Part shown: piece by piece, positions 1-60,074 of the stretch
How the letters are laid out: every line of letters begins with the position of its first letter
Position numbering within the stretch: position 1 is the stretch's first letter
IMG/VR virus record: IMGVR_UViG_3300031965_000030
Span: 1 to 60,074 of that record
Length of the DNA stretch: 60,074 bases
From: a virus
Lineage: Duplodnaviria; Caudoviricetes
Reading direction: 5' to 3' (one strand)
Program-made: the position numbers and the translations under genes
The notes under the pieces: model-generated
Database searches by the model: none
The model's input: only the letters and a program-made list of their open reading frames with translations
What the model was told of the DNA's origin: nothing

Positions 1-1
1 A

Positions 2-406
2 ATGTATGATAATTCATTAGTTAAGGAAATGTATAATGATTCAGTAGTTGAAAAAATGTATAATTATTCATTAGTTAAGGAAATGCATGGTAATTCAGTA
101 GTTAATGAAATGTATTATGCTTCAGTAGTTAATGAAATGAATGATAATTCAATGGTTAATGTAATGAATTATGCTTCAGTAGTTAATGAAATGTGTAATG
201 ATTCAGTAGTTGAAAAAATGCATGATAATTCAATGGTTAATGCAATGTATAATAATTCAGTAGTTAATGCAATGTATGGTAATTCAGTAGTTAAGGAAAT
301 GTTTGATAATTCAGTAGTTAATGCAATGTATAATAATTCAGTAGTTAATACAATGTATGATAATTCAGTTATTAAGGAAATGTATGGTAATTCAGCAGTT
401 AATTAC
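2..406 (+). repeat. 27-bp coding tandem repeat, 15 imperfect copies
   Basis: Unit like atgtatgataattcagtagttaatgca; substitutions only, frame preserved, no spacers. Confidence 0.9.
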
Positions 407-436
407 GAAAGGAGATTGACAATGAAAAAAGATTAG
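2..436 (+). CDS. nonapeptide-repeat protein (probably 5'-truncated by the window edge), likely beta-solenoid
   Basis: 15 copies of M-[YHNCF]-x-x-S-[VLMA]-[VI]-x-x, followed by a short non-repeat C-terminus. Confidence 0.7.
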   Translation: MYDNSLVKEMYNDSVVEKMYNYSLVKEMHGNSVVNEMYYASVVNEMNDNSMVNVMNYASVVNEMCNDSVVEKMHDNSMVNAMYNNSVVNAMYGNSVVKEMFDNSVVNAMYNNSVVNTMYDNSVIKEMYGNSAVNYERRLTMKKD

Positions 437-442
437 TTTATC

Positions 443-1837
443 ATGTCCTTTACAATAATCTTGCCAAGGTGGAAAACCTATCTTTACTCTCTTCGTTATC
501 GGTATCGTCTATTCAAATGGATTAACACTGGTGTAATTGAACTAGGCTTCTCTAAACAAGAAGTTTTTCAATTGCGAAATATGTTTTCGGAATATGTGAA
601 AAAGGAGATACAAAGAAAACCAAGAGCATTTCAATACCAGGAATTAATTGATGTGGTGCATAGCAATCTTTTTGCAGTAGAAAAGGAAACAGAAATAATA
701 AACAAGTTACTGGTGTATTTAAACAAAATCAAACCAAAGGAATTAATTATGGAAATCAAAGATGTGAAAGAGTTTGCTGTTGAAGTTGGTCTTTCTGCAA
801 AAGAAACAAAAGGATTGGATATAGACGAACTAATTGTAGAAGTAATTAAAAAGATTGACCCGAAAAACAAGTATTCCCAGGAATTCATTTCCTGGTATGA
901 TGCCCTTGATGACGCTTATATTGATGCTGCTGATTCAGGTAAACCCGTTGTTAAAACCACTAACAGTAAGGAAAGTAATACCATGAGTGAAGAAACTGTT
1001 GAAGTATCTGAATTGCTCGAAGTTGTAGCTGAAATGTCCAAAAAAGATGATTTGCTTGCAGTAATTGAAGAATACTCAAGCATGTTTGATGGTCTTGATG
1101 TTTCTAAAATGAAATTGGCAACACAGGTTAAGAAAGCAATGAAAGAACATTTGGAATCCCTTGCTGCTGCTTCTGGTGATTCCAAAATTGATGATGAAGA
1201 AACAGAACAATTGGTTGAAGCCATCAATGAAGCTGCTGAAGTTTCAGAATTGAAAGAAATTGCTGAAATGGAAGACTTCGCAGATGTATTTAAAGGAATC
1301 AAATTCCGTGAGGGTAAAGGCCGTGGTGCTAAAGATCGGGATCTTGATGCTGTAAAATCTGAAATGCTTTCCGCGCTTGGTTTGGAAGAAGAAGTTGAAG
1401 AAGTTGAAGAGGTTGAAGAAGCTGATGAAGTTGTTGTTGATCTTGAAATGATTGAAACAGCAGAAGCAGCAGAAGATAAAGACACTTTGTTGGCAATCTG
1501 TGAAGAATTGGGAATTGAATTAAAATCCCTGGAAAAACGAAGTGTTAAAATTATGGCCAAAAAGGCCAAAGAAGCTGTTCCAGAAAAACCCAGTAAAAGG
1601 AATGTGAGTGGGAAAGGTGCAGGTGCTTCTGCTACTATTGAAGAAGAAGATGTTGAAGCCGAAGAAACAGAAAAAACATCGGTATTCCAAGTTGTAGAAG
1701 AAATGGTCGTTGCTGGTGAAAGCGATAAAGCAATTGTAGCTGCTGTAACCCCATTGTACGAAGCAATGGGTAAAAAGACGTTGTTTATTAAGAAGCACGT
1801 TGCAGCAATTAAAGCCCTGGTAGAACAAGTACAATAA
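443..1837 (+). CDS. highly acidic multi-helical-domain protein (alternative start 749)
   Basis: Open 464-aa ORF, very E/D-rich after residue ~100; aagga RBS precedes ATG 749; followed by a terminator. Confidence 0.75.
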   Translation: MSFTIILPRWKTYLYSLRYRYRLFKWINTGVIELGFSKQEVFQLRNMFSEYVKKEIQRKPRAFQYQELIDVVHSNLFAVEKETEIINKLLVYLNKIKPKELIMEIKDVKEFAVEVGLSAKETKGLDIDELIVEVIKKIDPKNKYSQEFISWYDALDDAYIDAADSGKPVVKTTNSKESNTMSEETVEVSELLEVVAEMSKKDDLLAVIEEYSSMFDGLDVSKMKLATQVKKAMKEHLESLAAASGDSKIDDEETEQLVEAINEAAEVSELKEIAEMEDFADVFKGIKFREGKGRGAKDRDLDAVKSEMLSALGLEEEVEEVEEVEEADEVVVDLEMIETAEAAEDKDTLLAICEELGIELKSLEKRSVKIMAKKAKEAVPEKPSKRNVSGKGAGASATIEEEDVEAEETEKTSVFQVVEEMVVAGESDKAIVAAVTPLYEAMGKKTLFIKKHVAAIKALVEQVQ

Positions 1838-1871
1838 ATAGAATAATTAAATACAAAAGCAATTATATATG

Positions 1872-1909
1872 AAAAATAGGGGATTGCCTAAAAACAATCC
1901 CCTATTTTT
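1872..1909 (+). terminator. rho-independent terminator (possibly bidirectional)
   Basis: aaaaataggggattg-8nt-caatcccctattttt inverted repeat with A/T tracts. Confidence 0.75.
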
Positions 1910-1922
1910 AAAGGAAAATAGA

Positions 1923-3458
1923 ATGTCATTTTATTTCCCAATTCCAGAAGTAGAAAGGAAGTCTAAAAATGTTTACGATTGTGATAAATGTAAATTAAAA
2001 ACCAAGAATTTAAAAACCCCGGAATTTAGAGTGACTATTGGTAATGCCTACGATGGTCTTGTTATTCTTGGCCAAATCCCTTCTAAAGACGACGATACTC
2101 GTGGGATACCATTTATAAATGAAGAAGCTGGGATCATCCGTTCTACGGCATTGAAAAATGGAATCAATTTAGCAAAGCAAGCAGCAATATTATTTGCTTT
2201 GTCCTGCCATACTAAAAAAGCAACCGAAACACAATTCAAATGCTGTCGTAATAAACTAAAAAGTAATATTGAGGAATTAAAACCAAAGTTAATTATATGT
2301 TGTGGAGAAATGGCTTTTAAATATCTTTTCAACTTAAAAAATAAATATGCAATTTCAAAACTTAGAAATAGAATTATTCCTAACTATGAATTCAATTGTC
2401 TGGTATATCCAATCTTTTCCCCGGAACAACTGTATTTCCCAGGTGGTGGAAATAAATATGATTTGATTAATGCTGTTAAACTTGATTTAGAAAGAATATT
2501 TAATTTCTGGAAATCAAGATTTCATAAGCGTTCTGAGATTAAAGCAATCTTGGATAAAAGAAGAATCCTTAAAAATATAACCATTACCGAAATAACATCA
2601 TTACAGGAAGCACAGGATATCTTTGCTGTAATTAGTCAAATGCAAAATATATCATTTGACTATGAAACAACAAATGCCAGTCCTTATGATAATGATTTTG
2701 AGATGATTTATTTTGCCTTTGGTAATGCTACAAATGCTTGGGTATTTCATGAAGATCTTTGGATTGGATTACCAAAGAATTGGGGAATTATAAAACATAA
2801 TTTAATTGAAATACTGGAAAACCCAAAGATTCTAAAAATAATTCAGAATAGCAAATTTGAAGATCTTGCAAGTCGATGGGTTTTAAAAATTAAATGTATT
2901 GATAATGTTTTCTGTACCATGATTGCAACTCATGTAGTTGATGAACGTGGTGGATGTACATCACAAGATTTTCAAAACCTTGTGCGTTTTGGTATTCCCC
3001 CATATAATGAAGCAATAAAGAAATACATTGTTCCTGATAAAGACCAAAAGGTAAATAGAATTAGAGAAGCACCAAAGGGTGAGATGATTCAATACAACGG
3101 TCTGGATGTAATAACCTGTTATCATAATTGGTTAGTTCTGGATAAGGTATTATTAAATGATCCAGGATACCCAAAGGCCAGGGAATGCTATGAATTTCTA
3201 TTACAAGGGCATAAACTTTTTGCTAATCTTACTCAAAGGGGGGTAAACATTGGGCAACAAGAATTTGATGAATTAGAAGAGTTCATAAATGCAGAAATGG
3301 AAAAATGTATAACTGGAATTAGTAACCTGGATAAAGTCATTGAATACAACAAGTATTTGGAATCCAAAATTGTAAGTACTGATGTTAAAGAAAAGAATTT
3401 AAAGATAATAGCAAAGTCAGGTAAGAGAAAATTTCTTTTTTCAAATGATAATAAATAA
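1923..3458 (+). CDS. DNA polymerase A, N-terminal half: family-4 UDG-like domain + DEDD 3'-5' exonuclease + start of thumb
   Basis: CDKC..., GQIPSKDDDTRGIPF and KPKLIICCG (UDG4-like); FDYETT (ExoI), QNSKFED (ExoII), YNGLD (ExoIII); LTQRGVNI; RBS aagga before ATG 1923. Confidence 0.85.
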   Translation: MSFYFPIPEVERKSKNVYDCDKCKLKTKNLKTPEFRVTIGNAYDGLVILGQIPSKDDDTRGIPFINEEAGIIRSTALKNGINLAKQAAILFALSCHTKKATETQFKCCRNKLKSNIEELKPKLIICCGEMAFKYLFNLKNKYAISKLRNRIIPNYEFNCLVYPIFSPEQLYFPGGGNKYDLINAVKLDLERIFNFWKSRFHKRSEIKAILDKRRILKNITITEITSLQEAQDIFAVISQMQNISFDYETTNASPYDNDFEMIYFAFGNATNAWVFHEDLWIGLPKNWGIIKHNLIEILENPKILKIIQNSKFEDLASRWVLKIKCIDNVFCTMIATHVVDERGGCTSQDFQNLVRFGIPPYNEAIKKYIVPDKDQKVNRIREAPKGEMIQYNGLDVITCYHNWLVLDKVLLNDPGYPKARECYEFLLQGHKLFANLTQRGVNIGQQEFDELEEFINAEMEKCITGISNLDKVIEYNKYLESKIVSTDVKEKNLKIIAKSGKRKFLFSNDNK

Positions 3459-3470
3459 AGGGGTTTATAA

Positions 3471-3797
3471 ATGAATATTTATGAAGCTAGATGGAAAAAT
3501 GCAGTGCAAATAGCAAAGAATATTAATCTCCTTATCGATTCAGGTTACATCATATTTGATGAAAATTTTAAAGTAGTTAAATATAAATTTGTAATCACGG
3601 ATGATGAAATATTATTACCTGTAAGTGCTAACTGTTCTAATATTTATTTTTTGCGGGATTCAGCATTTGACAATGGTGCCCACATGAGAATTTCTGAGTA
3701 TAACGAACGATTTAAAGATTGGAAAGCAGTTAAACCAAGTAGTATTCAAACACTCTTTAACGGGGAATCTATGGAGGATAAAATCAATGAAAAGTAA
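3471..3797 (+). CDS. hypothetical protein
   Basis: ORF with aagggg RBS, tightly packed. Confidence 0.7.
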   Translation: MNIYEARWKNAVQIAKNINLLIDSGYIIFDENFKVVKYKFVITDDEILLPVSANCSNIYFLRDSAFDNGAHMRISEYNERFKDWKAVKPSSIQTLFNGESMEDKINEK

Positions 3798-4302
3798 TTT
3801 GTTTGATTTAAGTATTCGCTTTGGTGCTCATAAGAACACGGTAGAAGTTGATAAGGATAAAATAAAAAGTTTATTTGATAGATATTCATGCATTTTTGAT
3901 TTGAAATCAGGAAAATTAATTATTTCATTTTCAGATACAAACATTGTAAGCACAGATATAATTGCTTGTATTTCATTAGTTACGGAATTCAATGTAAGAT
4001 ACAAAAACTTCTGTGATAATAATATGGTTATACCTAGTGAAGAAGATGTAAAACGTGATCCAAAGCTATTACAAGAAATTATGAAGATGCTTTCCTGTGC
4101 ATTGTTGCTTTTCCATGAGTATGATGAAAAAAGTCTTTATGATATTTTATCCAAAGAAATTAGTGTATTTGATTTTTATTACATCATACACACCACTGCT
4201 TTCATAAGTATTGCATACACAGAAAAGGTTTTAGTTGCTCGTAATTCAGTATTTGCCACCGGTATTGATGCAACACCAATGGTATCTACTGCAATTAACT
4301 AA
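3787..4302 (+). CDS. hypothetical protein
   Basis: ORF with ggagg RBS. Confidence 0.7.
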   Translation: MKSNLFDLSIRFGAHKNTVEVDKDKIKSLFDRYSCIFDLKSGKLIISFSDTNIVSTDIIACISLVTEFNVRYKNFCDNNMVIPSEEDVKRDPKLLQEIMKMLSCALLLFHEYDEKSLYDILSKEISVFDFYYIIHTTAFISIAYTEKVLVARNSVFATGIDATPMVSTAIN

Positions 4303-4317
4303 AAAGGAAACTTGGGC

Positions 4318-4653
4318 ATGAGTGAAAGAATTGATGAAGTGGGAACAACATTTGTATACAAACTAAGAAAGGAATCAAAAATGAAAGAAGCCAATTCTGA
4401 AGAAAAAGTACTAGAAAAGGAATTAAAAATGGTGGAAACTAAATTTAAACTTAATGATCGTCAGCGTTCAAGACTTGCTTTCAGACTTCGCAAGGTGAAG
4501 GAATATCCAAATATAAGGGTAGCAAGTGATGGACGAGTTTATGAAGTAAATGGAACAACGCTTTTAAGAGCAGAAAAGAAACAAAGCAAAGCAGAAAAAA
4601 AAGCAGCTAAAAAAGAAAGGGTAAAGGAATTAAAAAAAGGTAAGGGGGTGTAA
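4318..4653 (+). CDS. basic hypothetical protein
   Basis: K/R-rich ORF; start uncertain (4318 or 4381). Confidence 0.65.
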   Translation: MSERIDEVGTTFVYKLRKESKMKEANSEEKVLEKELKMVETKFKLNDRQRSRLAFRLRKVKEYPNIRVASDGRVYEVNGTTLLRAEKKQSKAEKKAAKKERVKELKKGKGV

Positions 4654-4654
4654 T

Positions 4655-4888
4655 ATGTATGATAGAAATAAAATGACAAAGGAACGATTAGATATTGCAA
4701 CTTCACTTAGTAAAGAAATCATTACTCTTAAAAAGGAAATTCAGGATATTGAATCAGGAAAAATTCTTGTATTGATGAATGGCTCCACAAGGATTCCAGT
4801 ACATATCTATAAAGTATTTAAAGAGAATGCTTTAAAATTTCTTAAAGATAATTTAAATGAAAAATTAAAAGAATTTGAAAAGGCATAA
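4655..4888 (+). CDS. hypothetical protein
   Basis: ORF packed between neighbours, with RBS. Confidence 0.65.
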   Translation: MYDRNKMTKERLDIATSLSKEIITLKKEIQDIESGKILVLMNGSTRIPVHIYKVFKENALKFLKDNLNEKLKEFEKA

Positions 4889-4891
4889 TTT

Positions 4892-5116
4892 ATGTGGAAA
4901 ACACAAAAGCCTAAAATTGAGGATCTTAAAATTGATATTGGTGGTGGTACCATGTCTGGAAATTTCCTTATTAGTGTTTCTGGCATAGTTAGAATTAATT
5001 CTTTTATTATGCCGGTACACCCAAAAGGTGGGTATTATGAGGGATATTGGTATAGAATGGATAATGAACCGGATGGATGGCAACCACTTCCAGAGGCAAT
5101 AACAAAGGATACTTAA
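4892..5116 (+). CDS. DUF551-like small phage protein
   Basis: MWKTQKP...GWQPLPEA pattern. Confidence 0.55.
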   Translation: MWKTQKPKIEDLKIDIGGGTMSGNFLISVSGIVRINSFIMPVHPKGGYYEGYWYRMDNEPDGWQPLPEAITKDT

Positions 5117-5428
5117 ATGTTATTTAATATCCAAAGTGGTCCACAAATGCAAGAATTCCTTTATAATTTTTTAAAACTTACTCCAATGAAGGAAAAGAAT
5201 GATAAAGGAAACTATTCTGTAGCAGAAGAAGTTTTAGTTTTCTATGCGGAATCACTTGGGATTGAATTCTGTAAACTTCTTTTGAATTATAGAAAACTTG
5301 CAAAGGCCAAAAATACATACATTGATGGAATTAAAAAACGTCTTAGTTTAGCAGATTGTATGCTTCATCCCGAATTCTGGATGAATGTTGCAGAAACTTA
5401 TCGTTCAAGCAGCACAAACCCCAACTTT
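5117..5428 (+). CDS. DNA polymerase A, C-terminal half, exon 1 (thumb/palm)
   Basis: FNIQSGPQ thumb motif, YRKLAKAKNTYI, ETYRSSSTNPNF; joins 5823 to give NPNFQNFP. Confidence 0.88.
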
Positions 5429-5822
5429 TTCTTAATGATTACGAGCACTTACGTAACAAATTGGAAGTTGTAAAACATGGTGAACTGCTGGAATATCCTA
5501 AAGGCAATTAGACTACAACGTAACTGGAAACGGTAAACGTGAATGTTTGAAAACTAATTGCATAGATATACCAAGGATGATGCAATGAGCAAAATAGATC
5601 ATTGTAGGTATTAAAAATGGACAATCAGCATCCAAGCACCTACAAGGAAAATTTAAATTTTCCTATGGTGAAGGTTCAACGACTATCCCGTAAGGGAGTA
5701 GGGAATTAGGGTTAAGATTCCCGAAGCGCCATGCCCAATCAATTTGATTGGTGATGATATAGTCTGAACATTACGGGAAACCGTAAGAGAATGAATTGAC
5801 CCGGTTCATTCGTAACGCATTG
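5429..5822 (+). ncRNA. group I self-splicing intron (394 nt, no homing endonuclease ORF)
   Basis: P aactgctggaa, Q aatcagcatcc, R gttcaacgacta, S gatatagtct, P3 catgg/ccatg; IGS ttggaagttg pairs with exon caacttt (U-G at the splice site) and with 3' exon caa; terminal G 5822; splicing restores the frame. Confidence 0.92.
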
Positions 5823-6866
5823 CAAAATTTTCCAAAGCATGGGGATATAATTGCTGGATTTGCATGGCAGAATATACGCCGGATGTTTACTTCACTTGGA
5901 ACTGATTGGGTGCTTGGTGAACTTGATTACATTGGCGCTGAAGTAAAGATTGCAGCAATGCTTGGTGATGACCCTGTAATGATCAATGATATTGTTTCTG
6001 ATATGGACATGCATTCCCATTGGGCAAGAGAATTATTTGGATTACATCACCTGGAATACCCTGAAATTAAAAAGCAATTTTCTGATTACAGATTTCTTGC
6101 TAAGAATAACTTCACTTTTGCCAATTTCTTTGGTGCTGGTAATACATCAATTGCTGAAGAAATGCGGAAACATCCAGCATATGAAGCATATGTAAGGACT
6201 AAATGGAATGGAACTGGAAATTGGGAAAAATTCTTTAAGGAATTCAGTGAAAATCATGTGGCAGAATGTCAAGCAGCATTCTTTTCACGTTATCCAGTTT
6301 TTAAAGCCTGGCAAGACAAGATTGTTGAGGATTTCTACAAAAACGGATATATTGAAAATCCTTTTGGATTCCGAAGAAGATACCCGCTAAAAAGGAATGA
6401 GATTATCAATTACCCAATTCAATCAACCTCATTTCATATTCTATTACGTGGATTAATTGAATTGGATAAATTACTTATTGAGTACCAACTTAAAACCCAT
6501 ATCTCTGGGCAAATTCATGACAGTGGTTTCTTTAATATTTTTATTCCTGAAATATATGATGTAATGGAATTGTCAGAAGGTATCATGACCAATAACAGGC
6601 AATACTCTTGGGCAAGAAAGGTACCATTGGCTATTGAATGGGATTTTGGTAAGAACTGGTTGGATATGAATGGTGTAATAAACTCTAAAAACAGGTTAAC
6701 CGGAACAACAATAGCATTTGAGAAAATACCTATTGGCTGCTCCTTCATTTCTCAGGGACCAAAGAAAGGATTAAGAAAGTACATCAAAACAAATCATGCG
6801 TTTGCCATAACGGATGGTATGGAGTATGCGTTTAACAAGCAATGTGAATGTCGTCCATCATTATAG
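5823..6866 (+). CDS. DNA polymerase A, C-terminal half, exon 2 (catalytic motifs A, B, C)
   Basis: LDYIGAEVK (A), RFLAKNNFTFANFFG (B), NYPIQS, QIHDS (C). Confidence 0.92.
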   Translation, partial: QNFPKHGDIIAGFAWQNIRRMFTSLGTDWVLGELDYIGAEVKIAAMLGDDPVMINDIVSDMDMHSHWARELFGLHHLEYPEIKKQFSDYRFLAKNNFTFANFFGAGNTSIAEEMRKHPAYEAYVRTKWNGTGNWEKFFKEFSENHVAECQAAFFSRYPVFKAWQDKIVEDFYKNGYIENPFGFRRRYPLKRNEIINYPIQSTSFHILLRGLIELDKLLIEYQLKTHISGQIHDSGFFNIFIPEIYDVMELSEGIMTNNRQYSWARKVPLAIEWDFGKNWLDMNGVINSKNRLTGTTIAFEKIPIGCSFISQGPKKGLRKYIKTNHAFAITDGMEYAFNKQCECRPSL

Positions 6867-6867
6867 A

Positions 6868-6936
6868 AATTTCCCTACGCTGGCAGCTTTTGGCAATTGT
6901 GCCGATTACGTTGTGTATCGACAGCGTAGGGAAATT
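6868..6936 (+). other. intergenic structured element: 15-bp perfect stem enclosing two small hairpins
   Basis: aatttccctacgctg / cagcgtagggaaatt; internal ggca-attg-tgcc and gattac...gtatc. Confidence 0.6.
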
Positions 6937-6950
6937 AAAAAGGAGTTATT

Positions 6951-7088
6951 ATGTTAAAATTTCTATTATACCTAATTTTATTTTTTATAATTTTAAATTT
7001 TGCATTTGATGCTTATCATACATATAAATTTCATACTGATGATGTGCGTCAAAGACCTTTATCATCAAACCATAAATATAGTTGTTAA
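6951..7088 (+). CDS. small membrane protein (45 aa)
   Basis: aggag RBS; hydrophobic N-terminus MLKFLLYLILFFIILNFAF. Confidence 0.6.
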   Translation: MLKFLLYLILFFIILNFAFDAYHTYKFHTDDVRQRPLSSNHKYSC

Positions 7089-7108
7089 ACAGTTAAAGGA
7101 TTAAATAT

Positions 7109-7330
7109 ATGCCACGGTATAAACTAATAGAAGCATACAAATTTGGGTCTTTCGTTCCTGATATGGATGATGTAAATGCATTGATTTCCACTGAAACAGA
7201 ATTTATGAAAAACTTTGATTTTGCAAAATATAGAAAAGGAATGAATGAAGCAGAAGAAAAACACCATTTGTATGCCTGTGGGTTTAACCGTGGGTGTGCC
7301 TGGATGTTAAATAAACTAAGGAAAAAGTAA
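7109..7330 (+). CDS. hypothetical protein
   Basis: ORF with aagga RBS. Confidence 0.65.
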   Translation: MPRYKLIEAYKFGSFVPDMDDVNALISTETEFMKNFDFAKYRKGMNEAEEKHHLYACGFNRGCAWMLNKLRKK

Positions 7331-7548
7331 TGCTTCCGATAGAACGTAAAACTGCAAGAGAATTGCTTAGTAAAAGAAGAAATGGATTTCAAGTATCAAC
7401 TGAAGATATTCCAAAATCCTATATGTTTGAAAAAGATGTTTTTTTAAAAATAACTTACAATAGTGGAATATCAGTTATGAATCTACCATTAACTAAATCA
7501 GAAGCCATACAAGTTATTGATATTTTAAAAAAAGAATTTGGTTTATAA
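7330..7548 (+). CDS. hypothetical protein
   Basis: TAATG overlap with the upstream ORF. Confidence 0.65.
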   Translation: MLPIERKTARELLSKRRNGFQVSTEDIPKSYMFEKDVFLKITYNSGISVMNLPLTKSEAIQVIDILKKEFGL

Positions 7549-7555
7549 AAACTTC

Positions 7556-7586
7556 TTGACATATTAATTTTTATGCAATATATCAT
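7556..7586 (+). promoter_or_regulatory. possible sigma70-type promoter upstream of the AAA ATPase
   Basis: TTGACA at 7556; -10 imperfect (tatatc at 17 bp or tatcat at 19 bp). Confidence 0.4.
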
Positions 7587-7622
7587 TATAAACTAATTTT
7601 TTTACAGAAAGGATGATTAAAA

Positions 7623-9944
7623 ATGGATATTTCTAAGTATTTAAATTCAGGGTTTAGCTGTATTTTCATTGAAACAACAGAAATTAAAAGAGCGGTAAAT
7701 ACTATCCAGGTAAAACCACCGTTCAACAAATTGACATGGAATTTAATTGACAACAATGGTCAATTTGAAATCCTTGAGGAAAGTAAAAATTTACGGCAAC
7801 ATGCAATTATTCTGGAAAACTATGATTGTTTTCTGGAAAATCCAGCCATACAACAAACCATATTGAATAATTACCCGGTATATAAATCAAATCAAGTTTG
7901 TCTTGTTATTGTTGGTGTTAATTCAAAAAAGATCCCCCCGGTATTAAAAGAACTTATTCCAGTTCTTCAATTCGATTTACCATCAAAAGAAGTAATTCGT
8001 GTTATTGTAGAAAACCTTGCAAAAGATGCAGAAGAGGCATATAAGGAGCAATTCAAGACAGAAACTTGTAATATGTTTATTCCTACAGAAGATGTAATTG
8101 ATGCCTGTCTAGGAATGAGTTATGAAGAAATTGAAAATAGTTTGGCACTTTCTATCCTTGAACATAATGAATTTAATGTAAAAACAATTATTAATAGAAA
8201 GCGTCAAACTATTCGGGCAACAGGATTCATGGATTTTGGCAACCCCGAACCAATTGAGAATCTTGGTGGTCTGGATAATCTAAAAGCATATATTAAAAAA
8301 CGCAAAGAGGCGTTTGAATCCGGGAGTATTAAACCAAAATTAAAATCAATTTTGCTTATCGGGGTGCCTGGATGTTTAACCGGGGATACAATTATAAATG
8401 TTTGTAGAAAACAACGGACAGGGGGGTATAAAAGCATTAGGTTAGATGCTTTGTATTATCGTTTTAACGGAAAACACAAAGAAGCAAAAGAAAAAGGATT
8501 GCTTACTAATCATAATAAAAAATGGGATTTGTCAATTGATACAAAATGCCACTCTTACAAAGAGAAAGAACAATTCATTGGTTTTAACGAAATTGAAGGT
8601 GTTATTTATTCAGGAATAAAGGAAGTTTATGAAGTTACTACTGACTTTGGTTTTAAAATCAAAGCAACAAAAGATCATAAATTTCTCACTGAAAAAGGAT
8701 ATATTACCCTTGGTAATTTAAAAAAAGGGGATAAAGTTTATACCCACAAAGAGGGGGAATTGGTTAATGGTAATAAAACTGGAAGAAAGATAAATATTCC
8801 CCCAAGACAAATAAATAATGTGGGTAAACATCCTAATGCCAGAAAAAGAATAGTAAATGAAATGGAATATACTAGTTACCCATTACATCGTTTGGTTGTA
8901 GAAGCACATATGAATAAGTTAAAACTTGAAGATTTTTTGTACAAATTGGAGAATGATATTTCCAATTTGAGATTTCTTGATCCAAAATTGGAAATCCATC
9001 ATATGGATGAAAACAGAAAAAATAATACCATAAAAAATCTTCAAGTTTTAACAAAAGACGAACATGCAAGAATTCATGCCGAAAAAGGAAAACTAAACAG
9101 ATATAGATACTTTCCTAGGTTTCAAAAAATAATCAGCATAAAATATATTGGTAAAAGAAAAACATATGATATTCAAATGAAAGCACCGGACCACAATTTT
9201 GTTGCCAATGGTTTTATTGTTCATAATAGCGGAAAATCTCTAGCGTCAAAGGCAATTGCCAGCATTTTCAATTGGCCTTTGATTACCTTGGATATTGGTG
9301 CTCTTAAAGGTAGTTTGGTTGGTGATACAGAAAGAAATACAAGGGTTGCATGTAAAACCATTGATGCTTGTGGAAAAGCAATCGTTCAAATCGAGGAAAT
9401 AGAAAAAGCATTATCTGGATCAACAGGGCAAAACCTTGATTCAGGCGTATCAGCCGGGATGTTGGGTTACTTGCTTACCTGGATGCAGGAAAGGGATTCT
9501 GAAAGCATTCTTATTGCTACAGCGAATGATATTTCAAAGCTTCCACCTGAATTTCTTCGTTCTGGTCGGTGGGATTGTATTTTCTTTGTAAATACACCAA
9601 ATACATTAGAAATTAAAGAAATCATTCAGATTATGAATTCAAAGTATGGATCTAAACTTCCGATCACCAGTAAGTTTTGTAATCAATTGTTTGAGGAACA
9701 ATGGACTGGTGCTGAAATTGAACAACTTGCAAAGGATTCACATTTTGATTCAATTGAAATTGCAATGGAAAACATCCCATTGCTTGCTAAGTTTAAATCA
9801 GAAGAAATAAAAGAATTACGGGAAAAAGCTAGGCAATTTAGAGCAGCAAATGCCAGGGAACCAATGGCATCTCCAAAACCCCTTAATTTAAAAGTGGACT
9901 CACCAAAAAGAAAATTGTTTTTAAACAAAGGAGGAAAGGAATAA
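7623..9944 (+). CDS. Ycf46-like AAA+ ATPase (488-aa extein) containing an intein
   Basis: LGGLDNLK, Walker A GVPG/SGKS, Walker B IEEIEK, ATAND, LPPEFLRSGRWD. Confidence 0.9.
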   Translation: MDISKYLNSGFSCIFIETTEIKRAVNTIQVKPPFNKLTWNLIDNNGQFEILEESKNLRQHAIILENYDCFLENPAIQQTILNNYPVYKSNQVCLVIVGVNSKKIPPVLKELIPVLQFDLPSKEVIRVIVENLAKDAEEAYKEQFKTETCNMFIPTEDVIDACLGMSYEEIENSLALSILEHNEFNVKTIINRKRQTIRATGFMDFGNPEPIENLGGLDNLKAYIKKRKEAFESGSIKPKLKSILLIGVPGCLTGDTIINVCRKQRTGGYKSIRLDALYYRFNGKHKEAKEKGLLTNHNKKWDLSIDTKCHSYKEKEQFIGFNEIEGVIYSGIKEVYEVTTDFGFKIKATKDHKFLTEKGYITLGNLKKGDKVYTHKEGELVNGNKTGRKINIPPRQINNVGKHPNARKRIVNEMEYTSYPLHRLVVEAHMNKLKLEDFLYKLENDISNLRFLDPKLEIHHMDENRKNNTIKNLQVLTKDEHARIHAEKGKLNRYRYFPRFQKIISIKYIGKRKTYDIQMKAPDHNFVANGFIVHNSGKSLASKAIASIFNWPLITLDIGALKGSLVGDTERNTRVACKTIDACGKAIVQIEEIEKALSGSTGQNLDSGVSAGMLGYLLTWMQERDSESILIATANDISKLPPEFLRSGRWDCIFFVNTPNTLEIKEIIQIMNSKYGSKLPITSKFCNQLFEEQWTGAEIEQLAKDSHFDSIEIAMENIPLLAKFKSEEIKELREKARQFRAANAREPMASPKPLNLKVDSPKRKLFLNKGGKE
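8373..9227 (+). mobile_element. intein (285 aa) with HNH homing endonuclease, inserted in Walker A
   Basis: Starts CLTGDT, block B TKDHKF, ends HNFVANGFIVHN followed by +1 Ser; internal HRLV...HHMDENRKNN...HARIH. Confidence 0.93.
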
Positions 9945-9947
9945 GTT

Positions 9948-10325
9948 ATGAGTCATATATCAAAAATATCTTTGGAAATTAAAAATCTTCAGGTATTAAA
10001 AAAAGCCTGTGCTAAACTTGGTGCCGTATTTCATGAGGGACAAACGGAACAAATCTATTACATGGGGAAACAAAAATGTGATCATGCTATTTCCCATGTG
10101 GATGCAAAATATGAAATTGGAATTGTGAAATCAGGTAAGAATTGGGAATTACAATGGGATTCATATTTTGCTGGTGGTCTGGAAAGCATCTTTGGCAAAG
10201 ATGCTGGTTTATTAAAACAAAGATATGCTGTTGAACAAACAAAGTTTACGGCCATGCTAAAAGGAATGGCCGTCAGTGAAAAATTAAAAGAGAATGGGGA
10301 AATTGTTCTAGTGGTTAATTTATAA
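9948..10325 (+). CDS. DUF1257/Ycf35-like protein
   Basis: MSHISKISLEIKNLQVLKKAC...YEIGIV...LKQRYAVE pattern; position after a Ycf46-like ATPase. Confidence 0.75.
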   Translation: MSHISKISLEIKNLQVLKKACAKLGAVFHEGQTEQIYYMGKQKCDHAISHVDAKYEIGIVKSGKNWELQWDSYFAGGLESIFGKDAGLLKQRYAVEQTKFTAMLKGMAVSEKLKENGEIVLVVNL

Positions 10326-10345
10326 TCAACATAAGGAAATAAAGT

Positions 10346-10546
10346 ATGAAACAAGTAATAATGACAATTAAACCAGATGGTGAAATAAGCATTGAAACAG
10401 AAGGATTCAGCGGTTCCATGTGCGTGGAAGAAACGCAGTTCATTAAGGATGCCCTTGGTGAAGAAACGGCACAGGTATTGAAACCCTGTTATTTTGGAAC
10501 AGTAGAAACCGGGGTAAAAAGAAAATTAAAACCATTGTGTGGTTAG
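10346..10546 (+). CDS. DUF2997-like protein
   Basis: TIKPDGEISIETEGFSGSMCVEETQFIKDALG pattern. Confidence 0.8.
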   Translation: MKQVIMTIKPDGEISIETEGFSGSMCVEETQFIKDALGEETAQVLKPCYFGTVETGVKRKLKPLCG

Positions 10547-10580
10547 TTGGATATTGATTGGATTACTAACTTAATTATCA

Positions 10581-10609
10581 TTGACAATCAGAAGTAGTGA
10601 ATGTAAAAT
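10581..10609 (+). promoter_or_regulatory. sigma70-type promoter
   Basis: TTGACA-17bp-TAAAAT in the intergenic gap. Confidence 0.7.
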
Positions 10610-10652
10610 TTAACCTTAACTTAATTTTTATGGTAAAGAAAGGGTGGTCATT

Positions 10653-11576
10653 GTGGCAAAGAGATTAAATTTAAATAGGAAGATGACAATTGGAACAGGA
10701 AAGAAAGATGAAATAGATATATTCAAATTTGGAACATTAATTCAATTAGAATCACATTGCTGGTTGGGTTCCAAAAGACTTCCAAAAAAGGCAACCACAG
10801 AAATAAGTAAAGACGAAAAAAAATCAAAGTGGTTTAAAGCCAATAAGAACCTAATTGATAGAACTAAATTAGCAGACATCAATCTGTATATTGCCGAAGC
10901 TAGAAATACCATTTGGGAATATGCCCTTCCATTCCCCATAAAAGGGGTATACTTTCTTCCTAATGCAAAGCGTGATGTAGTTAATACAAAATTAAAAGAA
11001 ATAAAAAGAAAATTTGATGAAGCTGTAGGTGAATTTGAAGTTCAGTATTCAGATTACATTGCTGATGCTGAGGCCAATCTTGGGGAGTATTTCAATTCTA
11101 GTGATTACCCGACAGAAATAACAAATAAGTTTGGTATTCGTTGGAGATTTTTTGAAATGACTATTCCTAGCGGCATCACAAAGGAAACCTATGAAGAAGA
11201 ATCAAATAGGTTTAAACAGCTTATGGAACAGACTGAACAAATGGGTATCCTGGCCCTTCGGGATAGTTTTGGAAAAATTGTAAATCATCTTAGTGAAACC
11301 TTAACTGGTAAACTTGATGGTGAAAAAAGAAGAATACGACAAGATTCATTAGATAAAGTACAGGCATTCTTTATTGAATTTAAAAATAAGAATGTATTCA
11401 ATGATAAAGGACTTGAAAATTTGATTGCATCAGCACAAGCAATTGTTGGTGATGTTTCCCCAAAGGATTTAAAAGATCAGAATGTTACAAAACAAATCAA
11501 TGATCAAATGAAAATTATAAAAAAGGAACTTGATTCTTCTACGGAAACAATGCGAAGAAAATTAACTTTCTATTGA
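10653..11576 (+). CDS. DUF3150-like phage protein
   Basis: Helical protein with YALPFPIKGVYFLP and LGEYFNSSDYP motifs; GTG start at 10653 or 10644. Confidence 0.6.
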   Translation: MAKRLNLNRKMTIGTGKKDEIDIFKFGTLIQLESHCWLGSKRLPKKATTEISKDEKKSKWFKANKNLIDRTKLADINLYIAEARNTIWEYALPFPIKGVYFLPNAKRDVVNTKLKEIKRKFDEAVGEFEVQYSDYIADAEANLGEYFNSSDYPTEITNKFGIRWRFFEMTIPSGITKETYEEESNRFKQLMEQTEQMGILALRDSFGKIVNHLSETLTGKLDGEKRRIRQDSLDKVQAFFIEFKNKNVFNDKGLENLIASAQAIVGDVSPKDLKDQNVTKQINDQMKIIKKELDSSTETMRRKLTFY

Positions 11577-11584
11577 GGTCTATC

Positions 11585-12073
11585 ATGCAAGAAATAAATC
11601 TTGAGATTAACAAATATGCTTTAGATGAAGAGGCAAAGATACAACCTGAATTGGTAAGGAAATATGGAAAGATGTTGTCAGCAGCAAAGGATACGACTCT
11701 TAGAATGAAACGCCTTCTTGCAATTGCAGAATCAGAAGGAATTGAAAAGATTCGTGCAGACCCAGAATCATTTGGTGTATCCGAAGGGGCTAAGGGAAGT
11801 GTATCTGATGCAACTGCTGCAAAGGCTGTTCAAAAAACAAAGATTTATGAAAAAGCATTTAATGCCTATCTGGAGGCTAAAAGGTATGAAGAAGATGTAG
11901 GGCATATTCTTGATGCCATAAAAGATCGTGGTTATATGATAAAAGCACTTGTTGAATTGTGGTTGAATAAGTATTATTCAGAAATAACCGTATATGAAAG
12001 GAAAAGAACATCTGTAAAGGATGAATTAACCACAGGAAGTAACAAAAGACTCAAACTTAATCAGGATTATTAA
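11585..12073 (+). CDS. UvsY-like recombination mediator (putative)
   Basis: Coiled-coil protein with LEINKYALDEEAKIQP; located upstream of SSB and RecA. Confidence 0.5.
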   Translation: MQEINLEINKYALDEEAKIQPELVRKYGKMLSAAKDTTLRMKRLLAIAESEGIEKIRADPESFGVSEGAKGSVSDATAAKAVQKTKIYEKAFNAYLEAKRYEEDVGHILDAIKDRGYMIKALVELWLNKYYSEITVYERKRTSVKDELTTGSNKRLKLNQDY

Positions 12074-12085
12074 CAGGAGAAAACA

Positions 12086-13234
12086 ATGAATTTAAAAGAC
12101 AGACTTAATCAAAAGAAAAAAGAATTAGGCAAAGCAAAAAGTGGTGCCTCAAATCTGCGTAAAAAGTTTGAAAAACGTTCTGAATCAGTTTTACAGAAAA
12201 CATATGATGAAAAAGATGAACGCAGCAAAGGCACTAGTGGAAAAACCATTTTCAATCAAGAACTTATGAAAGAATATGGGATTACAGATTTTTCCAATGA
12301 ACCGGGTGATAATTACTTTGAGATTCTTCCTCTATCGTATTCAAAAAATGTCCCGTATCACATTGAACTTCCAATTCATTTTGGTGTTGGGATGACAGAA
12401 GATGCATTTGTATGTAATTTAAGATACAACGGTAAACCCTGTTATCGTTGTGAGAGACAACAAAAATTGTTTAAAACCAATTCATCGGTAACTGATGAAA
12501 TTAAAAAATTGTATCCAGCTGATAGGGCAACATACTTGTTATGGAATAGAACAAAAGAACTTGTAAAAAATGAAGCACCAAATTATAACATTGAAATTTG
12601 GGCGGCACCAAAAACAAAAATCCATGCTGAAGTACAGGGATTGGTTCGGGATAAGAAAAACAAACGGACATTGGATATTTCTGATGTGGAAGAAGATGGT
12701 GAAGGCAGAACAATTAATTTTGAATACATTCCAAAGATTAAAGGTAAAAAAGATAGTTACCCGGATTATAAGTCAATCCAATTGCTTGAAAGAGATACAC
12801 CTATTCCAGATGAAATCCTGGAAAAATTAGATATCCTTTACACCGCTGCTGAAGATGCTGGATTCGATAATCCAGTTGAAATGTTATTGGTGGTTCCAGA
12901 ATATGATGAAGTAAAGGCATCAATGCTTACAGAGTATCAGGATGGCGATGAAACAGACACAAATGAGGTTGAACATAAAGAAAAATCAAAACGTGTAAAA
13001 CCCCAAGAAAAAGACCAGAAAAAACCAGTAAGTGATGATGAATATATGGAACAACTTGAGGAACTAACTGAAGAATTAACAGCAATGTCTTCAATTAAGT
13101 TCAAAATGTGGTGTAAGAAAAATAAGTACGAAGATGCACTTGAAATGGACAAAGAAGATGCCATTGAAGCAATTATTGACGATATGTATAATAACAAAAC
13201 GAATATTTTTGGGGGGGATGATATTCCATATTAA
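12086..13234 (+). CDS. single-stranded DNA-binding protein (gp32-like)
   Basis: FEILP, H...C...CYRC zinc site, acidic tail ending GGDDIPY; recombination context. Confidence 0.7.
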   Translation: MNLKDRLNQKKKELGKAKSGASNLRKKFEKRSESVLQKTYDEKDERSKGTSGKTIFNQELMKEYGITDFSNEPGDNYFEILPLSYSKNVPYHIELPIHFGVGMTEDAFVCNLRYNGKPCYRCERQQKLFKTNSSVTDEIKKLYPADRATYLLWNRTKELVKNEAPNYNIEIWAAPKTKIHAEVQGLVRDKKNKRTLDISDVEEDGEGRTINFEYIPKIKGKKDSYPDYKSIQLLERDTPIPDEILEKLDILYTAAEDAGFDNPVEMLLVVPEYDEVKASMLTEYQDGDETDTNEVEHKEKSKRVKPQEKDQKKPVSDDEYMEQLEELTEELTAMSSIKFKMWCKKNKYEDALEMDKEDAIEAIIDDMYNNKTNIFGGDDIPY

Positions 13235-13245
13235 TAAATAATTGA

Positions 13246-13290
13246 CCTGTGCAGACACCATAGCATCATTAAAATTGGTGTCTGCACAGG
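13246..13290 (+). other. 15-bp perfect intergenic hairpin without U-tract
   Basis: cctgtgcagacacca-15nt-tggtgtctgcacagg. Confidence 0.75.
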
Positions 13291-13306
13291 CATAAAAGGT
13301 GAATCT

Positions 13307-13660
13307 ATGAGAATATTACTCAGTAAGAAAAGTTATATCCATATGAAAAAAATGATGATGGATGACGATGATGATCTAAAACTTTATGAATCAATCTGTT
13401 TTAGAGATAAAAATGTGAAATTAATAGCCGTGGATATTTCCTATAGTCATTATTGGTTTTTTGAAATAGAAAAAGAAATTGCTAATGGAAATATTGTTAT
13501 TTACATAACTTCAGATATTAATTCAATTGATTTAAATATCTACAAACATATGCCAATTGCTTATGTATCTAGTACAAAACCTTTAAAATCTCTTAGGGAT
13601 AACTATGGGTTTGAACCCGATATTTTATTCATAAGTCCAAAATGTGCTGTAAATTCATAA
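13307..13660 (+). CDS. hypothetical protein
   Basis: ORF with aaggtg RBS. Confidence 0.65.
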   Translation: MRILLSKKSYIHMKKMMMDDDDDLKLYESICFRDKNVKLIAVDISYSHYWFFEIEKEIANGNIVIYITSDINSIDLNIYKHMPIAYVSSTKPLKSLRDNYGFEPDILFISPKCAVNS

Positions 13661-13670
13661 AGGAAATATT

Positions 13671-14804
13671 ATGCCAAAACTGAAGCTTGGGGGAAATAAC
13701 CCACCGGATAAGACTAAAAAAATGAGTTTAAGAGATAAAGTTAAAGCAATTAGTCTTCTTCCTGAGGAAAAATATAGATCAATTGATTTTATTTCAAGTG
13801 GCTCCTCTACACTTAACTTAGCCCTTACTGATAATATTAATTATGCCTATCCTATTGGCAGAATGGTAAATATAGTTGGTGATTACAGTACAGGAAAAAC
13901 GTTAGCCGCCTGTGAAGTGGTAAATGCTCTTTGGTATATTTATCATTTACAAAAAGGAAAAAAAATAAAGATTTATTATGATGAACCAGAAGATGCATTT
14001 GATATGGACCTGGCTAAAAAATTCAACATGCCTTTAGAACATATTTATGGTCTTCGTGAAAAACTTCCAGGGCATGTAAAAGATGGCGCAGATTTTTGTG
14101 CTTCAAGGACTGTGGAAGATTTTTATAATAGTGTAACAACAATTACCAGGGAATCAAAAAATTATGATTGTGTGCTTTATGTTTTGGATTCAATGGATTC
14201 TCTTTCAGATGCAAGGGAACTAAATCACATTGAGAAGAAGGGAATAGAAAAGCAGGATTTTAAAGGAGGGAAAGCCGCTGTGCTTTCCCAATTGTTTAGA
14301 ACTACAATCCAGGATATAAATGGATCAAATATTCTTCTTATTATTATATCCCAAATCAGAGATAAAATGAATGCCGGTCCTTTTGAAAAAAAGCATACCA
14401 GGGCTGGTGGACATGCTCTGGATTTTTATGCCAGTCAAATTATCTGGTTACTTGAAAGAGGGAAATTAAAAGCAAAAAATGGTCTTGTTAATGGTATTGA
14501 TGTAAATGCCTATGTGGATAAAAATAAAGTTGGTGATAGATACAGAACAGCAAATTTTCAAATTCTTCATGGTCATGGTATAGATGATTTAAGCTCTCTT
14601 GTGGAATTCATTTGGGATAATGGTGGTATTACAAAAGCCGGGGCATATTTAAAATATAATGGAGAAAATTACACCAGGGATGCTTTAATTCAACTTGCTG
14701 ACAATGATATTAACGTTGTAAATGATTTGAAATGCATAGTTCAGAACCGTTGGTCTAAAATGGTACTTGAGGCTAAACCCCAGAGAAATAATAAATGGGG
14801 ATAA
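13671..14804 (+). CDS. recA: RecA/UvsX-like recombinase
   Basis: ISSGSSTLNLAL, Walker A GDYSTGKT, VLDSMDSL, ISQIRDKM, GGHALDFYAS, KNKV. Confidence 0.92.
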   Translation: MPKLKLGGNNPPDKTKKMSLRDKVKAISLLPEEKYRSIDFISSGSSTLNLALTDNINYAYPIGRMVNIVGDYSTGKTLAACEVVNALWYIYHLQKGKKIKIYYDEPEDAFDMDLAKKFNMPLEHIYGLREKLPGHVKDGADFCASRTVEDFYNSVTTITRESKNYDCVLYVLDSMDSLSDARELNHIEKKGIEKQDFKGGKAAVLSQLFRTTIQDINGSNILLIIISQIRDKMNAGPFEKKHTRAGGHALDFYASQIIWLLERGKLKAKNGLVNGIDVNAYVDKNKVGDRYRTANFQILHGHGIDDLSSLVEFIWDNGGITKAGAYLKYNGENYTRDALIQLADNDINVVNDLKCIVQNRWSKMVLEAKPQRNNKWG

Positions 14805-14812
14805 GGTGACTT

Positions 14813-15157
14813 ATGGCAAAGAAAGAACTGATTGTTAATAGAAACAGTAAATATCAATTTGCTAAAATACATCAGTTGGTAAATCTTTGGGTAGAAAATC
14901 ATTATAAAATGCAAGTTGTGCTTGTTATTTATGAATGCTCTCAGGCATTTGCAACGATTCCTATGTTAAACATTGTAAAACGTGATGATTTTTCTAGTTA
15001 CCTTATGGCTGTTACATCTGATATTTGTTTTATGGAATTTAAAAATCTTTCAGAAGCCACTGAGTTTATACTGATGTTTAAAAGTAATCAGCTAACATAT
15101 GGTGTATATGATCAAGGGAATTTAATCATTTCCAATGCCATGAAACATAAGGAATAA
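14813..15157 (+). CDS. hypothetical protein
   Basis: ORF with aaggtg RBS. Confidence 0.65.
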   Translation: MAKKELIVNRNSKYQFAKIHQLVNLWVENHYKMQVVLVIYECSQAFATIPMLNIVKRDDFSSYLMAVTSDICFMEFKNLSEATEFILMFKSNQLTYGVYDQGNLIISNAMKHKE

Positions 15158-15158
15158 C

Positions 15159-15434
15159 ATGTTAGTCAAAATAAAAACAAAAATAAAGCTGTGGTTTATA
15201 AACTTAATTGCAAATTTTAAATGTGAAATTTTTGATGACCACGATTGGGCAAAATCAGCTAAGGTAATAACAATAAAAAAGAATCACAAATATCTTACTT
15301 CTACAATTGTTCCAGTTCGTTACTGCCAACATTGTGGCTTAGTGCAACGACAAGCAATTATAAGTGATAAATTTTATGCTATTCCTTCATGGATAAAAGT
15401 AAGATCAGTTAAAAATGAAGTTATTGAATTATGA
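15159..15434 (+). CDS. hypothetical protein with Zn-ribbon-like C..H/CxxC
   Basis: CEIFDDHDW...YCQHCG. Confidence 0.6.
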   Translation: MLVKIKTKIKLWFINLIANFKCEIFDDHDWAKSAKVITIKKNHKYLTSTIVPVRYCQHCGLVQRQAIISDKFYAIPSWIKVRSVKNEVIEL

Positions 15435-15456
15435 TAAGTTTGAAAAGGAAATAAAC

Positions 15457-16113
15457 ATGAGCAAAGGCGGTACGTTTGAACGTGATGTAAGCAGAGCATT
15501 ATCCTTATGGTGGACTAATGGTGATAGGGATGATGTAATTTGGAGAACAAAGAATTCAGGAGGAGTTGCCACTGCCAGAAGAAAAACAAGTAAAAGTGTA
15601 AGACTAGAAGAGTTTGGGGATCTTAAATCAGATGATCCTATTGCTATACCCTTATTTGAATTTTTTTCAATTGAGTTAAAAACTGGTTATGGAAAAAAAA
15701 CTAAGTCAAAAATTCAGGATAATATTGCAGTACATAGAATAAACAATTGGGCTGTTATGGATATACTGGATTCCAATATAAAAGCATCCCAATTTTTTAT
15801 ATTCTGGGAACAAGCAGAGCATGATGCTAGGGAATCCAAAAGGGAACCACTGCTTATCTTCAGAAGGAATAGAAAGCAACCATGTATTGCTATGTATTCT
15901 GATATATTCCAAGCATATGGTAAAAACGTACCGTTTAATACAATTGAAATCCGGGAGGTAAAACACCATGAAATAACAATATGCAATCTGTCTAAATTTC
16001 TATCATGGACACAAGGGGTTATATCACAGGAGTTTATAATCAGTAATTTAAAACCAGTTTTAAAACAAAGGAGGATTAAAAATGAACGAAGAAAGGTGTT
16101 GTCATGTAAGTAA
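15457..16113 (+). CDS. Holliday junction resolvase (PD-(D/E)xK type)
   Basis: MSKGGTFERDV, SGG, GDL, SIELK, FWEQA, PLLIFRRNR. Confidence 0.85.
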   Translation: MSKGGTFERDVSRALSLWWTNGDRDDVIWRTKNSGGVATARRKTSKSVRLEEFGDLKSDDPIAIPLFEFFSIELKTGYGKKTKSKIQDNIAVHRINNWAVMDILDSNIKASQFFIFWEQAEHDARESKREPLLIFRRNRKQPCIAMYSDIFQAYGKNVPFNTIEIREVKHHEITICNLSKFLSWTQGVISQEFIISNLKPVLKQRRIKNERRKVLSCK

Positions 16114-16270
16114 TTGTAAAAGCATTTTACAATCTGAAAATGGTTGTACCTTACAGCATGGAATTAACATAATGTGTCCATGTGCTATCAATTGTTGGGG
16201 TTTAACTTGTGAGGAAGAAATAGGCTTAACAATTCCTTACTCTGTAAATAAGGAGACAAAATGTCAGTAA
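16082..16270 (+). CDS. small Cys-rich protein
   Basis: aggagg RBS; multiple Cys. Confidence 0.55.
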   Translation: MNEERCCHVSNCKSILQSENGCTLQHGINIMCPCAINCWGLTCEEEIGLTIPYSVNKETKCQ

Positions 16271-16383
16271 TATTAATTCCAACTTGGGCATTGCATATAC
16301 TTTGTGGTATTGGTATAGGAGTAGTTCTTATGTTTATAGCATTAGTAACACTTATATACTGGATAAATAAAGGAATCAAGTAA
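16261..16383 (+). CDS. small membrane protein (40 aa)
   Basis: aaggag RBS; one hydrophobic segment. Confidence 0.55.
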   Translation: MSVILIPTWALHILCGIGIGVVLMFIALVTLIYWINKGIK

Positions 16384-16841
16384 TGGGAATACTAAATAAA
16401 CATGCCACCCAAAGATTGTATGATAGAAGCTTTGAAGTAACAAAAAAGGAATTGAAAAGGGCATTACAAAACAAGAGCAATATAGATTTTATTAAAAGAT
16501 TGACTGAAAGTAGATCAATGGTTTACATAATGTGTGGGGATGATAAAATTGTAAAAGCCATAATAAATAGAAAAACCAAAGATGTTATTACCGTCCTACC
16601 CTGGAAAGGAGAATATAAACATCTAACATCATACCATCATGAAAAATGTGACCGAAGATACAAAATAGTGTTATACCCAGATGCATATTTGGAAACCAAT
16701 AATTCAAGCCACCTTACCAAAATATATTTGGTTCATGATGATGAACAAGAAGAACAGGTAGCATTTAATCATCCACATTTTGAATACCTGTTTAATTATG
16801 CTTGGGGAGTTTACTTAAATGCCAAGGTTGAAATTAAGTAA
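16383..16841 (+). CDS. hypothetical protein (N-terminal RelE/DUF4258-like HAxxR motif)
   Basis: NKHATQRL...VITVLP. Confidence 0.5.
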   Translation: MGILNKHATQRLYDRSFEVTKKELKRALQNKSNIDFIKRLTESRSMVYIMCGDDKIVKAIINRKTKDVITVLPWKGEYKHLTSYHHEKCDRRYKIVLYPDAYLETNNSSHLTKIYLVHDDEQEEQVAFNHPHFEYLFNYAWGVYLNAKVEIK

Positions 16842-17103
16842 AAGATTTATTGATGACTACAACGTCTTTATGATGAAGTTTTTACTAAATCATAAAGATG
16901 GTAAACCCGCAGAATTAAATACCTGGATATTACCAAGTGAAAAACTACCATCAAATACTGATGAATTCATACTGGTTAAAATAGATTGCGCTAGTGGTTT
17001 TAGCGTTTTGCAATCTTGTAATGCTTTAATTCACATAGTAATGGATATACAATTCTATAAAAGACAAAGTAGTATTGTTAAATGGATGCGATTTGAGCAA
17101 TGA
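16819..17103 (+). CDS. hypothetical protein, DUF551-like C-terminus
   Basis: WILPSEKLP...VKWM; N-terminal MPRLKL. Confidence 0.55.
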   Translation: MPRLKLSKRFIDDYNVFMMKFLLNHKDGKPAELNTWILPSEKLPSNTDEFILVKIDCASGFSVLQSCNALIHIVMDIQFYKRQSSIVKWMRFEQ

Positions 17104-18137
17104 AACTTAAATCAGTTGATCTTAATTGTTTTCAAATACATAAAAAATTACATATTGATTTCTCCCCTGGGTTTAATGTTCTTGTTGGTGAATCCGCTTC
17201 TGGAAAATCCGCCGTTTTACGAGCAATAGAATGGGTGGCAAAAAATAGACCTGTTGGTGCCGATAAAATTTTTCAACAAAAGGGTACAAAAACCCCAATT
17301 AGTGTTGTATTACTGGATGATCATGGCAATACAATAACAAGGAATAAAAAGAATTACGTTGTTAATTCATCCGAACTTAATGCCCTTAATAAAACATTAC
17401 CAAAAATTGTGGAAGAATTAATTCCACTAAAAGCTATAAATTTGCAATCACAATTAGACCCACATTTTTTGATTTTAGAAAAACATAGTGCTGCTGCAAA
17501 AATAGTACATCAAGCAATAGGGATGGAAGATCAGGAGATTATTCTTAAAGAAATAAAAGCAAGAATGAGTATTAAAAAATCAGAAATAAAAAACATAGTT
17601 GGAAGTATAGCAGAGGCAAAAACAAAAATAAGTGAATTACAGGGCATAACCAGACATTTAAAAAAAGCAAAGGTCATAAAAGAAGGGAAACAGGAATTAT
17701 TATCTCTTTCCCAAGAAGTTTCTCAATTAAAAAGTATTCTGCATAATATGGAATGCCTTGGAAAACCAATGGATATATCTGTTGTATCCGTCAACATAAA
17801 AGAAATTGACAGGCTTATAAAAATAGTATATGAATTAGATTCAGAAGAAAAACAAATTCTAGCATTGCAGGAACTGCTTGAAAATATTAATAGTTATACT
17901 GAAGTAACATACAATGTTACTCCTTTTATTAATAATGTTTCTAAACTTATTTTAAAACTTAGGAACATTGATGCTGAAGAATCAGAGTTAAAAAATCTGG
18001 AATACCTTTTAAATAATATAAATTCTGTAGACAAAGAACTACGGATTATTTCAAAATCTGTAAAAGAGAAACAACAAGAATATGATTCTGTTCTAAAAAC
18101 TTTCAAAGTCTGTCCATTCTGCAATAGGAAGATGTAG
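17100..18137 (+). CDS. SbcC/Rad50-like ATPase, N-terminal part with zinc hook
   Basis: Walker A GESASGKS, Q-loop QSQLDP, coiled coil, terminal CPFC. Confidence 0.88.
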   Translation: MKLKSVDLNCFQIHKKLHIDFSPGFNVLVGESASGKSAVLRAIEWVAKNRPVGADKIFQQKGTKTPISVVLLDDHGNTITRNKKNYVVNSSELNALNKTLPKIVEELIPLKAINLQSQLDPHFLILEKHSAAAKIVHQAIGMEDQEIILKEIKARMSIKKSEIKNIVGSIAEAKTKISELQGITRHLKKAKVIKEGKQELLSLSQEVSQLKSILHNMECLGKPMDISVVSVNIKEIDRLIKIVYELDSEEKQILALQELLENINSYTEVTYNVTPFINNVSKLILKLRNIDAEESELKNLEYLLNNINSVDKELRIISKSVKEKQQEYDSVLKTFKVCPFCNRKM

Positions 18138-18142
18138 AGAAT

Positions 18143-19066
18143 ATGCAAATACTTTTTGTTGGGGATCTACATACTTATGGTAAAACACCTGTAGCTAGAA
18201 CAGATGATTATACTGTCACACAATTTAAAAAAATAAATGAGATTATAGACATATCAAATGATTTGGACGTTCCTATTGTGTCTGTAGGAGATGTGTTTAA
18301 TCATGCTGTTGTATCTAATACGATAGTAAATACTCTTGGTGAATGTCTGTTAAGACTTAGCAATAAGTTTTATTTTGTGTGGGGCAATCATGACTTAGAA
18401 TATCATTTAATAAAAACCTGGAAAAAAACATCTCTTGGTGTACTTCTTCAAAACAATCCTGTTGTTCAGCATATTTCACAGTTTAAAAATGATTATGGGT
18501 ATCCTATCGATTACCAAGACTGGAATACACCAATTAAAGATAATAACTCAGATATTCTGTTATCACACAAAGCCATTGTTAATCATAGTCTAATCCCAAA
18601 AAATTCTGCATTATATTCTGATGCAACATTCAGTACCCAAGTAGAATCACCGGAATTGAAAAAGTACAAACTTATTATATGTGGTCACTGGCATAAGAGA
18701 TACTTCTTTAGACATAATGGTATCACAGTTATAAACCCAGGACCGGTAATGCGACAAACTGTAATTGATAACTGTATTCCTGAAGTAGTTCTTGTGGATA
18801 CCGATACCACTTTATTTAAACGCATAACATTAAAATGTGCCAAACCCTTTGAAGAAGTTATATCAACAGTTCATCTTGATAAAGCACAGGCTATAGAAAA
18901 AACTGCATTTGATTTTTTAAATGTGCTTTCTGCAAAACAAGGTAAATCCAAATCATTTGTAAATGTAGTTACTGATCTATTAAATTCCAATAAGTTAAAA
19001 CCTGAATTAAACCTACTTTTGCGGGATGTTGTTGAAACAGCCATGGAAACAAAAAATAAGGATTAA
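18143..19066 (+). CDS. SbcD/Mre11-like metallophosphoesterase nuclease
   Basis: GDLH, GDVF, GNHD, SH, GHWH, NPGP motifs. Confidence 0.9.
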   Translation: MQILFVGDLHTYGKTPVARTDDYTVTQFKKINEIIDISNDLDVPIVSVGDVFNHAVVSNTIVNTLGECLLRLSNKFYFVWGNHDLEYHLIKTWKKTSLGVLLQNNPVVQHISQFKNDYGYPIDYQDWNTPIKDNNSDILLSHKAIVNHSLIPKNSALYSDATFSTQVESPELKKYKLIICGHWHKRYFFRHNGITVINPGPVMRQTVIDNCIPEVVLVDTDTTLFKRITLKCAKPFEEVISTVHLDKAQAIEKTAFDFLNVLSAKQGKSKSFVNVVTDLLNSNKLKPELNLLLRDVVETAMETKNKD

Positions 19067-19069
19067 TGT

Positions 19070-19321
19070 ATGTCTTTAACATTATCTAAATTAGAAAAGT
19101 TAAAAGAATCTCTGGATGCTCTAAAAGAAAGGGAACTACAAAGAACAGCTAAGTATAATATGTGGCTTGAACAACTGAAGGAAAATTTTGGCTGTTCAAG
19201 TAAGGATGAAGGTGATGAACTACTTGAACAAAGTATTTCAGAAAGTAAAAAGAAACGAGAAGAATTGGAATCCGAGTTTAATAAACTATTAGAAGATTTA
19301 AAAGAATATGAATTATTATGA
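19070..19321 (+). CDS. small coiled-coil protein
   Basis: Heptad-like helical ORF; ATGA overlap with the next gene. Confidence 0.7.
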   Translation: MSLTLSKLEKLKESLDALKERELQRTAKYNMWLEQLKENFGCSSKDEGDELLEQSISESKKKREELESEFNKLLEDLKEYELL

Positions 19322-19968
19322 AAGACATAGAACTTGTTGTCGATATTTTAAATGCCAAGGAGTATGAACTAAATACTGAAATTGAAAAATACAATAAATT
19401 AAGAAAAAGAATTTTAAAAGAACGTCACAACCTGAATTTACTTGAACAGATACGGGGTATAATAACGGTTCTTGGTGAGGAAACACAAAAGTCAGCACAA
19501 AAGGAAATAGAAGATGCGGTAACAATTGCCTTGCAATCAATTTTTGGTTCTGAATATCAGAAGTTTATATTACAATATGATAATACAAAAAGAGATCAAA
19601 ATGAGCTAAAATTCCTATTGGAGCATAATGGGATTACCGTGGAACCAAAAGAGAATACTGAATCCGGTGGTGTCATTGATATTTGCTCTTTTGCTCTAAG
19701 AATAGTTCTTTGGACAATAGATGCTTCTGGTTCCCCACCTATAATGCTTTTAGATGAACCATTTAAAAACATATCAGGAGGGTATTTACAAAGGGCAATT
19801 GAATTTGTAAAAACAATATCATCTTTACTTGGGATTCAAATTATAATGGCTACTCATATTGATTCATTTATTGATGCCGCTGATAATATCATCGTTATAG
19901 ATCAGAAAGAAATGGAATACCTAAAACAGCAAACCAAAGGAAGGATATCACTACAATTGAGCATGTAG
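19318..19968 (+). CDS. SbcC/Rad50-like ATPase, C-terminal part
   Basis: Signature ESGG, Walker B LLDEP, H-loop MATH. Confidence 0.88.
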   Translation: MKDIELVVDILNAKEYELNTEIEKYNKLRKRILKERHNLNLLEQIRGIITVLGEETQKSAQKEIEDAVTIALQSIFGSEYQKFILQYDNTKRDQNELKFLLEHNGITVEPKENTESGGVIDICSFALRIVLWTIDASGSPPIMLLDEPFKNISGGYLQRAIEFVKTISSLLGIQIIMATHIDSFIDAADNIIVIDQKEMEYLKQQTKGRISLQLSM

Positions 19969-20004
19969 TAAAGGAAGCCTAACTCTTAGATTAAGGAGAA
20001 AGTA

Positions 20005-20673
20005 ATGCCATTGTTTAAGCAATCAAAGCCTGAGAACAACGTATTTGGACACCCCATTTCCAATGCATTGTTATTTGGTGATATCTTCTGTACTGAAAAT
20101 TCAATGTATTTAGGTAGGGCAATAAATGTAGTTTCAGCATTGTATAGTTCTGATAGGAAATCAAGGTATACCCATGCTGGTATTATGCTTAGTAGTTGGG
20201 AAACCCTAGAAAGTTTATGGCTGGTGGAAAGTCATAATATTTTTAGTCACTATCAAGGGAAACATATTTTAATTGCCCGTCCTATAGGAATGACACAAAA
20301 TTCTTTTCTACAGGGTTATAATGGGATTAAAAAACATATCGGTCAAATCTACCCGATACATCGTTTATTTCTTCATATTTTAAATCTGGCTCAATTTATT
20401 CACTGGAATAGACTTGTATGTTCTGAATTAGTTGCCAAATTTTTATACAAAAGTGGTTTTAGACATGGTGAATACTTTGGAACTTCCCCAGATATGATTG
20501 CTGATGAAATACGATATCAATTGAATGCCAATAGAACTGGACCAAGGTATGAAATTATATTCGAGGGTGTACTACCTGTTCTTGAAGAAAAAACTTGCTG
20601 CTTCTGTTTTAATACCATATTTGTTCCAGAAAATACATTGGCTTGTCCAAAATGTGGCTGTTCCCCATTTTAA
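20005..20673 (+). CDS. permuted papain-like NlpC/P60 (YiiX/YebB-type) amidase with C-terminal Zn ribbon
   Basis: GDIF, YTHAGI preceding LVCSELV; CCFC...CPKC. Confidence 0.75.
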   Translation: MPLFKQSKPENNVFGHPISNALLFGDIFCTENSMYLGRAINVVSALYSSDRKSRYTHAGIMLSSWETLESLWLVESHNIFSHYQGKHILIARPIGMTQNSFLQGYNGIKKHIGQIYPIHRLFLHILNLAQFIHWNRLVCSELVAKFLYKSGFRHGEYFGTSPDMIADEIRYQLNANRTGPRYEIIFEGVLPVLEEKTCCFCFNTIFVPENTLACPKCGCSPF

Positions 20674-20687
20674 AATATGGAGCTAAA

Positions 20688-20909
20688 ATGTTTTGTGAGA
20701 GACTTAATGCCACATTAAACATTGAATTATGCATAAAACGTCAGAAGTTAGCAGAAACAAAAAATAGAGAAATATCTGGTGCATTTGGTGAGTCTCTTTC
20801 ACAATGCGTTAAATGCCCGCAAGGAATAAACGTAAGGAAGTATCCGGGGCAGTACACAAACAGGGATTACAAACATTTATTAAAAAAACATGAAAAGGGG
20901 ACAAAATGA
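20688..20909 (+). CDS. small Cys-containing protein
   Basis: FCERL...CIKRQ...CVKCPQG; ggag RBS. Confidence 0.6.
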   Translation: MFCERLNATLNIELCIKRQKLAETKNREISGAFGESLSQCVKCPQGINVRKYPGQYTNRDYKHLLKKHEKGTK

Positions 20910-21523
20910 TTGGTGATAATTATCATTACTTAGAAGGACCACAGGCTATTGATACTCTTGTAAACCAAGGTGTTTTGCATGAAGTAAATAGAACCTTTTT
21001 TCATCCAATTGGACTTTCCCTTGTTATGCGTGTGAATGCAAATGATTCAACAGAATTAAAAATAAAAATTGTGGATGCATCAGATGAATTTGTAATTCAA
21101 AACCTGGATAAATTCAAACAACGTGTGTTCTCAAATCTACTAACAGAAAGAATGACAAAACGACAAGACTCCCTAGGTTTTGTCATTCAAACCCGAAATT
21201 TCTTTGAGGAATCCGCAGAAAGAGAAATTCCATTTGAAACAAAGAAGCTGGAAGCCATAATTGAAGCAATTGATTCATTTGCGTTTAAAATGCGGGAAAG
21301 AGTATTTAGAAAACATGTGGAAAAAGATACCGAAAGATCAGGTATCCCAGAAAAAGAAGATATGGCATCAAGAATGCTGGAAAATATATTAAATGGAAAT
21401 TTAATTGATTGTGCCGTACATGCAGCAATGATTCGTTTTTATGATGAAATACAAGAAAAAATTGAAGCAGCGTTAAATACAAGTGGGGGAAACCAAAATG
21501 CAGACCGTGCAAAGAAAAATTGA
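20906..21523 (+). CDS. hypothetical protein
   Basis: 205-aa ORF with ATGA overlap. Confidence 0.75.
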   Translation: MIGDNYHYLEGPQAIDTLVNQGVLHEVNRTFFHPIGLSLVMRVNANDSTELKIKIVDASDEFVIQNLDKFKQRVFSNLLTERMTKRQDSLGFVIQTRNFFEESAEREIPFETKKLEAIIEAIDSFAFKMRERVFRKHVEKDTERSGIPEKEDMASRMLENILNGNLIDCAVHAAMIRFYDEIQEKIEAALNTSGGNQNADRAKKN

Positions 21524-21974
21524 AGTAAAAGGTGCTTCCCCATTATATTTATCAGCGGATGATTTCCCACTTTTAAAAGGGGAAAAACACGAACAATTTT
21601 TCGTTCGTGTGGATAAATACACAATAAATAGGTACTGGGATAATAAAGGTGTTAGAGAAAGAGAAACATTATTTTATCCATCCAAATGTGGAATTGCCGA
21701 AATTGTAGAAAATAAAAAATCTGATAAGAAAACTTTACAGGCATTGCCACTTTGGTTTGTAATGATGTATGATAGATTACTTGATTCTGGAAAAGCTGAT
21801 TTTATTTCCTTTTCAGAAGTGGAAATGAAAATAAAACGAAGAAAATGGTATAGCCCTTATAAAAAGAACAAAGAAGAATCTGGGGTAACAAAAAAACTAA
21901 AACTTATTCCACGAATAAAACGATTCAAGCTAAACACTATTACAAGAGTTAAACTAAATTTGAGGTTATCATGA
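21498..21974 (+). CDS. hypothetical protein with basic KLKL-rich C-terminus
   Basis: ORF; ggggg RBS before ATG 21498. Confidence 0.7.
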   Translation: MQTVQRKIEVKGASPLYLSADDFPLLKGEKHEQFFVRVDKYTINRYWDNKGVRERETLFYPSKCGIAEIVENKKSDKKTLQALPLWFVMMYDRLLDSGKADFISFSEVEMKIKRRKWYSPYKKNKEESGVTKKLKLIPRIKRFKLNTITRVKLNLRLS

Positions 21975-22206
21975 TATACACGACTTCCACTTTACACCCC
22001 ATTTTTTGTTCAGAATGTGGGGGAAGAATAGCAAAAGATGATAAATATGAACTACTGCCTTTCGGCACGGTATTTGCCTTAAAACGAGATGGTTTTAAAG
22101 AAAATAGAGCCTTTTGTGGGGACACAGAATTTAAAACATTCTATTCAAAAAACATGGATGAAGATTGCAAAAAATCATAAACACTATTACAAGAGTTAAA
22201 CTAAAT
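21931..22206. repeat. 29-bp perfect direct repeat (21931-21959 and 22178-22206) flanking a small gene
   Basis: taaacactattacaagagttaaactaaat occurs twice, 247 bp apart. Confidence 0.92.
21971..22180 (+). CDS. small Zn-finger-like protein
   Basis: CSECG...FC; gagg RBS. Confidence 0.6.
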   Translation: MIYTTSTLHPIFCSECGGRIAKDDKYELLPFGTVFALKRDGFKENRAFCGDTEFKTFYSKNMDEDCKKS

Positions 22207-23095
22207 GCCAAAACTTAAATTACACTGGTACAATTATGATAAACTGTGTTTGGTTATTGATGCAAAATATTTAGCACACAGATGTAAATACAGTCCTGGA
22301 TATTCTGAATTAAGTTACAAAGATAAAAAAACAGGAATGTATTTTGGATTTTTTAGTACTATATATTCTTTGGTATCTAAATTTAATCCAGATAATATTG
22401 TTTTCATGTGGGATACTGGGAAAACAAAGGATTCAAGGAGAAGGGAACAATTTAGTGGCTATAAAAATAAAAAATTTACTTCAAAGTCTGATGAAGAAAT
22501 TGCTATGTCCGTTGAATTTGAAGAAGAATATTTGGGCTTAATGTCAGAATGTGCTTCCATTGGATTTGCCAATTTCAATTTAGATCGGTATGAGGCAGAT
22601 GATCTTATTGCACTATATTGTGCACAATGTCATACCAAAGTTGTTATCATAACTCGTGATGAAGACATGTACCAGTTATTAAATAATTGTGTTTCCATAT
22701 TTAGTCCTGATGATAAACTTTTAAAAACAAATAAGTGGTTTTTAAATAAGTATGGAATACCCCCAAGTGATTGGGTAAAAGTAAAACAAATCGGCGGATG
22801 TAAATCAGACACAGTTCCAGGTGTCCCTGGTATAGGTGAAAAAACGGCATTACAATATATTCTTGGGGAAACTTCTGAAGGAACCAAAAACAAAATAGAA
22901 AATGATTCAATGCTTGATGTATACTATTCCCTGGTTAAACTTCCACATAAAGATTTAACCAGTATGATTCTGAAAAAGAAAACCACAGTAGTAAATTGGG
23001 AAAATTTTACTTCCATGTGTATTTCTATGGGACATAGAAAATTCCTTAGTTCTTTAAGTGAGTGGAAACGATTATTTTCATTTACAGAGGAATAA
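22205..23095 (+). CDS. 5'-3' exonuclease (FEN/T4 RNase H-like)
   Basis: VIDA, RREQFSGYK, YEADD, TRDEDMYQL, GCKSDTVPGVPGIGEKTA (H3TH). Confidence 0.92.
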   Translation: MPKLKLHWYNYDKLCLVIDAKYLAHRCKYSPGYSELSYKDKKTGMYFGFFSTIYSLVSKFNPDNIVFMWDTGKTKDSRRREQFSGYKNKKFTSKSDEEIAMSVEFEEEYLGLMSECASIGFANFNLDRYEADDLIALYCAQCHTKVVIITRDEDMYQLLNNCVSIFSPDDKLLKTNKWFLNKYGIPPSDWVKVKQIGGCKSDTVPGVPGIGEKTALQYILGETSEGTKNKIENDSMLDVYYSLVKLPHKDLTSMILKKKTTVVNWENFTSMCISMGHRKFLSSLSEWKRLFSFTEE

Positions 23096-23096
23096 T

Positions 23097-23708
23097 ATGC
23101 CGAATGTAAAGAAACAAAAATTCTTATTGAGCAAAAAGGATGCAAAAATTAGTATTGCACAATCACCTGAGTATGCTCATGTTATAACCAAAATGTATGG
23201 ATTTTTTAAATTTAATGAACGTACATTTTTAGATGTTGGGTGTGGTCTTGGGGATTTAGTGTATAACGTAAAAGCAACAGATTGCTTTGATAAAACAATT
23301 GGTATTGATTGTCTATGTCATAAAGTGCTCTCTGGAAGAACCAAGTTTAATCTTGGGTTCAGTGAATTAATAGCTTCCCCAATGAATCAACTACCTGTAG
23401 AAAATGAGTCAATTTCTTTTCTACATTGTCATGATACCCTTAATTTAGTTTCAGAAGATTTAATTCCGAAGATGCTGAATGAATTCTATCGTATTACAAT
23501 TCACAATGGAAATCTGCTTATTCTTTTAAATAAAAACAGGATGTTGTGTGACCCAGCATATTGGGGTATACTTCTTAGGGAGTATGGTTTTAAATGTAAT
23601 TTAAAACTATTTCTTTTATTTAAAGAAGTAATCAAAAATAAGGCATCACTTTATGAAGAAATCAAGAATGATTACATTATATTCTGTATGAGTAAGGAGC
23701 GGGTATAA
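23097..23708 (+). CDS. class I SAM-dependent methyltransferase
   Basis: FLDVGCGLG, IGID, LPVENES, LNEFYRI...NG. Confidence 0.75.
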   Translation: MPNVKKQKFLLSKKDAKISIAQSPEYAHVITKMYGFFKFNERTFLDVGCGLGDLVYNVKATDCFDKTIGIDCLCHKVLSGRTKFNLGFSELIASPMNQLPVENESISFLHCHDTLNLVSEDLIPKMLNEFYRITIHNGNLLILLNKNRMLCDPAYWGILLREYGFKCNLKLFLLFKEVIKNKASLYEEIKNDYIIFCMSKERV

Positions 23709-25105
23709 TGCAGCAACAACTTGAGTTCAATAACAATTTTTTGAATCAAATTATAATTCATTGTATACAAAACGATAAATTTTTAAAAAGTGTAAGACGG
23801 GTGGTATCTCCTGATCTAATGAAATCAAGAGATAGAAAACATTTACTTAACATGATCTATGAGTATTACGATAAATTTGAATGTTCCCCAAAAGACAATT
23901 TCTTTGATATTTTTACTGAATCCGAAAAGGAAATGTCAGATGAATTATATGATAAATGCATCTCTTTAATTGGGGTTCTAAAAGATATAACTGGATCAAA
24001 CCCGGAATACATTCTTTCAAAAATAAACGATGCTATATGTCATTTTCAATTAGAAGAGGCAAGTGTAGAATTTGCTTCTTTAATCAAAAAGAAAAAATAC
24101 ACTGAAGCGAAATCTATTATATTAAAGGCTATGAAGCCACCAGATGGTCTTGATCTACCATACTTTGATTTTTTTACTGATAAATCTTATATAGAAGAAA
24201 GGATAAAAGAAACCAGATATAAAATGACTACTATGATTCCAGGATTGGACAAGCTTATAGGAGGTTTAAACCCCCCTTGGCTTGTAACGCTATTAGGTGC
24301 AACTAAAAGTGGAAAAAGTTGGGGTTTAATGGAGCTGGCTGTAGCAGGAGTTTTACAAGGTTTGAATGTAACATTTGTATCTTTGGAAATGGACAAAAAT
24401 ACTTGCAAAGCAAGATTTGACCAAATTATTGGTTTTATGTCATCCACGGATTCAAATTCCCCACAGGATGTAATGAAATACAATGGCGTTGAATGGATAA
24501 AATCACAGGAAGTTATTCCATCCATTTATGATATTAATAAAGTAGAAAAAAATACTGCCAGGCTTAAAAAGGTATCCGGTGGGGGGCTTAAAATCATAGC
24601 ATTCAATCGTGGTAGAATGAACTACATGGACATTGATTGTTTGCTGGATGAAACTGAAGAACGAGATGGTTTCATTACTGATCTTCTTATTACCGATTAT
24701 CTTGGCATAATGAAAGAAACTTGTCCTGGGCAATCAAAAAAGGAAAGGATTGGAGAAAACTGTTTGGGTTTAAAAGATATTTGTGGTAAAAGAAACATGA
24801 TTGGTGTAACCGCTATGCAGGGTAATAGAAGGGCTATGCAAGCACGAGTATTTCATTCACATATGATAGCGGATGATATTGACACAATATTTAATTCAGA
24901 TTTAATTATAGCCATATGCCAAACAAAGCAGGAAGAGGAACTTAATAGATTCCGATTTTACATTGCCAATTATCGACATGGAAAACAATTTACATCTGTT
25001 GGTATTATTCGTGACCTGACAGTCGGTCAAATAGCTCTAGGGGAATTTGATATTTCAGATTTTGAAGAATTCCCTGATGAACAAGATGTTGGAACTGATT
25101 ATTAA
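23708..25105 (+). CDS. DnaB-like replicative helicase
   Basis: GATKSGKS, VSLEM, ITDYL, TAMQGNR, NYRHG. Confidence 0.9.
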   Translation: MQQQLEFNNNFLNQIIIHCIQNDKFLKSVRRVVSPDLMKSRDRKHLLNMIYEYYDKFECSPKDNFFDIFTESEKEMSDELYDKCISLIGVLKDITGSNPEYILSKINDAICHFQLEEASVEFASLIKKKKYTEAKSIILKAMKPPDGLDLPYFDFFTDKSYIEERIKETRYKMTTMIPGLDKLIGGLNPPWLVTLLGATKSGKSWGLMELAVAGVLQGLNVTFVSLEMDKNTCKARFDQIIGFMSSTDSNSPQDVMKYNGVEWIKSQEVIPSIYDINKVEKNTARLKKVSGGGLKIIAFNRGRMNYMDIDCLLDETEERDGFITDLLITDYLGIMKETCPGQSKKERIGENCLGLKDICGKRNMIGVTAMQGNRRAMQARVFHSHMIADDIDTIFNSDLIIAICQTKQEEELNRFRFYIANYRHGKQFTSVGIIRDLTVGQIALGEFDISDFEEFPDEQDVGTDY

Positions 25106-25114
25106 GGAGAATAG

Positions 25115-25253
25115 TATGAAAAACAATGAAAAAGTCAAAATGGTTATCTGTCCATTCTGTAGTGATTCACATCCATCAAATAAAGAATGTGATTGCTCTT
25201 ATGGAAAGCGTGGGGCATTTCCCCCACTTTCCAGAAGGATTATTAAAAAATGA
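25115..25253 (+). CDS. small Zn-finger protein
   Basis: aaggag RBS; CPFC...H...CDC. Confidence 0.55.
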
Positions 25254-25390
25254 CTTTTACCTGTGCAAAGTGTGGTGGTTTTAAACCAGTAGAAGGTCGG
25301 AAAAAATTTAAGGTTACAAAAAGGGATATCAAAAATAGACCTGTTTATAACTATCAATGTGCTGATTGCCAAAAGGAAACAATTGAATGA
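25250..25390 (+). CDS. small Zn-ribbon protein
   Basis: MTFTCAKC...YQCADC; ATGA overlaps at both ends. Confidence 0.55.
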   Translation: MTFTCAKCGGFKPVEGRKKFKVTKRDIKNRPVYNYQCADCQKETIE

Positions 25391-26127
25391 ATATATCATA
25401 TGTAGGAGAAGGTAAAGTTTATTTACTTTCCGGTGGTGGAAAAATTTTTACTGATGTTGCTGCAAGGTTTGTTGGTAGTGAGAGATCATTAGATGAAATC
25501 GTTGTCAGTGAGTACAATAAAAAACTTGTGGAAAACATTATTAATCGTGGGCATCTTGCAGCAACAGAGTTTGATTATTTTATCTTTGGTGTTGAAGGAT
25601 ATTCAAGAGTAACAGAAACACAACTTGTAAGAAAACGAATTGCCAGTTATCTAATAAAATCTGGGAGGGCTGAAAAAAATGGCAAGCGAAAATTTGATAT
25701 CGTACTCCCAGAGAGTGTAACAAAACATTCCATTTCTTATAGGGGACTTTACTGGGATTACATTGATATTCTTGAATTAATTGAAGATTGGTATAATTCA
25801 GGTATTACATCCGGGTTTAAAGAAGAAGAACTACGTTATTTAAAACCACAGGCAACCGAGTTTAAAGGAATCATCGGTATGAATTGTCATGCATTAATTG
25901 ATTGGTTTAAAATAAGGTTATGTCTTAATGCCCAGACTGAAATACAAGATATGGCATGGAAAATGTTTAAGTTAGTGACATCAGTAGCACCAGATCTTTT
26001 TTCTAAAGCAGGTCCAAACTGTAAAGCGCTTGGGTATTGCCCTGAAAATGGTGGACAGCATAAATCATGCGTAGGCAAGGTATTAACACATGATAAAGTT
26101 CTTACGTTAATAAAAAACAATTCTTAA
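25387..26127 (+). CDS. thyX: flavin-dependent thymidylate synthase
   Basis: GHLAATEF, SRVTETQLVRKRIASYLIKSGR (RKR variant of RHR), ELRYLKP, RLCLNAQTEI. Confidence 0.85.
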   Translation: MNISYVGEGKVYLLSGGGKIFTDVAARFVGSERSLDEIVVSEYNKKLVENIINRGHLAATEFDYFIFGVEGYSRVTETQLVRKRIASYLIKSGRAEKNGKRKFDIVLPESVTKHSISYRGLYWDYIDILELIEDWYNSGITSGFKEEELRYLKPQATEFKGIIGMNCHALIDWFKIRLCLNAQTEIQDMAWKMFKLVTSVAPDLFSKAGPNCKALGYCPENGGQHKSCVGKVLTHDKVLTLIKNNS

Positions 26128-26329
26128 AATTGAGGCAATGATGAATCACCAGGAACGTCATAAAATTTTAGAAAAAGCATTACAAAGTCACACTTTTGAA
26201 GAGCGCATTACCTTGTTTAATCACTGGTTTAAAAAAAGCATAAAATCCTCAGAAGTAAAAAAGAAAGAATACATTGACAATTTACATGCAATCCTGTAAA
26301 AACAATTAATAATATTTTTAGGAGTAAAA

Positions 26330-26542
26330 ATGTCTATTACTTATCAAAACAGAGATGTTATTAAGGGACTTACCTCAGAACAAATGCTTGATTTAAAAAA
26401 TCTAGTTCTTGGTAGTAAAACTATTATAAAGATAATGTCTGACAATGTAATTCACATCAATGGTGATATTACCCTTGAGGAATTACATGCACTCAGCTTA
26501 ATATTTAAGGAGAATAAGTGCAAATGTGGATGCAAATGCTAA
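26330..26542 (+). CDS. hypothetical protein
   Basis: aggag RBS. Confidence 0.6.
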   Translation: MSITYQNRDVIKGLTSEQMLDLKNLVLGSKTIIKIMSDNVIHINGDITLEELHALSLIFKENKCKCGCKC

Positions 26543-26784
26543 TAGAAAATAGAATTTTAATATATGTTCTTGGAATGCTAATCACATTTTTAGTTATATC
26601 CAGTACATTAAGAAAAAAAAATGATCCAATTTCAAGATGGAGTAATGCACAAACTTTTCGGATATTATTTTTAAGTGGGTTTTCATTTGTAGGTAGTGCC
26701 CTCTTTCTTTTTATATTTTACTTTGATGATTTATTAAAAGAAAGATCAATAAAAACAAAACACCAAAAAGAAAGGCGATATTAA
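26536..26784 (+). CDS. membrane protein, two TM segments
   Basis: Two hydrophobic stretches and a basic tail. Confidence 0.6.
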   Translation: MLIENRILIYVLGMLITFLVISSTLRKKNDPISRWSNAQTFRILFLSGFSFVGSALFLFIFYFDDLLKERSIKTKHQKERRY

Positions 26785-26788
26785 TATA

Positions 26789-27322
26789 ATGCCAATGGAA
26801 TTTGAAGAAGCATGTTCCCCTTATTTGCAATGCAAAATTTGTAAAAACGATATAAAGCCAGAAAAAAAAGAAAAAATGTATTTATGTTCTAAATGTAATC
26901 ACTGCAATTTCTGTGATGCTATATCAGATGGTCATAAACTTATTCTTCAGGGGATCATAAAACAACATGAGGAACGAGCGATTATAAGGCATGGTGCAGA
27001 AGTTAAAACCATTCTGGATAAAGCCCTTACTTATTGGGGAGTAGACATTTATATTGGACAAACTGGTGAGGAAGCAGCAGAGTTAATAAAAGAATTAGCG
27101 GAATTGATTCAGTGTTTGAATCATTATAAAAGACAGCGCAATGATTCTGATCAAAAACTTATCACCGAAATGGCCCATGTACGTTTAATGCTTGAGATTA
27201 TGCAATTGATTGTACTTCCAGGTAAAGGTGGTGCTCAACTATTTCAGGAGGTAATAAATAAAGAAGTTCTTCGTATAAGAAAAAAATATGAAACTGGTAA
27301 TCAGAATGTGGATCACAATTGA
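26789..27322 (+). CDS. MazG-like NTP pyrophosphohydrolase with N-terminal Cys-rich domain
   Basis: EEAAELI...EMAHV helical motif; three CxxC. Confidence 0.6.
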   Translation: MPMEFEEACSPYLQCKICKNDIKPEKKEKMYLCSKCNHCNFCDAISDGHKLILQGIIKQHEERAIIRHGAEVKTILDKALTYWGVDIYIGQTGEEAAELIKELAELIQCLNHYKRQRNDSDQKLITEMAHVRLMLEIMQLIVLPGKGGAQLFQEVINKEVLRIRKKYETGNQNVDHN

Positions 27323-27352
27323 AATAGAAATTTTACACAGGATGGGTTGGTA

Positions 27353-27877
27353 ATGAAAAATATTTTGATTGTTATAAATGGGGAACCAGAAAATGGTAAG
27401 GATAAATTCGTTGAGTTTTGTGCAGAGTACATTGAAAAAACACATGCAATTGAGGTACATAATGAATCCTCAATTGATCCATCAAAACAAGCAGCCAGAA
27501 TACTTGGTTGGAATGGAGAAAAGAACGATATTAGCCGTAAATTTCTTTCTGACTTAAAAGATATGAGTAGCAATATTTATGATGGTTCATTTAAATATAT
27601 AACAAATTTAGTTAGAACAAGAATGGGTTTTCTATTTATACATATCAGGGAACCACAAGAAATTTCCAGGGTTAAAAAAGAGCTACAAAATTGCATCACA
27701 CTCTGTATAAAAAGAAATGGTAAAACCCACATTCATAATAATCATGCGGATGCAAATGTTTATAATTATGATTATGATTACATAATTAATAATGATCATG
27801 ATTTAGAATACTTAAAGCTAAAAGCATTTGAGTTTTCAAAACACATTATGACCATTTATAAAGAAGATAAAATTTAA
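27353..27877 (+). CDS. P-loop (d)NMP kinase-like protein
   Basis: INGEPENGKD, KQAARILGW, RKFLSDLK, HIREP, YDYIINN. Confidence 0.75.
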   Translation: MKNILIVINGEPENGKDKFVEFCAEYIEKTHAIEVHNESSIDPSKQAARILGWNGEKNDISRKFLSDLKDMSSNIYDGSFKYITNLVRTRMGFLFIHIREPQEISRVKKELQNCITLCIKRNGKTHIHNNHADANVYNYDYDYIINNDHDLEYLKLKAFEFSKHIMTIYKEDKI

Positions 27878-27891
27878 ATTGGAAATCAATT

Positions 27892-29328
27892 ATGGTTATT
27901 GAAATTCAGGAACTAGACGCTGTTTACTGCAAGGTACTAACCCCACAAGGCCAAGGGTTAGTATGGGAAATTCTTTCTTATGAGGATGTAACCAGAAACA
28001 TATGGTCTGGATTCCCTGAAGCAGTGAAAAGATCCCATATGGATAAACGTGGAATGAGTTTTTTATGTGGTTTGATTCCATATGTAACCAAAAAATTGGT
28101 TGAAATGGGGCATGAAGTTGATGTCTTTAAAATAAAAGTGAATCTGCCATATCGTTTATTTGTAAGTCTTCCTGATACTATTTTTGAAAAATACCAAAGT
28201 AAACTTTTGCGCAGTGTAGGTAAAAATAACAGGGGGATTTTAATAGCCCCCACTGGTGGGGGAAAAAGTTTAATTTTGGGGGGGATAATCAGCAAATACA
28301 ATATTCCTGTATCACTTCTTATCGTACCTACAAAGTCTATTTTAAAACAAATGGAGAATGATTTTAAAAAATGGTTCCCTGAGTATGATATTGGCATTGT
28401 TGGTGATAATCAATGCACCGTAGGGCATATAACCATAGCTTTATTTCAATCCCTAAGCAGATGGGATTTAACTAAATACAATAGCATCCTACAGTTGATT
28501 ATCATTGATGAATGCCATAAAATGAATAATTCAATACAAAAAATGCTCAAACAGCTAACAAAAGTTCCCTTTAGATTTGGTGTTACAGCAACGCCAAGGA
28601 GGGAAACAGACTTTAATGAATATGGAAGAATGATTGGAAATATTGGTCCTATAATTAGTGAAGTTGATGATATAGAATGCATTTCCAGAGTAACCCCATG
28701 TCATGTTTATACTATAGGGTATTATTGTCATTCACCAAAAGGAACAGATTATAGAAGTATTTACCAAAAGGATATTCTTTTCTCTATTATAAGAAATAGA
28801 AAATTATTATCTGCGGCTAAAAAATTGGCATTGGATAAAGGAAAAACCTGTGTTTTTTTGCTTGATCAAATTGAACAAGGTGAAATTATATTTGACATAG
28901 CAAAAAGTATGGGGTTAAATCCATACTTAGTGCATTCAAAAATGAAAAAAGGACATAATGAAAATATAAAAAAGTTATTATCAGAAAATAAAATAAATTT
29001 GGTAATAGCTACAGGAGTATGGGGTATTGGTACTTCAATCTATAATATTGATTGCGTTGTTTTAGCTTCTGCAAGAAAGTCTTACATTGATACTCTTCAA
29101 AAGTTAGGTCGTGCAAGAAGAAGATCAGCAAAAAAAGAAGAGGCAATAATTATTGATGTTATTGACAAAGTAAGAAATAACTCGGGATGCAGAAAGAAAT
29201 GTTATAAATACTTTGAAGATTATTCTAAATTAAGAATAAGTTGGTATAAAGAAAAGAAATGGTATATGGGTGATGCGTTTAACGCCCAGGCTAACCGGAT
29301 GGGTTGGAAAGGAGACAAAGATGAGTGA
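27892..29328 (+). CDS. UvsW-like superfamily 2 helicase
   Basis: APTGGGKS, IIDECH, TAT, QKLGRARR. Confidence 0.9.
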   Translation: MVIEIQELDAVYCKVLTPQGQGLVWEILSYEDVTRNIWSGFPEAVKRSHMDKRGMSFLCGLIPYVTKKLVEMGHEVDVFKIKVNLPYRLFVSLPDTIFEKYQSKLLRSVGKNNRGILIAPTGGGKSLILGGIISKYNIPVSLLIVPTKSILKQMENDFKKWFPEYDIGIVGDNQCTVGHITIALFQSLSRWDLTKYNSILQLIIIDECHKMNNSIQKMLKQLTKVPFRFGVTATPRRETDFNEYGRMIGNIGPIISEVDDIECISRVTPCHVYTIGYYCHSPKGTDYRSIYQKDILFSIIRNRKLLSAAKKLALDKGKTCVFLLDQIEQGEIIFDIAKSMGLNPYLVHSKMKKGHNENIKKLLSENKINLVIATGVWGIGTSIYNIDCVVLASARKSYIDTLQKLGRARRRSAKKEEAIIIDVIDKVRNNSGCRKKCYKYFEDYSKLRISWYKEKKWYMGDAFNAQANRMGWKGDKDE

Positions 29329-29578
29329 GCACTTATGGGGGCTTGTGAGACCATCATGTCCTATGTGCCCCCAGGAAAATGGAAAAACACAATTAGGAAG
29401 TATTGAAATCAGTAACTTCTATCTTATTGACAACAAACGATACCAACGGATTGGCATGTCAGTATCAATTCAAGTTGACAGCACCGGAAAAACACTTGGT
29501 ACAGGGTTTACTCATGATCCATTGGAAATGGTAACAGTAGAAGCGGCAGCGGAACACTGCCAAAACAGCAACGCATGA
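29321..29578 (+). CDS. hypothetical protein (CxxC)
   Basis: aaggag RBS; CPMC. Confidence 0.6.
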   Translation: MSEHLWGLVRPSCPMCPQENGKTQLGSIEISNFYLIDNKRYQRIGMSVSIQVDSTGKTLGTGFTHDPLEMVTVEAAAEHCQNSNA

Positions 29579-29614
29579 GTTAACCTATCCACTTAATAGA
29601 AAAGGGGTAAAACT

Positions 29615-29827
29615 ATGTGGGAGTGTAAAAAATGTGATAAAACATTTGAACGACTTCAAATATCTTGGGGCGAAAGCGGGGGACAAAAAGTTGATATACT
29701 TGATTATTTCTGCCCCCATTGTGGTAATACTGGTTATAAAGAGGAACCACAATTAACTTACCTTGGCACAGTAGACGAAAGAAATGCTTACTGGGATAAG
29801 GAATGGACTGGCACAGTTATATGTTAA
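29615..29827 (+). CDS. small Zn-ribbon protein
   Basis: CKKC...CPHC. Confidence 0.65.
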   Translation: MWECKKCDKTFERLQISWGESGGQKVDILDYFCPHCGNTGYKEEPQLTYLGTVDERNAYWDKEWTGTVIC

Positions 29828-29851
29828 AGGTGAGCACAAAGGAGATTACGA

Positions 29852-30109
29852 ATGGGGGATAGAAGACTAGTATGCCCGAAATGTGGTTGTGTACTTTGGT
29901 TAAAAACATGTCCTAATTGCGTAGGTGAAGTTGAAGATTACTGCCAACCAAGTCGTACAGACACTCTTTGGCGGCGGTGTTTTTGTGAAGTGTATGAAAC
30001 AGCCAAAAGGACAGGTGCCACAACCGTTAAATTTTCTGATGTAGACGCACTTGTAATGAAAAAAGCAAATCTTGGGATTGACAAACTGTTGAAATTTTTG
30101 AATGATTAA
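29852..30109 (+). CDS. small Zn-ribbon protein
   Basis: CPKC...CPNC; aaggag RBS. Confidence 0.65.
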   Translation: MGDRRLVCPKCGCVLWLKTCPNCVGEVEDYCQPSRTDTLWRRCFCEVYETAKRTGATTVKFSDVDALVMKKANLGIDKLLKFLND

Positions 30110-30141
30110 CCATTAGATGTACCCAGATTGAGGAGTAAACA

Positions 30142-30327
30142 ATGCCAAAATTAGAAAGGATTTGGATGTATAAAAGTGCTAATAGGTTTTATGAAATTAG
30201 GATGGATTGGGATAATGGTCAATGCCTAGCGATAGGTCTGAAAAACCTAGAACCTGATGCGGTTATAACGGGACTTCTTCAGGTGGTTCATTTTTTAAAA
30301 AATGAACAAAATAAGGGAAATTTATAA
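30142..30327 (+). CDS. hypothetical protein
   Basis: gaggag RBS. Confidence 0.6.
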   Translation: MPKLERIWMYKSANRFYEIRMDWDNGQCLAIGLKNLEPDAVITGLLQVVHFLKNEQNKGNL

Positions 30328-30351
30328 AGAGAATTGATAGGAGAAGGATTT

Positions 30352-30726
30352 ATGCCAAGAGAAAAATGTGAATACTGTAAAACCGAACATGGAAATCAAT
30401 ATATCTGTAAAAATCATCCACTAAAAAATCCTTCCGTTGTTGAGCGATTAATTATGCGTGGATTTCCCATTGAGTTTAAAGTTATAAAAGGAGGGCATAC
30501 AATTATAAAAGGAGAACATACAAACAAAGTATGGAATTATGTTTCATCCTGCTTTCAGCGTATTGTTATCCCACCTTTTTCTCTTGTTTGGTGGAAGTAT
30601 CTTTATGATTACCACACAGATAAACAAAGCCGAGTAATTAGGGTGCGGGGGTGGCGCTCCGCACTAATCGAAACTCCAAACAAAACACGGATATCTGTAA
30701 CTTTTTGTCCCTTTTATTTTTGGTAA
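30352..30726 (+). CDS. hypothetical protein, apparently chimeric
   Basis: CEYC..H..C N-terminus joined via SVVERLIMR to a dissimilar C-terminal part. Confidence 0.55.
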   Translation: MPREKCEYCKTEHGNQYICKNHPLKNPSVVERLIMRGFPIEFKVIKGGHTIIKGEHTNKVWNYVSSCFQRIVIPPFSLVWWKYLYDYHTDKQSRVIRVRGWRSALIETPNKTRISVTFCPFYFW

Positions 30727-30766
30727 ACCAATATAATGAGTTTACGGATCAGAAGGAGAAAATAAA

Positions 30767-30976
30767 ATGAAATGCCCAACATGCCAGGAAATAGTTCATG
30801 CTCCATGGTGCCCAGAGGTACAAAAAACCGAATGGTTAATTTGCCCTGCTTGTGGGAAAAAAGCAGATCTTAACACAACGACAAACAGTATAAACTGTTA
30901 CCATTGTGAATATTTCAGCCCTAATAGATATGCAACTGCCAATCAAGCTATAAAATACAAAGAAAGAAAGGAATAA
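30767..30976 (+). CDS. small Zn-finger protein
   Basis: CPTC, H...C, CPAC, CYHC. Confidence 0.65.
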   Translation: MKCPTCQEIVHAPWCPEVQKTEWLICPACGKKADLNTTTNSINCYHCEYFSPNRYATANQAIKYKERKE

Positions 30977-30980
30977 ATTT

Positions 30981-31199
30981 ATGGAATGGCAACCTATTGA
31001 AACAGCCCCAAAAGATAAACGAATTATTTTATTTTGTTCTATTATAGGAAAATCAGTATTTGGGTATTACAATACTGACCGACATGCAAAAACTCCGCGC
31101 CCTTATTGGTCACATGATCTTGAAAGAATGTATGGTGTATTGCATGTACGTCGTGACCAACCAACACATTGGGGATATCCCCCAGATGACCCAAAATAA
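30981..31199 (+). CDS. DUF551-like protein
   Basis: MEWQPIETAPKD...PTHWGYPP. Confidence 0.75.
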   Translation: MEWQPIETAPKDKRIILFCSIIGKSVFGYYNTDRHAKTPRPYWSHDLERMYGVLHVRRDQPTHWGYPPDDPK

Positions 31200-31238
31200 G
31201 AAAATTTTAAGCCTTATTACAAATAAAAAGGGCATTCA

Positions 31239-31463
31239 ATGACAAAATTAAAATTAACAAAAACAATGCCAAGAGCAAAAGTTAAATTTATTATTGAATA
31301 CGAATATGAATTACAGCCGGAGTTTTACCCGGAAGGTTTAAGCGCGGAAGAGATGTTGAAAATTGACATTAGCAATATGAACAATGACCCACTGATGGTG
31401 TTGGATCTTGCAATAGGTGATAGCCTGGCTAAATGGGAGACAACTGGGGAGATTATTAAGTAA
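31239..31463 (+). CDS. hypothetical protein
   Basis: ORF with N-terminal MTKLKL. Confidence 0.6.
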   Translation: MTKLKLTKTMPRAKVKFIIEYEYELQPEFYPEGLSAEEMLKIDISNMNNDPLMVLDLAIGDSLAKWETTGEIIK

Positions 31464-31478
31464 AATTCGGAGAGGCTA

Positions 31479-31673
31479 ATGGCACATATTGATGATAAAA
31501 TCATGCATTGCAAGGGGTGTGACAAGGATTTCATAATCCCACACAACCAGGCAGGAGGTTTTTGGTTTCTGTGTGGCTGGACGAATCCGCACGGTCTGGA
31601 GTTTTGGGGTGGTTACTGCGTCAAATGTTTCCATGCTTTAGATAAGGTTACTAATACTACAGGGAATAAATAA
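31479..31673 (+). CDS. small Zn-ribbon protein
   Basis: CKGC...CVKC; gagg RBS. Confidence 0.6.
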   Translation: MAHIDDKIMHCKGCDKDFIIPHNQAGGFWFLCGWTNPHGLEFWGGYCVKCFHALDKVTNTTGNK

Positions 31674-31873
31674 TGTCTATTAAAATTACTGAAACAACCG
31701 AACGTCAATGCTGTGCGCATAAAGACTTGAAAAAGTATAGGGGGGAAGGATCAAAAACAATTGAGATGTTCTGCCAACACTGCGGCCAGCAATTTACTTC
31801 TAAAATCTACACTGAGGCAGGACGTAGTATAGACAAAATGTATGTAAAATGTGGATTAGGTATCAATTCATAA
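31673..31873 (+). CDS. small Cys-rich protein, paralog A
   Basis: IKITETTERQCC...FCQHCGQ; similar to 31923-32147. Confidence 0.7.
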   Translation: MSIKITETTERQCCAHKDLKKYRGEGSKTIEMFCQHCGQQFTSKIYTEAGRSIDKMYVKCGLGINS

Positions 31874-31922
31874 ACAGGTTGAATAAAGTTATTATTGCCA
31901 AATAATATTACAGAGGTACATT

Positions 31923-32147
31923 ATGCCTATTAAAATTACGGAAACAATAGAAAGATTTTGTTGTGAACCTAAAGATCTAAAAAAGTATGAAGGAGCACAT
32001 AACGATGAAGAGCCAAAAAATGTAAAATGGTTCTGCCAATACTGTGGGCAACTGTGGGAAAACCACACTTATACTGATGCAGCTGGTTCAAGAGATACAG
32101 AATTGGTCAAATGTGGAATGCATCTAATTCATAAACAGGCTGAATAA
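31923..32147 (+). CDS. small Cys-rich protein, paralog B
   Basis: IKITETIERFCC...FCQYCGQ. Confidence 0.7.
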   Translation: MPIKITETIERFCCEPKDLKKYEGAHNDEEPKNVKWFCQYCGQLWENHTYTDAAGSRDTELVKCGMHLIHKQAE

Positions 32148-32164
32148 ATTAAAGGAGCTAAGAA

Positions 32165-32401
32165 ATGGCGATAATTGTTAATTGTGTTTGCCATAAATGC
32201 GGGAAACGCTGGTGAACTGCTGTCGGTAGCAGCAGGTCAGCCCCAACGATTTGCCCGGACTGCGACAAAAAAGATAAGGACCAGAAACGGCGGGAACATT
32301 TTCATAGCCTTGATAAACTAAGCCTAGAAGAGCGGATGAGTAAAATTGAGAAGTGGATATATGATTATCGGCCACCAAATACAGGGTCTAGTATTTTTTA
32401 A
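32165..32401 (+). pseudogene. Zn-ribbon protein gene with in-frame TGA at 32213 (pseudogene or recoded)
   Basis: aaggag RBS; MAIIVNCVCHKCGKRW*TAVGSSRSAPTICPDC...LEERMSKIEKWIY, with the two CxxC knuckles on either side of the stop. Confidence 0.65.
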
Positions 32402-32419
32402 TTTCAAAAAGGAAATAAC

Positions 32420-32581
32420 ATGAAAGTCAAATTGGGTAATGATAGAGAGTGGACAATCTATGCAGTAGGTGAAACTAAAGAATGTGTTATGGATATTCAT
32501 TTTCCAAAGAAACTTACGAAGAAAAAAATTAAGGAAATCCAAAAGACTTTACAAGAGACGTTAGCTGAAATCAATATTTAG
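32420..32581 (+). CDS. hypothetical protein (53 aa)
   Basis: aagga RBS; MKVKLGNDREW. Confidence 0.55.
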   Translation: MKVKLGNDREWTIYAVGETKECVMDIHFPKKLTKKKIKEIQKTLQETLAEINI

Positions 32582-32590
32582 GAGAAAATA

Positions 32591-32680
32591 ATGTATAATC
32601 TATTTGCGGGCTTATTATTATTCTTATTCGGCTTTTTTATTGGATTAGTTTTAGGCGTTATAGTAACTAATAGAAATTAA
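32591..32680 (+). CDS. tiny membrane peptide (29 aa)
   Basis: aggag RBS; entirely hydrophobic core. Confidence 0.5.
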   Translation: MYNLFAGLLLFLFGFFIGLVLGVIVTNRN

Positions 32681-32722
32681 CTTCCAAAGTAGCTTTGGAC
32701 GAAATAATCTACGGAGATAAAA

Positions 32723-33478
32723 ATGAATGATTTATTTGGTGTAACTGAAAAAATGATTAAGGCTGGAAATGACATAGCGGGGCATTTAGGTAATGCGAGT
32801 ATAAGAAAAAATATGAGTGGATTTGGTGGATGTAAGTTATTTGTTTTAGAAGATTACCCTAAAGAGTTTCAATACTTAATTAAGGCATACGTTGATGGTA
32901 AAATAGATTCTGTAATAGCTATCTATCTAGCCATGGAAGATGCAAAGGCAGAAGAAACAAGTGACATGCTGGATGCAGAAGTAGAAGAAACAGAAGATGA
33001 CTCACACATCACAATAACTAATAATGGTCCTGAAACAGTTGTTGTTAATGATTCTTTAATACTGCATAAAGGAAGTAGTGGTGGTTTTTACGTTGATATT
33101 GGTAAAGAAATTCGTATCAGCAAACAGGAATCCGCAGAAAATCCTATGACAGATTATGATCAATGGCGGCAAGATAGGCAATTGATGGAACATTACAAAG
33201 ATGCACTTCAGAAAATTAATAGTGGTGTAATAAGTCCAATTCAAACCGCTATTGATGCCTTATCAGACAATCAACCTGAAGTAGAAACGACTTGTCCATT
33301 TTGTAAAGGGAAAGATACCGTTATACAAGAGTTTGGAGTAAATGAGTTTGAAAATGATGCAACAGTCTATGCAATTAGTTGCATTGAATGTAGATCAAGA
33401 ACTTCATGGTTTTCTGATTATAACAAAGCATTGTATCAATGGAAAGAAGCAAGTTTTAGAAGCAAAGGACAAATGTAA
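32723..33478 (+). CDS. multidomain protein with C-terminal Lar-like Zn ribbon
   Basis: TCPFCKG...ISCIECRSRT...ALYQW. Confidence 0.65.
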   Translation: MNDLFGVTEKMIKAGNDIAGHLGNASIRKNMSGFGGCKLFVLEDYPKEFQYLIKAYVDGKIDSVIAIYLAMEDAKAEETSDMLDAEVEETEDDSHITITNNGPETVVVNDSLILHKGSSGGFYVDIGKEIRISKQESAENPMTDYDQWRQDRQLMEHYKDALQKINSGVISPIQTAIDALSDNQPEVETTCPFCKGKDTVIQEFGVNEFENDATVYAISCIECRSRTSWFSDYNKALYQWKEASFRSKGQM

Positions 33479-33663
33479 TGGATAATAAACTATTAGCTTG
33501 CCCTTTTTGTGGTGGTCCAGCAGAATTAAGGTTAGAGTTTTATACAGATATGGATGGAAAAGATTTTATTTACAACACAGTACGTTGTGCTGATTGTGGA
33601 GCAAGAACACCACGATGTTCTAATGACATTGAAGCAATGGAAGAATGGAATAACCGAGTATAA
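33478..33663 (+). CDS. Lar-family restriction-alleviation-like protein
   Basis: LLACPFCGG...VRCADCGART...AMEEWNNR. Confidence 0.8.
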   Translation: MDNKLLACPFCGGPAELRLEFYTDMDGKDFIYNTVRCADCGARTPRCSNDIEAMEEWNNRV

Positions 33664-33676
33664 GGATAATAAACCC

Positions 33677-33838
33677 ATGAGAAAAAAACACCCATATCAT
33701 TGCGTTTTATGTGGTACACAACTTGAGGAAGAACAGCTTGGGGTACTTGTATGTCCATCATGTAATCAATTTTTTCTTCCTATTATTTCTGGTGAAGATA
33801 ATTCACTTCATTGGTTCAACAAAAATGAAGTCTGGTGA
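33677..33838 (+). CDS. small Zn-ribbon protein
   Basis: CVLC...CPSC. Confidence 0.6.
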   Translation: MRKKHPYHCVLCGTQLEEEQLGVLVCPSCNQFFLPIISGEDNSLHWFNKNEVW

Positions 33839-33866
33839 TTTTTATATCCATCATAGGAAACCAAAA

Positions 33867-34214
33867 ATGACCATTAAACAAGAAGCAATAAATGACACAA
33901 TTAACTATTTAAAAAATCTTAGATTAGGATCTACACCATCTGAGCCAAAATATGGCATTTGTTCCAATCTTAAAACATTTTTAGATTCTCGTGTAAATAA
34001 GGTAATTACTAAGAACATACTATGTAAAGTATATAATTTAAGTCACACATGGTCAAAATATTCTGGGGATGATACATATCCTGTTCCAGATCCTGAAGGT
34101 GTAGATCCAGAAGATAAATATGACATAACACATAATAAATGGACAGGATGCTACGGGGATCTTAGAAGAGAATTATGTCTTTATCTTGCAGAAGAATTAC
34201 AAAAAGGGAATTAA
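33867..34214 (+). CDS. hypothetical protein
   Basis: GICSNL...WSKYSGDDTYPV...WTGCYGDLRRELC; agga RBS. Confidence 0.7.
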   Translation: MTIKQEAINDTINYLKNLRLGSTPSEPKYGICSNLKTFLDSRVNKVITKNILCKVYNLSHTWSKYSGDDTYPVPDPEGVDPEDKYDITHNKWTGCYGDLRRELCLYLAEELQKGN

Positions 34215-34218
34215 AATA

Positions 34219-35187
34219 ATGGATGACCCACGAATAACAAATGCCATTGAGCAATTTAATATCTATGAATTTCTTGATGAACATAGTGTAAGTTATTCCC
34301 TAGAAGGAAAAAATATAGGGGGGAATTACATAGGTATTGAAGTATGCCCAAATTGTTCTCGTGGTGATTTCCATTCTGGTATTCATAAACATAAATTATT
34401 TATGACCTGCTTTGTTTGTAAATTCCAAGCTAATATAATAAAAGTAATTTCTATATATAGTGGAATGTCATATAAAGTGGCAAAAAAATATCTAATAGAC
34501 AATTCAGAAAATAATCTTGATGTTGTTCAAATGGTTCAACAAATTGTCTATTCTAAAAAACCAAAGCGGGAATATAACTTTGATAAAATAGATCTTATTC
34601 CAAAATCAAGGCGTATAACAATAAATGATATTAACACTAATCCTTATATAAAAGAATTTTTTAAAAACAGAAAACTTAATATTTGGCATTGCCATTGGTA
34701 TGATCTTAGAATAAGCCCTTTAAATGAGCATAAGGGGCACATCTTCTTCCCGGTGTATCTCAATGGTGAGATTGTAACATACCAATGGAGAACTCTCCTT
34801 GGAAAAACGTATCATAACTCCGAAAACCTTGGGTCATACCTCCTGAATGAAAATAGGGTTATTCCTAATAAGCCCCTTATACTTGTTGAGGGGTATCTTG
34901 ACTTTACAAGAGTTGATTCCTTCATTCGTTGTTTTTACAAAGATAAAATAGCTGTAACATCTGGTATGGTAAAATCAGTTTCACAAAGGCAAATTCAAAG
35001 GATTACTCATATAAAACCATCTAAGTTAATTGCTATGCTCGATAATGATTCTTGGTTTGATTATAGAAGATTAGAAAGGGAAATACCTTTTGATGTGGAT
35101 CATGTTATACTCCCAAAAGGGAAAGATCCTAATGAATTATCTTGGAAGGAACTTCATATAATTTTTAAAGGATTAAACATATGCTGA
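34219..35187 (+). CDS. DNA primase (Zn finger + TOPRIM)
   Basis: CPNC...CFVC, LVEGYLD, MLDND, KDPNE. Confidence 0.88.
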   Translation: MDDPRITNAIEQFNIYEFLDEHSVSYSLEGKNIGGNYIGIEVCPNCSRGDFHSGIHKHKLFMTCFVCKFQANIIKVISIYSGMSYKVAKKYLIDNSENNLDVVQMVQQIVYSKKPKREYNFDKIDLIPKSRRITINDINTNPYIKEFFKNRKLNIWHCHWYDLRISPLNEHKGHIFFPVYLNGEIVTYQWRTLLGKTYHNSENLGSYLLNENRVIPNKPLILVEGYLDFTRVDSFIRCFYKDKIAVTSGMVKSVSQRQIQRITHIKPSKLIAMLDNDSWFDYRRLEREIPFDVDHVILPKGKDPNELSWKELHIIFKGLNIC

Positions 35188-35360
35188 TAAATACTTGGAA
35201 AACATTATATATTTTACTAACCCAGTACGTTATTCTTGGTGGAACTGGTTTCATAATTGGAATAAATTATGAAACCATGAGGTTAAATGTGGTATTACCA
35301 ACTATTATATTTGGGTATATATTTAATGTTTTCATACTAATTTTTTTATACAAAAAATAA
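35181..35360 (+). CDS. small membrane protein (59 aa, two TM segments)
   Basis: aagga RBS; two hydrophobic segments; last + strand gene. Confidence 0.5.
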   Translation: MLINTWKTLYILLTQYVILGGTGFIIGINYETMRLNVVLPTIIFGYIFNVFILIFLYKK

Positions 35361-35372
35361 ATAATTATTTAT

Positions 35373-35927
35373 TTATGCAAATATCGCCAAAATATTTGGC
35401 ATCAACTTATTCAGCAAATAAAATACAGTTTGCAGAAAAATAGCAAGAATAACAGAAATAATTGTAATGGATTTCCCAAATTGTATATACAGATCTTTCT
35501 TTAAATTAGCATCACCAGATTTATGGTCTTCAAATAATTTATTTCTTAGTACACACGTTTGCTTTATTTCCAAAATGTTATTTTCTAAATGAAACATTTC
35601 CCTTTTGAATTCTTCTTTATCAATCTTCCCCCCTGTTTTTACAAAAAGATCTTTAATATTATCAAATATCCTATCTAATTCCTTAGAAAAAACATCTTTC
35701 TCCAAGTTACTAGAATTTTTTAAGTACAAATCCTCAACCGACTTTTTAAGCTCTACTTTTACTTCCATAAATTGACTGGCAAGAAAACTAAATTTATTTT
35801 CCAGTATTTCCAATTCCATTTGGGTTGCCTGAATTTTAATAACATCAGACACCAAATCTTTTATAATTGGAAGTACAGCAGTTAATACTTTATTAGAAAC
35901 TTCATCAGGTAGTCTATCATCAGACAA
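35373..35927 (-). CDS. coiled-coil protein with C-terminal TM helix (possible holin or lysis accessory)
   Basis: ggagg RBS with TTG start; heptad region; C-terminal hydrophobic segment. Confidence 0.6.
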   Translation of the reverse strand: MSDDRLPDEVSNKVLTAVLPIIKDLVSDVIKIQATQMELEILENKFSFLASQFMEVKVELKKSVEDLYLKNSSNLEKDVFSKELDRIFDNIKDLFVKTGGKIDKEEFKREMFHLENNILEIKQTCVLRNKLFEDHKSGDANLKKDLYIQFGKSITIISVILAIFLQTVFYLLNKLMPNILAIFA

Positions 35928-35944
35928 TGTGCTACCTCCCTATA

Positions 35945-36412
35945 TTATTTCAACAAGGCATACAATTTTTGTAAACTTCTATCATACTTTTCTTTTATCT
36001 GTTTATCCGCATCAGATTGCACTCTATCTCTTCTATATCGTGATATATTTACTAATATTCTGAAACCAAAAAAATGTATTTTGGATGGTAACAATATAAA
36101 ATCATCTATATTGAACGCCAAAAACCTCGGGTCTTTAATAATTGAATCATCACCTGTAGCCAAAATGAGCATTGCAATTGGGTCATTTTCTCTTATGATT
36201 TTTATATTGTCAAAAACATGATCAAAACTTCCATTATTATTTTCTGCACCAACTATTATAACAGAATATTTTCCTTTTACTATATCCAATACCCCATCCA
36301 TTGAATTCCAATTTACGTCTATGGATGAATGATTCATAAAAAATTCATTCAATGTCTTTATAATCTCTGATTCATCAGTAAGAACTAAAACACTTTCTTT
36401 TTTCGGTAGCAT
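35945..36412 (-). CDS. receiver (REC)-like domain protein, degenerate
   Basis: VLVLTDE, YSVIIVG, LILATG and IDDFILLP follow the CheY-fold pattern. Confidence 0.65.
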   Translation of the reverse strand: MLPKKESVLVLTDESEIIKTLNEFFMNHSSIDVNWNSMDGVLDIVKGKYSVIIVGAENNNGSFDHVFDNIKIIRENDPIAMLILATGDDSIIKDPRFLAFNIDDFILLPSKIHFFGFRILVNISRYRRDRVQSDADKQIKEKYDRSLQKLYALLK

Positions 36413-37242
36413 TACAATCTCCCTAATAAAGTAGAAATTTTACCCTTCTCATACTGTTTAACTGAAATTGTGTTTATATGTGTTGGAAAATACGCACCTA
36501 TATACTTTTCATTTTCTAAACCAATAACTTTATCACTACCAAGAATTGCTGATGCTAAATACAATGGTCCTGAATCAACACCAATAAATATTTCACATTT
36601 TGCTATTTCTTCTATTAATCTTTTAAGATTCGGTTCTTCAAATCTTAATGAATTTTCTGGTGTAGCTAATGGAAAAACATCTTTTTCAATATCATTTGCA
36701 GAACAATCATAATCCAATCTAAACTGTGGGCGCATATGCACTTCAAATGGCATATACCCCGCTTCTATAATCCCCTGCCATATTTTTTCTGCTATAATCT
36801 GAGGACAAAATTTCAGTAATGAAGAACTATGCCCAAAGAAATGTAACCCAATTCTTTTTATTACTTTATTGCGTTCAACCATATGCCTGTATGGTTTCCA
36901 TATAAAATTTGGAATCCCAAATTCCAAAGATGCACAAATATATGGTTTCGGCATTTCAGTCATATGTTCCACTGGTAAACATGAGTTGCAGGGTTCTGGG
37001 TACCTCACCCTATAAATAAAAGAATATATATTTTTATCAAAAATTTCAGAGTCCACATATACAACATTTGGATATATCTCTTTTAACTGTCTTTTTGAAT
37101 CAGAACCTATAACCAATTTTGTTTTTGTTTGTTTCTGTAATTCAAAAAATACTGGTAAAAAATTACAAAAGTCACCAAGTCCGTGATTAAATATAAGTAA
37201 AACCATTCCTTCTACATTATTTATCTGTTCCAAAATTGTCAT
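36412..37242 (-). CDS. glycosyltransferase family 9-like
   Basis: HGLGD, FIGVDSGPLYLA. Confidence 0.8.
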   Translation of the reverse strand: MTILEQINNVEGMVLLIFNHGLGDFCNFLPVFFELQKQTKTKLVIGSDSKRQLKEIYPNVVYVDSEIFDKNIYSFIYRVRYPEPCNSCLPVEHMTEMPKPYICASLEFGIPNFIWKPYRHMVERNKVIKRIGLHFFGHSSSLLKFCPQIIAEKIWQGIIEAGYMPFEVHMRPQFRLDYDCSANDIEKDVFPLATPENSLRFEEPNLKRLIEEIAKCEIFIGVDSGPLYLASAILGSDKVIGLENEKYIGAYFPTHINTISVKQYEKGKISTLLGRL

Positions 37243-38057
37243 ACTATTTTTCCCATGTTTTCAATGTTGACTATAGAATAACACTTGGAAACATCTTTAT
37301 CCAGATAAATTTGTTTTCCAATAATACCATCATATGATATAAAATCAATATGAAATTTATGATTATTTATAGCAACCCAATACCCTTTATTTTGTATATC
37401 ATCAATTAAACAATTTGGATTACCATCAACCTTTACATTGTAATTTCCAAGAATTACTTTTTTATTTCCAGAATCACAAAAACAAAGTTTACCACGGGAA
37501 TCAAAAATAATACCGTTTGGGAATTTACAATTTGATCTTACTATTCTTTGATTTGATAATTCAACTATACATCCATTGCTAGAATCATTTCTCCAATTTG
37601 GGCCATATATTGATGCATACCATCTACTATTATGTATTACCAATCCTGAAATATAATTATAATCTGTTTTTGAATTTGTGAGGGCATAATGTAATGTGTC
37701 ATTTTCTAATTTCTTTGTTTCCGAATTATATGTAATACTTCGTATGCTATCTGTTCCAGAAGAAACGACATACATTTTATTTTTCATTATTGGGATTACT
37801 GAAGTAATAAACTTAGCTTCTGTAACAAAACTTTTCCTTGATGTTACAAAAATTATTCTGGAATAAGGATCAACATCATTATTGGCAACAGCAATTAACT
37901 CATTTTCAAATCCACATACAAAATCTATTTTGTCTATAGATGCTATTCCCCCAACACCTAGAGAGTCAAGTGGCATTATCATTGATCCCCCATTGTCCGT
38001 GTTTACCTGAACCAAACAACACCCTGCTTTCTTCTGAATTCCAAGTAATAACTTCAT
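37239..38057 (-). CDS. beta-propeller protein (DUF4915/TIGR03032-like)
   Basis: beta-rich; W...NGCIVEL...FPNG...LCFCDSG. Confidence 0.55.
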   Translation of the reverse strand: MKLLLGIQKKAGCCLVQVNTDNGGSMIMPLDSLGVGGIASIDKIDFVCGFENELIAVANNDVDPYSRIIFVTSRKSFVTEAKFITSVIPIMKNKMYVVSSGTDSIRSITYNSETKKLENDTLHYALTNSKTDYNYISGLVIHNSRWYASIYGPNWRNDSSNGCIVELSNQRIVRSNCKFPNGIIFDSRGKLCFCDSGNKKVILGNYNVKVDGNPNCLIDDIQNKGYWVAINNHKFHIDFISYDGIIGKQIYLDKDVSKCYSIVNIENMGKIV

Positions 38058-38075
38058 AATTTCCTCATGTGGATA

Positions 38076-38109
38076 TAGTAAAGGCTCTTTATTACAAGAG
38101 CCTTTACTA
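38076..38109. other. 14-bp perfect intergenic hairpin without U-tract
   Basis: tagtaaaggctctt-6nt-aagagcctttacta. Confidence 0.75.
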
Positions 38110-38128
38110 ATCTTATATTTATTCTGGA

Positions 38129-39007
38129 TTAAAGATGACTATACTTTAATACAGAATTTACTATTTCATTTACTGTAATTAATTTCATACACTCTGGTTC
38201 TCTGTTTATCTTCCTTGAACAATCTTTTAAAGTTTTTTTCCAACAACCACTATATTCACAACAGGACAAATAACCAACACTTGATAAATACGTTTGTCCA
38301 TTATACATATTCCATGCGTTACCTTCTCTCCCACCAGCAATAACAACACATGGTTTTCTAAATGCTGCTGCTACATGCATTTGCAAACTTACTGCGCCAA
38401 TAGAACCACTTGCATGATACATAACAGCAAAATAATCTCTTAGGTTATCTGTTTTTCCAATTAAGCTTTCAACACCTTTTATCCTTGGGTGTATATGGTG
38501 TGAATGTCCAACTTGATATATTTTAATTCCCTTTTCTAACAATGAATTAATAACTTCCTGCCATTTTGATGTTGAATACATTTTTAATGGCATGTCAGAT
38601 TTAAATCCTGCATTAAATACCCAAAATGGTTTTGAAATCCCAAGTTTTTCCAGAATTGTATCCTTTTCTTCTTTTGTTAAATACAATTCTGGAAAAACTG
38701 ATGTTTGTTTAATGTTAATATTAAGAACATCATTTATTGCTGTTATAAAAGCTGATGAAAAATGTTTCCCACTTACCTTTTTAAGTGAAAATTCAGTAGA
38801 ATAATCAATAGTTAAAACTTCTGTTTTCTCATCAAATACTTCACCTTTTTGAATAACATAAGGATTATTATAAAATATTTCTGGGTAATATGATAATACA
38901 CCGATATTAAATTTATTCGGGTATGACAATTGCAAATCCCTTAAAGCAGATGTTAATACAAGATTGTCCCCAGGGGCTTGCATTTGTTTAAATAATATAT
39001 TCCTCAT
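38129..39007 (-). CDS. glycosyltransferase family 9-like with Cys-rich C-terminus
   Basis: QAPGD, YQVG, LIGKT, SLQMHVAAAFRKP, CCEYSGCW...C...ECMKLIT. Confidence 0.85.
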   Translation of the reverse strand: MRNILFKQMQAPGDNLVLTSALRDLQLSYPNKFNIGVLSYYPEIFYNNPYVIQKGEVFDEKTEVLTIDYSTEFSLKKVSGKHFSSAFITAINDVLNINIKQTSVFPELYLTKEEKDTILEKLGISKPFWVFNAGFKSDMPLKMYSTSKWQEVINSLLEKGIKIYQVGHSHHIHPRIKGVESLIGKTDNLRDYFAVMYHASGSIGAVSLQMHVAAAFRKPCVVIAGGREGNAWNMYNGQTYLSSVGYLSCCEYSGCWKKTLKDCSRKINREPECMKLITVNEIVNSVLKYSHL

Positions 39008-39162
39008 TACATTACCAGAAACATTTTGCTGGCATCCTCTGCTGATTCCTCCGCTAAATATGTTGCAACTATCTGAATAGCAATTTTTGGTATTGTAACA
39101 TTTGGTTTTGGTGTTGTAAGTATCTGAACATTCAGTTGTGGAATTTTAAGAACATCCGCCAT
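39007..39162 (-). CDS. small protein (51 aa)
   Basis: ggagg RBS; MADVLKIPQLNVQIL; TAATG overlap with the GT9 gene. Confidence 0.6.
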   Translation of the reverse strand: MADVLKIPQLNVQILTTPKPNVTIPKIAIQIVATYLAEESAEDASKMFLVM

Positions 39163-39175
39163 AATTGCCTCCCTT

Positions 39176-40219
39176 TTATGATGTTATCTCAACACCAAAT
39201 TCTGCCGAATTTATTAAAGCCGGTGTCCAAGCCCCACCAGAATCAGGATCACGCTCAACAACAAAAGATCTTCTATGTGGGGTTATATTAGCAGATTTTC
39301 CTGCGGATTGCACTTCAGTTGCAGCATTATTTACAAACTGCTTAAACCCACGAGTACCAGCATCTGTATTTAAATCAATTTGATTAACCACAATACCAAA
39401 TATGCTTCTACCATCATCAGAAGCTGTTACACCAACTGAAAATCTTTCTCCGACAGCATCACCTACAACATAATCCGCAGCAGCAGGAGGAATTTCATCA
39501 ACAAGAGCATATCCATCAGAACCTGTTGAATAAGCAAAATCCTGATCAACACCATCGGATGTAGGAACAGCTACTTTAACCCAAACATCACCAAGATAAG
39601 TATTGTTGTAAGATCCAGTAGCATCACAAATATACCAATCATCAATGTGTTCTAAGTGATATGAGGAATTAGCACCAAGTTCAATATACCCACAGGTGCC
39701 AGTCTCACCAATATCAGTATTAACCCCAGTAGCAGAAGCAACAACGGAACCATCAATTTTCATTTCAACTGAACCACTTGAGTTGAATACAATTTTTAAC
39801 TCAAGATAGTACCAATCCCCAACAACCTGATTAAATGCACTTGTAGCTAAAACTGTATCATTATAGTCACCACCCCTTATTTGTAATTCAGTCCCTGTAC
39901 TATCCAAAGTCACTGTAATTTGTGGCGTTGATCCTGCACCAGCAGAAAAGAATGTTAAATATTCATTATATACGTGACCATCAGATAATGGAACTACGGA
40001 AACTCTTTTAATGGCAATCCCCATAATCAAAGTGCTTCCAGACATACTAATTATTTTACCAATTGATGGGAGTGTACTTATTTGTGCTCCAATATCCAAT
40101 CGCCCATAGTTTGTGGAAAAGGCACAATATGACGTAGCCACATAATCAAATAGATATGCCTCATATTCAGGTGTGCCAGTAGGACCTATACCATCAAAAC
40201 CCTCAGCAAAAAGTAACAT
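39176..40219 (-). CDS. virion protein with ConA/LamG-like beta-sandwich
   Basis: WYYLELKI...IDGSVVAS...IDDWYI; tail context. Confidence 0.65.
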   Translation of the reverse strand: MLLFAEGFDGIGPTGTPEYEAYLFDYVATSYCAFSTNYGRLDIGAQISTLPSIGKIISMSGSTLIMGIAIKRVSVVPLSDGHVYNEYLTFFSAGAGSTPQITVTLDSTGTELQIRGGDYNDTVLATSAFNQVVGDWYYLELKIVFNSSGSVEMKIDGSVVASATGVNTDIGETGTCGYIELGANSSYHLEHIDDWYICDATGSYNNTYLGDVWVKVAVPTSDGVDQDFAYSTGSDGYALVDEIPPAAADYVVGDAVGERFSVGVTASDDGRSIFGIVVNQIDLNTDAGTRGFKQFVNNAATEVQSAGKSANITPHRRSFVVERDPDSGGAWTPALINSAEFGVEITS

Positions 40220-40230
40220 TTCGTTCTCCT

Positions 40231-42126
40231 TTAAAATCCTTTATTAACAGCCATGCAATCATGTTTAGAATCCTCTGAATTGTATCTAAAACCAATGTAA
40301 TTTTTTGTACTCGCCGTAAGAGTTGGACTTGGAACATCATCACTGAATCTAACAACAGCATTCCATGTTGGTGTGTATGTTACCGGATTTATAACAAGTA
40401 AAATTGGTTTTTGTTCCACTGGATTGCTAAATGTTATTTCACTATCCTGTGTAAGAGTGAATTTAAAAACATCACCAGCAGAACAATCAATGGTAATAGT
40501 CGCACCATCAGATGGTGTAATAACGCTTGGAGCTGGTAATCCCGTTTCAACATTATTAGTCTGATTCCATACAGCTGCACCTACTGTTGAATCAACGCAT
40601 ATATAAGAATTATCTGCTGTAACATCAATCCATATAGACCCAACTGAATATCCCTCACCAGAGTCATCGTTTGCTGTTGGAGCTACAGTTGCATCTAGTT
40701 TATCTAGTATAGCTACAGAACTATTAGTCTGGTTCCATACAGCTGCACCTACTGTTGAATCAACGCATATATAAGAATTATCTGCTGTAACATCAATCCA
40801 TATAGACCCAACTGAATAACCAGCAGAAGAGTCATCATTTACTGTTGGAGCTACAGTTGCATCTAGTTTATCTAGTATAGCTACAGAACTATTAGTCTGG
40901 TTCCATACAGCTGCACCTACTGTTGAATCAACACATATATAAGAATTATCTGCTGTAACATCAATCCATATAGACCCAACTGAATAACCATCGAAAGCAT
41001 CATCGTTTGCTGTTGGAGCTACTTCTGCATCTAGTTTATCCAGTAAACTGTTTGTTTTATTCCATACTGCCGCTCCTTCTGTTGAATCAACGCATATATA
41101 AGAATTATTTGCTGTAACATCAATCCATATAGACCCAACTGAATAACCAACAACGGTGTCATCGTTTGCTGTTGGAGCTATTTCTGCATCTAGTCTATCT
41201 AAATAACTGTTTGTTTTATTCCATACTGCCGCTCCTTCTGTTGAATCAACGCATATATAAGAATTATCTGCTGTAACATCAATCCATATAGACCCAACTG
41301 AATATCCCTCACCAGAGTCATCGTTTGCTGTTGGAGCTACTTCTGCATCTAGTTTATCCAGTAAACTGTTTGTTTTATTCCATACAGCTGCACCTACTGT
41401 TGAATCAACACATATATAAGAATTATCTGCTGTAACATCAATCCATATAGATCCAACTGAATAACCAGCAGAAGAATCATCATTTACTGTTGGTTCTACA
41501 GTTGCATCTAGTTTATCTAGTAAACTGTTTGTTTTATTCCATACTGCTGCTCCTTCTGTTGAATCAACACATATATAAGAATTATCTGCTGTAACATCAA
41601 TCCATATAGATCCAACTGAATAACCCTCACCAGAATCATCATTTACTGTTGGTTCTACAGTTGCATCTAGTTTATCTAGTATCTGATTTATAGATTTAGC
41701 ATTCAGTTTTACAAAAAATAATTCATTAGATGTAGCATTTTTATAGGCTAATACAACCCTTCCAGAAGGGCAAATATTTGATGCCACACTAAAAGTAATA
41801 TCTTCAACATCAACTGTAATAACTTCTGCCTGTGTTTCAACAAGATCAACAAACAATATCTGATTATCTGCTATTACCTGGCTACTAGCAGATATCGTAT
41901 TTTTAATTACTGCACCATCAGATTTAGTAAAAATTAAATCAATATCTGCACTCCAGGTCAAAGTTCCGGTACTGCTATTCCAATCAATAGTTCCCGCAGT
42001 ATGAATTATTAAATTTCTAAAATAAGCTATTTCTGCATCAAGTTCATATAATGGAGCATTCATATCAGCAGCAGAAAATGAAGTAACAGAATTTGCCCAT
42101 ACAGATATGTAATTAGGAATTGACAT
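40231..42126 (-). CDS. tail fibre-like protein with seven tandem domains
   Basis: Seven 53/56-aa repeats; ggagg RBS before ATG 42126. Confidence 0.8.
   Translation of the reverse strand: MSIPNYISVWANSVTSFSAADMNAPLYELDAEIAYFRNLIIHTAGTIDWNSSTGTLTWSADIDLIFTKSDGAVIKNTISASSQVIADNQILFVDLVETQAEVITVDVEDITFSVASNICPSGRVVLAYKNATSNELFFVKLNAKSINQILDKLDATVEPTVNDDSGEGYSVGSIWIDVTADNSYICVDSTEGAAVWNKTNSLLDKLDATVEPTVNDDSSAGYSVGSIWIDVTADNSYICVDSTVGAAVWNKTNSLLDKLDAEVAPTANDDSGEGYSVGSIWIDVTADNSYICVDSTEGAAVWNKTNSYLDRLDAEIAPTANDDTVVGYSVGSIWIDVTANNSYICVDSTEGAAVWNKTNSLLDKLDAEVAPTANDDAFDGYSVGSIWIDVTADNSYICVDSTVGAAVWNQTNSSVAILDKLDATVAPTVNDDSSAGYSVGSIWIDVTADNSYICVDSTVGAAVWNQTNSSVAILDKLDATVAPTANDDSGEGYSVGSIWIDVTADNSYICVDSTVGAAVWNQTNNVETGLPAPSVITPSDGATITIDCSAGDVFKFTLTQDSEITFSNPVEQKPILLVINPVTYTPTWNAVVRFSDDVPSPTLTASTKNYIGFRYNSEDSKHDCMAVNKGF
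40556..41679 (-). repeat. 159/168-bp coding tandem repeat, 7 copies
   Basis: LDKLDAxVxPTxNDDxxxGYSVGSIWIDVTADNSYICVDSTxGAAVWNxTN, near-identical at DNA level. Confidence 0.93.
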
Positions 42127-42304
42127 TAGTATTGCCTCCAAAGAATTTAAACTTTTCTTTTAATTCTGTTAATACATTTTCCGCCATTTTATCCCTATTG
42201 ATGCTATCAACCTCAGCTTTTTTCCCAAGATCATTAAATTTTTTATTTAACAATCTTAACTCACCAAGTATTTCCAATAATATTGCCTCTGTTTTTTCTG
42301 TCAT
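42113..42304 (-). CDS. small coiled-coil protein
   Basis: aagga RBS; helical. Confidence 0.6.
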   Translation of the reverse strand: MTEKTEAILLEILGELRLLNKKFNDLGKKAEVDSINRDKMAENVLTELKEKFKFFGGNTNVNS

Positions 42305-42319
42305 ATTATCATCCTTTTA

Positions 42320-43486
42320 TTATGCAGCAACGTAACTGTAACAATAAACGTAAAATATCATTTTATACACTACATCACTTTCAAGGGTTACAGACATTAA
42401 TGGACTAAGTTTTGGATCTATTTCTACTTCAGAATCAAATTCTGGTGTAAAAACGCCGGTCCATTTACCTGAACTATTCGTTGTTAATCTAAAAATACTG
42501 GCTGATATTTCTGTACTATTGGTAAAAGTAGCTCCCCCCAATTCTAATTCCACCAAAATGTTATCCGATTTTTTAAATGGCATTCCATACTGATCAACTA
42601 ATTGTAAGGAAAGAGTAACAGACTCGGCGGCACTACCAGTCTCCTGTATAAAAACATAATCATATCCTGATTCATCAAATCCATCAGGTTCATACCCTAT
42701 AGTCAAAACGAAACTGGATATTTCAATTTGCTGGAATTCCGGGGTACTCCATTCCAAATCTATATAATATTGCTTAATCTCTCCGGCACCACCAACAACT
42801 AAAATTGTGTGTAAAAGTAAATGCCCACTTGGGGTATCCGGTATAATGGAATCCTCATAAGAGGTAAATACAGTTCCGACTACATAATCAACTACCTTAT
42901 CCGTTCCAATAACAATTTTATCTATTCTATATTGCCCTACTGTAGTCAAGTCATTTATGGTTATATACTTTAAGTATCCAGAGGACATAATATCAGTGGA
43001 ATCAACCACCATAATAGTAGTAGAATCTGATTCCATAATAATACCACCAAAACTTGATACTGTGTATATAATCTCATTCATTCTAAAAACACCAGTAGAC
43101 AAAGTTACAACCATAGACCCGTCTTCTAATGCCCTTAAATTAAAACCAGATATTACCCCATCAGTAGTTCCTGTTGTAGGGGGTCCAGTGACATCATTCC
43201 CCAACAATGTTGGTATAACCTGACTATTCCCAACTATTTCCATTTTATCTGATTTTCCACCTGTATGCAATATTTTAACCGCATTTCCAGGTTTTAAATA
43301 CCTTGGTGTTTGTTCAAGGTTTTCATGATAATGCACAACAACTAATTTTGAACTTCCCTGAAGTTTTACCCTGCAAGTTTTAGCGGATGTATCTACATCA
43401 TAAACCATTGCATTTCTGGTTTCTTTTCTTCCAGAAGATACCCGAAGCATTTTATTTTTTAAAAATGTCTTTTTAAAATCTGTCAT
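42320..43486 (-). CDS. tail tip/spike-associated protein
   Basis: N-terminal OB-fold-like segment; ATGA overlap with the upstream tail gene. Confidence 0.6.
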   Translation of the reverse strand: MTDFKKTFLKNKMLRVSSGRKETRNAMVYDVDTSAKTCRVKLQGSSKLVVVHYHENLEQTPRYLKPGNAVKILHTGGKSDKMEIVGNSQVIPTLLGNDVTGPPTTGTTDGVISGFNLRALEDGSMVVTLSTGVFRMNEIIYTVSSFGGIIMESDSTTIMVVDSTDIMSSGYLKYITINDLTTVGQYRIDKIVIGTDKVVDYVVGTVFTSYEDSIIPDTPSGHLLLHTILVVGGAGEIKQYYIDLEWSTPEFQQIEISSFVLTIGYEPDGFDESGYDYVFIQETGSAAESVTLSLQLVDQYGMPFKKSDNILVELELGGATFTNSTEISASIFRLTTNSSGKWTGVFTPEFDSEVEIDPKLSPLMSVTLESDVVYKMIFYVYCYSYVAA

Positions 43487-46400
43487 AGTAAAACCCATCC
43501 TTCACAGTCATCTAAAATATACCCATCATTACCTTTAATCCCAGGCTTTTTATACTTTCTATTTAAATCTGTTATAAATATCCTAAGAGGCAATCCAGTG
43601 TATGGATGTGGAATAACTATTGTATCCCCTTCTTGGTCTTGTAAATTTGTTACTTTTTTAAATTTAACTCTGCGTCTTTGTAATTTAGTAATCAAAAGTT
43701 CAAAATCAGCCACTTCCTGGCACTGCGCTACGGTATGCGTTAAGAATCCCTCAATTTGATCAATGACTGTTCTACCTATAAGCCTCTGCATTTCCATATC
43801 ATTTGCATCAGCTTGAACAGAACGCCTAACATAACCAACAGGACTACCCCATATTTCATATTGAAAATTACCTATAGACCCCAAAATCATTAAAGCTAGT
43901 TGAAGACTTATACCTTCAACCGTTCTTCCTATGGATATGGTACTATCACTCCAAATACTTAATCCATCTGGTATTCTTGTTGCCATTAGATATCCTCCAA
44001 TTGCAGCAATTAACATTGGAATAAGGTTTGGTGCCGTTATTGTTACAATGCAATACTGATTTTCCACTGTGTCCACAAATGATATTTCTTCATCAATACC
44101 ACCAGCTAATTGAAATGCAATGCTTGTTGCTGTTTCCAAAACTTCCAGTCTTGGGTATTTTGCACGTTTACTTTTATCTTCACTATAATATATATAAAAA
44201 TCTTTTTTAAATCCCCACCAACCTACTGTACCGGATAAAACAGATAATCTTTCTTCTTCTAAAATAATTTCTGTAAAGTCTTGTTCCTCACCAGAAACAA
44301 CTACACTATTTATAAAATCAGAAAATTCATAAGTTGGGGAAAATTCAATACATGTACTTAAATCAGTATATGTATTATCTGTATCATTATCATTTGAAAT
44401 TGGTCTTATTGTAAAGTTATCATCTTCATCTATTCTTGAAAAATAACCAAATCTGTTACTCAAGTCATTTACAATTGATTTTAAGTCACTATCCACCCAT
44501 TGATGCACAATTGTAAAACTTGTTGGTATTTCTGGGACATCAATTTCACCAGCCTCCATATCCCCAAACTCTGTTATTAAATCTAAAAATATATTTTCTG
44601 GTGTAGCAGAATATGATTCTGTGGCAACTATCTTATTCACATCCCAAAATATTCTTTTATCCTGTGCTGTAACCATCATTTTTGGGGCACTTCCCTTTAC
44701 ATATGATATTGATGCCTCATTTATAATAAATGATCCTTGATTTTGCAAGTAATCAATACCAGATATTTCCTCTCCAATTCTTACTGTTATCTTTCTCCCT
44801 TTAACAAGAAATATGGACAACAATGAAGTTGAATTATAAGGATCAAACAAATGCCCAAGGGAAACATTAAATTTTAGTGTATTAAGGGCACCATCAATGC
44901 TTCTGGAAATACTTATTTCATCATTAGTAAGATGTTGTGTTAGATCATAAGAAGCCTGTTCTTTATCCCAACGTACTTTTGTGGAATCATCAGATGTATC
45001 CAAATTTGTCCAAAATACATACATTGCGTTTGTTGTTGGTTCTAGTGATACATTTGCATCACTATCACTGGTTCCACTTACCAATTCTGTGCTTTCAGAA
45101 AACCCCCATGATCCAGTTTTAGTACCTATACTATAATAAATAGTATTAAATATATTTCCAGGATTTATATTTAAAACACCACCAATATATGGTGCAACGT
45201 ATATTTGCCCAGTATCTTCGTCAAAACCTAAAAGTGTATCCACTTGGTTATTACTTTCCGGGAACAAACCCGGAACTGAGGTATTATTATAAATTTCCCA
45301 TGTTTCTGTAGCTGTATCAAAAATTAATAGCCCATCAACTGTGGCCACTAACAGTTTATCATCTATGTAAGCTGTTATCTTTTTTATATCATATTCATCT
45401 TTGGTTGCATGAGTTGGTCTATGAAACTTAATAATATCATTTCCAAGGTTAATTTCACATAACCCACGTTTTTCCCTTTCCAACATATTATAATCAGAAT
45501 ATGGAAAAGAACAGTAAATTTTTCCATTATAATAACAAACATGATTAACACCAAGATAGGGAAACCCTGTTGTACTTCTAGTATAATATTTGTATAAATC
45601 ACCTGTAGATTTTATCCATATTCGTATATGCCCAGTAACCTGGGGTATATAAGATTTAGAACATGTCCAAATTAAATCAGCAATTTCATCAAAACCAAAT
45701 TCACCATTACTATTTAAGGAACGAAGTTCACCTTCACCTTGAACAGCGGATTCTGTAACTAAAGAAAACCAAGTGTATTCCGGGCCAACATCAACTAAAG
45801 AAATATAGCCAATAAGCATCCATCTATTATAAATTGATGGATTTGTTAATGCTACATATACTCTAGCATTAGCTTCATCTATAAACATGGAAACAATAGT
45901 GAATCCAGAAACATAAGGATGCGAAATATTTTTCGTAAGGCTATATGTTGCATTATCCCAAAAATTATACTGCGCTATTGTTTCTGTTAATGTATTTATA
46001 ATTGCAAAGCAGTTTGACGTTCTGGATAAAACAGGTATCCACTTTCCGGCACCAAACTTATTATTCCAACCTGTAGAACTGCTAACAAAATATAATTCAT
46101 TTAAAGCCGGACTTGTAAATTCATCCCAATAATCCGTAATTCCCCATGTTGCAACATCAATCTCAACAATGCTATGCAGATATGACCCACCACCACCATC
46201 ATAACTGTTTATCACATATAATTTGCCAGTTTCAGGATCATAATGCCCATCAGTAACATTATCATCTTGAAATGTAGATACAGGCCACAAGGGATCACTT
46301 GTGTCTATATACAATGAATTCATTTGTAAATTAAAAACCATATTCATAGTTGTGGAATTTATTTGATAACTTTTTGGGTTATCCCCAAGCATTCCAGCAG

Positions 46401-47166
46401 AGGTATAATCTGTAAATTTAGTAGCAGCAGAAAATGATTGATCAATTGCAGTAGCAACAGAATAATAAATATTTACCACTTCATTATCATCAGAACCAGA
46501 ATCAACATAGGCAAACCACAACCAAATTGTTCCATCCTCTTCTTCCATTAAAGAAGGACTTCTTATGGCATTAGCCTCTTCCAGTCCAGAAGGTGTTATA
46601 ACTGATTCTGAACTCCAAGTTATGCAGTCAGATGATGTTCTTAAATAAATATTATAAACATCAGATACATTTTTTGAATACACAAGGGCAAATGTATCAT
46701 CACTTAATTTTATTACATAATGAGAACTTGTCCAATCAGTATTTTGAAAAGCAGTTCCACTATATAAAATACTCCCAGACACATCTATAATGTAATACAT
46801 AAAAATATAATTGGGGTCTGAATAATATCTTAACAATATTGCTATAGAAGAATCTTCACGTTCTACTAATTCCGCTTCGGCATCCCCAGTAAAGGGTCCA
46901 AAAACTACTTGTGAAGAAAATTCTGTTCTATTCACATCACTATAAATATAATTTATGTTCCTTCCAGCATTATCTGTGTAAACCACCAAAACATTACCAG
47001 CACTATAAATTATTGTGTGTGGTTTTTCATAATCATCTAATGCTGTCAAATCCTTACCAATTAATGGTATTGCCTCACCAATACTCTTTGACACTATTTC
47101 TATTATTGGTTTTCTACTTACATTATTTTGAACAGCAGCTAAAGTTTCATCTAATGTTAGTGGCAT
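43483..47166 (-). CDS. large tail tip/hub protein with beta-propeller regions
   Basis: 1227 aa, beta-rich, two genes after the tape measure gene; hub-like C-terminus. Confidence 0.7.
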   Translation of the reverse strand: MPLTLDETLAAVQNNVSRKPIIEIVSKSIGEAIPLIGKDLTALDDYEKPHTIIYSAGNVLVVYTDNAGRNINYIYSDVNRTEFSSQVVFGPFTGDAEAELVEREDSSIAILLRYYSDPNYIFMYYIIDVSGSILYSGTAFQNTDWTSSHYVIKLSDDTFALVYSKNVSDVYNIYLRTSSDCITWSSESVITPSGLEEANAIRSPSLMEEEDGTIWLWFAYVDSGSDDNEVVNIYYSVATAIDQSFSAATKFTDYTSAGMLGDNPKSYQINSTTMNMVFNLQMNSLYIDTSDPLWPVSTFQDDNVTDGHYDPETGKLYVINSYDGGGGSYLHSIVEIDVATWGITDYWDEFTSPALNELYFVSSSTGWNNKFGAGKWIPVLSRTSNCFAIINTLTETIAQYNFWDNATYSLTKNISHPYVSGFTIVSMFIDEANARVYVALTNPSIYNRWMLIGYISLVDVGPEYTWFSLVTESAVQGEGELRSLNSNGEFGFDEIADLIWTCSKSYIPQVTGHIRIWIKSTGDLYKYYTRSTTGFPYLGVNHVCYYNGKIYCSFPYSDYNMLEREKRGLCEINLGNDIIKFHRPTHATKDEYDIKKITAYIDDKLLVATVDGLLIFDTATETWEIYNNTSVPGLFPESNNQVDTLLGFDEDTGQIYVAPYIGGVLNINPGNIFNTIYYSIGTKTGSWGFSESTELVSGTSDSDANVSLEPTTNAMYVFWTNLDTSDDSTKVRWDKEQASYDLTQHLTNDEISISRSIDGALNTLKFNVSLGHLFDPYNSTSLLSIFLVKGRKITVRIGEEISGIDYLQNQGSFIINEASISYVKGSAPKMMVTAQDKRIFWDVNKIVATESYSATPENIFLDLITEFGDMEAGEIDVPEIPTSFTIVHQWVDSDLKSIVNDLSNRFGYFSRIDEDDNFTIRPISNDNDTDNTYTDLSTCIEFSPTYEFSDFINSVVVSGEEQDFTEIILEEERLSVLSGTVGWWGFKKDFYIYYSEDKSKRAKYPRLEVLETATSIAFQLAGGIDEEISFVDTVENQYCIVTITAPNLIPMLIAAIGGYLMATRIPDGLSIWSDSTISIGRTVEGISLQLALMILGSIGNFQYEIWGSPVGYVRRSVQADANDMEMQRLIGRTVIDQIEGFLTHTVAQCQEVADFELLITKLQRRRVKFKKVTNLQDQEGDTIVIPHPYTGLPLRIFITDLNRKYKKPGIKGNDGYILDDCEGWVLL

Positions 47167-47167
47167 A

Positions 47168-47542
47168 TTACACCTGACTCATAATTAAAAGATTTAATTT
47201 CACATTCTTTCTAATTACATCTGTTCCTGTGGTCTTACTTACATAATAAATACCATCAAAATCTTTTATACGCACATTATATGTGTTTGTGGAATTATTT
47301 GGATTAAACACAACTTCATCATCAGCTTGATACAGCGTATTAATTGCTGCAAATTGTGCTTCGGGCATCCACTCCCATTCAAGAGGAATTTCCTGTCCAA
47401 CAATTTGTGGACCCCAACTAAAGTAAGCAATTCCAGAATAAGTCTCAATAACAGAATTAATGACTTTAGGTTTTATTACTGGAAAACTTATTTTTGGATT
47501 ATATGTAAATGTAACGTCACCTAAAGTCATTAATCCTTCCAT
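47168..47542 (-). CDS. distal tail protein-like
   Basis: Small gene directly after the tape measure gene. Confidence 0.55.
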   Translation of the reverse strand: MEGLMTLGDVTFTYNPKISFPVIKPKVINSVIETYSGIAYFSWGPQIVGQEIPLEWEWMPEAQFAAINTLYQADDEVVFNPNNSTNTYNVRIKDFDGIYYVSKTTGTDVIRKNVKLNLLIMSQV

Positions 47543-47554
47543 AATACTTTCTCC

Positions 47555-50500
47555 TTATATACCTGCATATTTTTTAAGTTTATCAATTACTACTTGCTCT
47601 AAATCACTTCTTAATTCTGATACAAATGAATTATCAAATCCTGTACCATTTACATTTATTGGTATACTTAGTTGAAAACTTGCGGCACCTTGTTTCATCA
47701 AATTATATTCACTATCAGGAACAACATGCTCATTTCCATTTTCCCCCAACAAATATGAATCACCAGAACGTAAACCTCTACCAATAACTGGTTCTGTTAT
47801 TTTTCCACCACCAGCCATAGCATAATCAAACATGCTATAATCCCTCCCAAGATTATAATTACTATCAGTATATGACGGTTTTGTTTCCCCACCAAGGCTA
47901 TACCTGGATGCATCCACCGGCCCTTTTACCGGGTTTCCTGATAAGTTAAAACCACCATCAGACATAAGTTTATTCACAGAAGATTTAACAGTATCAATTC
48001 CACCTTTGCTAATAAAACTCCCTGCAAGGTTACTGATGACCCCCATTATTCCACCAGCGCCATTATCAGAATATGATGTAATTCCACCACCGTCAAACAT
48101 TCCAGCAAAAAATCCCTTCATTGATTCTAGTATGCCTTTAACCCCATCCTTTAAACCAGTAAGTACCTTAGAAAACCAGCCCTCCATTTTTATCCACCCG
48201 GTACGAATTTCACCAGTTACTTTTTCCCATATAGTCATTGTAGATGCTTCTGCTGGATTCTTTTTCCCTGCCTCCCCAAGAATAGCCCCACCTTTTGATA
48301 TTAATCTATCCTTAATAGGATTTATCAAGTATTCTTGAAATACAGCACTAAGCAACTGTTTTTGTATATTTTTTGAAAGTTCAGCAATACTATTTCCCAA
48401 ACTGGTTCCAAAGTTATCAAAATCCATGGTGGCGTCTGCAAGTGCATCTGAAAATCCATCCACCCAGTCTAAAGTGAGATCCTTCATTTTTTTCCAGAAT
48501 GGTTCCTGGATATCTCTTAAATTTAGTTCATACAAAATACCCAAATTTTTCAAATGTTCTTTTACTGCATCTTCATACTGATCCATCATCTTTTGTTGTT
48601 CTTCTGTGGCTATTCCATGTGCCCCTTTTATTTTCTTTGCTTTAAATTCCGCTAAATCAGCTTCAAGTGCTTTTATATCCCTATTATATTTTTCTCTTAA
48701 CTTAATTTCCTCTGCAAATCTTTTCATTCTTGGACTACTAGAAGTAGCTAATGTTTCTGCGTATGAATCTATAGAAGCACTAATTTCATTTTGTATTTTT
48801 AATTGCTCATTTATTCTTTTTATTTGTAAAGCCTCTTTTTCCTTCTCTATAGCAATTTTCTCTGCTATGGCTAATAAATCAATATATTTCTTACGTTGTT
48901 CATCCGTAAGATTAACCATTTTTTCCATATTCAATTTCATTTTTTCAAATTTAGCTTCAATTTTTTCAAATTCGTTCGCTGTTCCCTTTATTTCTAATGC
49001 CGCAACAAGACGTTCAAATTCTTCTGCATTTTCCTTTGCTACTTCATCTATTCCCATTTGTAAAAAGTCATTCAATGCTTTATTCAATGCATCCATTTTA
49101 TCCTTAGCATAACCATTGGTAACACCCATTTTTTCAACTTCAATGGCTAAATTTTTAAACCTTTTATCTAATTCATCAATTCTTGTTTTTGGTTTTACAT
49201 TCATTGATTCCAGTAAATGTTCATAAGCTGCTTTTTGATTAGCTGTTTCCGCATTTACTTTTTTGGTATAATCAGAAATATCTTTGGCACGTTTATCCTG
49301 CAAAGATTTCTCATAACTATACACCATTTCAAGCAATTCCATATGTCCAGAAAATGCCTGTTGAATGGCTTCTTCTTGCTCGGCAGTAAATTTCTCACCA
49401 GATTTCAAATACTCATTGTAACGAGCAGTCATGTAATCAAGAACTTCCTTGGTTCTTATTTTAAGATCAGAATAATCATCCATCTTAATTTTAAAATCAT
49501 ATTCTATCTTTTTTATTCCATCAAATGATCCACTTGTAGCGGATTCAATTTGTTTTTGTAATTTTTGGGCATCTTCAAATAAATCAATATGTGGCAATCT
49601 CCATATTGATTCATCTAATTTATCCACTGCTTGTACCGTTTCTTCTATACTTCCGCGCAACCTCATGGAGGACATTTTAATAGAATCAAATCTATCACCA
49701 AAACGATACAAATCATCAAACACACTTTTTGGAATTCCTGCAACATCTGCAAATGCCCCAGAGAAATCCCCCCTCAAGGCTTTACCAATAGAAGTGACCA
49801 TTGTAAAAATATTTTTAAGCCTTCCCAAAAATAATTGAGCTGCTGAAACCAACACACCCATAATTTGATTTATTGCATAAAAACCATTATAAATTTGATC
49901 CACATTATTTTTGGAAGTGGTAAAAATACTCCCAATAGAGGAAGTCAAACTTACTATATTATCTAATAGCAATCTAATAGATTCAATTATGTTACCAATA
50001 ACGTGAGCAAACATTTCTCCACGTTTAGTAAGGGTGCCATCAACTATATTGAAAAGTGATTCATTTATATCCTTAATATTTTGTGCAAATAACTCTAAAG
50101 AGTTTTCTGCACCAATACGTTTCATTCTTGACCATATAACACCTAATTGATTTACTTGTGTTGCATATTCATCCGACAATTCTTTGTTCATTTGTGCAAA
50201 TGGTTTAAGAGATTCAGAAAGAGCATCAATCATGTTCTTTCCGTTTCTTTTGGCATCAGCCAATGTCTTTTTAATATCAATCCCCATCATTTTAAACATC
50301 ATAGCAAGCTGATCAGTTGCCCTTTGGCGTCCCTGAATAACGGCATAAAGTTCCTGACGCATTTGAACACCCGCATTAGCCATACCTTCAGTTAATGCCT
50401 TAATAGCCGTACCAATTGTTGCAATTTTAGATAGATCTTTTTGTGGATCAGGAATCATACCGGCTTGTGTAAATGTTTTCACAAGCATAGTCATATCTTC

Positions 50501-52819
50501 CATTGTCAAAATAGTTCTTGCTGCTTGAAGTTCCATTTGGTTCATAAGGTTACGGGAATAAGAATATGCCGTTTTATATGCTTTAGACGTATCCCCAAGC
50601 ATTGAGAACAGCATAGAAGATGCAATAGACATTGAGTCTTTTCTATACTGCTGTATTTCATTTAAAACACCAGTAAAAATTTTCTTAACAAATCGTGCTG
50701 CCTGTGTGGCCAAATAAATTACTGCTGCAACTTGCCAACGGAAATTTCTAATAGCCTCCCATCCAACAGACAACATACTTTTTCTTGATTTGGTTGTTAC
50801 TGTTTCAAGTTCTATAGTTGCTTTTTTTGCCATTCTTGATGATTCCATCATGAATGATTTCATTTGTTCATGCGCTTTTTTCATCTGTTCTATTTGTGCA
50901 GTTGTATCAACACCACCCAAACCACGTTTATTTAAATCAGAAAGTTTTCTTATATCCTGCTGAAGTTTAATTACTTTATTTTGAAATTCAATAACAGAAG
51001 CCTTCATAGACTCTGCTTTTGTTTTAAAATCCATTACTGTTCTACCAGTTATGAATTTTCTTCTATTTATTGAATCAAATTCTTTATTTAAATTGTCAAT
51101 TTGTGATTTAAGTTCCTTTTTAAAATTATCCGGTGTTTTTAACTTATTGAATGCTGTAGTTATATCCCTAACCATAGCTTCTGCTGATGCTTTAATATTT
51201 GCTCGTAATGTTCCCGTATCAGGTAAAGCAATTTGAGACGTACTTTTCCTCAAATCTCTTATTTGTTGTTCAAGCAATGTCTGATATTCATTTAACTGCT
51301 GTCTTTTTTCATTATTTGTTTCTGTTACCATACTCAAACGTGCTTTTTGTGCCTCTTTTTCTATTTCTGTAATTTCTTTCTCAATTTTCTGCTTCTTACC
51401 AATAAATTCCTTTTCAAGAGTTTCTATTTTTGTCAGTCTATCCTGTGCTATTTTTATATTTTCAATGTTTCCACCGGTGGTCAGATTTGGCATTCCATTT
51501 TTTGATAATGAAACTATTTTGCTTTTTAAATTATTAAGAATATTTTCTAATTCAATTGCTCGTGTTTTTATATCTTCAACAGGTAAAATTGTACTAGCTA
51601 CAGCTTTTACCTCTTTAAATTCATTTTTAAATTTGTCAAAACTTTTTAAGACATCCTTTAACGCTTCCTGTTCCTTTGTGGTATCAATCATACCAGTAGA
51701 TTGTAATTCTTTAGCTGCTGCAAGTAACTCATAAACTCTTTGAATATTTTCAGCCAGTACATTACGAAGTTCAGCACCAGATGCAACACTCCTGGTAAAA
51801 CTGGCACTCATACCCTTTGCAGCCAATGTATATGAATTCCTTAAATTATCAAGAATTAATTCATAATTCATTTTAAACTGTTTTTCATCTATTTCTAAAT
51901 GAATTTTTTCCTTTGTTTTTTCAGCACCACGCATAGTTGTAGTGCTTAAACTACGGATTTTATTCTGTAACTGTGCTACTTGTTCTTCACTCATTCTGTA
52001 TTGTGCATCAACTTCTTTAAGATTCTGCAAAGTCTTTTTATAATAAGCCTCATTTGATTGTGCCATTTTTAAATTGGTCTGCTGCAACATTGCTGTTCTT
52101 GCTTGTTGTACCTGCTTTTCAGCATCAACCAATCTTTTAGCCTGTTCCTTTACTGCTTTTTCAACAACTGCTAATTGTTCCTTTGCTTCTGAAATCTTCT
52201 TTGTTCCTGTGGATACATCTTCAATAGCACCATTTTTACGAATTCTATTTTGTGCCGTCTTTATTTCTGCTTCTAAATTTTCAACTGTTTTCCTAATCGC
52301 TGTTACTGAATTCTTAGCCCCCCTAACCAGAATGTCAGAAGAATCCTGTGCCATTTTTCCAAGTTTTACATTCATAGAAGAAGCCGATTTAATTACATCA
52401 GCTTCAGCCTTTTCCATTTGTGCTGTTATTGCTAATGCTTTAACATCACCACTTTGGTCACTACTAAAAATAGCTGCTATTCTTTTCTGTGCTGAAATCA
52501 AATTATCAATTGATTTCATTTGTTCCCTGTATATTTTATCACCATCAGATTGTACTTGGCGCATTGCTGCACGAGTGGAGTTAGTAGACGATAAAATGCT
52601 GCTCTGCGCTTTAGATACCATGCCAGCAAGATTATTAGAAACCTGCTTATACATGGTATTTATGCTGCCCTCCATAGTTCTTGAAATATTACTTATTCCA
52701 GAACTAAAACGGGAGTAATGAGACATATCAGATTTTAATTTTGTCTCAAAATTTGAGACAAGATTTAGAACAAGCTCTTCTACTGTTTGTCCATTAGCTC
52801 CACTCGTGCCATCAGCCAT
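47555..52819 (-). CDS. tail tape measure protein
   Basis: 1754-aa helical protein after the chaperones; C-terminal AGGG...GENGNE motif. Confidence 0.9.
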   Translation of the reverse strand: MADGTSGANGQTVEELVLNLVSNFETKLKSDMSHYSRFSSGISNISRTMEGSINTMYKQVSNNLAGMVSKAQSSILSSTNSTRAAMRQVQSDGDKIYREQMKSIDNLISAQKRIAAIFSSDQSGDVKALAITAQMEKAEADVIKSASSMNVKLGKMAQDSSDILVRGAKNSVTAIRKTVENLEAEIKTAQNRIRKNGAIEDVSTGTKKISEAKEQLAVVEKAVKEQAKRLVDAEKQVQQARTAMLQQTNLKMAQSNEAYYKKTLQNLKEVDAQYRMSEEQVAQLQNKIRSLSTTTMRGAEKTKEKIHLEIDEKQFKMNYELILDNLRNSYTLAAKGMSASFTRSVASGAELRNVLAENIQRVYELLAAAKELQSTGMIDTTKEQEALKDVLKSFDKFKNEFKEVKAVASTILPVEDIKTRAIELENILNNLKSKIVSLSKNGMPNLTTGGNIENIKIAQDRLTKIETLEKEFIGKKQKIEKEITEIEKEAQKARLSMVTETNNEKRQQLNEYQTLLEQQIRDLRKSTSQIALPDTGTLRANIKASAEAMVRDITTAFNKLKTPDNFKKELKSQIDNLNKEFDSINRRKFITGRTVMDFKTKAESMKASVIEFQNKVIKLQQDIRKLSDLNKRGLGGVDTTAQIEQMKKAHEQMKSFMMESSRMAKKATIELETVTTKSRKSMLSVGWEAIRNFRWQVAAVIYLATQAARFVKKIFTGVLNEIQQYRKDSMSIASSMLFSMLGDTSKAYKTAYSYSRNLMNQMELQAARTILTMEDMTMLVKTFTQAGMIPDPQKDLSKIATIGTAIKALTEGMANAGVQMRQELYAVIQGRQRATDQLAMMFKMMGIDIKKTLADAKRNGKNMIDALSESLKPFAQMNKELSDEYATQVNQLGVIWSRMKRIGAENSLELFAQNIKDINESLFNIVDGTLTKRGEMFAHVIGNIIESIRLLLDNIVSLTSSIGSIFTTSKNNVDQIYNGFYAINQIMGVLVSAAQLFLGRLKNIFTMVTSIGKALRGDFSGAFADVAGIPKSVFDDLYRFGDRFDSIKMSSMRLRGSIEETVQAVDKLDESIWRLPHIDLFEDAQKLQKQIESATSGSFDGIKKIEYDFKIKMDDYSDLKIRTKEVLDYMTARYNEYLKSGEKFTAEQEEAIQQAFSGHMELLEMVYSYEKSLQDKRAKDISDYTKKVNAETANQKAAYEHLLESMNVKPKTRIDELDKRFKNLAIEVEKMGVTNGYAKDKMDALNKALNDFLQMGIDEVAKENAEEFERLVAALEIKGTANEFEKIEAKFEKMKLNMEKMVNLTDEQRKKYIDLLAIAEKIAIEKEKEALQIKRINEQLKIQNEISASIDSYAETLATSSSPRMKRFAEEIKLREKYNRDIKALEADLAEFKAKKIKGAHGIATEEQQKMMDQYEDAVKEHLKNLGILYELNLRDIQEPFWKKMKDLTLDWVDGFSDALADATMDFDNFGTSLGNSIAELSKNIQKQLLSAVFQEYLINPIKDRLISKGGAILGEAGKKNPAEASTMTIWEKVTGEIRTGWIKMEGWFSKVLTGLKDGVKGILESMKGFFAGMFDGGGITSYSDNGAGGIMGVISNLAGSFISKGGIDTVKSSVNKLMSDGGFNLSGNPVKGPVDASRYSLGGETKPSYTDSNYNLGRDYSMFDYAMAGGGKITEPVIGRGLRSGDSYLLGENGNEHVVPDSEYNLMKQGAASFQLSIPINVNGTGFDNSFVSELRSDLEQVVIDKLKKYAGI

Positions 52820-52823
52820 GTTT

Positions 52824-53119
52824 TTACCTCTTATATTTTAAAAGTCGTTCTTTCCAGTTTTTATCAGGCGTATTTGAAATCTCAAGATATCCAGTTAATG
52901 CTTTAAGTCTTGTCATCAAAGATTCCGTATATTTAGTATCACAATTAAAAGCGGCGTTAATATCTCTGATAAGGGTTAATCTTCCCTGTATCTCTTCTAT
53001 TTCCGCCGCTTTCACTAAAACATTATATTTTGTATATGAACATGAGGTTAAATCTGATAATGAAATTCCCCCATGGGATACCCGCATTATCTGAATATAT
53101 TCTTTAGCCTGATTTATTA
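52824..53119 (-). CDS. tail assembly chaperone, -1 frameshift extension (gpT-like)
   Basis: The -1 frame is open from the slippery site through VINQAKEYIQI into MRVSHGG. Confidence 0.8.
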
Positions 53120-53530
53120 CTTTTTTTCGTCGTCTTTATCAACAGAACCTGAAACCTCCGAATTAATAAGACTATTAACTTTTGTTGTTAATTTTGTAGG
53201 CCATTCAAGGATTTGTTCTCTGGTAACTGGATTTCCATCGGAATTAACAACTACGGAAGAAATAAATCCAGCTTGAAAATAAATAAAACTTTCAGTCACA
53301 TCTTCCAAATCATCCAAATCTGCGTCTTCCCCTTCCAAGGGAATCCCTTTGGCAATTCTTTGTTCACTGCGTTCTTTTTTCCTTAATTCTCTTTTTGCAT
53401 TAAATTCTTTACCCATGGTATACAACTGAACCGCTTTGGAATTGGTGATTGCCGGAATTTCAAATACATCCCCTTTATACGAGAATTTTTGTCCTTCACC
53501 CAAATCACTAAAATCTAACACTTCGCCCAT
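53117..53530 (-). CDS. tail assembly chaperone (gpG-like)
   Basis: Lies between the tail tube and tape measure genes; ends GAA AAA AAG TAA. Confidence 0.8.
   Translation of the reverse strand: MGEVLDFSDLGEGQKFSYKGDVFEIPAITNSKAVQLYTMGKEFNAKRELRKKERSEQRIAKGIPLEGEDADLDDLEDVTESFIYFQAGFISSVVVNSDGNPVTREQILEWPTKLTTKVNSLINSEVSGSVDKDDEKK
53120..53126 (-). promoter_or_regulatory. programmed -1 frameshift slippery site A AAA AAG
   Basis: Canonical heptamer immediately before the stop; -1 frame open. Confidence 0.82.
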
Positions 53531-53591
53531 TTTTTTCTCCTTTTACTGATTGTTATACGAGATAAGCCAAATTACTTATCCCCGGTGTTTC

Positions 53592-54449
53592 CTATTCTAC
53601 TTTCTTAAAAATCCAACCTTTATGCTGTCTTGCTTTTCCTTTTAAACATGCATATACACTGGAAGAATTTAGACCGTGTTTGTCACAAAATTCATTCACA
53701 TTTTTGGCACTAAATTTTTCTCCCTCTGATGAAATTGCTATAAATGAATGTACACTTCTTGTGTTTTTCAATTGATCTGTTCTTTCAATAAAAGTACAAT
53801 TTTCAAAACAATAATTTCCATTTACATCTAGTCTTTCAATGGAAGCATTTTTTAATTTTTGTTGCCTCACTGCATAAAGATATTTAAAATACATATCTTC
53901 TTTAAAACATTCAAAATCTGCCCATCTTAGGTCATACGTAATTCCTCTCCCACCATAATTTTTATAACATTTCAAATTCAGGTTGTCACATCTTGCCTTT
54001 AAAGATTGCCACATTTTATAAAACTTCATTGTGCCTTTATCATATTCAGTATTCCAAAAACCATGCTTAATGACTTTATCCTTGTGTAAACAACCACAAC
54101 TTTTTGTTTTCCCAAAAGTTAAATTATCACTTCTAACCTCTATAATTTCCCCACAAGTGCATTTGCATTTCCAAAAATAGATCGTTTTATGATTTTTCTT
54201 CCCAACACATTCCAAAACTGTTAAACGCCCAATTCTTTTTCCTTTTAAGTCTTTTGGTTTTCTTACTTTTTTTGCCATTTCTTTTTTAAAACAACCACAA
54301 CTTTTTGTAATTCCTTGTCTTAAACTATTGGCCACTACATTTGTTGTATTTCCACAATTACATTTACATAACCAATGACTTTTTCCTTTGTAATCAACAA
54401 CTGTTAATCCCCCAAATTTTTGTCCTATTAAATCTGTTAATCTTGACAT
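53592..54449 (-). mobile_element. free-standing HNH-like homing endonuclease gene
   Basis: Two DLxGxxxGxLTV...WxCxCxCG...KSCGC repeats; YGGRGI, SIERLDVNGNYCFENC; NUMOD1-like C-terminus. Confidence 0.85.
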
Positions 54450-54461
54450 GCTAGTGCTCTC

Positions 54462-54543
54462 CTTAGTTTGTGTTATGAAGTAGGTAGGACTTTCTCCTAC
54501 CTACTTCCTTCATTCCTTGTTAAATAGTCTAACACAAACTAAG
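54462..54543 (-). promoter_or_regulatory. nested hairpin leader overlapping the RBS of the endonuclease gene
   Basis: Outer 14-bp stem 54462-54475/54530-54543; inner 13-bp stem 54477-54489/54495-54507. Confidence 0.7.
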
Positions 54544-54563
54544 TTAAGTTGTAAACCCTACAA

Positions 54564-55073
54564 TTAAGACGACGAAAATCCGCCTATTCTAAAAAGCTGG
54601 TCATTCGCTGTTCTTGAGTCATCAATCAAACCAACAAACTTACATTGAAAAACTCGCTGCTCATTAGCATAAGCAATTTCAATTGCACCACCAATGTTTG
54701 GAGCTGCTTTGTAAATTTGAACAATATCGGTTCCATCAATAGGCTCAAGAACCAATTCCCCTGTGGTAATTGCACCACCAACAGGCTTACCAAAAGTAAG
54801 ATAAGTAGTTTCATCAGTAGCAGATGCAAAAAGCATTTTCAAGTTCTCAAGGGTGCTTTCAGTGAGATTTACCGTGGCTTCAATGGCAACACCTGCATCA
54901 AGAACTTTTACCGGGGTTTCCCCATACTGATCAGATTTAAGTTCATAAACAGACTGAGTAACGGAAAGGCTTACCCCTCCGTAAGTATGCCCTATGTGTC
55001 TACCGGCAAAATAGACATAACAGGGACCAATGGAAATATTGTCACTATCGAAAGTGGTTGCATATTGCGTCAT
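54564..55073 (-). CDS. major tail tube protein
   Basis: ISIGPCYVYF...GHTYGGV...DQYG...NLTE...ENL; position after the tail terminator. Confidence 0.8.
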   Translation of the reverse strand: MTQYATTFDSDNISIGPCYVYFAGRHIGHTYGGVSLSVTQSVYELKSDQYGETPVKVLDAGVAIEATVNLTESTLENLKMLFASATDETTYLTFGKPVGGAITTGELVLEPIDGTDIVQIYKAAPNIGGAIEIAYANEQRVFQCKFVGLIDDSRTANDQLFRIGGFSSS

Positions 55074-55170
55074 GTGTTTTTCTCCTTATAAACAAATTAT
55101 TTAACCTTACAATTTTCCTGTCTTTTCCCCTGATATTTCTAAAAGAGGTTTGTTTTAAAAACTTTCTCTT

Positions 55171-55614
55171 TTAGACTGTTCTTAAAAATATATTAGTAAA
55201 CGCAAAAGTTGTATTTTTTACATATATAGGGAATGTTGGGCTTCCAAGTGGTTCCCCATCAGAACTTGAAATAAGTTCTATATATTTAACACTATAATTA
55301 TCCGTTTCTAAACTGCTGTTGTCAAATAAATTCTTTAGAGCTTCATTTATTTGATTCAAAACCAATTCATCAATGGAAAGAATTCTAAAGTAAATTGCCT
55401 CCTTTGATTTTTGATTTGGATATGACCATTTATAAGGTCTACCATTTTCTGATATACGAAATAAAATAGCTGCTGGAATATCTGTAGTGTATGTGATATC
55501 AAATGCAGGATACCAACTGTAAATCCTTTTATCAGCATCTACAGCACCTAATGCGGCTTTAATTGTTGCATCAGCATAAATTGTATCCACAATTTCTTTT
55601 GCTATTTCTAACAT
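55171..55614 (-). CDS. tail terminator/completion protein
   Basis: Size and position; IYADATIKAAL...RIY. Confidence 0.65.
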   Translation of the reverse strand: MLEIAKEIVDTIYADATIKAALGAVDADKRIYSWYPAFDITYTTDIPAAILFRISENGRPYKWSYPNQKSKEAIYFRILSIDELVLNQINEALKNLFDNSSLETDNYSVKYIELISSSDGEPLGSPTFPIYVKNTTFAFTNIFLRTV

Positions 55615-55622
55615 AAAATTTC

Positions 55623-56300
55623 CTATTTAAAATAAACACGAAAATAAATAGCTTTTCCAAATGCCTTTCTTCTTGATGCTCTGCGTACTGCTCTGTGAAG
55701 GGTTTCTTTTACTTTTGCCCTAATAATTGGTTTTAATTCATTTATGGTATCTTCATACCATGGTTTTGCTTCAATTCTGCTGGTTCCTTTACTTAACATG
55801 GTGGCATAATCAACTACAGAAGTTTTACTTCCACCACCACCCTCAGAGACAAATAATTTTCCCCCGGCATAAAATAGGGTTTCTAATTCTGTTCCAGTGG
55901 AATTAAAAATACCAACTTTAAGTTTTCCATCTCCGATAATCTCAAATGATATGGATTCCATCAATGTTCCTGTTGGTACCCCCGCTCTTCCTGGCATTGA
56001 ATTTGGTGGATCACCAGATGCGGAAGCTGTGTAGGAACCAATATCTTCATATTTATGCTCACCAGAACCAACCAGTATAATCCTATATGTTCTTCCTGAA
56101 GGTTTACTTGATGCAATAACATGTTTAAGAGCTGTCACAATGAAATCACCAAGCCAATAACTTAAATCTTTCATTTCTTCATCAATAGAGTCCAAAACTG
56201 GATTTAAAATATTACTCACTATAGATTTTCCAAGTTTACTTTTTATAACAACACTATTCAATCTAAGTTTTGTTTCCAGTATGTCATTGTGAATTCCCAT
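55623..56300 (-). CDS. neck/tail completion protein (HK97 gp10-like)
   Basis: TGTLMESI...YA...GTSRIEAKPW. Confidence 0.7.
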   Translation of the reverse strand: MGIHNDILETKLRLNSVVIKSKLGKSIVSNILNPVLDSIDEEMKDLSYWLGDFIVTALKHVIASSKPSGRTYRIILVGSGEHKYEDIGSYTASASGDPPNSMPGRAGVPTGTLMESISFEIIGDGKLKVGIFNSTGTELETLFYAGGKLFVSEGGGGSKTSVVDYATMLSKGTSRIEAKPWYEDTINELKPIIRAKVKETLHRAVRRASRRKAFGKAIYFRVYFK

Positions 56301-56301
56301 T

Positions 56302-56649
56302 TTACAATTCCTGTAAACTTAAAAAAGCTTCAATGTGGTGTTTAGCTATACCTCCAAATACTGAATTTGGAACTTTTATATAAAGTGTAATACCTTCCCA
56401 AACTATTTTATCACCTGATAATATTCCAGCATCTTTTTCAAAAAATCCAATATACTCGTTTTTGTTCATTAAACCACTGGGATCTTGCTCCAATTTTGCT
56501 GAAGTTGAATTTAAATACTGTATATTACATTCAACAGCGGATTTTCCGGTTACTAATACCCAGGTATTTCTACTTTGCCCATAATCATTTTCTGTTCTGG
56601 TTTTTCTATAAACAGCACATGTTTGATTAAGTAATGATTTGAAAGACAT
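56302..56649 (-). CDS. head closure protein
   Basis: LLNQTCAVYR...DYG...W; HHIE; synteny. Confidence 0.7.
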   Translation of the reverse strand: MSFKSLLNQTCAVYRKTRTENDYGQSRNTWVLVTGKSAVECNIQYLNSTSAKLEQDPSGLMNKNEYIGFFEKDAGILSGDKIVWEGITLYIKVPNSVFGGIAKHHIEAFLSLQEL

Positions 56650-57284
56650 TATGCAAATATCTCCCTTTTATACTTCCCAAGTTCTCCAAATACTGATGGA
56701 CTTAAACCCATCATCTTTGCTGTAATAGCTGCTGGATTCAATGTGTAGGAATAGTTTCCTATCTTTTCTGATATCTTATTTGAATTTTCTGGGGCACTCA
56801 AAAAGTTTTTAACAAGTTCATAACACATCATTTGTAATTCAGTTAATTCAATACTTCCTGATACGTAACCACCATTCCAAATAGCAGTTACATTCTGCAT
56901 GTATCCATAATCAAATCCACCATCAAATACCAGCAAGCCTTTTTCTGGATACAGAAAATAACCTGTGGTATCCGTGTAATCAGTTGCAAGTATGATTTCT
57001 ACATCACTGATAATAAACTCAGTAAGGGAATTCAATGGGTATGTTGGAAACCAAAATTGATTAAATTTTGGGCCATCAAAAATAGAGTATCTTTGATCAT
57101 AATTTTCAGATTCTGTATCGTATGTGAAATCTCTTGCCTTTAAATACCGATTACAAAAATTTTCCATTAAGGAAGTAGCAGCATTAATAAGGGCTATGAT
57201 TTTTTCATCATCATCATCAAAATCTTCCCCAGATAAAGTATTATAAAAATCAACATCTATTAATGCACTAGCTTGCAAGGCCAT
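56649..57284 (-). CDS. head-tail connector/adaptor
   Basis: DDEKIIALINAAT...FCNR; SEKIGNYSY. Confidence 0.8.
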   Translation of the reverse strand: MALQASALIDVDFYNTLSGEDFDDDDEKIIALINAATSLMENFCNRYLKARDFTYDTESENYDQRYSIFDGPKFNQFWFPTYPLNSLTEFIISDVEIILATDYTDTTGYFLYPEKGLLVFDGGFDYGYMQNVTAIWNGGYVSGSIELTELQMMCYELVKNFLSAPENSNKISEKIGNYSYTLNPAAITAKMMGLSPSVFGELGKYKREIFA

Positions 57285-57288
57285 TTAT

Positions 57289-57564
57289 CTATTCCTCCAC
57301 AATTACACTATTTGGAAATAATTTATCCTCAGTATCTGGAAAACGTATATTATTTATACCTGAGAATAACTTTTGAAAATCACCAACCAGAGTACCACTG
57401 GAATTTAAGTCAATCTTACTTTCTTCATAAACTGTAGGAATTGATTTTAATCTTGCCTTTCCTTTTTCAATGTAATTTCTTGCCCTGCTTTCAGAAATCT
57501 CAACTGATCCCTTTCCAAATGTTCTTATAAGTGCCGTATCTGTAAATTCAATTATTACTTTCAT
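57289..57564 (-). CDS. hypothetical head-module protein
   Basis: VEISESRARNYIEKGKA; aagggg RBS. Confidence 0.6.
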   Translation of the reverse strand: MKVIIEFTDTALIRTFGKGSVEISESRARNYIEKGKARLKSIPTVYEESKIDLNSSGTLVGDFQKLFSGINNIRFPDTEDKLFPNSVIVEE

Positions 57565-57578
57565 ATTGCCCCTTTTCC

Positions 57579-57618
57579 AAAAAGGGGGATACAGACAAAT
57601 CCATATCCCCCCCTTTTT
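57579..57618 (-). terminator. rho-independent terminator after the capsid/decoration genes
   Basis: G/C-run stem flanked by A5/T5 tracts. Confidence 0.65.
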
Positions 57619-57640
57619 AATTATAATTTAAAAATGTATA

Positions 57641-58093
57641 TTACGAAGATGCTACTTTTGCCGTTCTTGCCGTACCATAAGTAAGCGAACAGGTAGTACC
57701 GGATTGCGTTACCGGGCACCGTTGATCTTCAAATGTCATCATATATGCAGCCCAAGTAACCTCATCCGTGCTGGAATTGTGATTTAAACGAATATAGCGT
57801 TTAGGATCATCAACAACGATAAAATACAAACCGGTAGCAGAAATTTCATCAACGGTAATGAAATCTGCATCAAAGGTGGAATCATCCTCAGAATCCTGTA
57901 CGATAAGATCCAGGGTTCCACCAGTTCCAACACTGGTAACATCAACGATGATTAAGACACGATTAGGAAGCTGTGTATTTTCCCAAAGATCATATCCATC
58001 ATCACTGGGGGCATTTGCAGCGGCACTACCAGCGGCCTCAGCCGTAGAAGATTGAATAATTTCAATTCTGTGATTACTTAAAATATCTCTCAT
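57641..58093 (-). CDS. putative capsid decoration protein
   Basis: Follows the major capsid gene; beta-rich, VQDSED, KRYIRL. Confidence 0.6.
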   Translation of the reverse strand: MRDILSNHRIEIIQSSTAEAAGSAAANAPSDDGYDLWENTQLPNRVLIIVDVTSVGTGGTLDLIVQDSEDDSTFDADFITVDEISATGLYFIVVDDPKRYIRLNHNSSTDEVTWAAYMMTFEDQRCPVTQSGTTCSLTYGTARTAKVASS

Positions 58094-58131
58094 GTTTCTT
58101 TTCTCCTATAAAAAACAATTAGTTTATTTTT

Positions 58132-58169
58132 AGTTACCCATTAACTAATTTTGTAGTTAATGGGTAACT
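58132..58169. other. 16-bp perfect hairpin after the major capsid gene
   Basis: agttacccattaacta-6nt-tagttaatgggtaact. Confidence 0.75.
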
Positions 58170-58189
58170 TTACCTCTTTAATTCCCCAA

Positions 58190-59434
58190 TTAGCTGGCAT
58201 CATCCAAAATAACGAATGCCTGTGGGATTGCAGCTTGTCCATCAACACGACCAGAACAACGCAAAGCGGTTCGGTTGTTACGGAATTTATAATGCCTGGA
58301 AGAATCAATGGTGAAGTCCTGGCGGAAACCAACATAATATTGATTCCATGCACCAAGAATAACGTCACCGGTATTTCCGATAGTCGGACATTTGCCATCA
58401 GCCAAAACAGCAGGACGACCCAACAGGGTCATATTGTACCCCATAGAGATATCCTTAAAGGATTCCTGCAATACCAATTCATCACTGGTAGCAGAAACCT
58501 TCTGACCACGCAAAGCGGCTCGGCCTTGTTTGGTGATAAACCATACCGATTGAGAGTCAAATACCGACGGAAGACGGCCTTCCATGTTAATTACATCCTC
58601 CACTTTGACCGTTCCAGCCGTAGCACGAGCAACGGTAAGAACTGCTGGATCATTAATAATACCCAGGGGGCGCTTACCACCAGTACCCTGAATAAAATCT
58701 TTATCCGTATACCAATACCAAGCAGCCCGGAAAATACGGGTAAGGTAATTCAACAGATTGATTGCACTATCATCCAACAGAGAATTGGTAACTTCAGTAT
58801 AACCAGCCAATTCATGAACGATCATTTCAACCAAACCAAAATTAGGTTCCGTAGCACCTTTTTCGCCACCTTCTTCAACCCAACCAAAACTTACGCCAGC
58901 AAAATGATCAAAACCAGCGTCTTGCACATCAGGATTCTGTTGCAATTTCGGGAAAGCCAGTTTTTCACCAGACATCGGCCATACAGTAGCACGTTGCCAA
59001 ACAATGGTATCTTCAGCATCATACATTACCATCAAAGCACGGAATTCCTCTGGCACTAAATACCCACCAGCAGTATCAACCGACTCAGAAAGGAATTTAC
59101 CAACAATACCTGATTTGAGATAGGCCGCCAAATCCTTTGCCCAAGTTTGAATTTCTTCAGAAGCAACTACCCAGGGGGCTTGTTTGTTATTAAGATTGAT
59201 AACAGACCCCTGCTTAGTGGACATATAGCCACCATCAACTTTAGCATAAGGAATATTGGCAATAAGCTGATTTGCAGAAACACCTTTAAATGGCGTATTG
59301 GTGTTATTCTGAAGATCCTTCAACATTCCTTGCATCTCTTCACGGATAACATTACTAAATGCATCCCCAGACACAAGAGAACTTACATGGGTTTTTAAAA
59401 TTTCAATAATTTCTTCACGAGTCATTTTTTCCAT
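58190..59434 (-). CDS. major capsid protein, HK97 fold
   Basis: AGGYLVPEEF, WVEEG, LLDDS, GTGGKRPLGI, LLGRP, RVDG...AFV. Confidence 0.95.
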   Translation of the reverse strand: MEKMTREEIIEILKTHVSSLVSGDAFSNVIREEMQGMLKDLQNNTNTPFKGVSANQLIANIPYAKVDGGYMSTKQGSVINLNNKQAPWVVASEEIQTWAKDLAAYLKSGIVGKFLSESVDTAGGYLVPEEFRALMVMYDAEDTIVWQRATVWPMSGEKLAFPKLQQNPDVQDAGFDHFAGVSFGWVEEGGEKGATEPNFGLVEMIVHELAGYTEVTNSLLDDSAINLLNYLTRIFRAAWYWYTDKDFIQGTGGKRPLGIINDPAVLTVARATAGTVKVEDVINMEGRLPSVFDSQSVWFITKQGRAALRGQKVSATSDELVLQESFKDISMGYNMTLLGRPAVLADGKCPTIGNTGDVILGAWNQYYVGFRQDFTIDSSRHYKFRNNRTALRCSGRVDGQAAIPQAFVILDDAS

Positions 59435-59456
59435 CTAATTTATCCTCCATTTACGC

Positions 59457-60074
59457 TTAAGATATTTTTCCTGAAAATTCGTCCAATATAGTTTTGAACT
59501 GTGAACTTAATACTTCCTTCAATGTTTTTTCAAGCACATCTTTTCCAACATTTTTCTCCTGTAAGAACCCAGATATATCCACTTCGATGCTTTGATCCTT
59601 TTTACCTTTATTGTCAGGGGAAAGCAAATTGGCAATAGCAATCAAATCATCGTTTTGAGATTTATCAGTAGATTCATTTTCTGATAATTCTTCTATAGCA
59701 TCAGGAGTATTATCACCTGATTTTGATAAAGAAGCAATTACTTTTTTGAACATGGTATCTACAACCGTTTCTAAATTCTTAACCAAGGTATTTAGGTTCT
59801 CTATTTTTTCTCCGATACTTCCGGGTTCAATACTTTCCGCAGGTACTTCAGAATTCTCTCCTGTAGCTTTTGGGATATCTCCATCACCGGGAATTTCATT
59901 ATCATCTGAATCAACCACTGTACCATTATCTGTTTCATCTTTTACCCCCCCATTAGTTTCATTTTTGGCTTCATCAACAACATCCTCTTCCAATACTTCC
60001 ACTTTATTAGTAGAAACTTCTTCTTCATGTGTAGACAATTCAAAGGCCCCATCGTCACTAAACTTCAATTCATA
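59457..60074 (-). CDS. acidic C-terminal part of prohead protease/scaffold (5'-truncated)
   Basis: Acidic low-complexity ORF directly upstream of the capsid gene, running to the window edge. Confidence 0.55.
   Translation of the reverse strand, partial: YELKFSDDGAFELSTHEEEVSTNKVEVLEEDVVDEAKNETNGGVKDETDNGTVVDSDDNEIPGDGDIPKATGENSEVPAESIEPGSIGEKIENLNTLVKNLETVVDTMFKKVIASLSKSGDNTPDAIEELSENESTDKSQNDDLIAIANLLSPDNKGKKDQSIEVDISGFLQEKNVGKDVLEKTLKEVLSSQFKTILDEFSGKIS

Follow-up and report, generated by a model that had tools for sequence, protein, structure and literature searches.

The question raised by this locus is why mutually unrelated plus-strand proteins of one phage, many of them acting in DNA replication or recombination, should begin or end with the same short peptide. 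The window analysed here is the whole stretch of 60,074 nt (60 kb), a fragment of an uncultured phage that is about 58% complete, with a G+C content of 32% and K, L and I as its commonest residues. The motif, roughly [KR][KR]-[LIFMV]-x-[LFI], places two positive charges ahead of hydrophobic-x-hydrophobic at the very start or end of the protein; where it is N-terminal, the free amino end may stand in for one of the two charges. A sequence-only reading had proposed that this peptide recruits its bearers to one hub, and when the coordinates were re-translated, every terminus it quoted was present at its place. In the window's clade, at least seven unrelated families carry the motif (the polymerase exonuclease subunit, an AAA ATPase, DUF3150 at both ends, a UvsY-like protein, RecA, a flap nuclease and protein 21498), as do several small ORFs:

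3423–3440, plus strand: KRKFLF near the C-terminus of the polymerase N-half (PolN; gene 1869/1923–3458, UDG-like plus 3'-5' exonuclease by Pfam)
7109–7126, plus strand: MPRYKL at the N-terminus of a 73-aa ORF (7109–7330), a candidate bearer absent from the earlier reading
9876–9923, plus strand: KPLNLKV and KRKLFL in the C-terminal tail of the AAA ATPase (gene 7623–9944, by translation and Pfam)
10659–10673, plus strand: KRLNL at the N-terminus of DUF3150 (gene 10653–11576 with a GTG start, beginning (M)AKRLNL)
11553–11570, plus strand: RRKLTF at the C-terminus of DUF3150, by re-translation
12044–12058, plus strand: KRLKL near the C-terminus of the UvsY-like protein (162–166 aa, gene 11573/11585–12073)
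13674–13688, plus strand: PKLKL directly behind the start methionine of RecA (MPKLKL; gene 13671–14804, by Pfam and alignment)
16819–16836, plus strand: MPRLKL at the N-terminus of a 94-aa ORF (16819–17103), a candidate bearer
21891–21962, plus strand: three copies (KKLKL, KRFKL, VKLNL) in the C-terminal tail of protein 21498 (gene 21483/21498–21974)
22205–22222, plus strand: MPKLKL at the N-terminus of the 5'-3' exonuclease, or flap nuclease (FEN; gene 22205–23095)
31239–31256, plus strand: MTKLKL at the N-terminus of a 74-aa ORF (31239–31463), a candidate bearer

Disorder is predicted for the motif segments, with a pLDDT of 35–37 over the AAA tail (AF2 model, G001 orthologue) and below 50 over residues 1–23 of DUF3150. 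The Pfam domain of FEN begins only at residue 16. A search for a Pfam family of the UvsY-like protein returned none. Other small ORFs in relatives begin MKRLKL or MKRIKL, and the [KR]-Y-K-L form of the 7109 ORF is also found at DUF3150 N-termini of another clade.

Terminal enrichment over shuffled sequences was marginal in the window alone. With the pattern of the sequence-only reading ([KR][LF].[LF] in the first or last 20 residues), the 64 plus-strand proteins gave 7 N-terminal matches against 2.6±1.6 in shuffles (P 0.018) and 6 C-terminal matches against 2.8±1.7 (P 0.067), while the 24 minus-strand proteins gave 2 and 2 against 0.8. A refined pattern, [KR][LIFM][KRNSTQ][LF], was chosen post hoc and applied to 187 replication-arm proteins of the window and two large relatives; it matched 17 times within the first 10 residues (2.0±1.45 expected, maximum 8 among 300 shuffles) and 16 times within the last 14 (3.7±1.9, maximum 9 among 300). 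Under a stricter control, in which permutations (n=2000) preserved the position-specific terminal composition, the same counts stood against 4.1±2.0 and 4.7±2.1, and 0/2000 permutations reached either; the earlier pattern gave 14 against 5.7 at the N-terminus (reached by 4/2000) and 12 against 6.4 at the C-terminus (48/2000). The 89 virion-arm proteins of the three genomes yielded 2 and 3 matches, which is background, in agreement with the earlier remark that virion proteins lack the motif. These match counts are not independent events because the three genomes are orthologous, and retention in orthologues is the stronger evidence among these sequence comparisons.

Retention was counted in relatives 30–75% identical (G001 and G002 among the genomes compared), as distinct orthologue termini or locus copies per family; gene starts were called from ORFs with Shine-Dalgarno scoring, so that some N-termini may be wrong. 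RecA, PolN, DUF3150, the AAA ATPase, the UvsY-like protein and FEN all keep the motif at the same end. It is found in 19/20 distinct N-termini of RecA, in all 10 distinct PolN tails (e.g. RRKLSF, KRKIQF, KPKRISL), in 16/20 distinct AAA tails, in 17/23 UvsY-like tails (typically KPKRIKL or KPKRFxL) and in four of five FEN N-termini (MQRLKL, MKKLNL and MQRLKL in relatives). At the C-terminus of DUF3150, it occurs in 20/22 locus copies and 26/27 database homologues compared to 3/776 internal windows (0.4%), and at its N-terminus [KR]-hydrophobic-x-[LI] lies within 22 residues in 22/27 database homologues compared to 8/318 internal windows (2.5%). Database homologues of the AAA ATPase with at least 60% identity have it in 24/25 cases, against 1% of internal windows, and the orthologues of protein 21498 end in RPKRMKLECKD (G001) and VKRIKLRKKT (G002). 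Control families from neighbouring genes were about zero: DUF2997 (0/19 and 0/17), gp32-like (1/21 and 1/23), PDDEXK (0/15 and 2/18), SbcD (0/12 and 1/14), p16383 (0/17 and 0/7) and DnaB-like (0/3 and 0/3).

Some bearers that had been listed earlier did not hold up: KRKLKPL at the DUF2997 tail is matched in none of the 17 orthologues and RISLQL at the SbcC-C tail in 1/10, and the methyltransferase N-terminus KKQKFLL is not retained in orthologues. For the proteins at 32420 (MKVKL), 16819 and 31239, an orthologue was looked for in G001 and G002 and none was found. Across relatives, the basic position of the RecA motif is encoded by AAA, AGA, CGA, CGT or AGG and the two aliphatic positions by six codons each; the arginine of DUF3150 is mostly CGT or CGC, although the genome has 32% G+C. 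Residue class is thus kept while codons vary, which argues for selection on the protein. The permutation controls meet the caveat that such a genome is simply rich in K and L, as does the retention in orthologues, which extends to a lineage with 54% G+C. Judged on these comparisons, the terminal peptide is a genuine short linear motif under selection at the protein level, and it is most likely a docking or recognition element that would join its bearers to one common receptor. The proposal of a common peptide on unrelated replication and recombination proteins thus stands as far as retention and the background level of virion proteins go.

Among the hubs that had been suggested, comparative data on gene distribution favour the AAA/DUF1257/DUF2997 module as the putative reader:

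7623–11576, plus strand: AAA ATPase, DUF1257, DUF2997 and DUF3150 gene module (by Pfam), the best receptor candidate

The AAA gene is interrupted by an intein with an HNH domain, its product matches VAT/Cdc48/p97 in PDB sequence searches, and its AF2 model matches tandem-AAA p97/Cdc48 (E 4e-18). Five distant viral lineages carry the module (AAA 29–48% and DUF3150 23–28% identical, G+C 0.35–0.54) among otherwise unrelated neighbours, and all five keep the DUF3150 motif (HRRKLDLN, YKRRFIL, LKRKLDV, YKRKFRL, PKRLIIPV); their AAA tails are in part motif-like, and no more than motif-like in the most distant of the lineages. In Tunturiibacter phage Tunturi_3, where the module is present, DUF3150 ends in DRKFHLEGEEF. 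MinM2, in which a MoxR ATPase and not the classic AAA lies next to DUF3150, lacks the motif. Six outgroup loci encode gp32-like, RecA and SbcCD proteins but have neither the AAA module nor the motif on RecA and polymerase; this contrast between clade and outgroup counts as one evolutionary event, not many. The oldest bearers would be DUF3150 and the AAA ATPase, always accompanied by DUF1257 and DUF2997, and our best guess, weakly held, therefore places the receptor inside this module. The motif would later have spread to replisome and recombination proteins in the window's clade only. General terminal enrichment was absent from two near-complete distant genomes with the module, G006 (5 and 3 matches in 100 proteins, 5.1 expected) and G008 (2 and 3 in 57, 2.0 expected), so the replisome spread would be special to this clade; a partner peculiar to the clade, for example the acidic protein p443 (see below), could underlie it. 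We give about an even chance to the whole explanation, in which a docking peptide on flexible tails would have spread from the AAA module and be read by a receptor within it.

An alternative hub is the single-strand-binding protein (SSB):

12086–13234, plus strand: gp32-like SSB with acidic tip GDDIPY (13214–13231), assigned through an Atlas lead to PF08804 clusters

The tails would either copy its basic cooperativity peptide, which docks on the core, or pair with the acidic D-I-x-hydrophobic tip, and ssDNA would pass from the SSB to polymerase, RecA, mediator and flap nuclease. The SSBs of T4 and E. coli bind the same protein classes as the motif bearers found here. The window's SSB family retains a KFKKRSTS-like segment, several clades also have an N-terminal RKKLT or KKKLT, and the tips (GDDIPY, EEDDLPF, EADINI) repeat the motif spacing with the charge inverted. 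A precedent is offered by T4 gp32, whose N-terminal Lys-Arg-Lys-Ser-Thr peptide docks on the adjacent gp32 core and whose acidic C-domain recruits other proteins (PMC12893549). However, the outgroup phages have gp32-like and RecA proteins without the motif, and both Tunturi_3 and a 95% complete record, which also lacks a p443 homologue, retain the motif on DUF3150 and have no gp32-like gene. The SSB itself resembles another bearer in the L043/L046 clade, where its tail has a motif-like sequence (QKLGLKLE, KKLGISLD) in place of an acidic one. Membership of the gp32 family, with its tails and a conserved H-x11-C-x8-C-x2-C, rests on the Atlas lead and the zinc-ligand pattern, as Pfam and PDB sequence searches gave no match. 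We regard an SSB hub as unlikely.

A reader supplied by the host seems distinctly unlikely. The peptide would here be a Q-less variant of the clamp-binding motif, bound by the host sliding clamp, or a signal for a host AAA+ unfoldase or protease such as ClpX; the former would serve recruitment and processivity, the latter remodelling and turnover at a set time. Known clamp clients include the T4 polymerase (C-terminus), the T4 flap nuclease (N-terminus) and bacterial Hda (N-terminus), in agreement with the motif positions, and the x-L-x-L/F core resembles the clamp-binding motifs QL[SD]LF and QLxLxL; but in the phage peptide Lys or Arg takes the place of the defining Gln, and there is no fifth hydrophobic residue. 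ClpX signals include basic-hydrophobic N- and C-terminal peptides, of which the MuA C-terminus, basic and then hydrophobic, is similar. A clamp, suggested earlier as a hub, finds no backing among the phage's own genes: Pfam DNA_pol3_beta and T4-type processivity factors gave no match in the window and two relatives (one 98% complete). A search for ClpP in the phage was likewise negative. These absences speak for a host reader, given that two of the six outgroup loci have genes that, judged by their termini, specify a clamp-like protein and its loader; so does one outgroup polymerase that ends in KKINLN. However, RecA, the mediator, the AAA ATPase and SSB would be unusual clamp clients, and degradation of the phage's own abundant replication proteins seems costly. 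The search for a relative in 185,579 species genomes found none and so identified no host, and the motif tracks the AAA/DUF3150 module across very different G+C, which a phage-encoded reader explains more easily.

The acidic scaffold proposed earlier is, as the hub, quite improbable:

443–1837, plus strand: acidic 464-aa protein (p443) with repeated short helical modules, net charge −34

Here, helical modules and acidic linkers (99 Asp+Glu among 464 residues) would gather the basic-hydrophobic tails and concentrate replication and recombination proteins. The modules repeat between the linkers, the protein is conserved across the clade at 33–41% identity, its gene lies directly upstream of the polymerase, its occurrence is limited to genomes with the motif on many proteins, and it has no motif itself (0/5 and 0/2). 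However, it is absent from five distant AAA-module records in which DUF3150 and AAA still keep the motif, and therefore was not the original receptor; it has no known fold, Pfam and PHROG searches returned no family, and charge complementarity alone leaves the conserved hydrophobic-x-hydrophobic spacing unexplained.

That the tails are non-specific nucleic-acid anchors, basic arms raising affinity for AT-rich phage DNA with no protein receptor, is very improbable. All well-annotated bearers act on DNA and every motif has two or three Lys/Arg, but the two hydrophobic positions, i and i+2, are conserved as strongly as the charges, SbcD, PDDEXK nuclease, helicases and primase of the same operons lack the motif, and the AAA ATPase and DUF3150 have no demonstrated DNA role. 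Already disfavoured by the sequence comparisons and scarcely credible is a pattern without function, arising from K/L-rich composition, from A-rich codons that follow the starts or from AU-rich initiation regions overlapping gene ends. The low G+C, the K/L/I-rich composition of residue positions 2–6 and the marginal window-only test speak for it; the permutations, the virion and same-operon controls and the retention through synonymous and conservative codon change and at 54% G+C all oppose it.

Against the favoured AAA-module explanation, the presence of the motif on the AAA ATPase itself is more easily read as the mark of a client or of a self-regulating tail than of a simple receptor. p97 reads basic-hydrophobic cofactor motifs; the phage ATPase is predicted to share its tandem-AAA fold, but the p97-type N domain is missing from the model, and the known p97 mode of motif reading therefore has no obvious counterpart. 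The AAA machine may be a Cdc48-like unfoldase or segregase working without ubiquitin; it would be brought to DNA-bound proteins that bear the tag, or would serve to load, unload or recycle such proteins.

The window covers the entire IMG/VR record (60,074 bases), which has no end repeats, an estimated completeness of 58% and a G+C content of 30-38%. The plus-strand genes, which reach to about 35.4 kb, serve replication and recombination, and the minus-strand genes beyond encode virion proteins. The replication arm includes the following genes, assigned by Pfam apart from the candidate gp32-like protein:

1869-3458, plus strand, UDG-superfamily domain and 3'-5' exonuclease (N-half of a family A polymerase)
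5117-5473 and 5796-6866, plus strand, polymerase domain in two pieces
7623-9944, plus strand, classic AAA ATPase split by an intein with an HNH nuclease
9948-10325, plus strand, DUF1257
10346-10546, plus strand, DUF2997
10653-11576, plus strand, DUF3150
12086-13234, plus strand, candidate gp32-like protein (382 aa) without a Pfam family
13671-14804, plus strand, RecA
15457-16113, plus strand, PDDEXK nuclease
17100-19968, plus strand, SbcC/SbcD-like genes
22205-23095, plus strand, 5'-3' exonuclease (flap nuclease)
23097-23708, plus strand, methyltransferase
23708-25105, plus strand, DnaB-like helicase
25387-26127, plus strand, ThyX
27892-29328, plus strand, SF2 helicase
34219-35187, plus strand, Toprim primase (weak match)

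Rfam and tRNA scans of the window gave no match. The closest cultured phages are remote, the best RecA matches in GenBank phages being 33-37% identical, and the cultured relative examined, an Edwardsiella phage, encodes a beta-clamp and clamp loader and does not carry the motif described below. No relative of DUF3150 was found across 185,579 species genomes, so this search pointed to no host. The family A polymerase is fragmented, its UDG-like/3'-5' exonuclease half being a separate protein in all relatives. The polymerase domain, split in the window by a 322-base gap in which Rfam finds nothing, is unsplit in the two large relatives G001 and G002 (a single ORF of 403 aa and 741 aa, respectively). 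The intein of the AAA ATPase (Pfam Intein_splicing 296-535, HNH_3 455-483) lies immediately ahead of the Walker A region; relatives have orthologues of 496-502 aa that lack it, and a few database homologues of 779-788 aa bear inteins. Two adjoining small ORFs, 31673-31873 (MSIKITETTERQCC...) and 31923-32147 (MPIKITETIERFCC...), are paralogous.

The sequence-only reading had proposed that many of the replication and recombination proteins share a basic-hydrophobic peptide at their extreme ends, [KR]-L-x-L, and every terminus it quoted was found in the window sequence; the peptide is described here as roughly [KR][KR]-[LIFMV]-x-[LFI] (hereafter the motif). Its pattern [KR][LF].[LF], counted in the terminal 20 residues, was only about 2.5-fold enriched over shuffles in the window, at the N-termini of the 64 plus-strand proteins (7 matches versus 2.6 ± 1.6 shuffled, P 0.018) and at their C-termini (6 versus 2.8 ± 1.7, P 0.067); the 24 virion proteins gave 2 and 2 matches versus 0.8. 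Judged from the window alone, the terminal motif would be weak. The test was extended to 187 replication-arm proteins from the window, G001 and G002, using our own calls of gene starts. A refined pattern, [KR][LIFM][KRNSTQ][LF], which is post hoc and was shaped on the data it was tested on, matched 17 N-termini (2.0 ± 1.45 expected from 300 shuffles) and 16 C-termini (3.7 ± 1.9). Position-wise permutation across proteins gave expectations of 4.1 ± 2.0 and 4.7 ± 2.1, and the observed values were reached in 0 of 2000 permutations. Ten of the 17 N-terminal copies begin exactly at residue 3. The proposed contrast with virion proteins was borne out, as 89 virion-arm proteins from the three genomes gave 2 and 3 matches, which is background. 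Because the three genomes are orthologous, the 33 terminal copies are not independent events and correspond to some eight to ten families; the orthologue and database counts are the check that is independent of the refined pattern.

Related viral contigs were gathered via RecA, the polymerase N-half, DUF3150, the SSB and the AAA ATPase, and two relatives were taken whole (G001, 89 kb, 83% complete; G002, 96 kb, 98% complete). Proteins of the relatives are 30-75% identical to their window counterparts and carry the motif on the same families and at the same end, frequently in a sharper form than in the window. At the N-terminus, RecA begins MPRLKL, MARIKL, MKRINL or MKRVKL and the flap nuclease MQRLKL or MKKLNL. 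At the C-terminus, the polymerase N-half has RRKLSF, KRKIQF or KPKRISLRRR, the AAA ATPase KPRKLKLN, and DUF3150 KRKLTF, RRKFSF or ERKISF, and the tail of the UvsY-like protein reads KPKRIKL followed by acidic residues.

Retention was counted over distinct termini from all clade loci, excluding the window copy (L001), GenBank loci, the outgroup (L065-L078), ORFs touching the 5' end of a locus and exact duplicates, and a terminus was scored only where the BLAST alignment came within 35 residues of that end. A pattern search of viral contigs found no flap nuclease relatives, which were instead sought directly in four related records. The motif was present at 19/20 N-termini of RecA and 4/5 of the flap nuclease, and at the C-termini of the polymerase N-half (10/10), DUF3150 (20/22), the AAA ATPase (16/20) and the UvsY-like protein (17/23). 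Controls from the same operons gave 0/19 and 0/17 for DUF2997, 1/21 and 1/23 for the gp32-like protein, 0/15 and 2/18 for PDDEXK, 0/12 and 1/14 for SbcD, 0/17 and 0/7 for the protein starting at 16383, 0/3 and 0/3 for the DnaB-like helicase, and 0/7 and 0/7 for the protein starting at 20906. Among 27 database DUF3150 proteins, 26 had a C-terminal [KR][KR]-hydrophobic-x-hydrophobic (versus 3/776 internal windows) and 22 an N-terminal copy (versus 8/318). The motif lay within the last 16 residues in 24/25 AAA homologues of at least 60% identity, compared with 1% of internal windows, in 13/21 of those 40-59% identical and in 2/47 below 40%, which are mostly cellular Ycf46-like proteins.

Orthologues kept the motif on RecA, the flap nuclease, both ends of DUF3150, the polymerase N-half, the AAA ATPase, the UvsY-like protein and the protein starting at 21498 (3/3 genomes), and the DUF2997 tail, SbcC-C tail and methyltransferase N-terminus named by the sequence-only reading did not retain it in relatives. 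The proteins starting at 16819, 31239 and 32420 had no orthologues in G001 or G002, other small ORFs of relatives begin MKRLKL or MKRIKL, and MPRYKL at 7109 is an extra candidate bearer in the window. Two further candidates were rejected: the C-terminus of DUF1257 (18/21 on a broad pattern), whose window copy ENGEIVLVVNL lacks the charges of the motif and which resembles the last strand of the fold, and the N-terminus of SbcC-N (MKLKSVDL), an ordinary first strand of the ATPase head. Many relatives, not including the window, have an added gene of 100-216 aa immediately upstream of DUF3150 (between DUF2997 and DUF3150), with products ending RKLTF, RKITF or RKLSF, as in these related viral loci:

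L046, 4138-4749, extra gene upstream of DUF3150
L047, 1476-1985, extra gene upstream of DUF3150
L048, 1613-2263, extra gene upstream of DUF3150
L060, 8317-8619, extra gene upstream of DUF3150

Selection acts on the residues and not on the nucleotides. The basic position of RecA is encoded by AAA, AGA, CGA, CGT or AGG and each of its two aliphatic positions by six different codons, the motif Arg of DUF3150 is mostly CGT or CGC despite a 32% G+C genome, and the DUF3150 motif survives in a distant lineage whose G+C is 54%. A nucleotide element (DNA or RNA) common to the gene starts (ATGCCAAAACT...) was ruled out because orthologues hold the residue class with differing codons in RecA and DUF3150 and because the motif persists at 54% G+C; the CGT/CGC codons and the same lineage likewise exclude a composition driven by AT richness. 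The tails that bear the motif are predicted to be flexible, with a pLDDT of 35-37 over the final 20 positions of the AAA ATPase and below 50 over the first 23 residues of DUF3150. In RecA, a linker of 0-20 residues separates the motif from the conserved SLRDRLK helix, and in the flap nuclease the motif lies ahead of the Pfam domain (from residue 16 on).

Gene distribution is the sole evidence that discriminates between possible readers of the motif. Six outgroup loci have the gp32-like gene (25-30% identical), RecA and SbcCD, all of them lack AAA-DUF1257-DUF2997-DUF3150 (the AAA module, 7623-11576 on the plus strand of the window), and two have a clamp-like protein and clamp loader adjoining the polymerase. 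The motif is absent from their RecA, polymerase and other proteins, with the exception of one polymerase ending KKINLN. Conversely, five distant viral lineages have essentially only the AAA module in common with the window (AAA 29-48%, DUF3150 23-28% identical), and the motif stands at the DUF3150 C-terminus in 5/5; their AAA tails bear a clear copy in L092 and L094 but only a partial one in L091, L093 and L095, and the copy in L096, where no DUF3150 is nearby, is likewise partial. The cultured Tunturiibacter phage Tunturi_3 has the AAA module; its DUF3150 ends DRKFHLEGEEF, its RecA is of the bacterial type, and it lacks a gp32-like gene. In Synechococcus phage MinM2, the neighbours of DUF3150 are a MoxR ATPase and a VWA protein, and both the classic AAA and the motif are absent. 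Two near-complete distant records showed no general terminal enrichment (5 and 3 of 100 proteins versus 5.1, and 2 and 3 of 57 versus 2.0). From this distribution we therefore infer that the motif is ancient on DUF3150 and the AAA ATPase and later spread to replisome and recombination proteins, a spread that would be confined to the clade of the window; the contrast between clade and outgroup represents a single evolutionary event.

The AAA ATPase matches PF00004 (E 7e-15) with a conserved GxxGxGK, and its PDB sequence matches are VAT, Cdc48 and p97. The G001 orthologue, which lacks the intein, was modelled with AF2 (pLDDT 82.7), and the model aligned over 520-580 columns to the tandem D1-D2 of p97, Cdc48, Rix7 and NVL (E about 4e-18, TM 0.47-0.57), and the alignment places the conserved Walker A in the second domain only. 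By sequence and model, it is a classic-clade, Cdc48/p97-like ATPase with tandem D1-D2. A p97-type N domain is absent from the model, in which the first alpha/beta domain lies at the very start with no room before it. Cellular Ycf46-like AAA ATPases (27-32% identical to the phage protein) have a conserved C-terminus of their own, W-A-x-x-R-[TA]-V-P-A or similar, which suggests that the tail of this family is functionally important well outside phages. For DUF3150 (confident AF2 model, pLDDT 78), structural comparison gave no PDB match below E 0.6 and retrieved only uncharacterised DUF3150-like viral proteins from BFVD, and sequence searches of the PDB found nothing. Literature searches on DUF1257/DUF2997, DUF3150 and Ycf46 with AAA and phage yielded incidental mentions, with no paper on the module or motif and no module function; those on short linear motifs and phage SSB tails likewise yielded no paper on either.

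For the protein at 12086-13234, the gp32-like assignment is a lead only. It has no Pfam family, PF08804 included, and no PDB sequence match by single sequence or profile; 14 sequences share without exception H98, C110, C119 and C122, a His/Cys3 pattern of zinc ligands, and its Atlas neighbours include clusters where 12-65% of members carry PF08804, at a TM of about 0.5. Its tip (window 13214-13231) is an acidic D-I/L-x-hydrophobic (GDDIPY, EEDDLPF, EADINI). In L043 (12069-13244) and L046 (7076-8260) the ends QKLGLKLE and KKLGISLD replace this tip, and the SSB of that sub-clade appears to have exchanged its acidic tail for a motif-like one. The DnaB-like helicase has an acidic tail (25085-25102) whose last residue is Tyr in 3/3 genomes (DVGTDY, IGIDY, KVESY). 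RecA ends clade-wide in a basic-aromatic R-x-P/N-K-W-G (window 14780-14804). An element S-L-[RQK]-[DE]-[RK]-[LV]-[KN] is common to the N-terminal regions of RecA (13722-13745), where it follows the motif, and the gp32-like protein (12086-12110), where it precedes a basic stretch; it also occurs once within the G001 homologue (28093-29553) of the acidic protein p443. The UvsY label previously given to 11573-12073 was not substantiated, as the protein has no Pfam family and matches only PHROG 1069 (no assigned function, E 7e-4); the label came from where the gene lies, ahead of the SSB and RecA.

The motif follows the logic of clamp-binding motifs, PIP boxes and SSB-tip networks, with the beta-clamp Gln and the PIP-box spacing absent. 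The bacterial beta-clamp motif is QL[SD]LF or QLxLxL, the PIP box is Qxx[LIM]xx[FY][FY], and the gp45-binding tails of T4 are terminal clamp-binding peptides. Like these, the phage motif is a short peptide with an alternating hydrophobic core, placed at the very N- or C-terminal end of many replication and repair proteins that are otherwise unrelated, including, as in T4, the polymerase C-terminus and the flap nuclease N-terminus. In contrast, the defining Gln gives way to a basic residue (all bearer families have Lys, Arg or the N-terminal residue there), and neither a conserved fifth hydrophobic nor an aromatic pair follows: the hydrophobics at i and i+2 are conserved without a further one, many copies stop at i+2, and PIP-box spacing (Gln, aliphatic at +3, aromatic pair at +6/+7) occurs in no bearer. 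The bearers also differ in including RecA, an SSB-neighbouring mediator and an AAA ATPase, and no clamp gene was found. AAA+ unfoldases, for their part, read ssrA-like and MuA-like C-terminal and N-terminal ClpX signals, and Cdc48/p97 and the proteasomal ATPases use linear motifs or tails. Such signals resemble the motif in being short, unstructured terminal peptides, some basic then hydrophobic, and the phage has a Cdc48/p97-like tandem AAA with the motif on its own tail, modelled as disordered. They differ in that no protease partner (ClpP) was found in the phage, the likeness to ClpX-type tags being one of sequence, and, relative to Cdc48/p97, in the missing N domain and in the same motif on the ATPase itself. 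The novelty lies in the chemistry (basic, with hydrophobics at i and i+2), in which proteins bear the motif and in its link to an uncharacterised AAA module.

We propose that the terminal peptide would be a signal for docking on, or recognition by, one common receptor, most probably located in the AAA module, and that the Cdc48-like AAA machine would act on or with the tagged DNA-handling proteins. The gp32-like SSB is a rival candidate for the hub. SSB hubs are well known from E. coli SSB-Ct and the acidic tails of T7 gp2.5 and gp4, which the gp32-like and DnaB-like tips of the window resemble. The acidic domain of T4 gp32 is the hub tip of an SSB interactome (PMC12893549, PMC11551737), its acidic C-domain draws in partners, and its basic LAST motif, (Lys/Arg)3(Ser/Thr)2 on the N-domain (Lys-Arg-Lys-Ser-Thr), docks on the core of a neighbouring gp32 (PMC12893549), which together set a precedent for an SSB hub. 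The phage system would likewise be hub-and-spoke with a terminal peptide, its client list is similar, and the SSB and DnaB-like helicase of the window have acidic tails that finish on an aromatic or aliphatic residue. However, the SSB-tip peptide is acidic and sits on the hub, whereas the phage motif is basic and sits on the clients, and in known cases the tip is received by folded pockets, not tails. LAST is likewise a basic terminal peptide, and it docks on a neighbour in the ssDNA machinery, as might the phage motif, which often has Ser/Thr in the same place (KRKLTF, RRKLSF), but LAST lies on the SSB itself without an obligatory hydrophobic pair; in the phage, KRK or RRK followed by one Ser/Thr is common, interleaved with obligatory hydrophobics and on non-SSB proteins. 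Moreover, the phage motif tracks the AAA/DUF3150 module and not the gp32-like genes, which are missing from some motif-keeping lineages, and the SSB, by its tail in L043 and L046, resembles one more bearer.

A second rival receptor is p443 (443-1837), a protein of 464 aa with 99 Asp+Glu, a net charge of -34 and no Pfam or PHROG family, for which the alignment favours ATG 443 over the 653 from start refinement. A conserved aromatic/basic N-terminal segment (LP.WK.YLYSL) precedes repeated short helical modules that look like helix-extended-helix units, with acidic linkers between. Its charge, its repeated modules and its restriction to the clade where the motif spread all speak for p443; the distant genome G008 (95% complete) has neither a p443 nor a gp32-like homologue and still has the DUF3150 motif. 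Searches with PF00712 and PF02916 (E up to 1) and for ClpP gave no match to a beta-clamp, T4-type processivity factor or protease in the window, G001 or G002 (98% complete), and a host clamp or host unfoldase might read the motif instead; last among the rivals, it might be a plain DNA anchor. Co-folding of the last 40 residues of the polymerase N-half with the G001 AAA (496 aa) and with gp32-like residues 46-398, using an alignment for each partner and no controls, gave ipSAE values of 0.02 and 0.01, which speak neither for nor against binding.

Carried further, the AAA-module reading would describe a private, ubiquitin-free tagging system, a scenario that we regard as speculative and rather improbable as a whole. 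A five-residue tag would first have linked the Cdc48-like AAA and DUF3150 and later have been copied to the polymerase subunit, RecA, mediator, flap nuclease and small proteins, and the module would recruit, load, extract or recycle the replication and recombination machinery, functionally replacing the clamp and loader encoded at the same position in related phages.

Replisomes are wired by common docking peptides, among them clamp-binding motifs, PIP boxes and SSB tips, and each of these gave a way into charting a whole interaction network from sequence alone. Here, a new peptide, chemically unlike those, is found on at least seven unrelated families of a large clade of uncultured phages without a recognisable clamp, and it appears to trace back to a four-gene module of a Cdc48/Ycf46-like AAA ATPase, DUF1257, DUF2997 and DUF3150. 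The motif offers a direct experimental handle, since a synthetic peptide should pull out its receptor, and that receptor would bring a first function for three DUFs that are also found in cyanobacteria and plastids.
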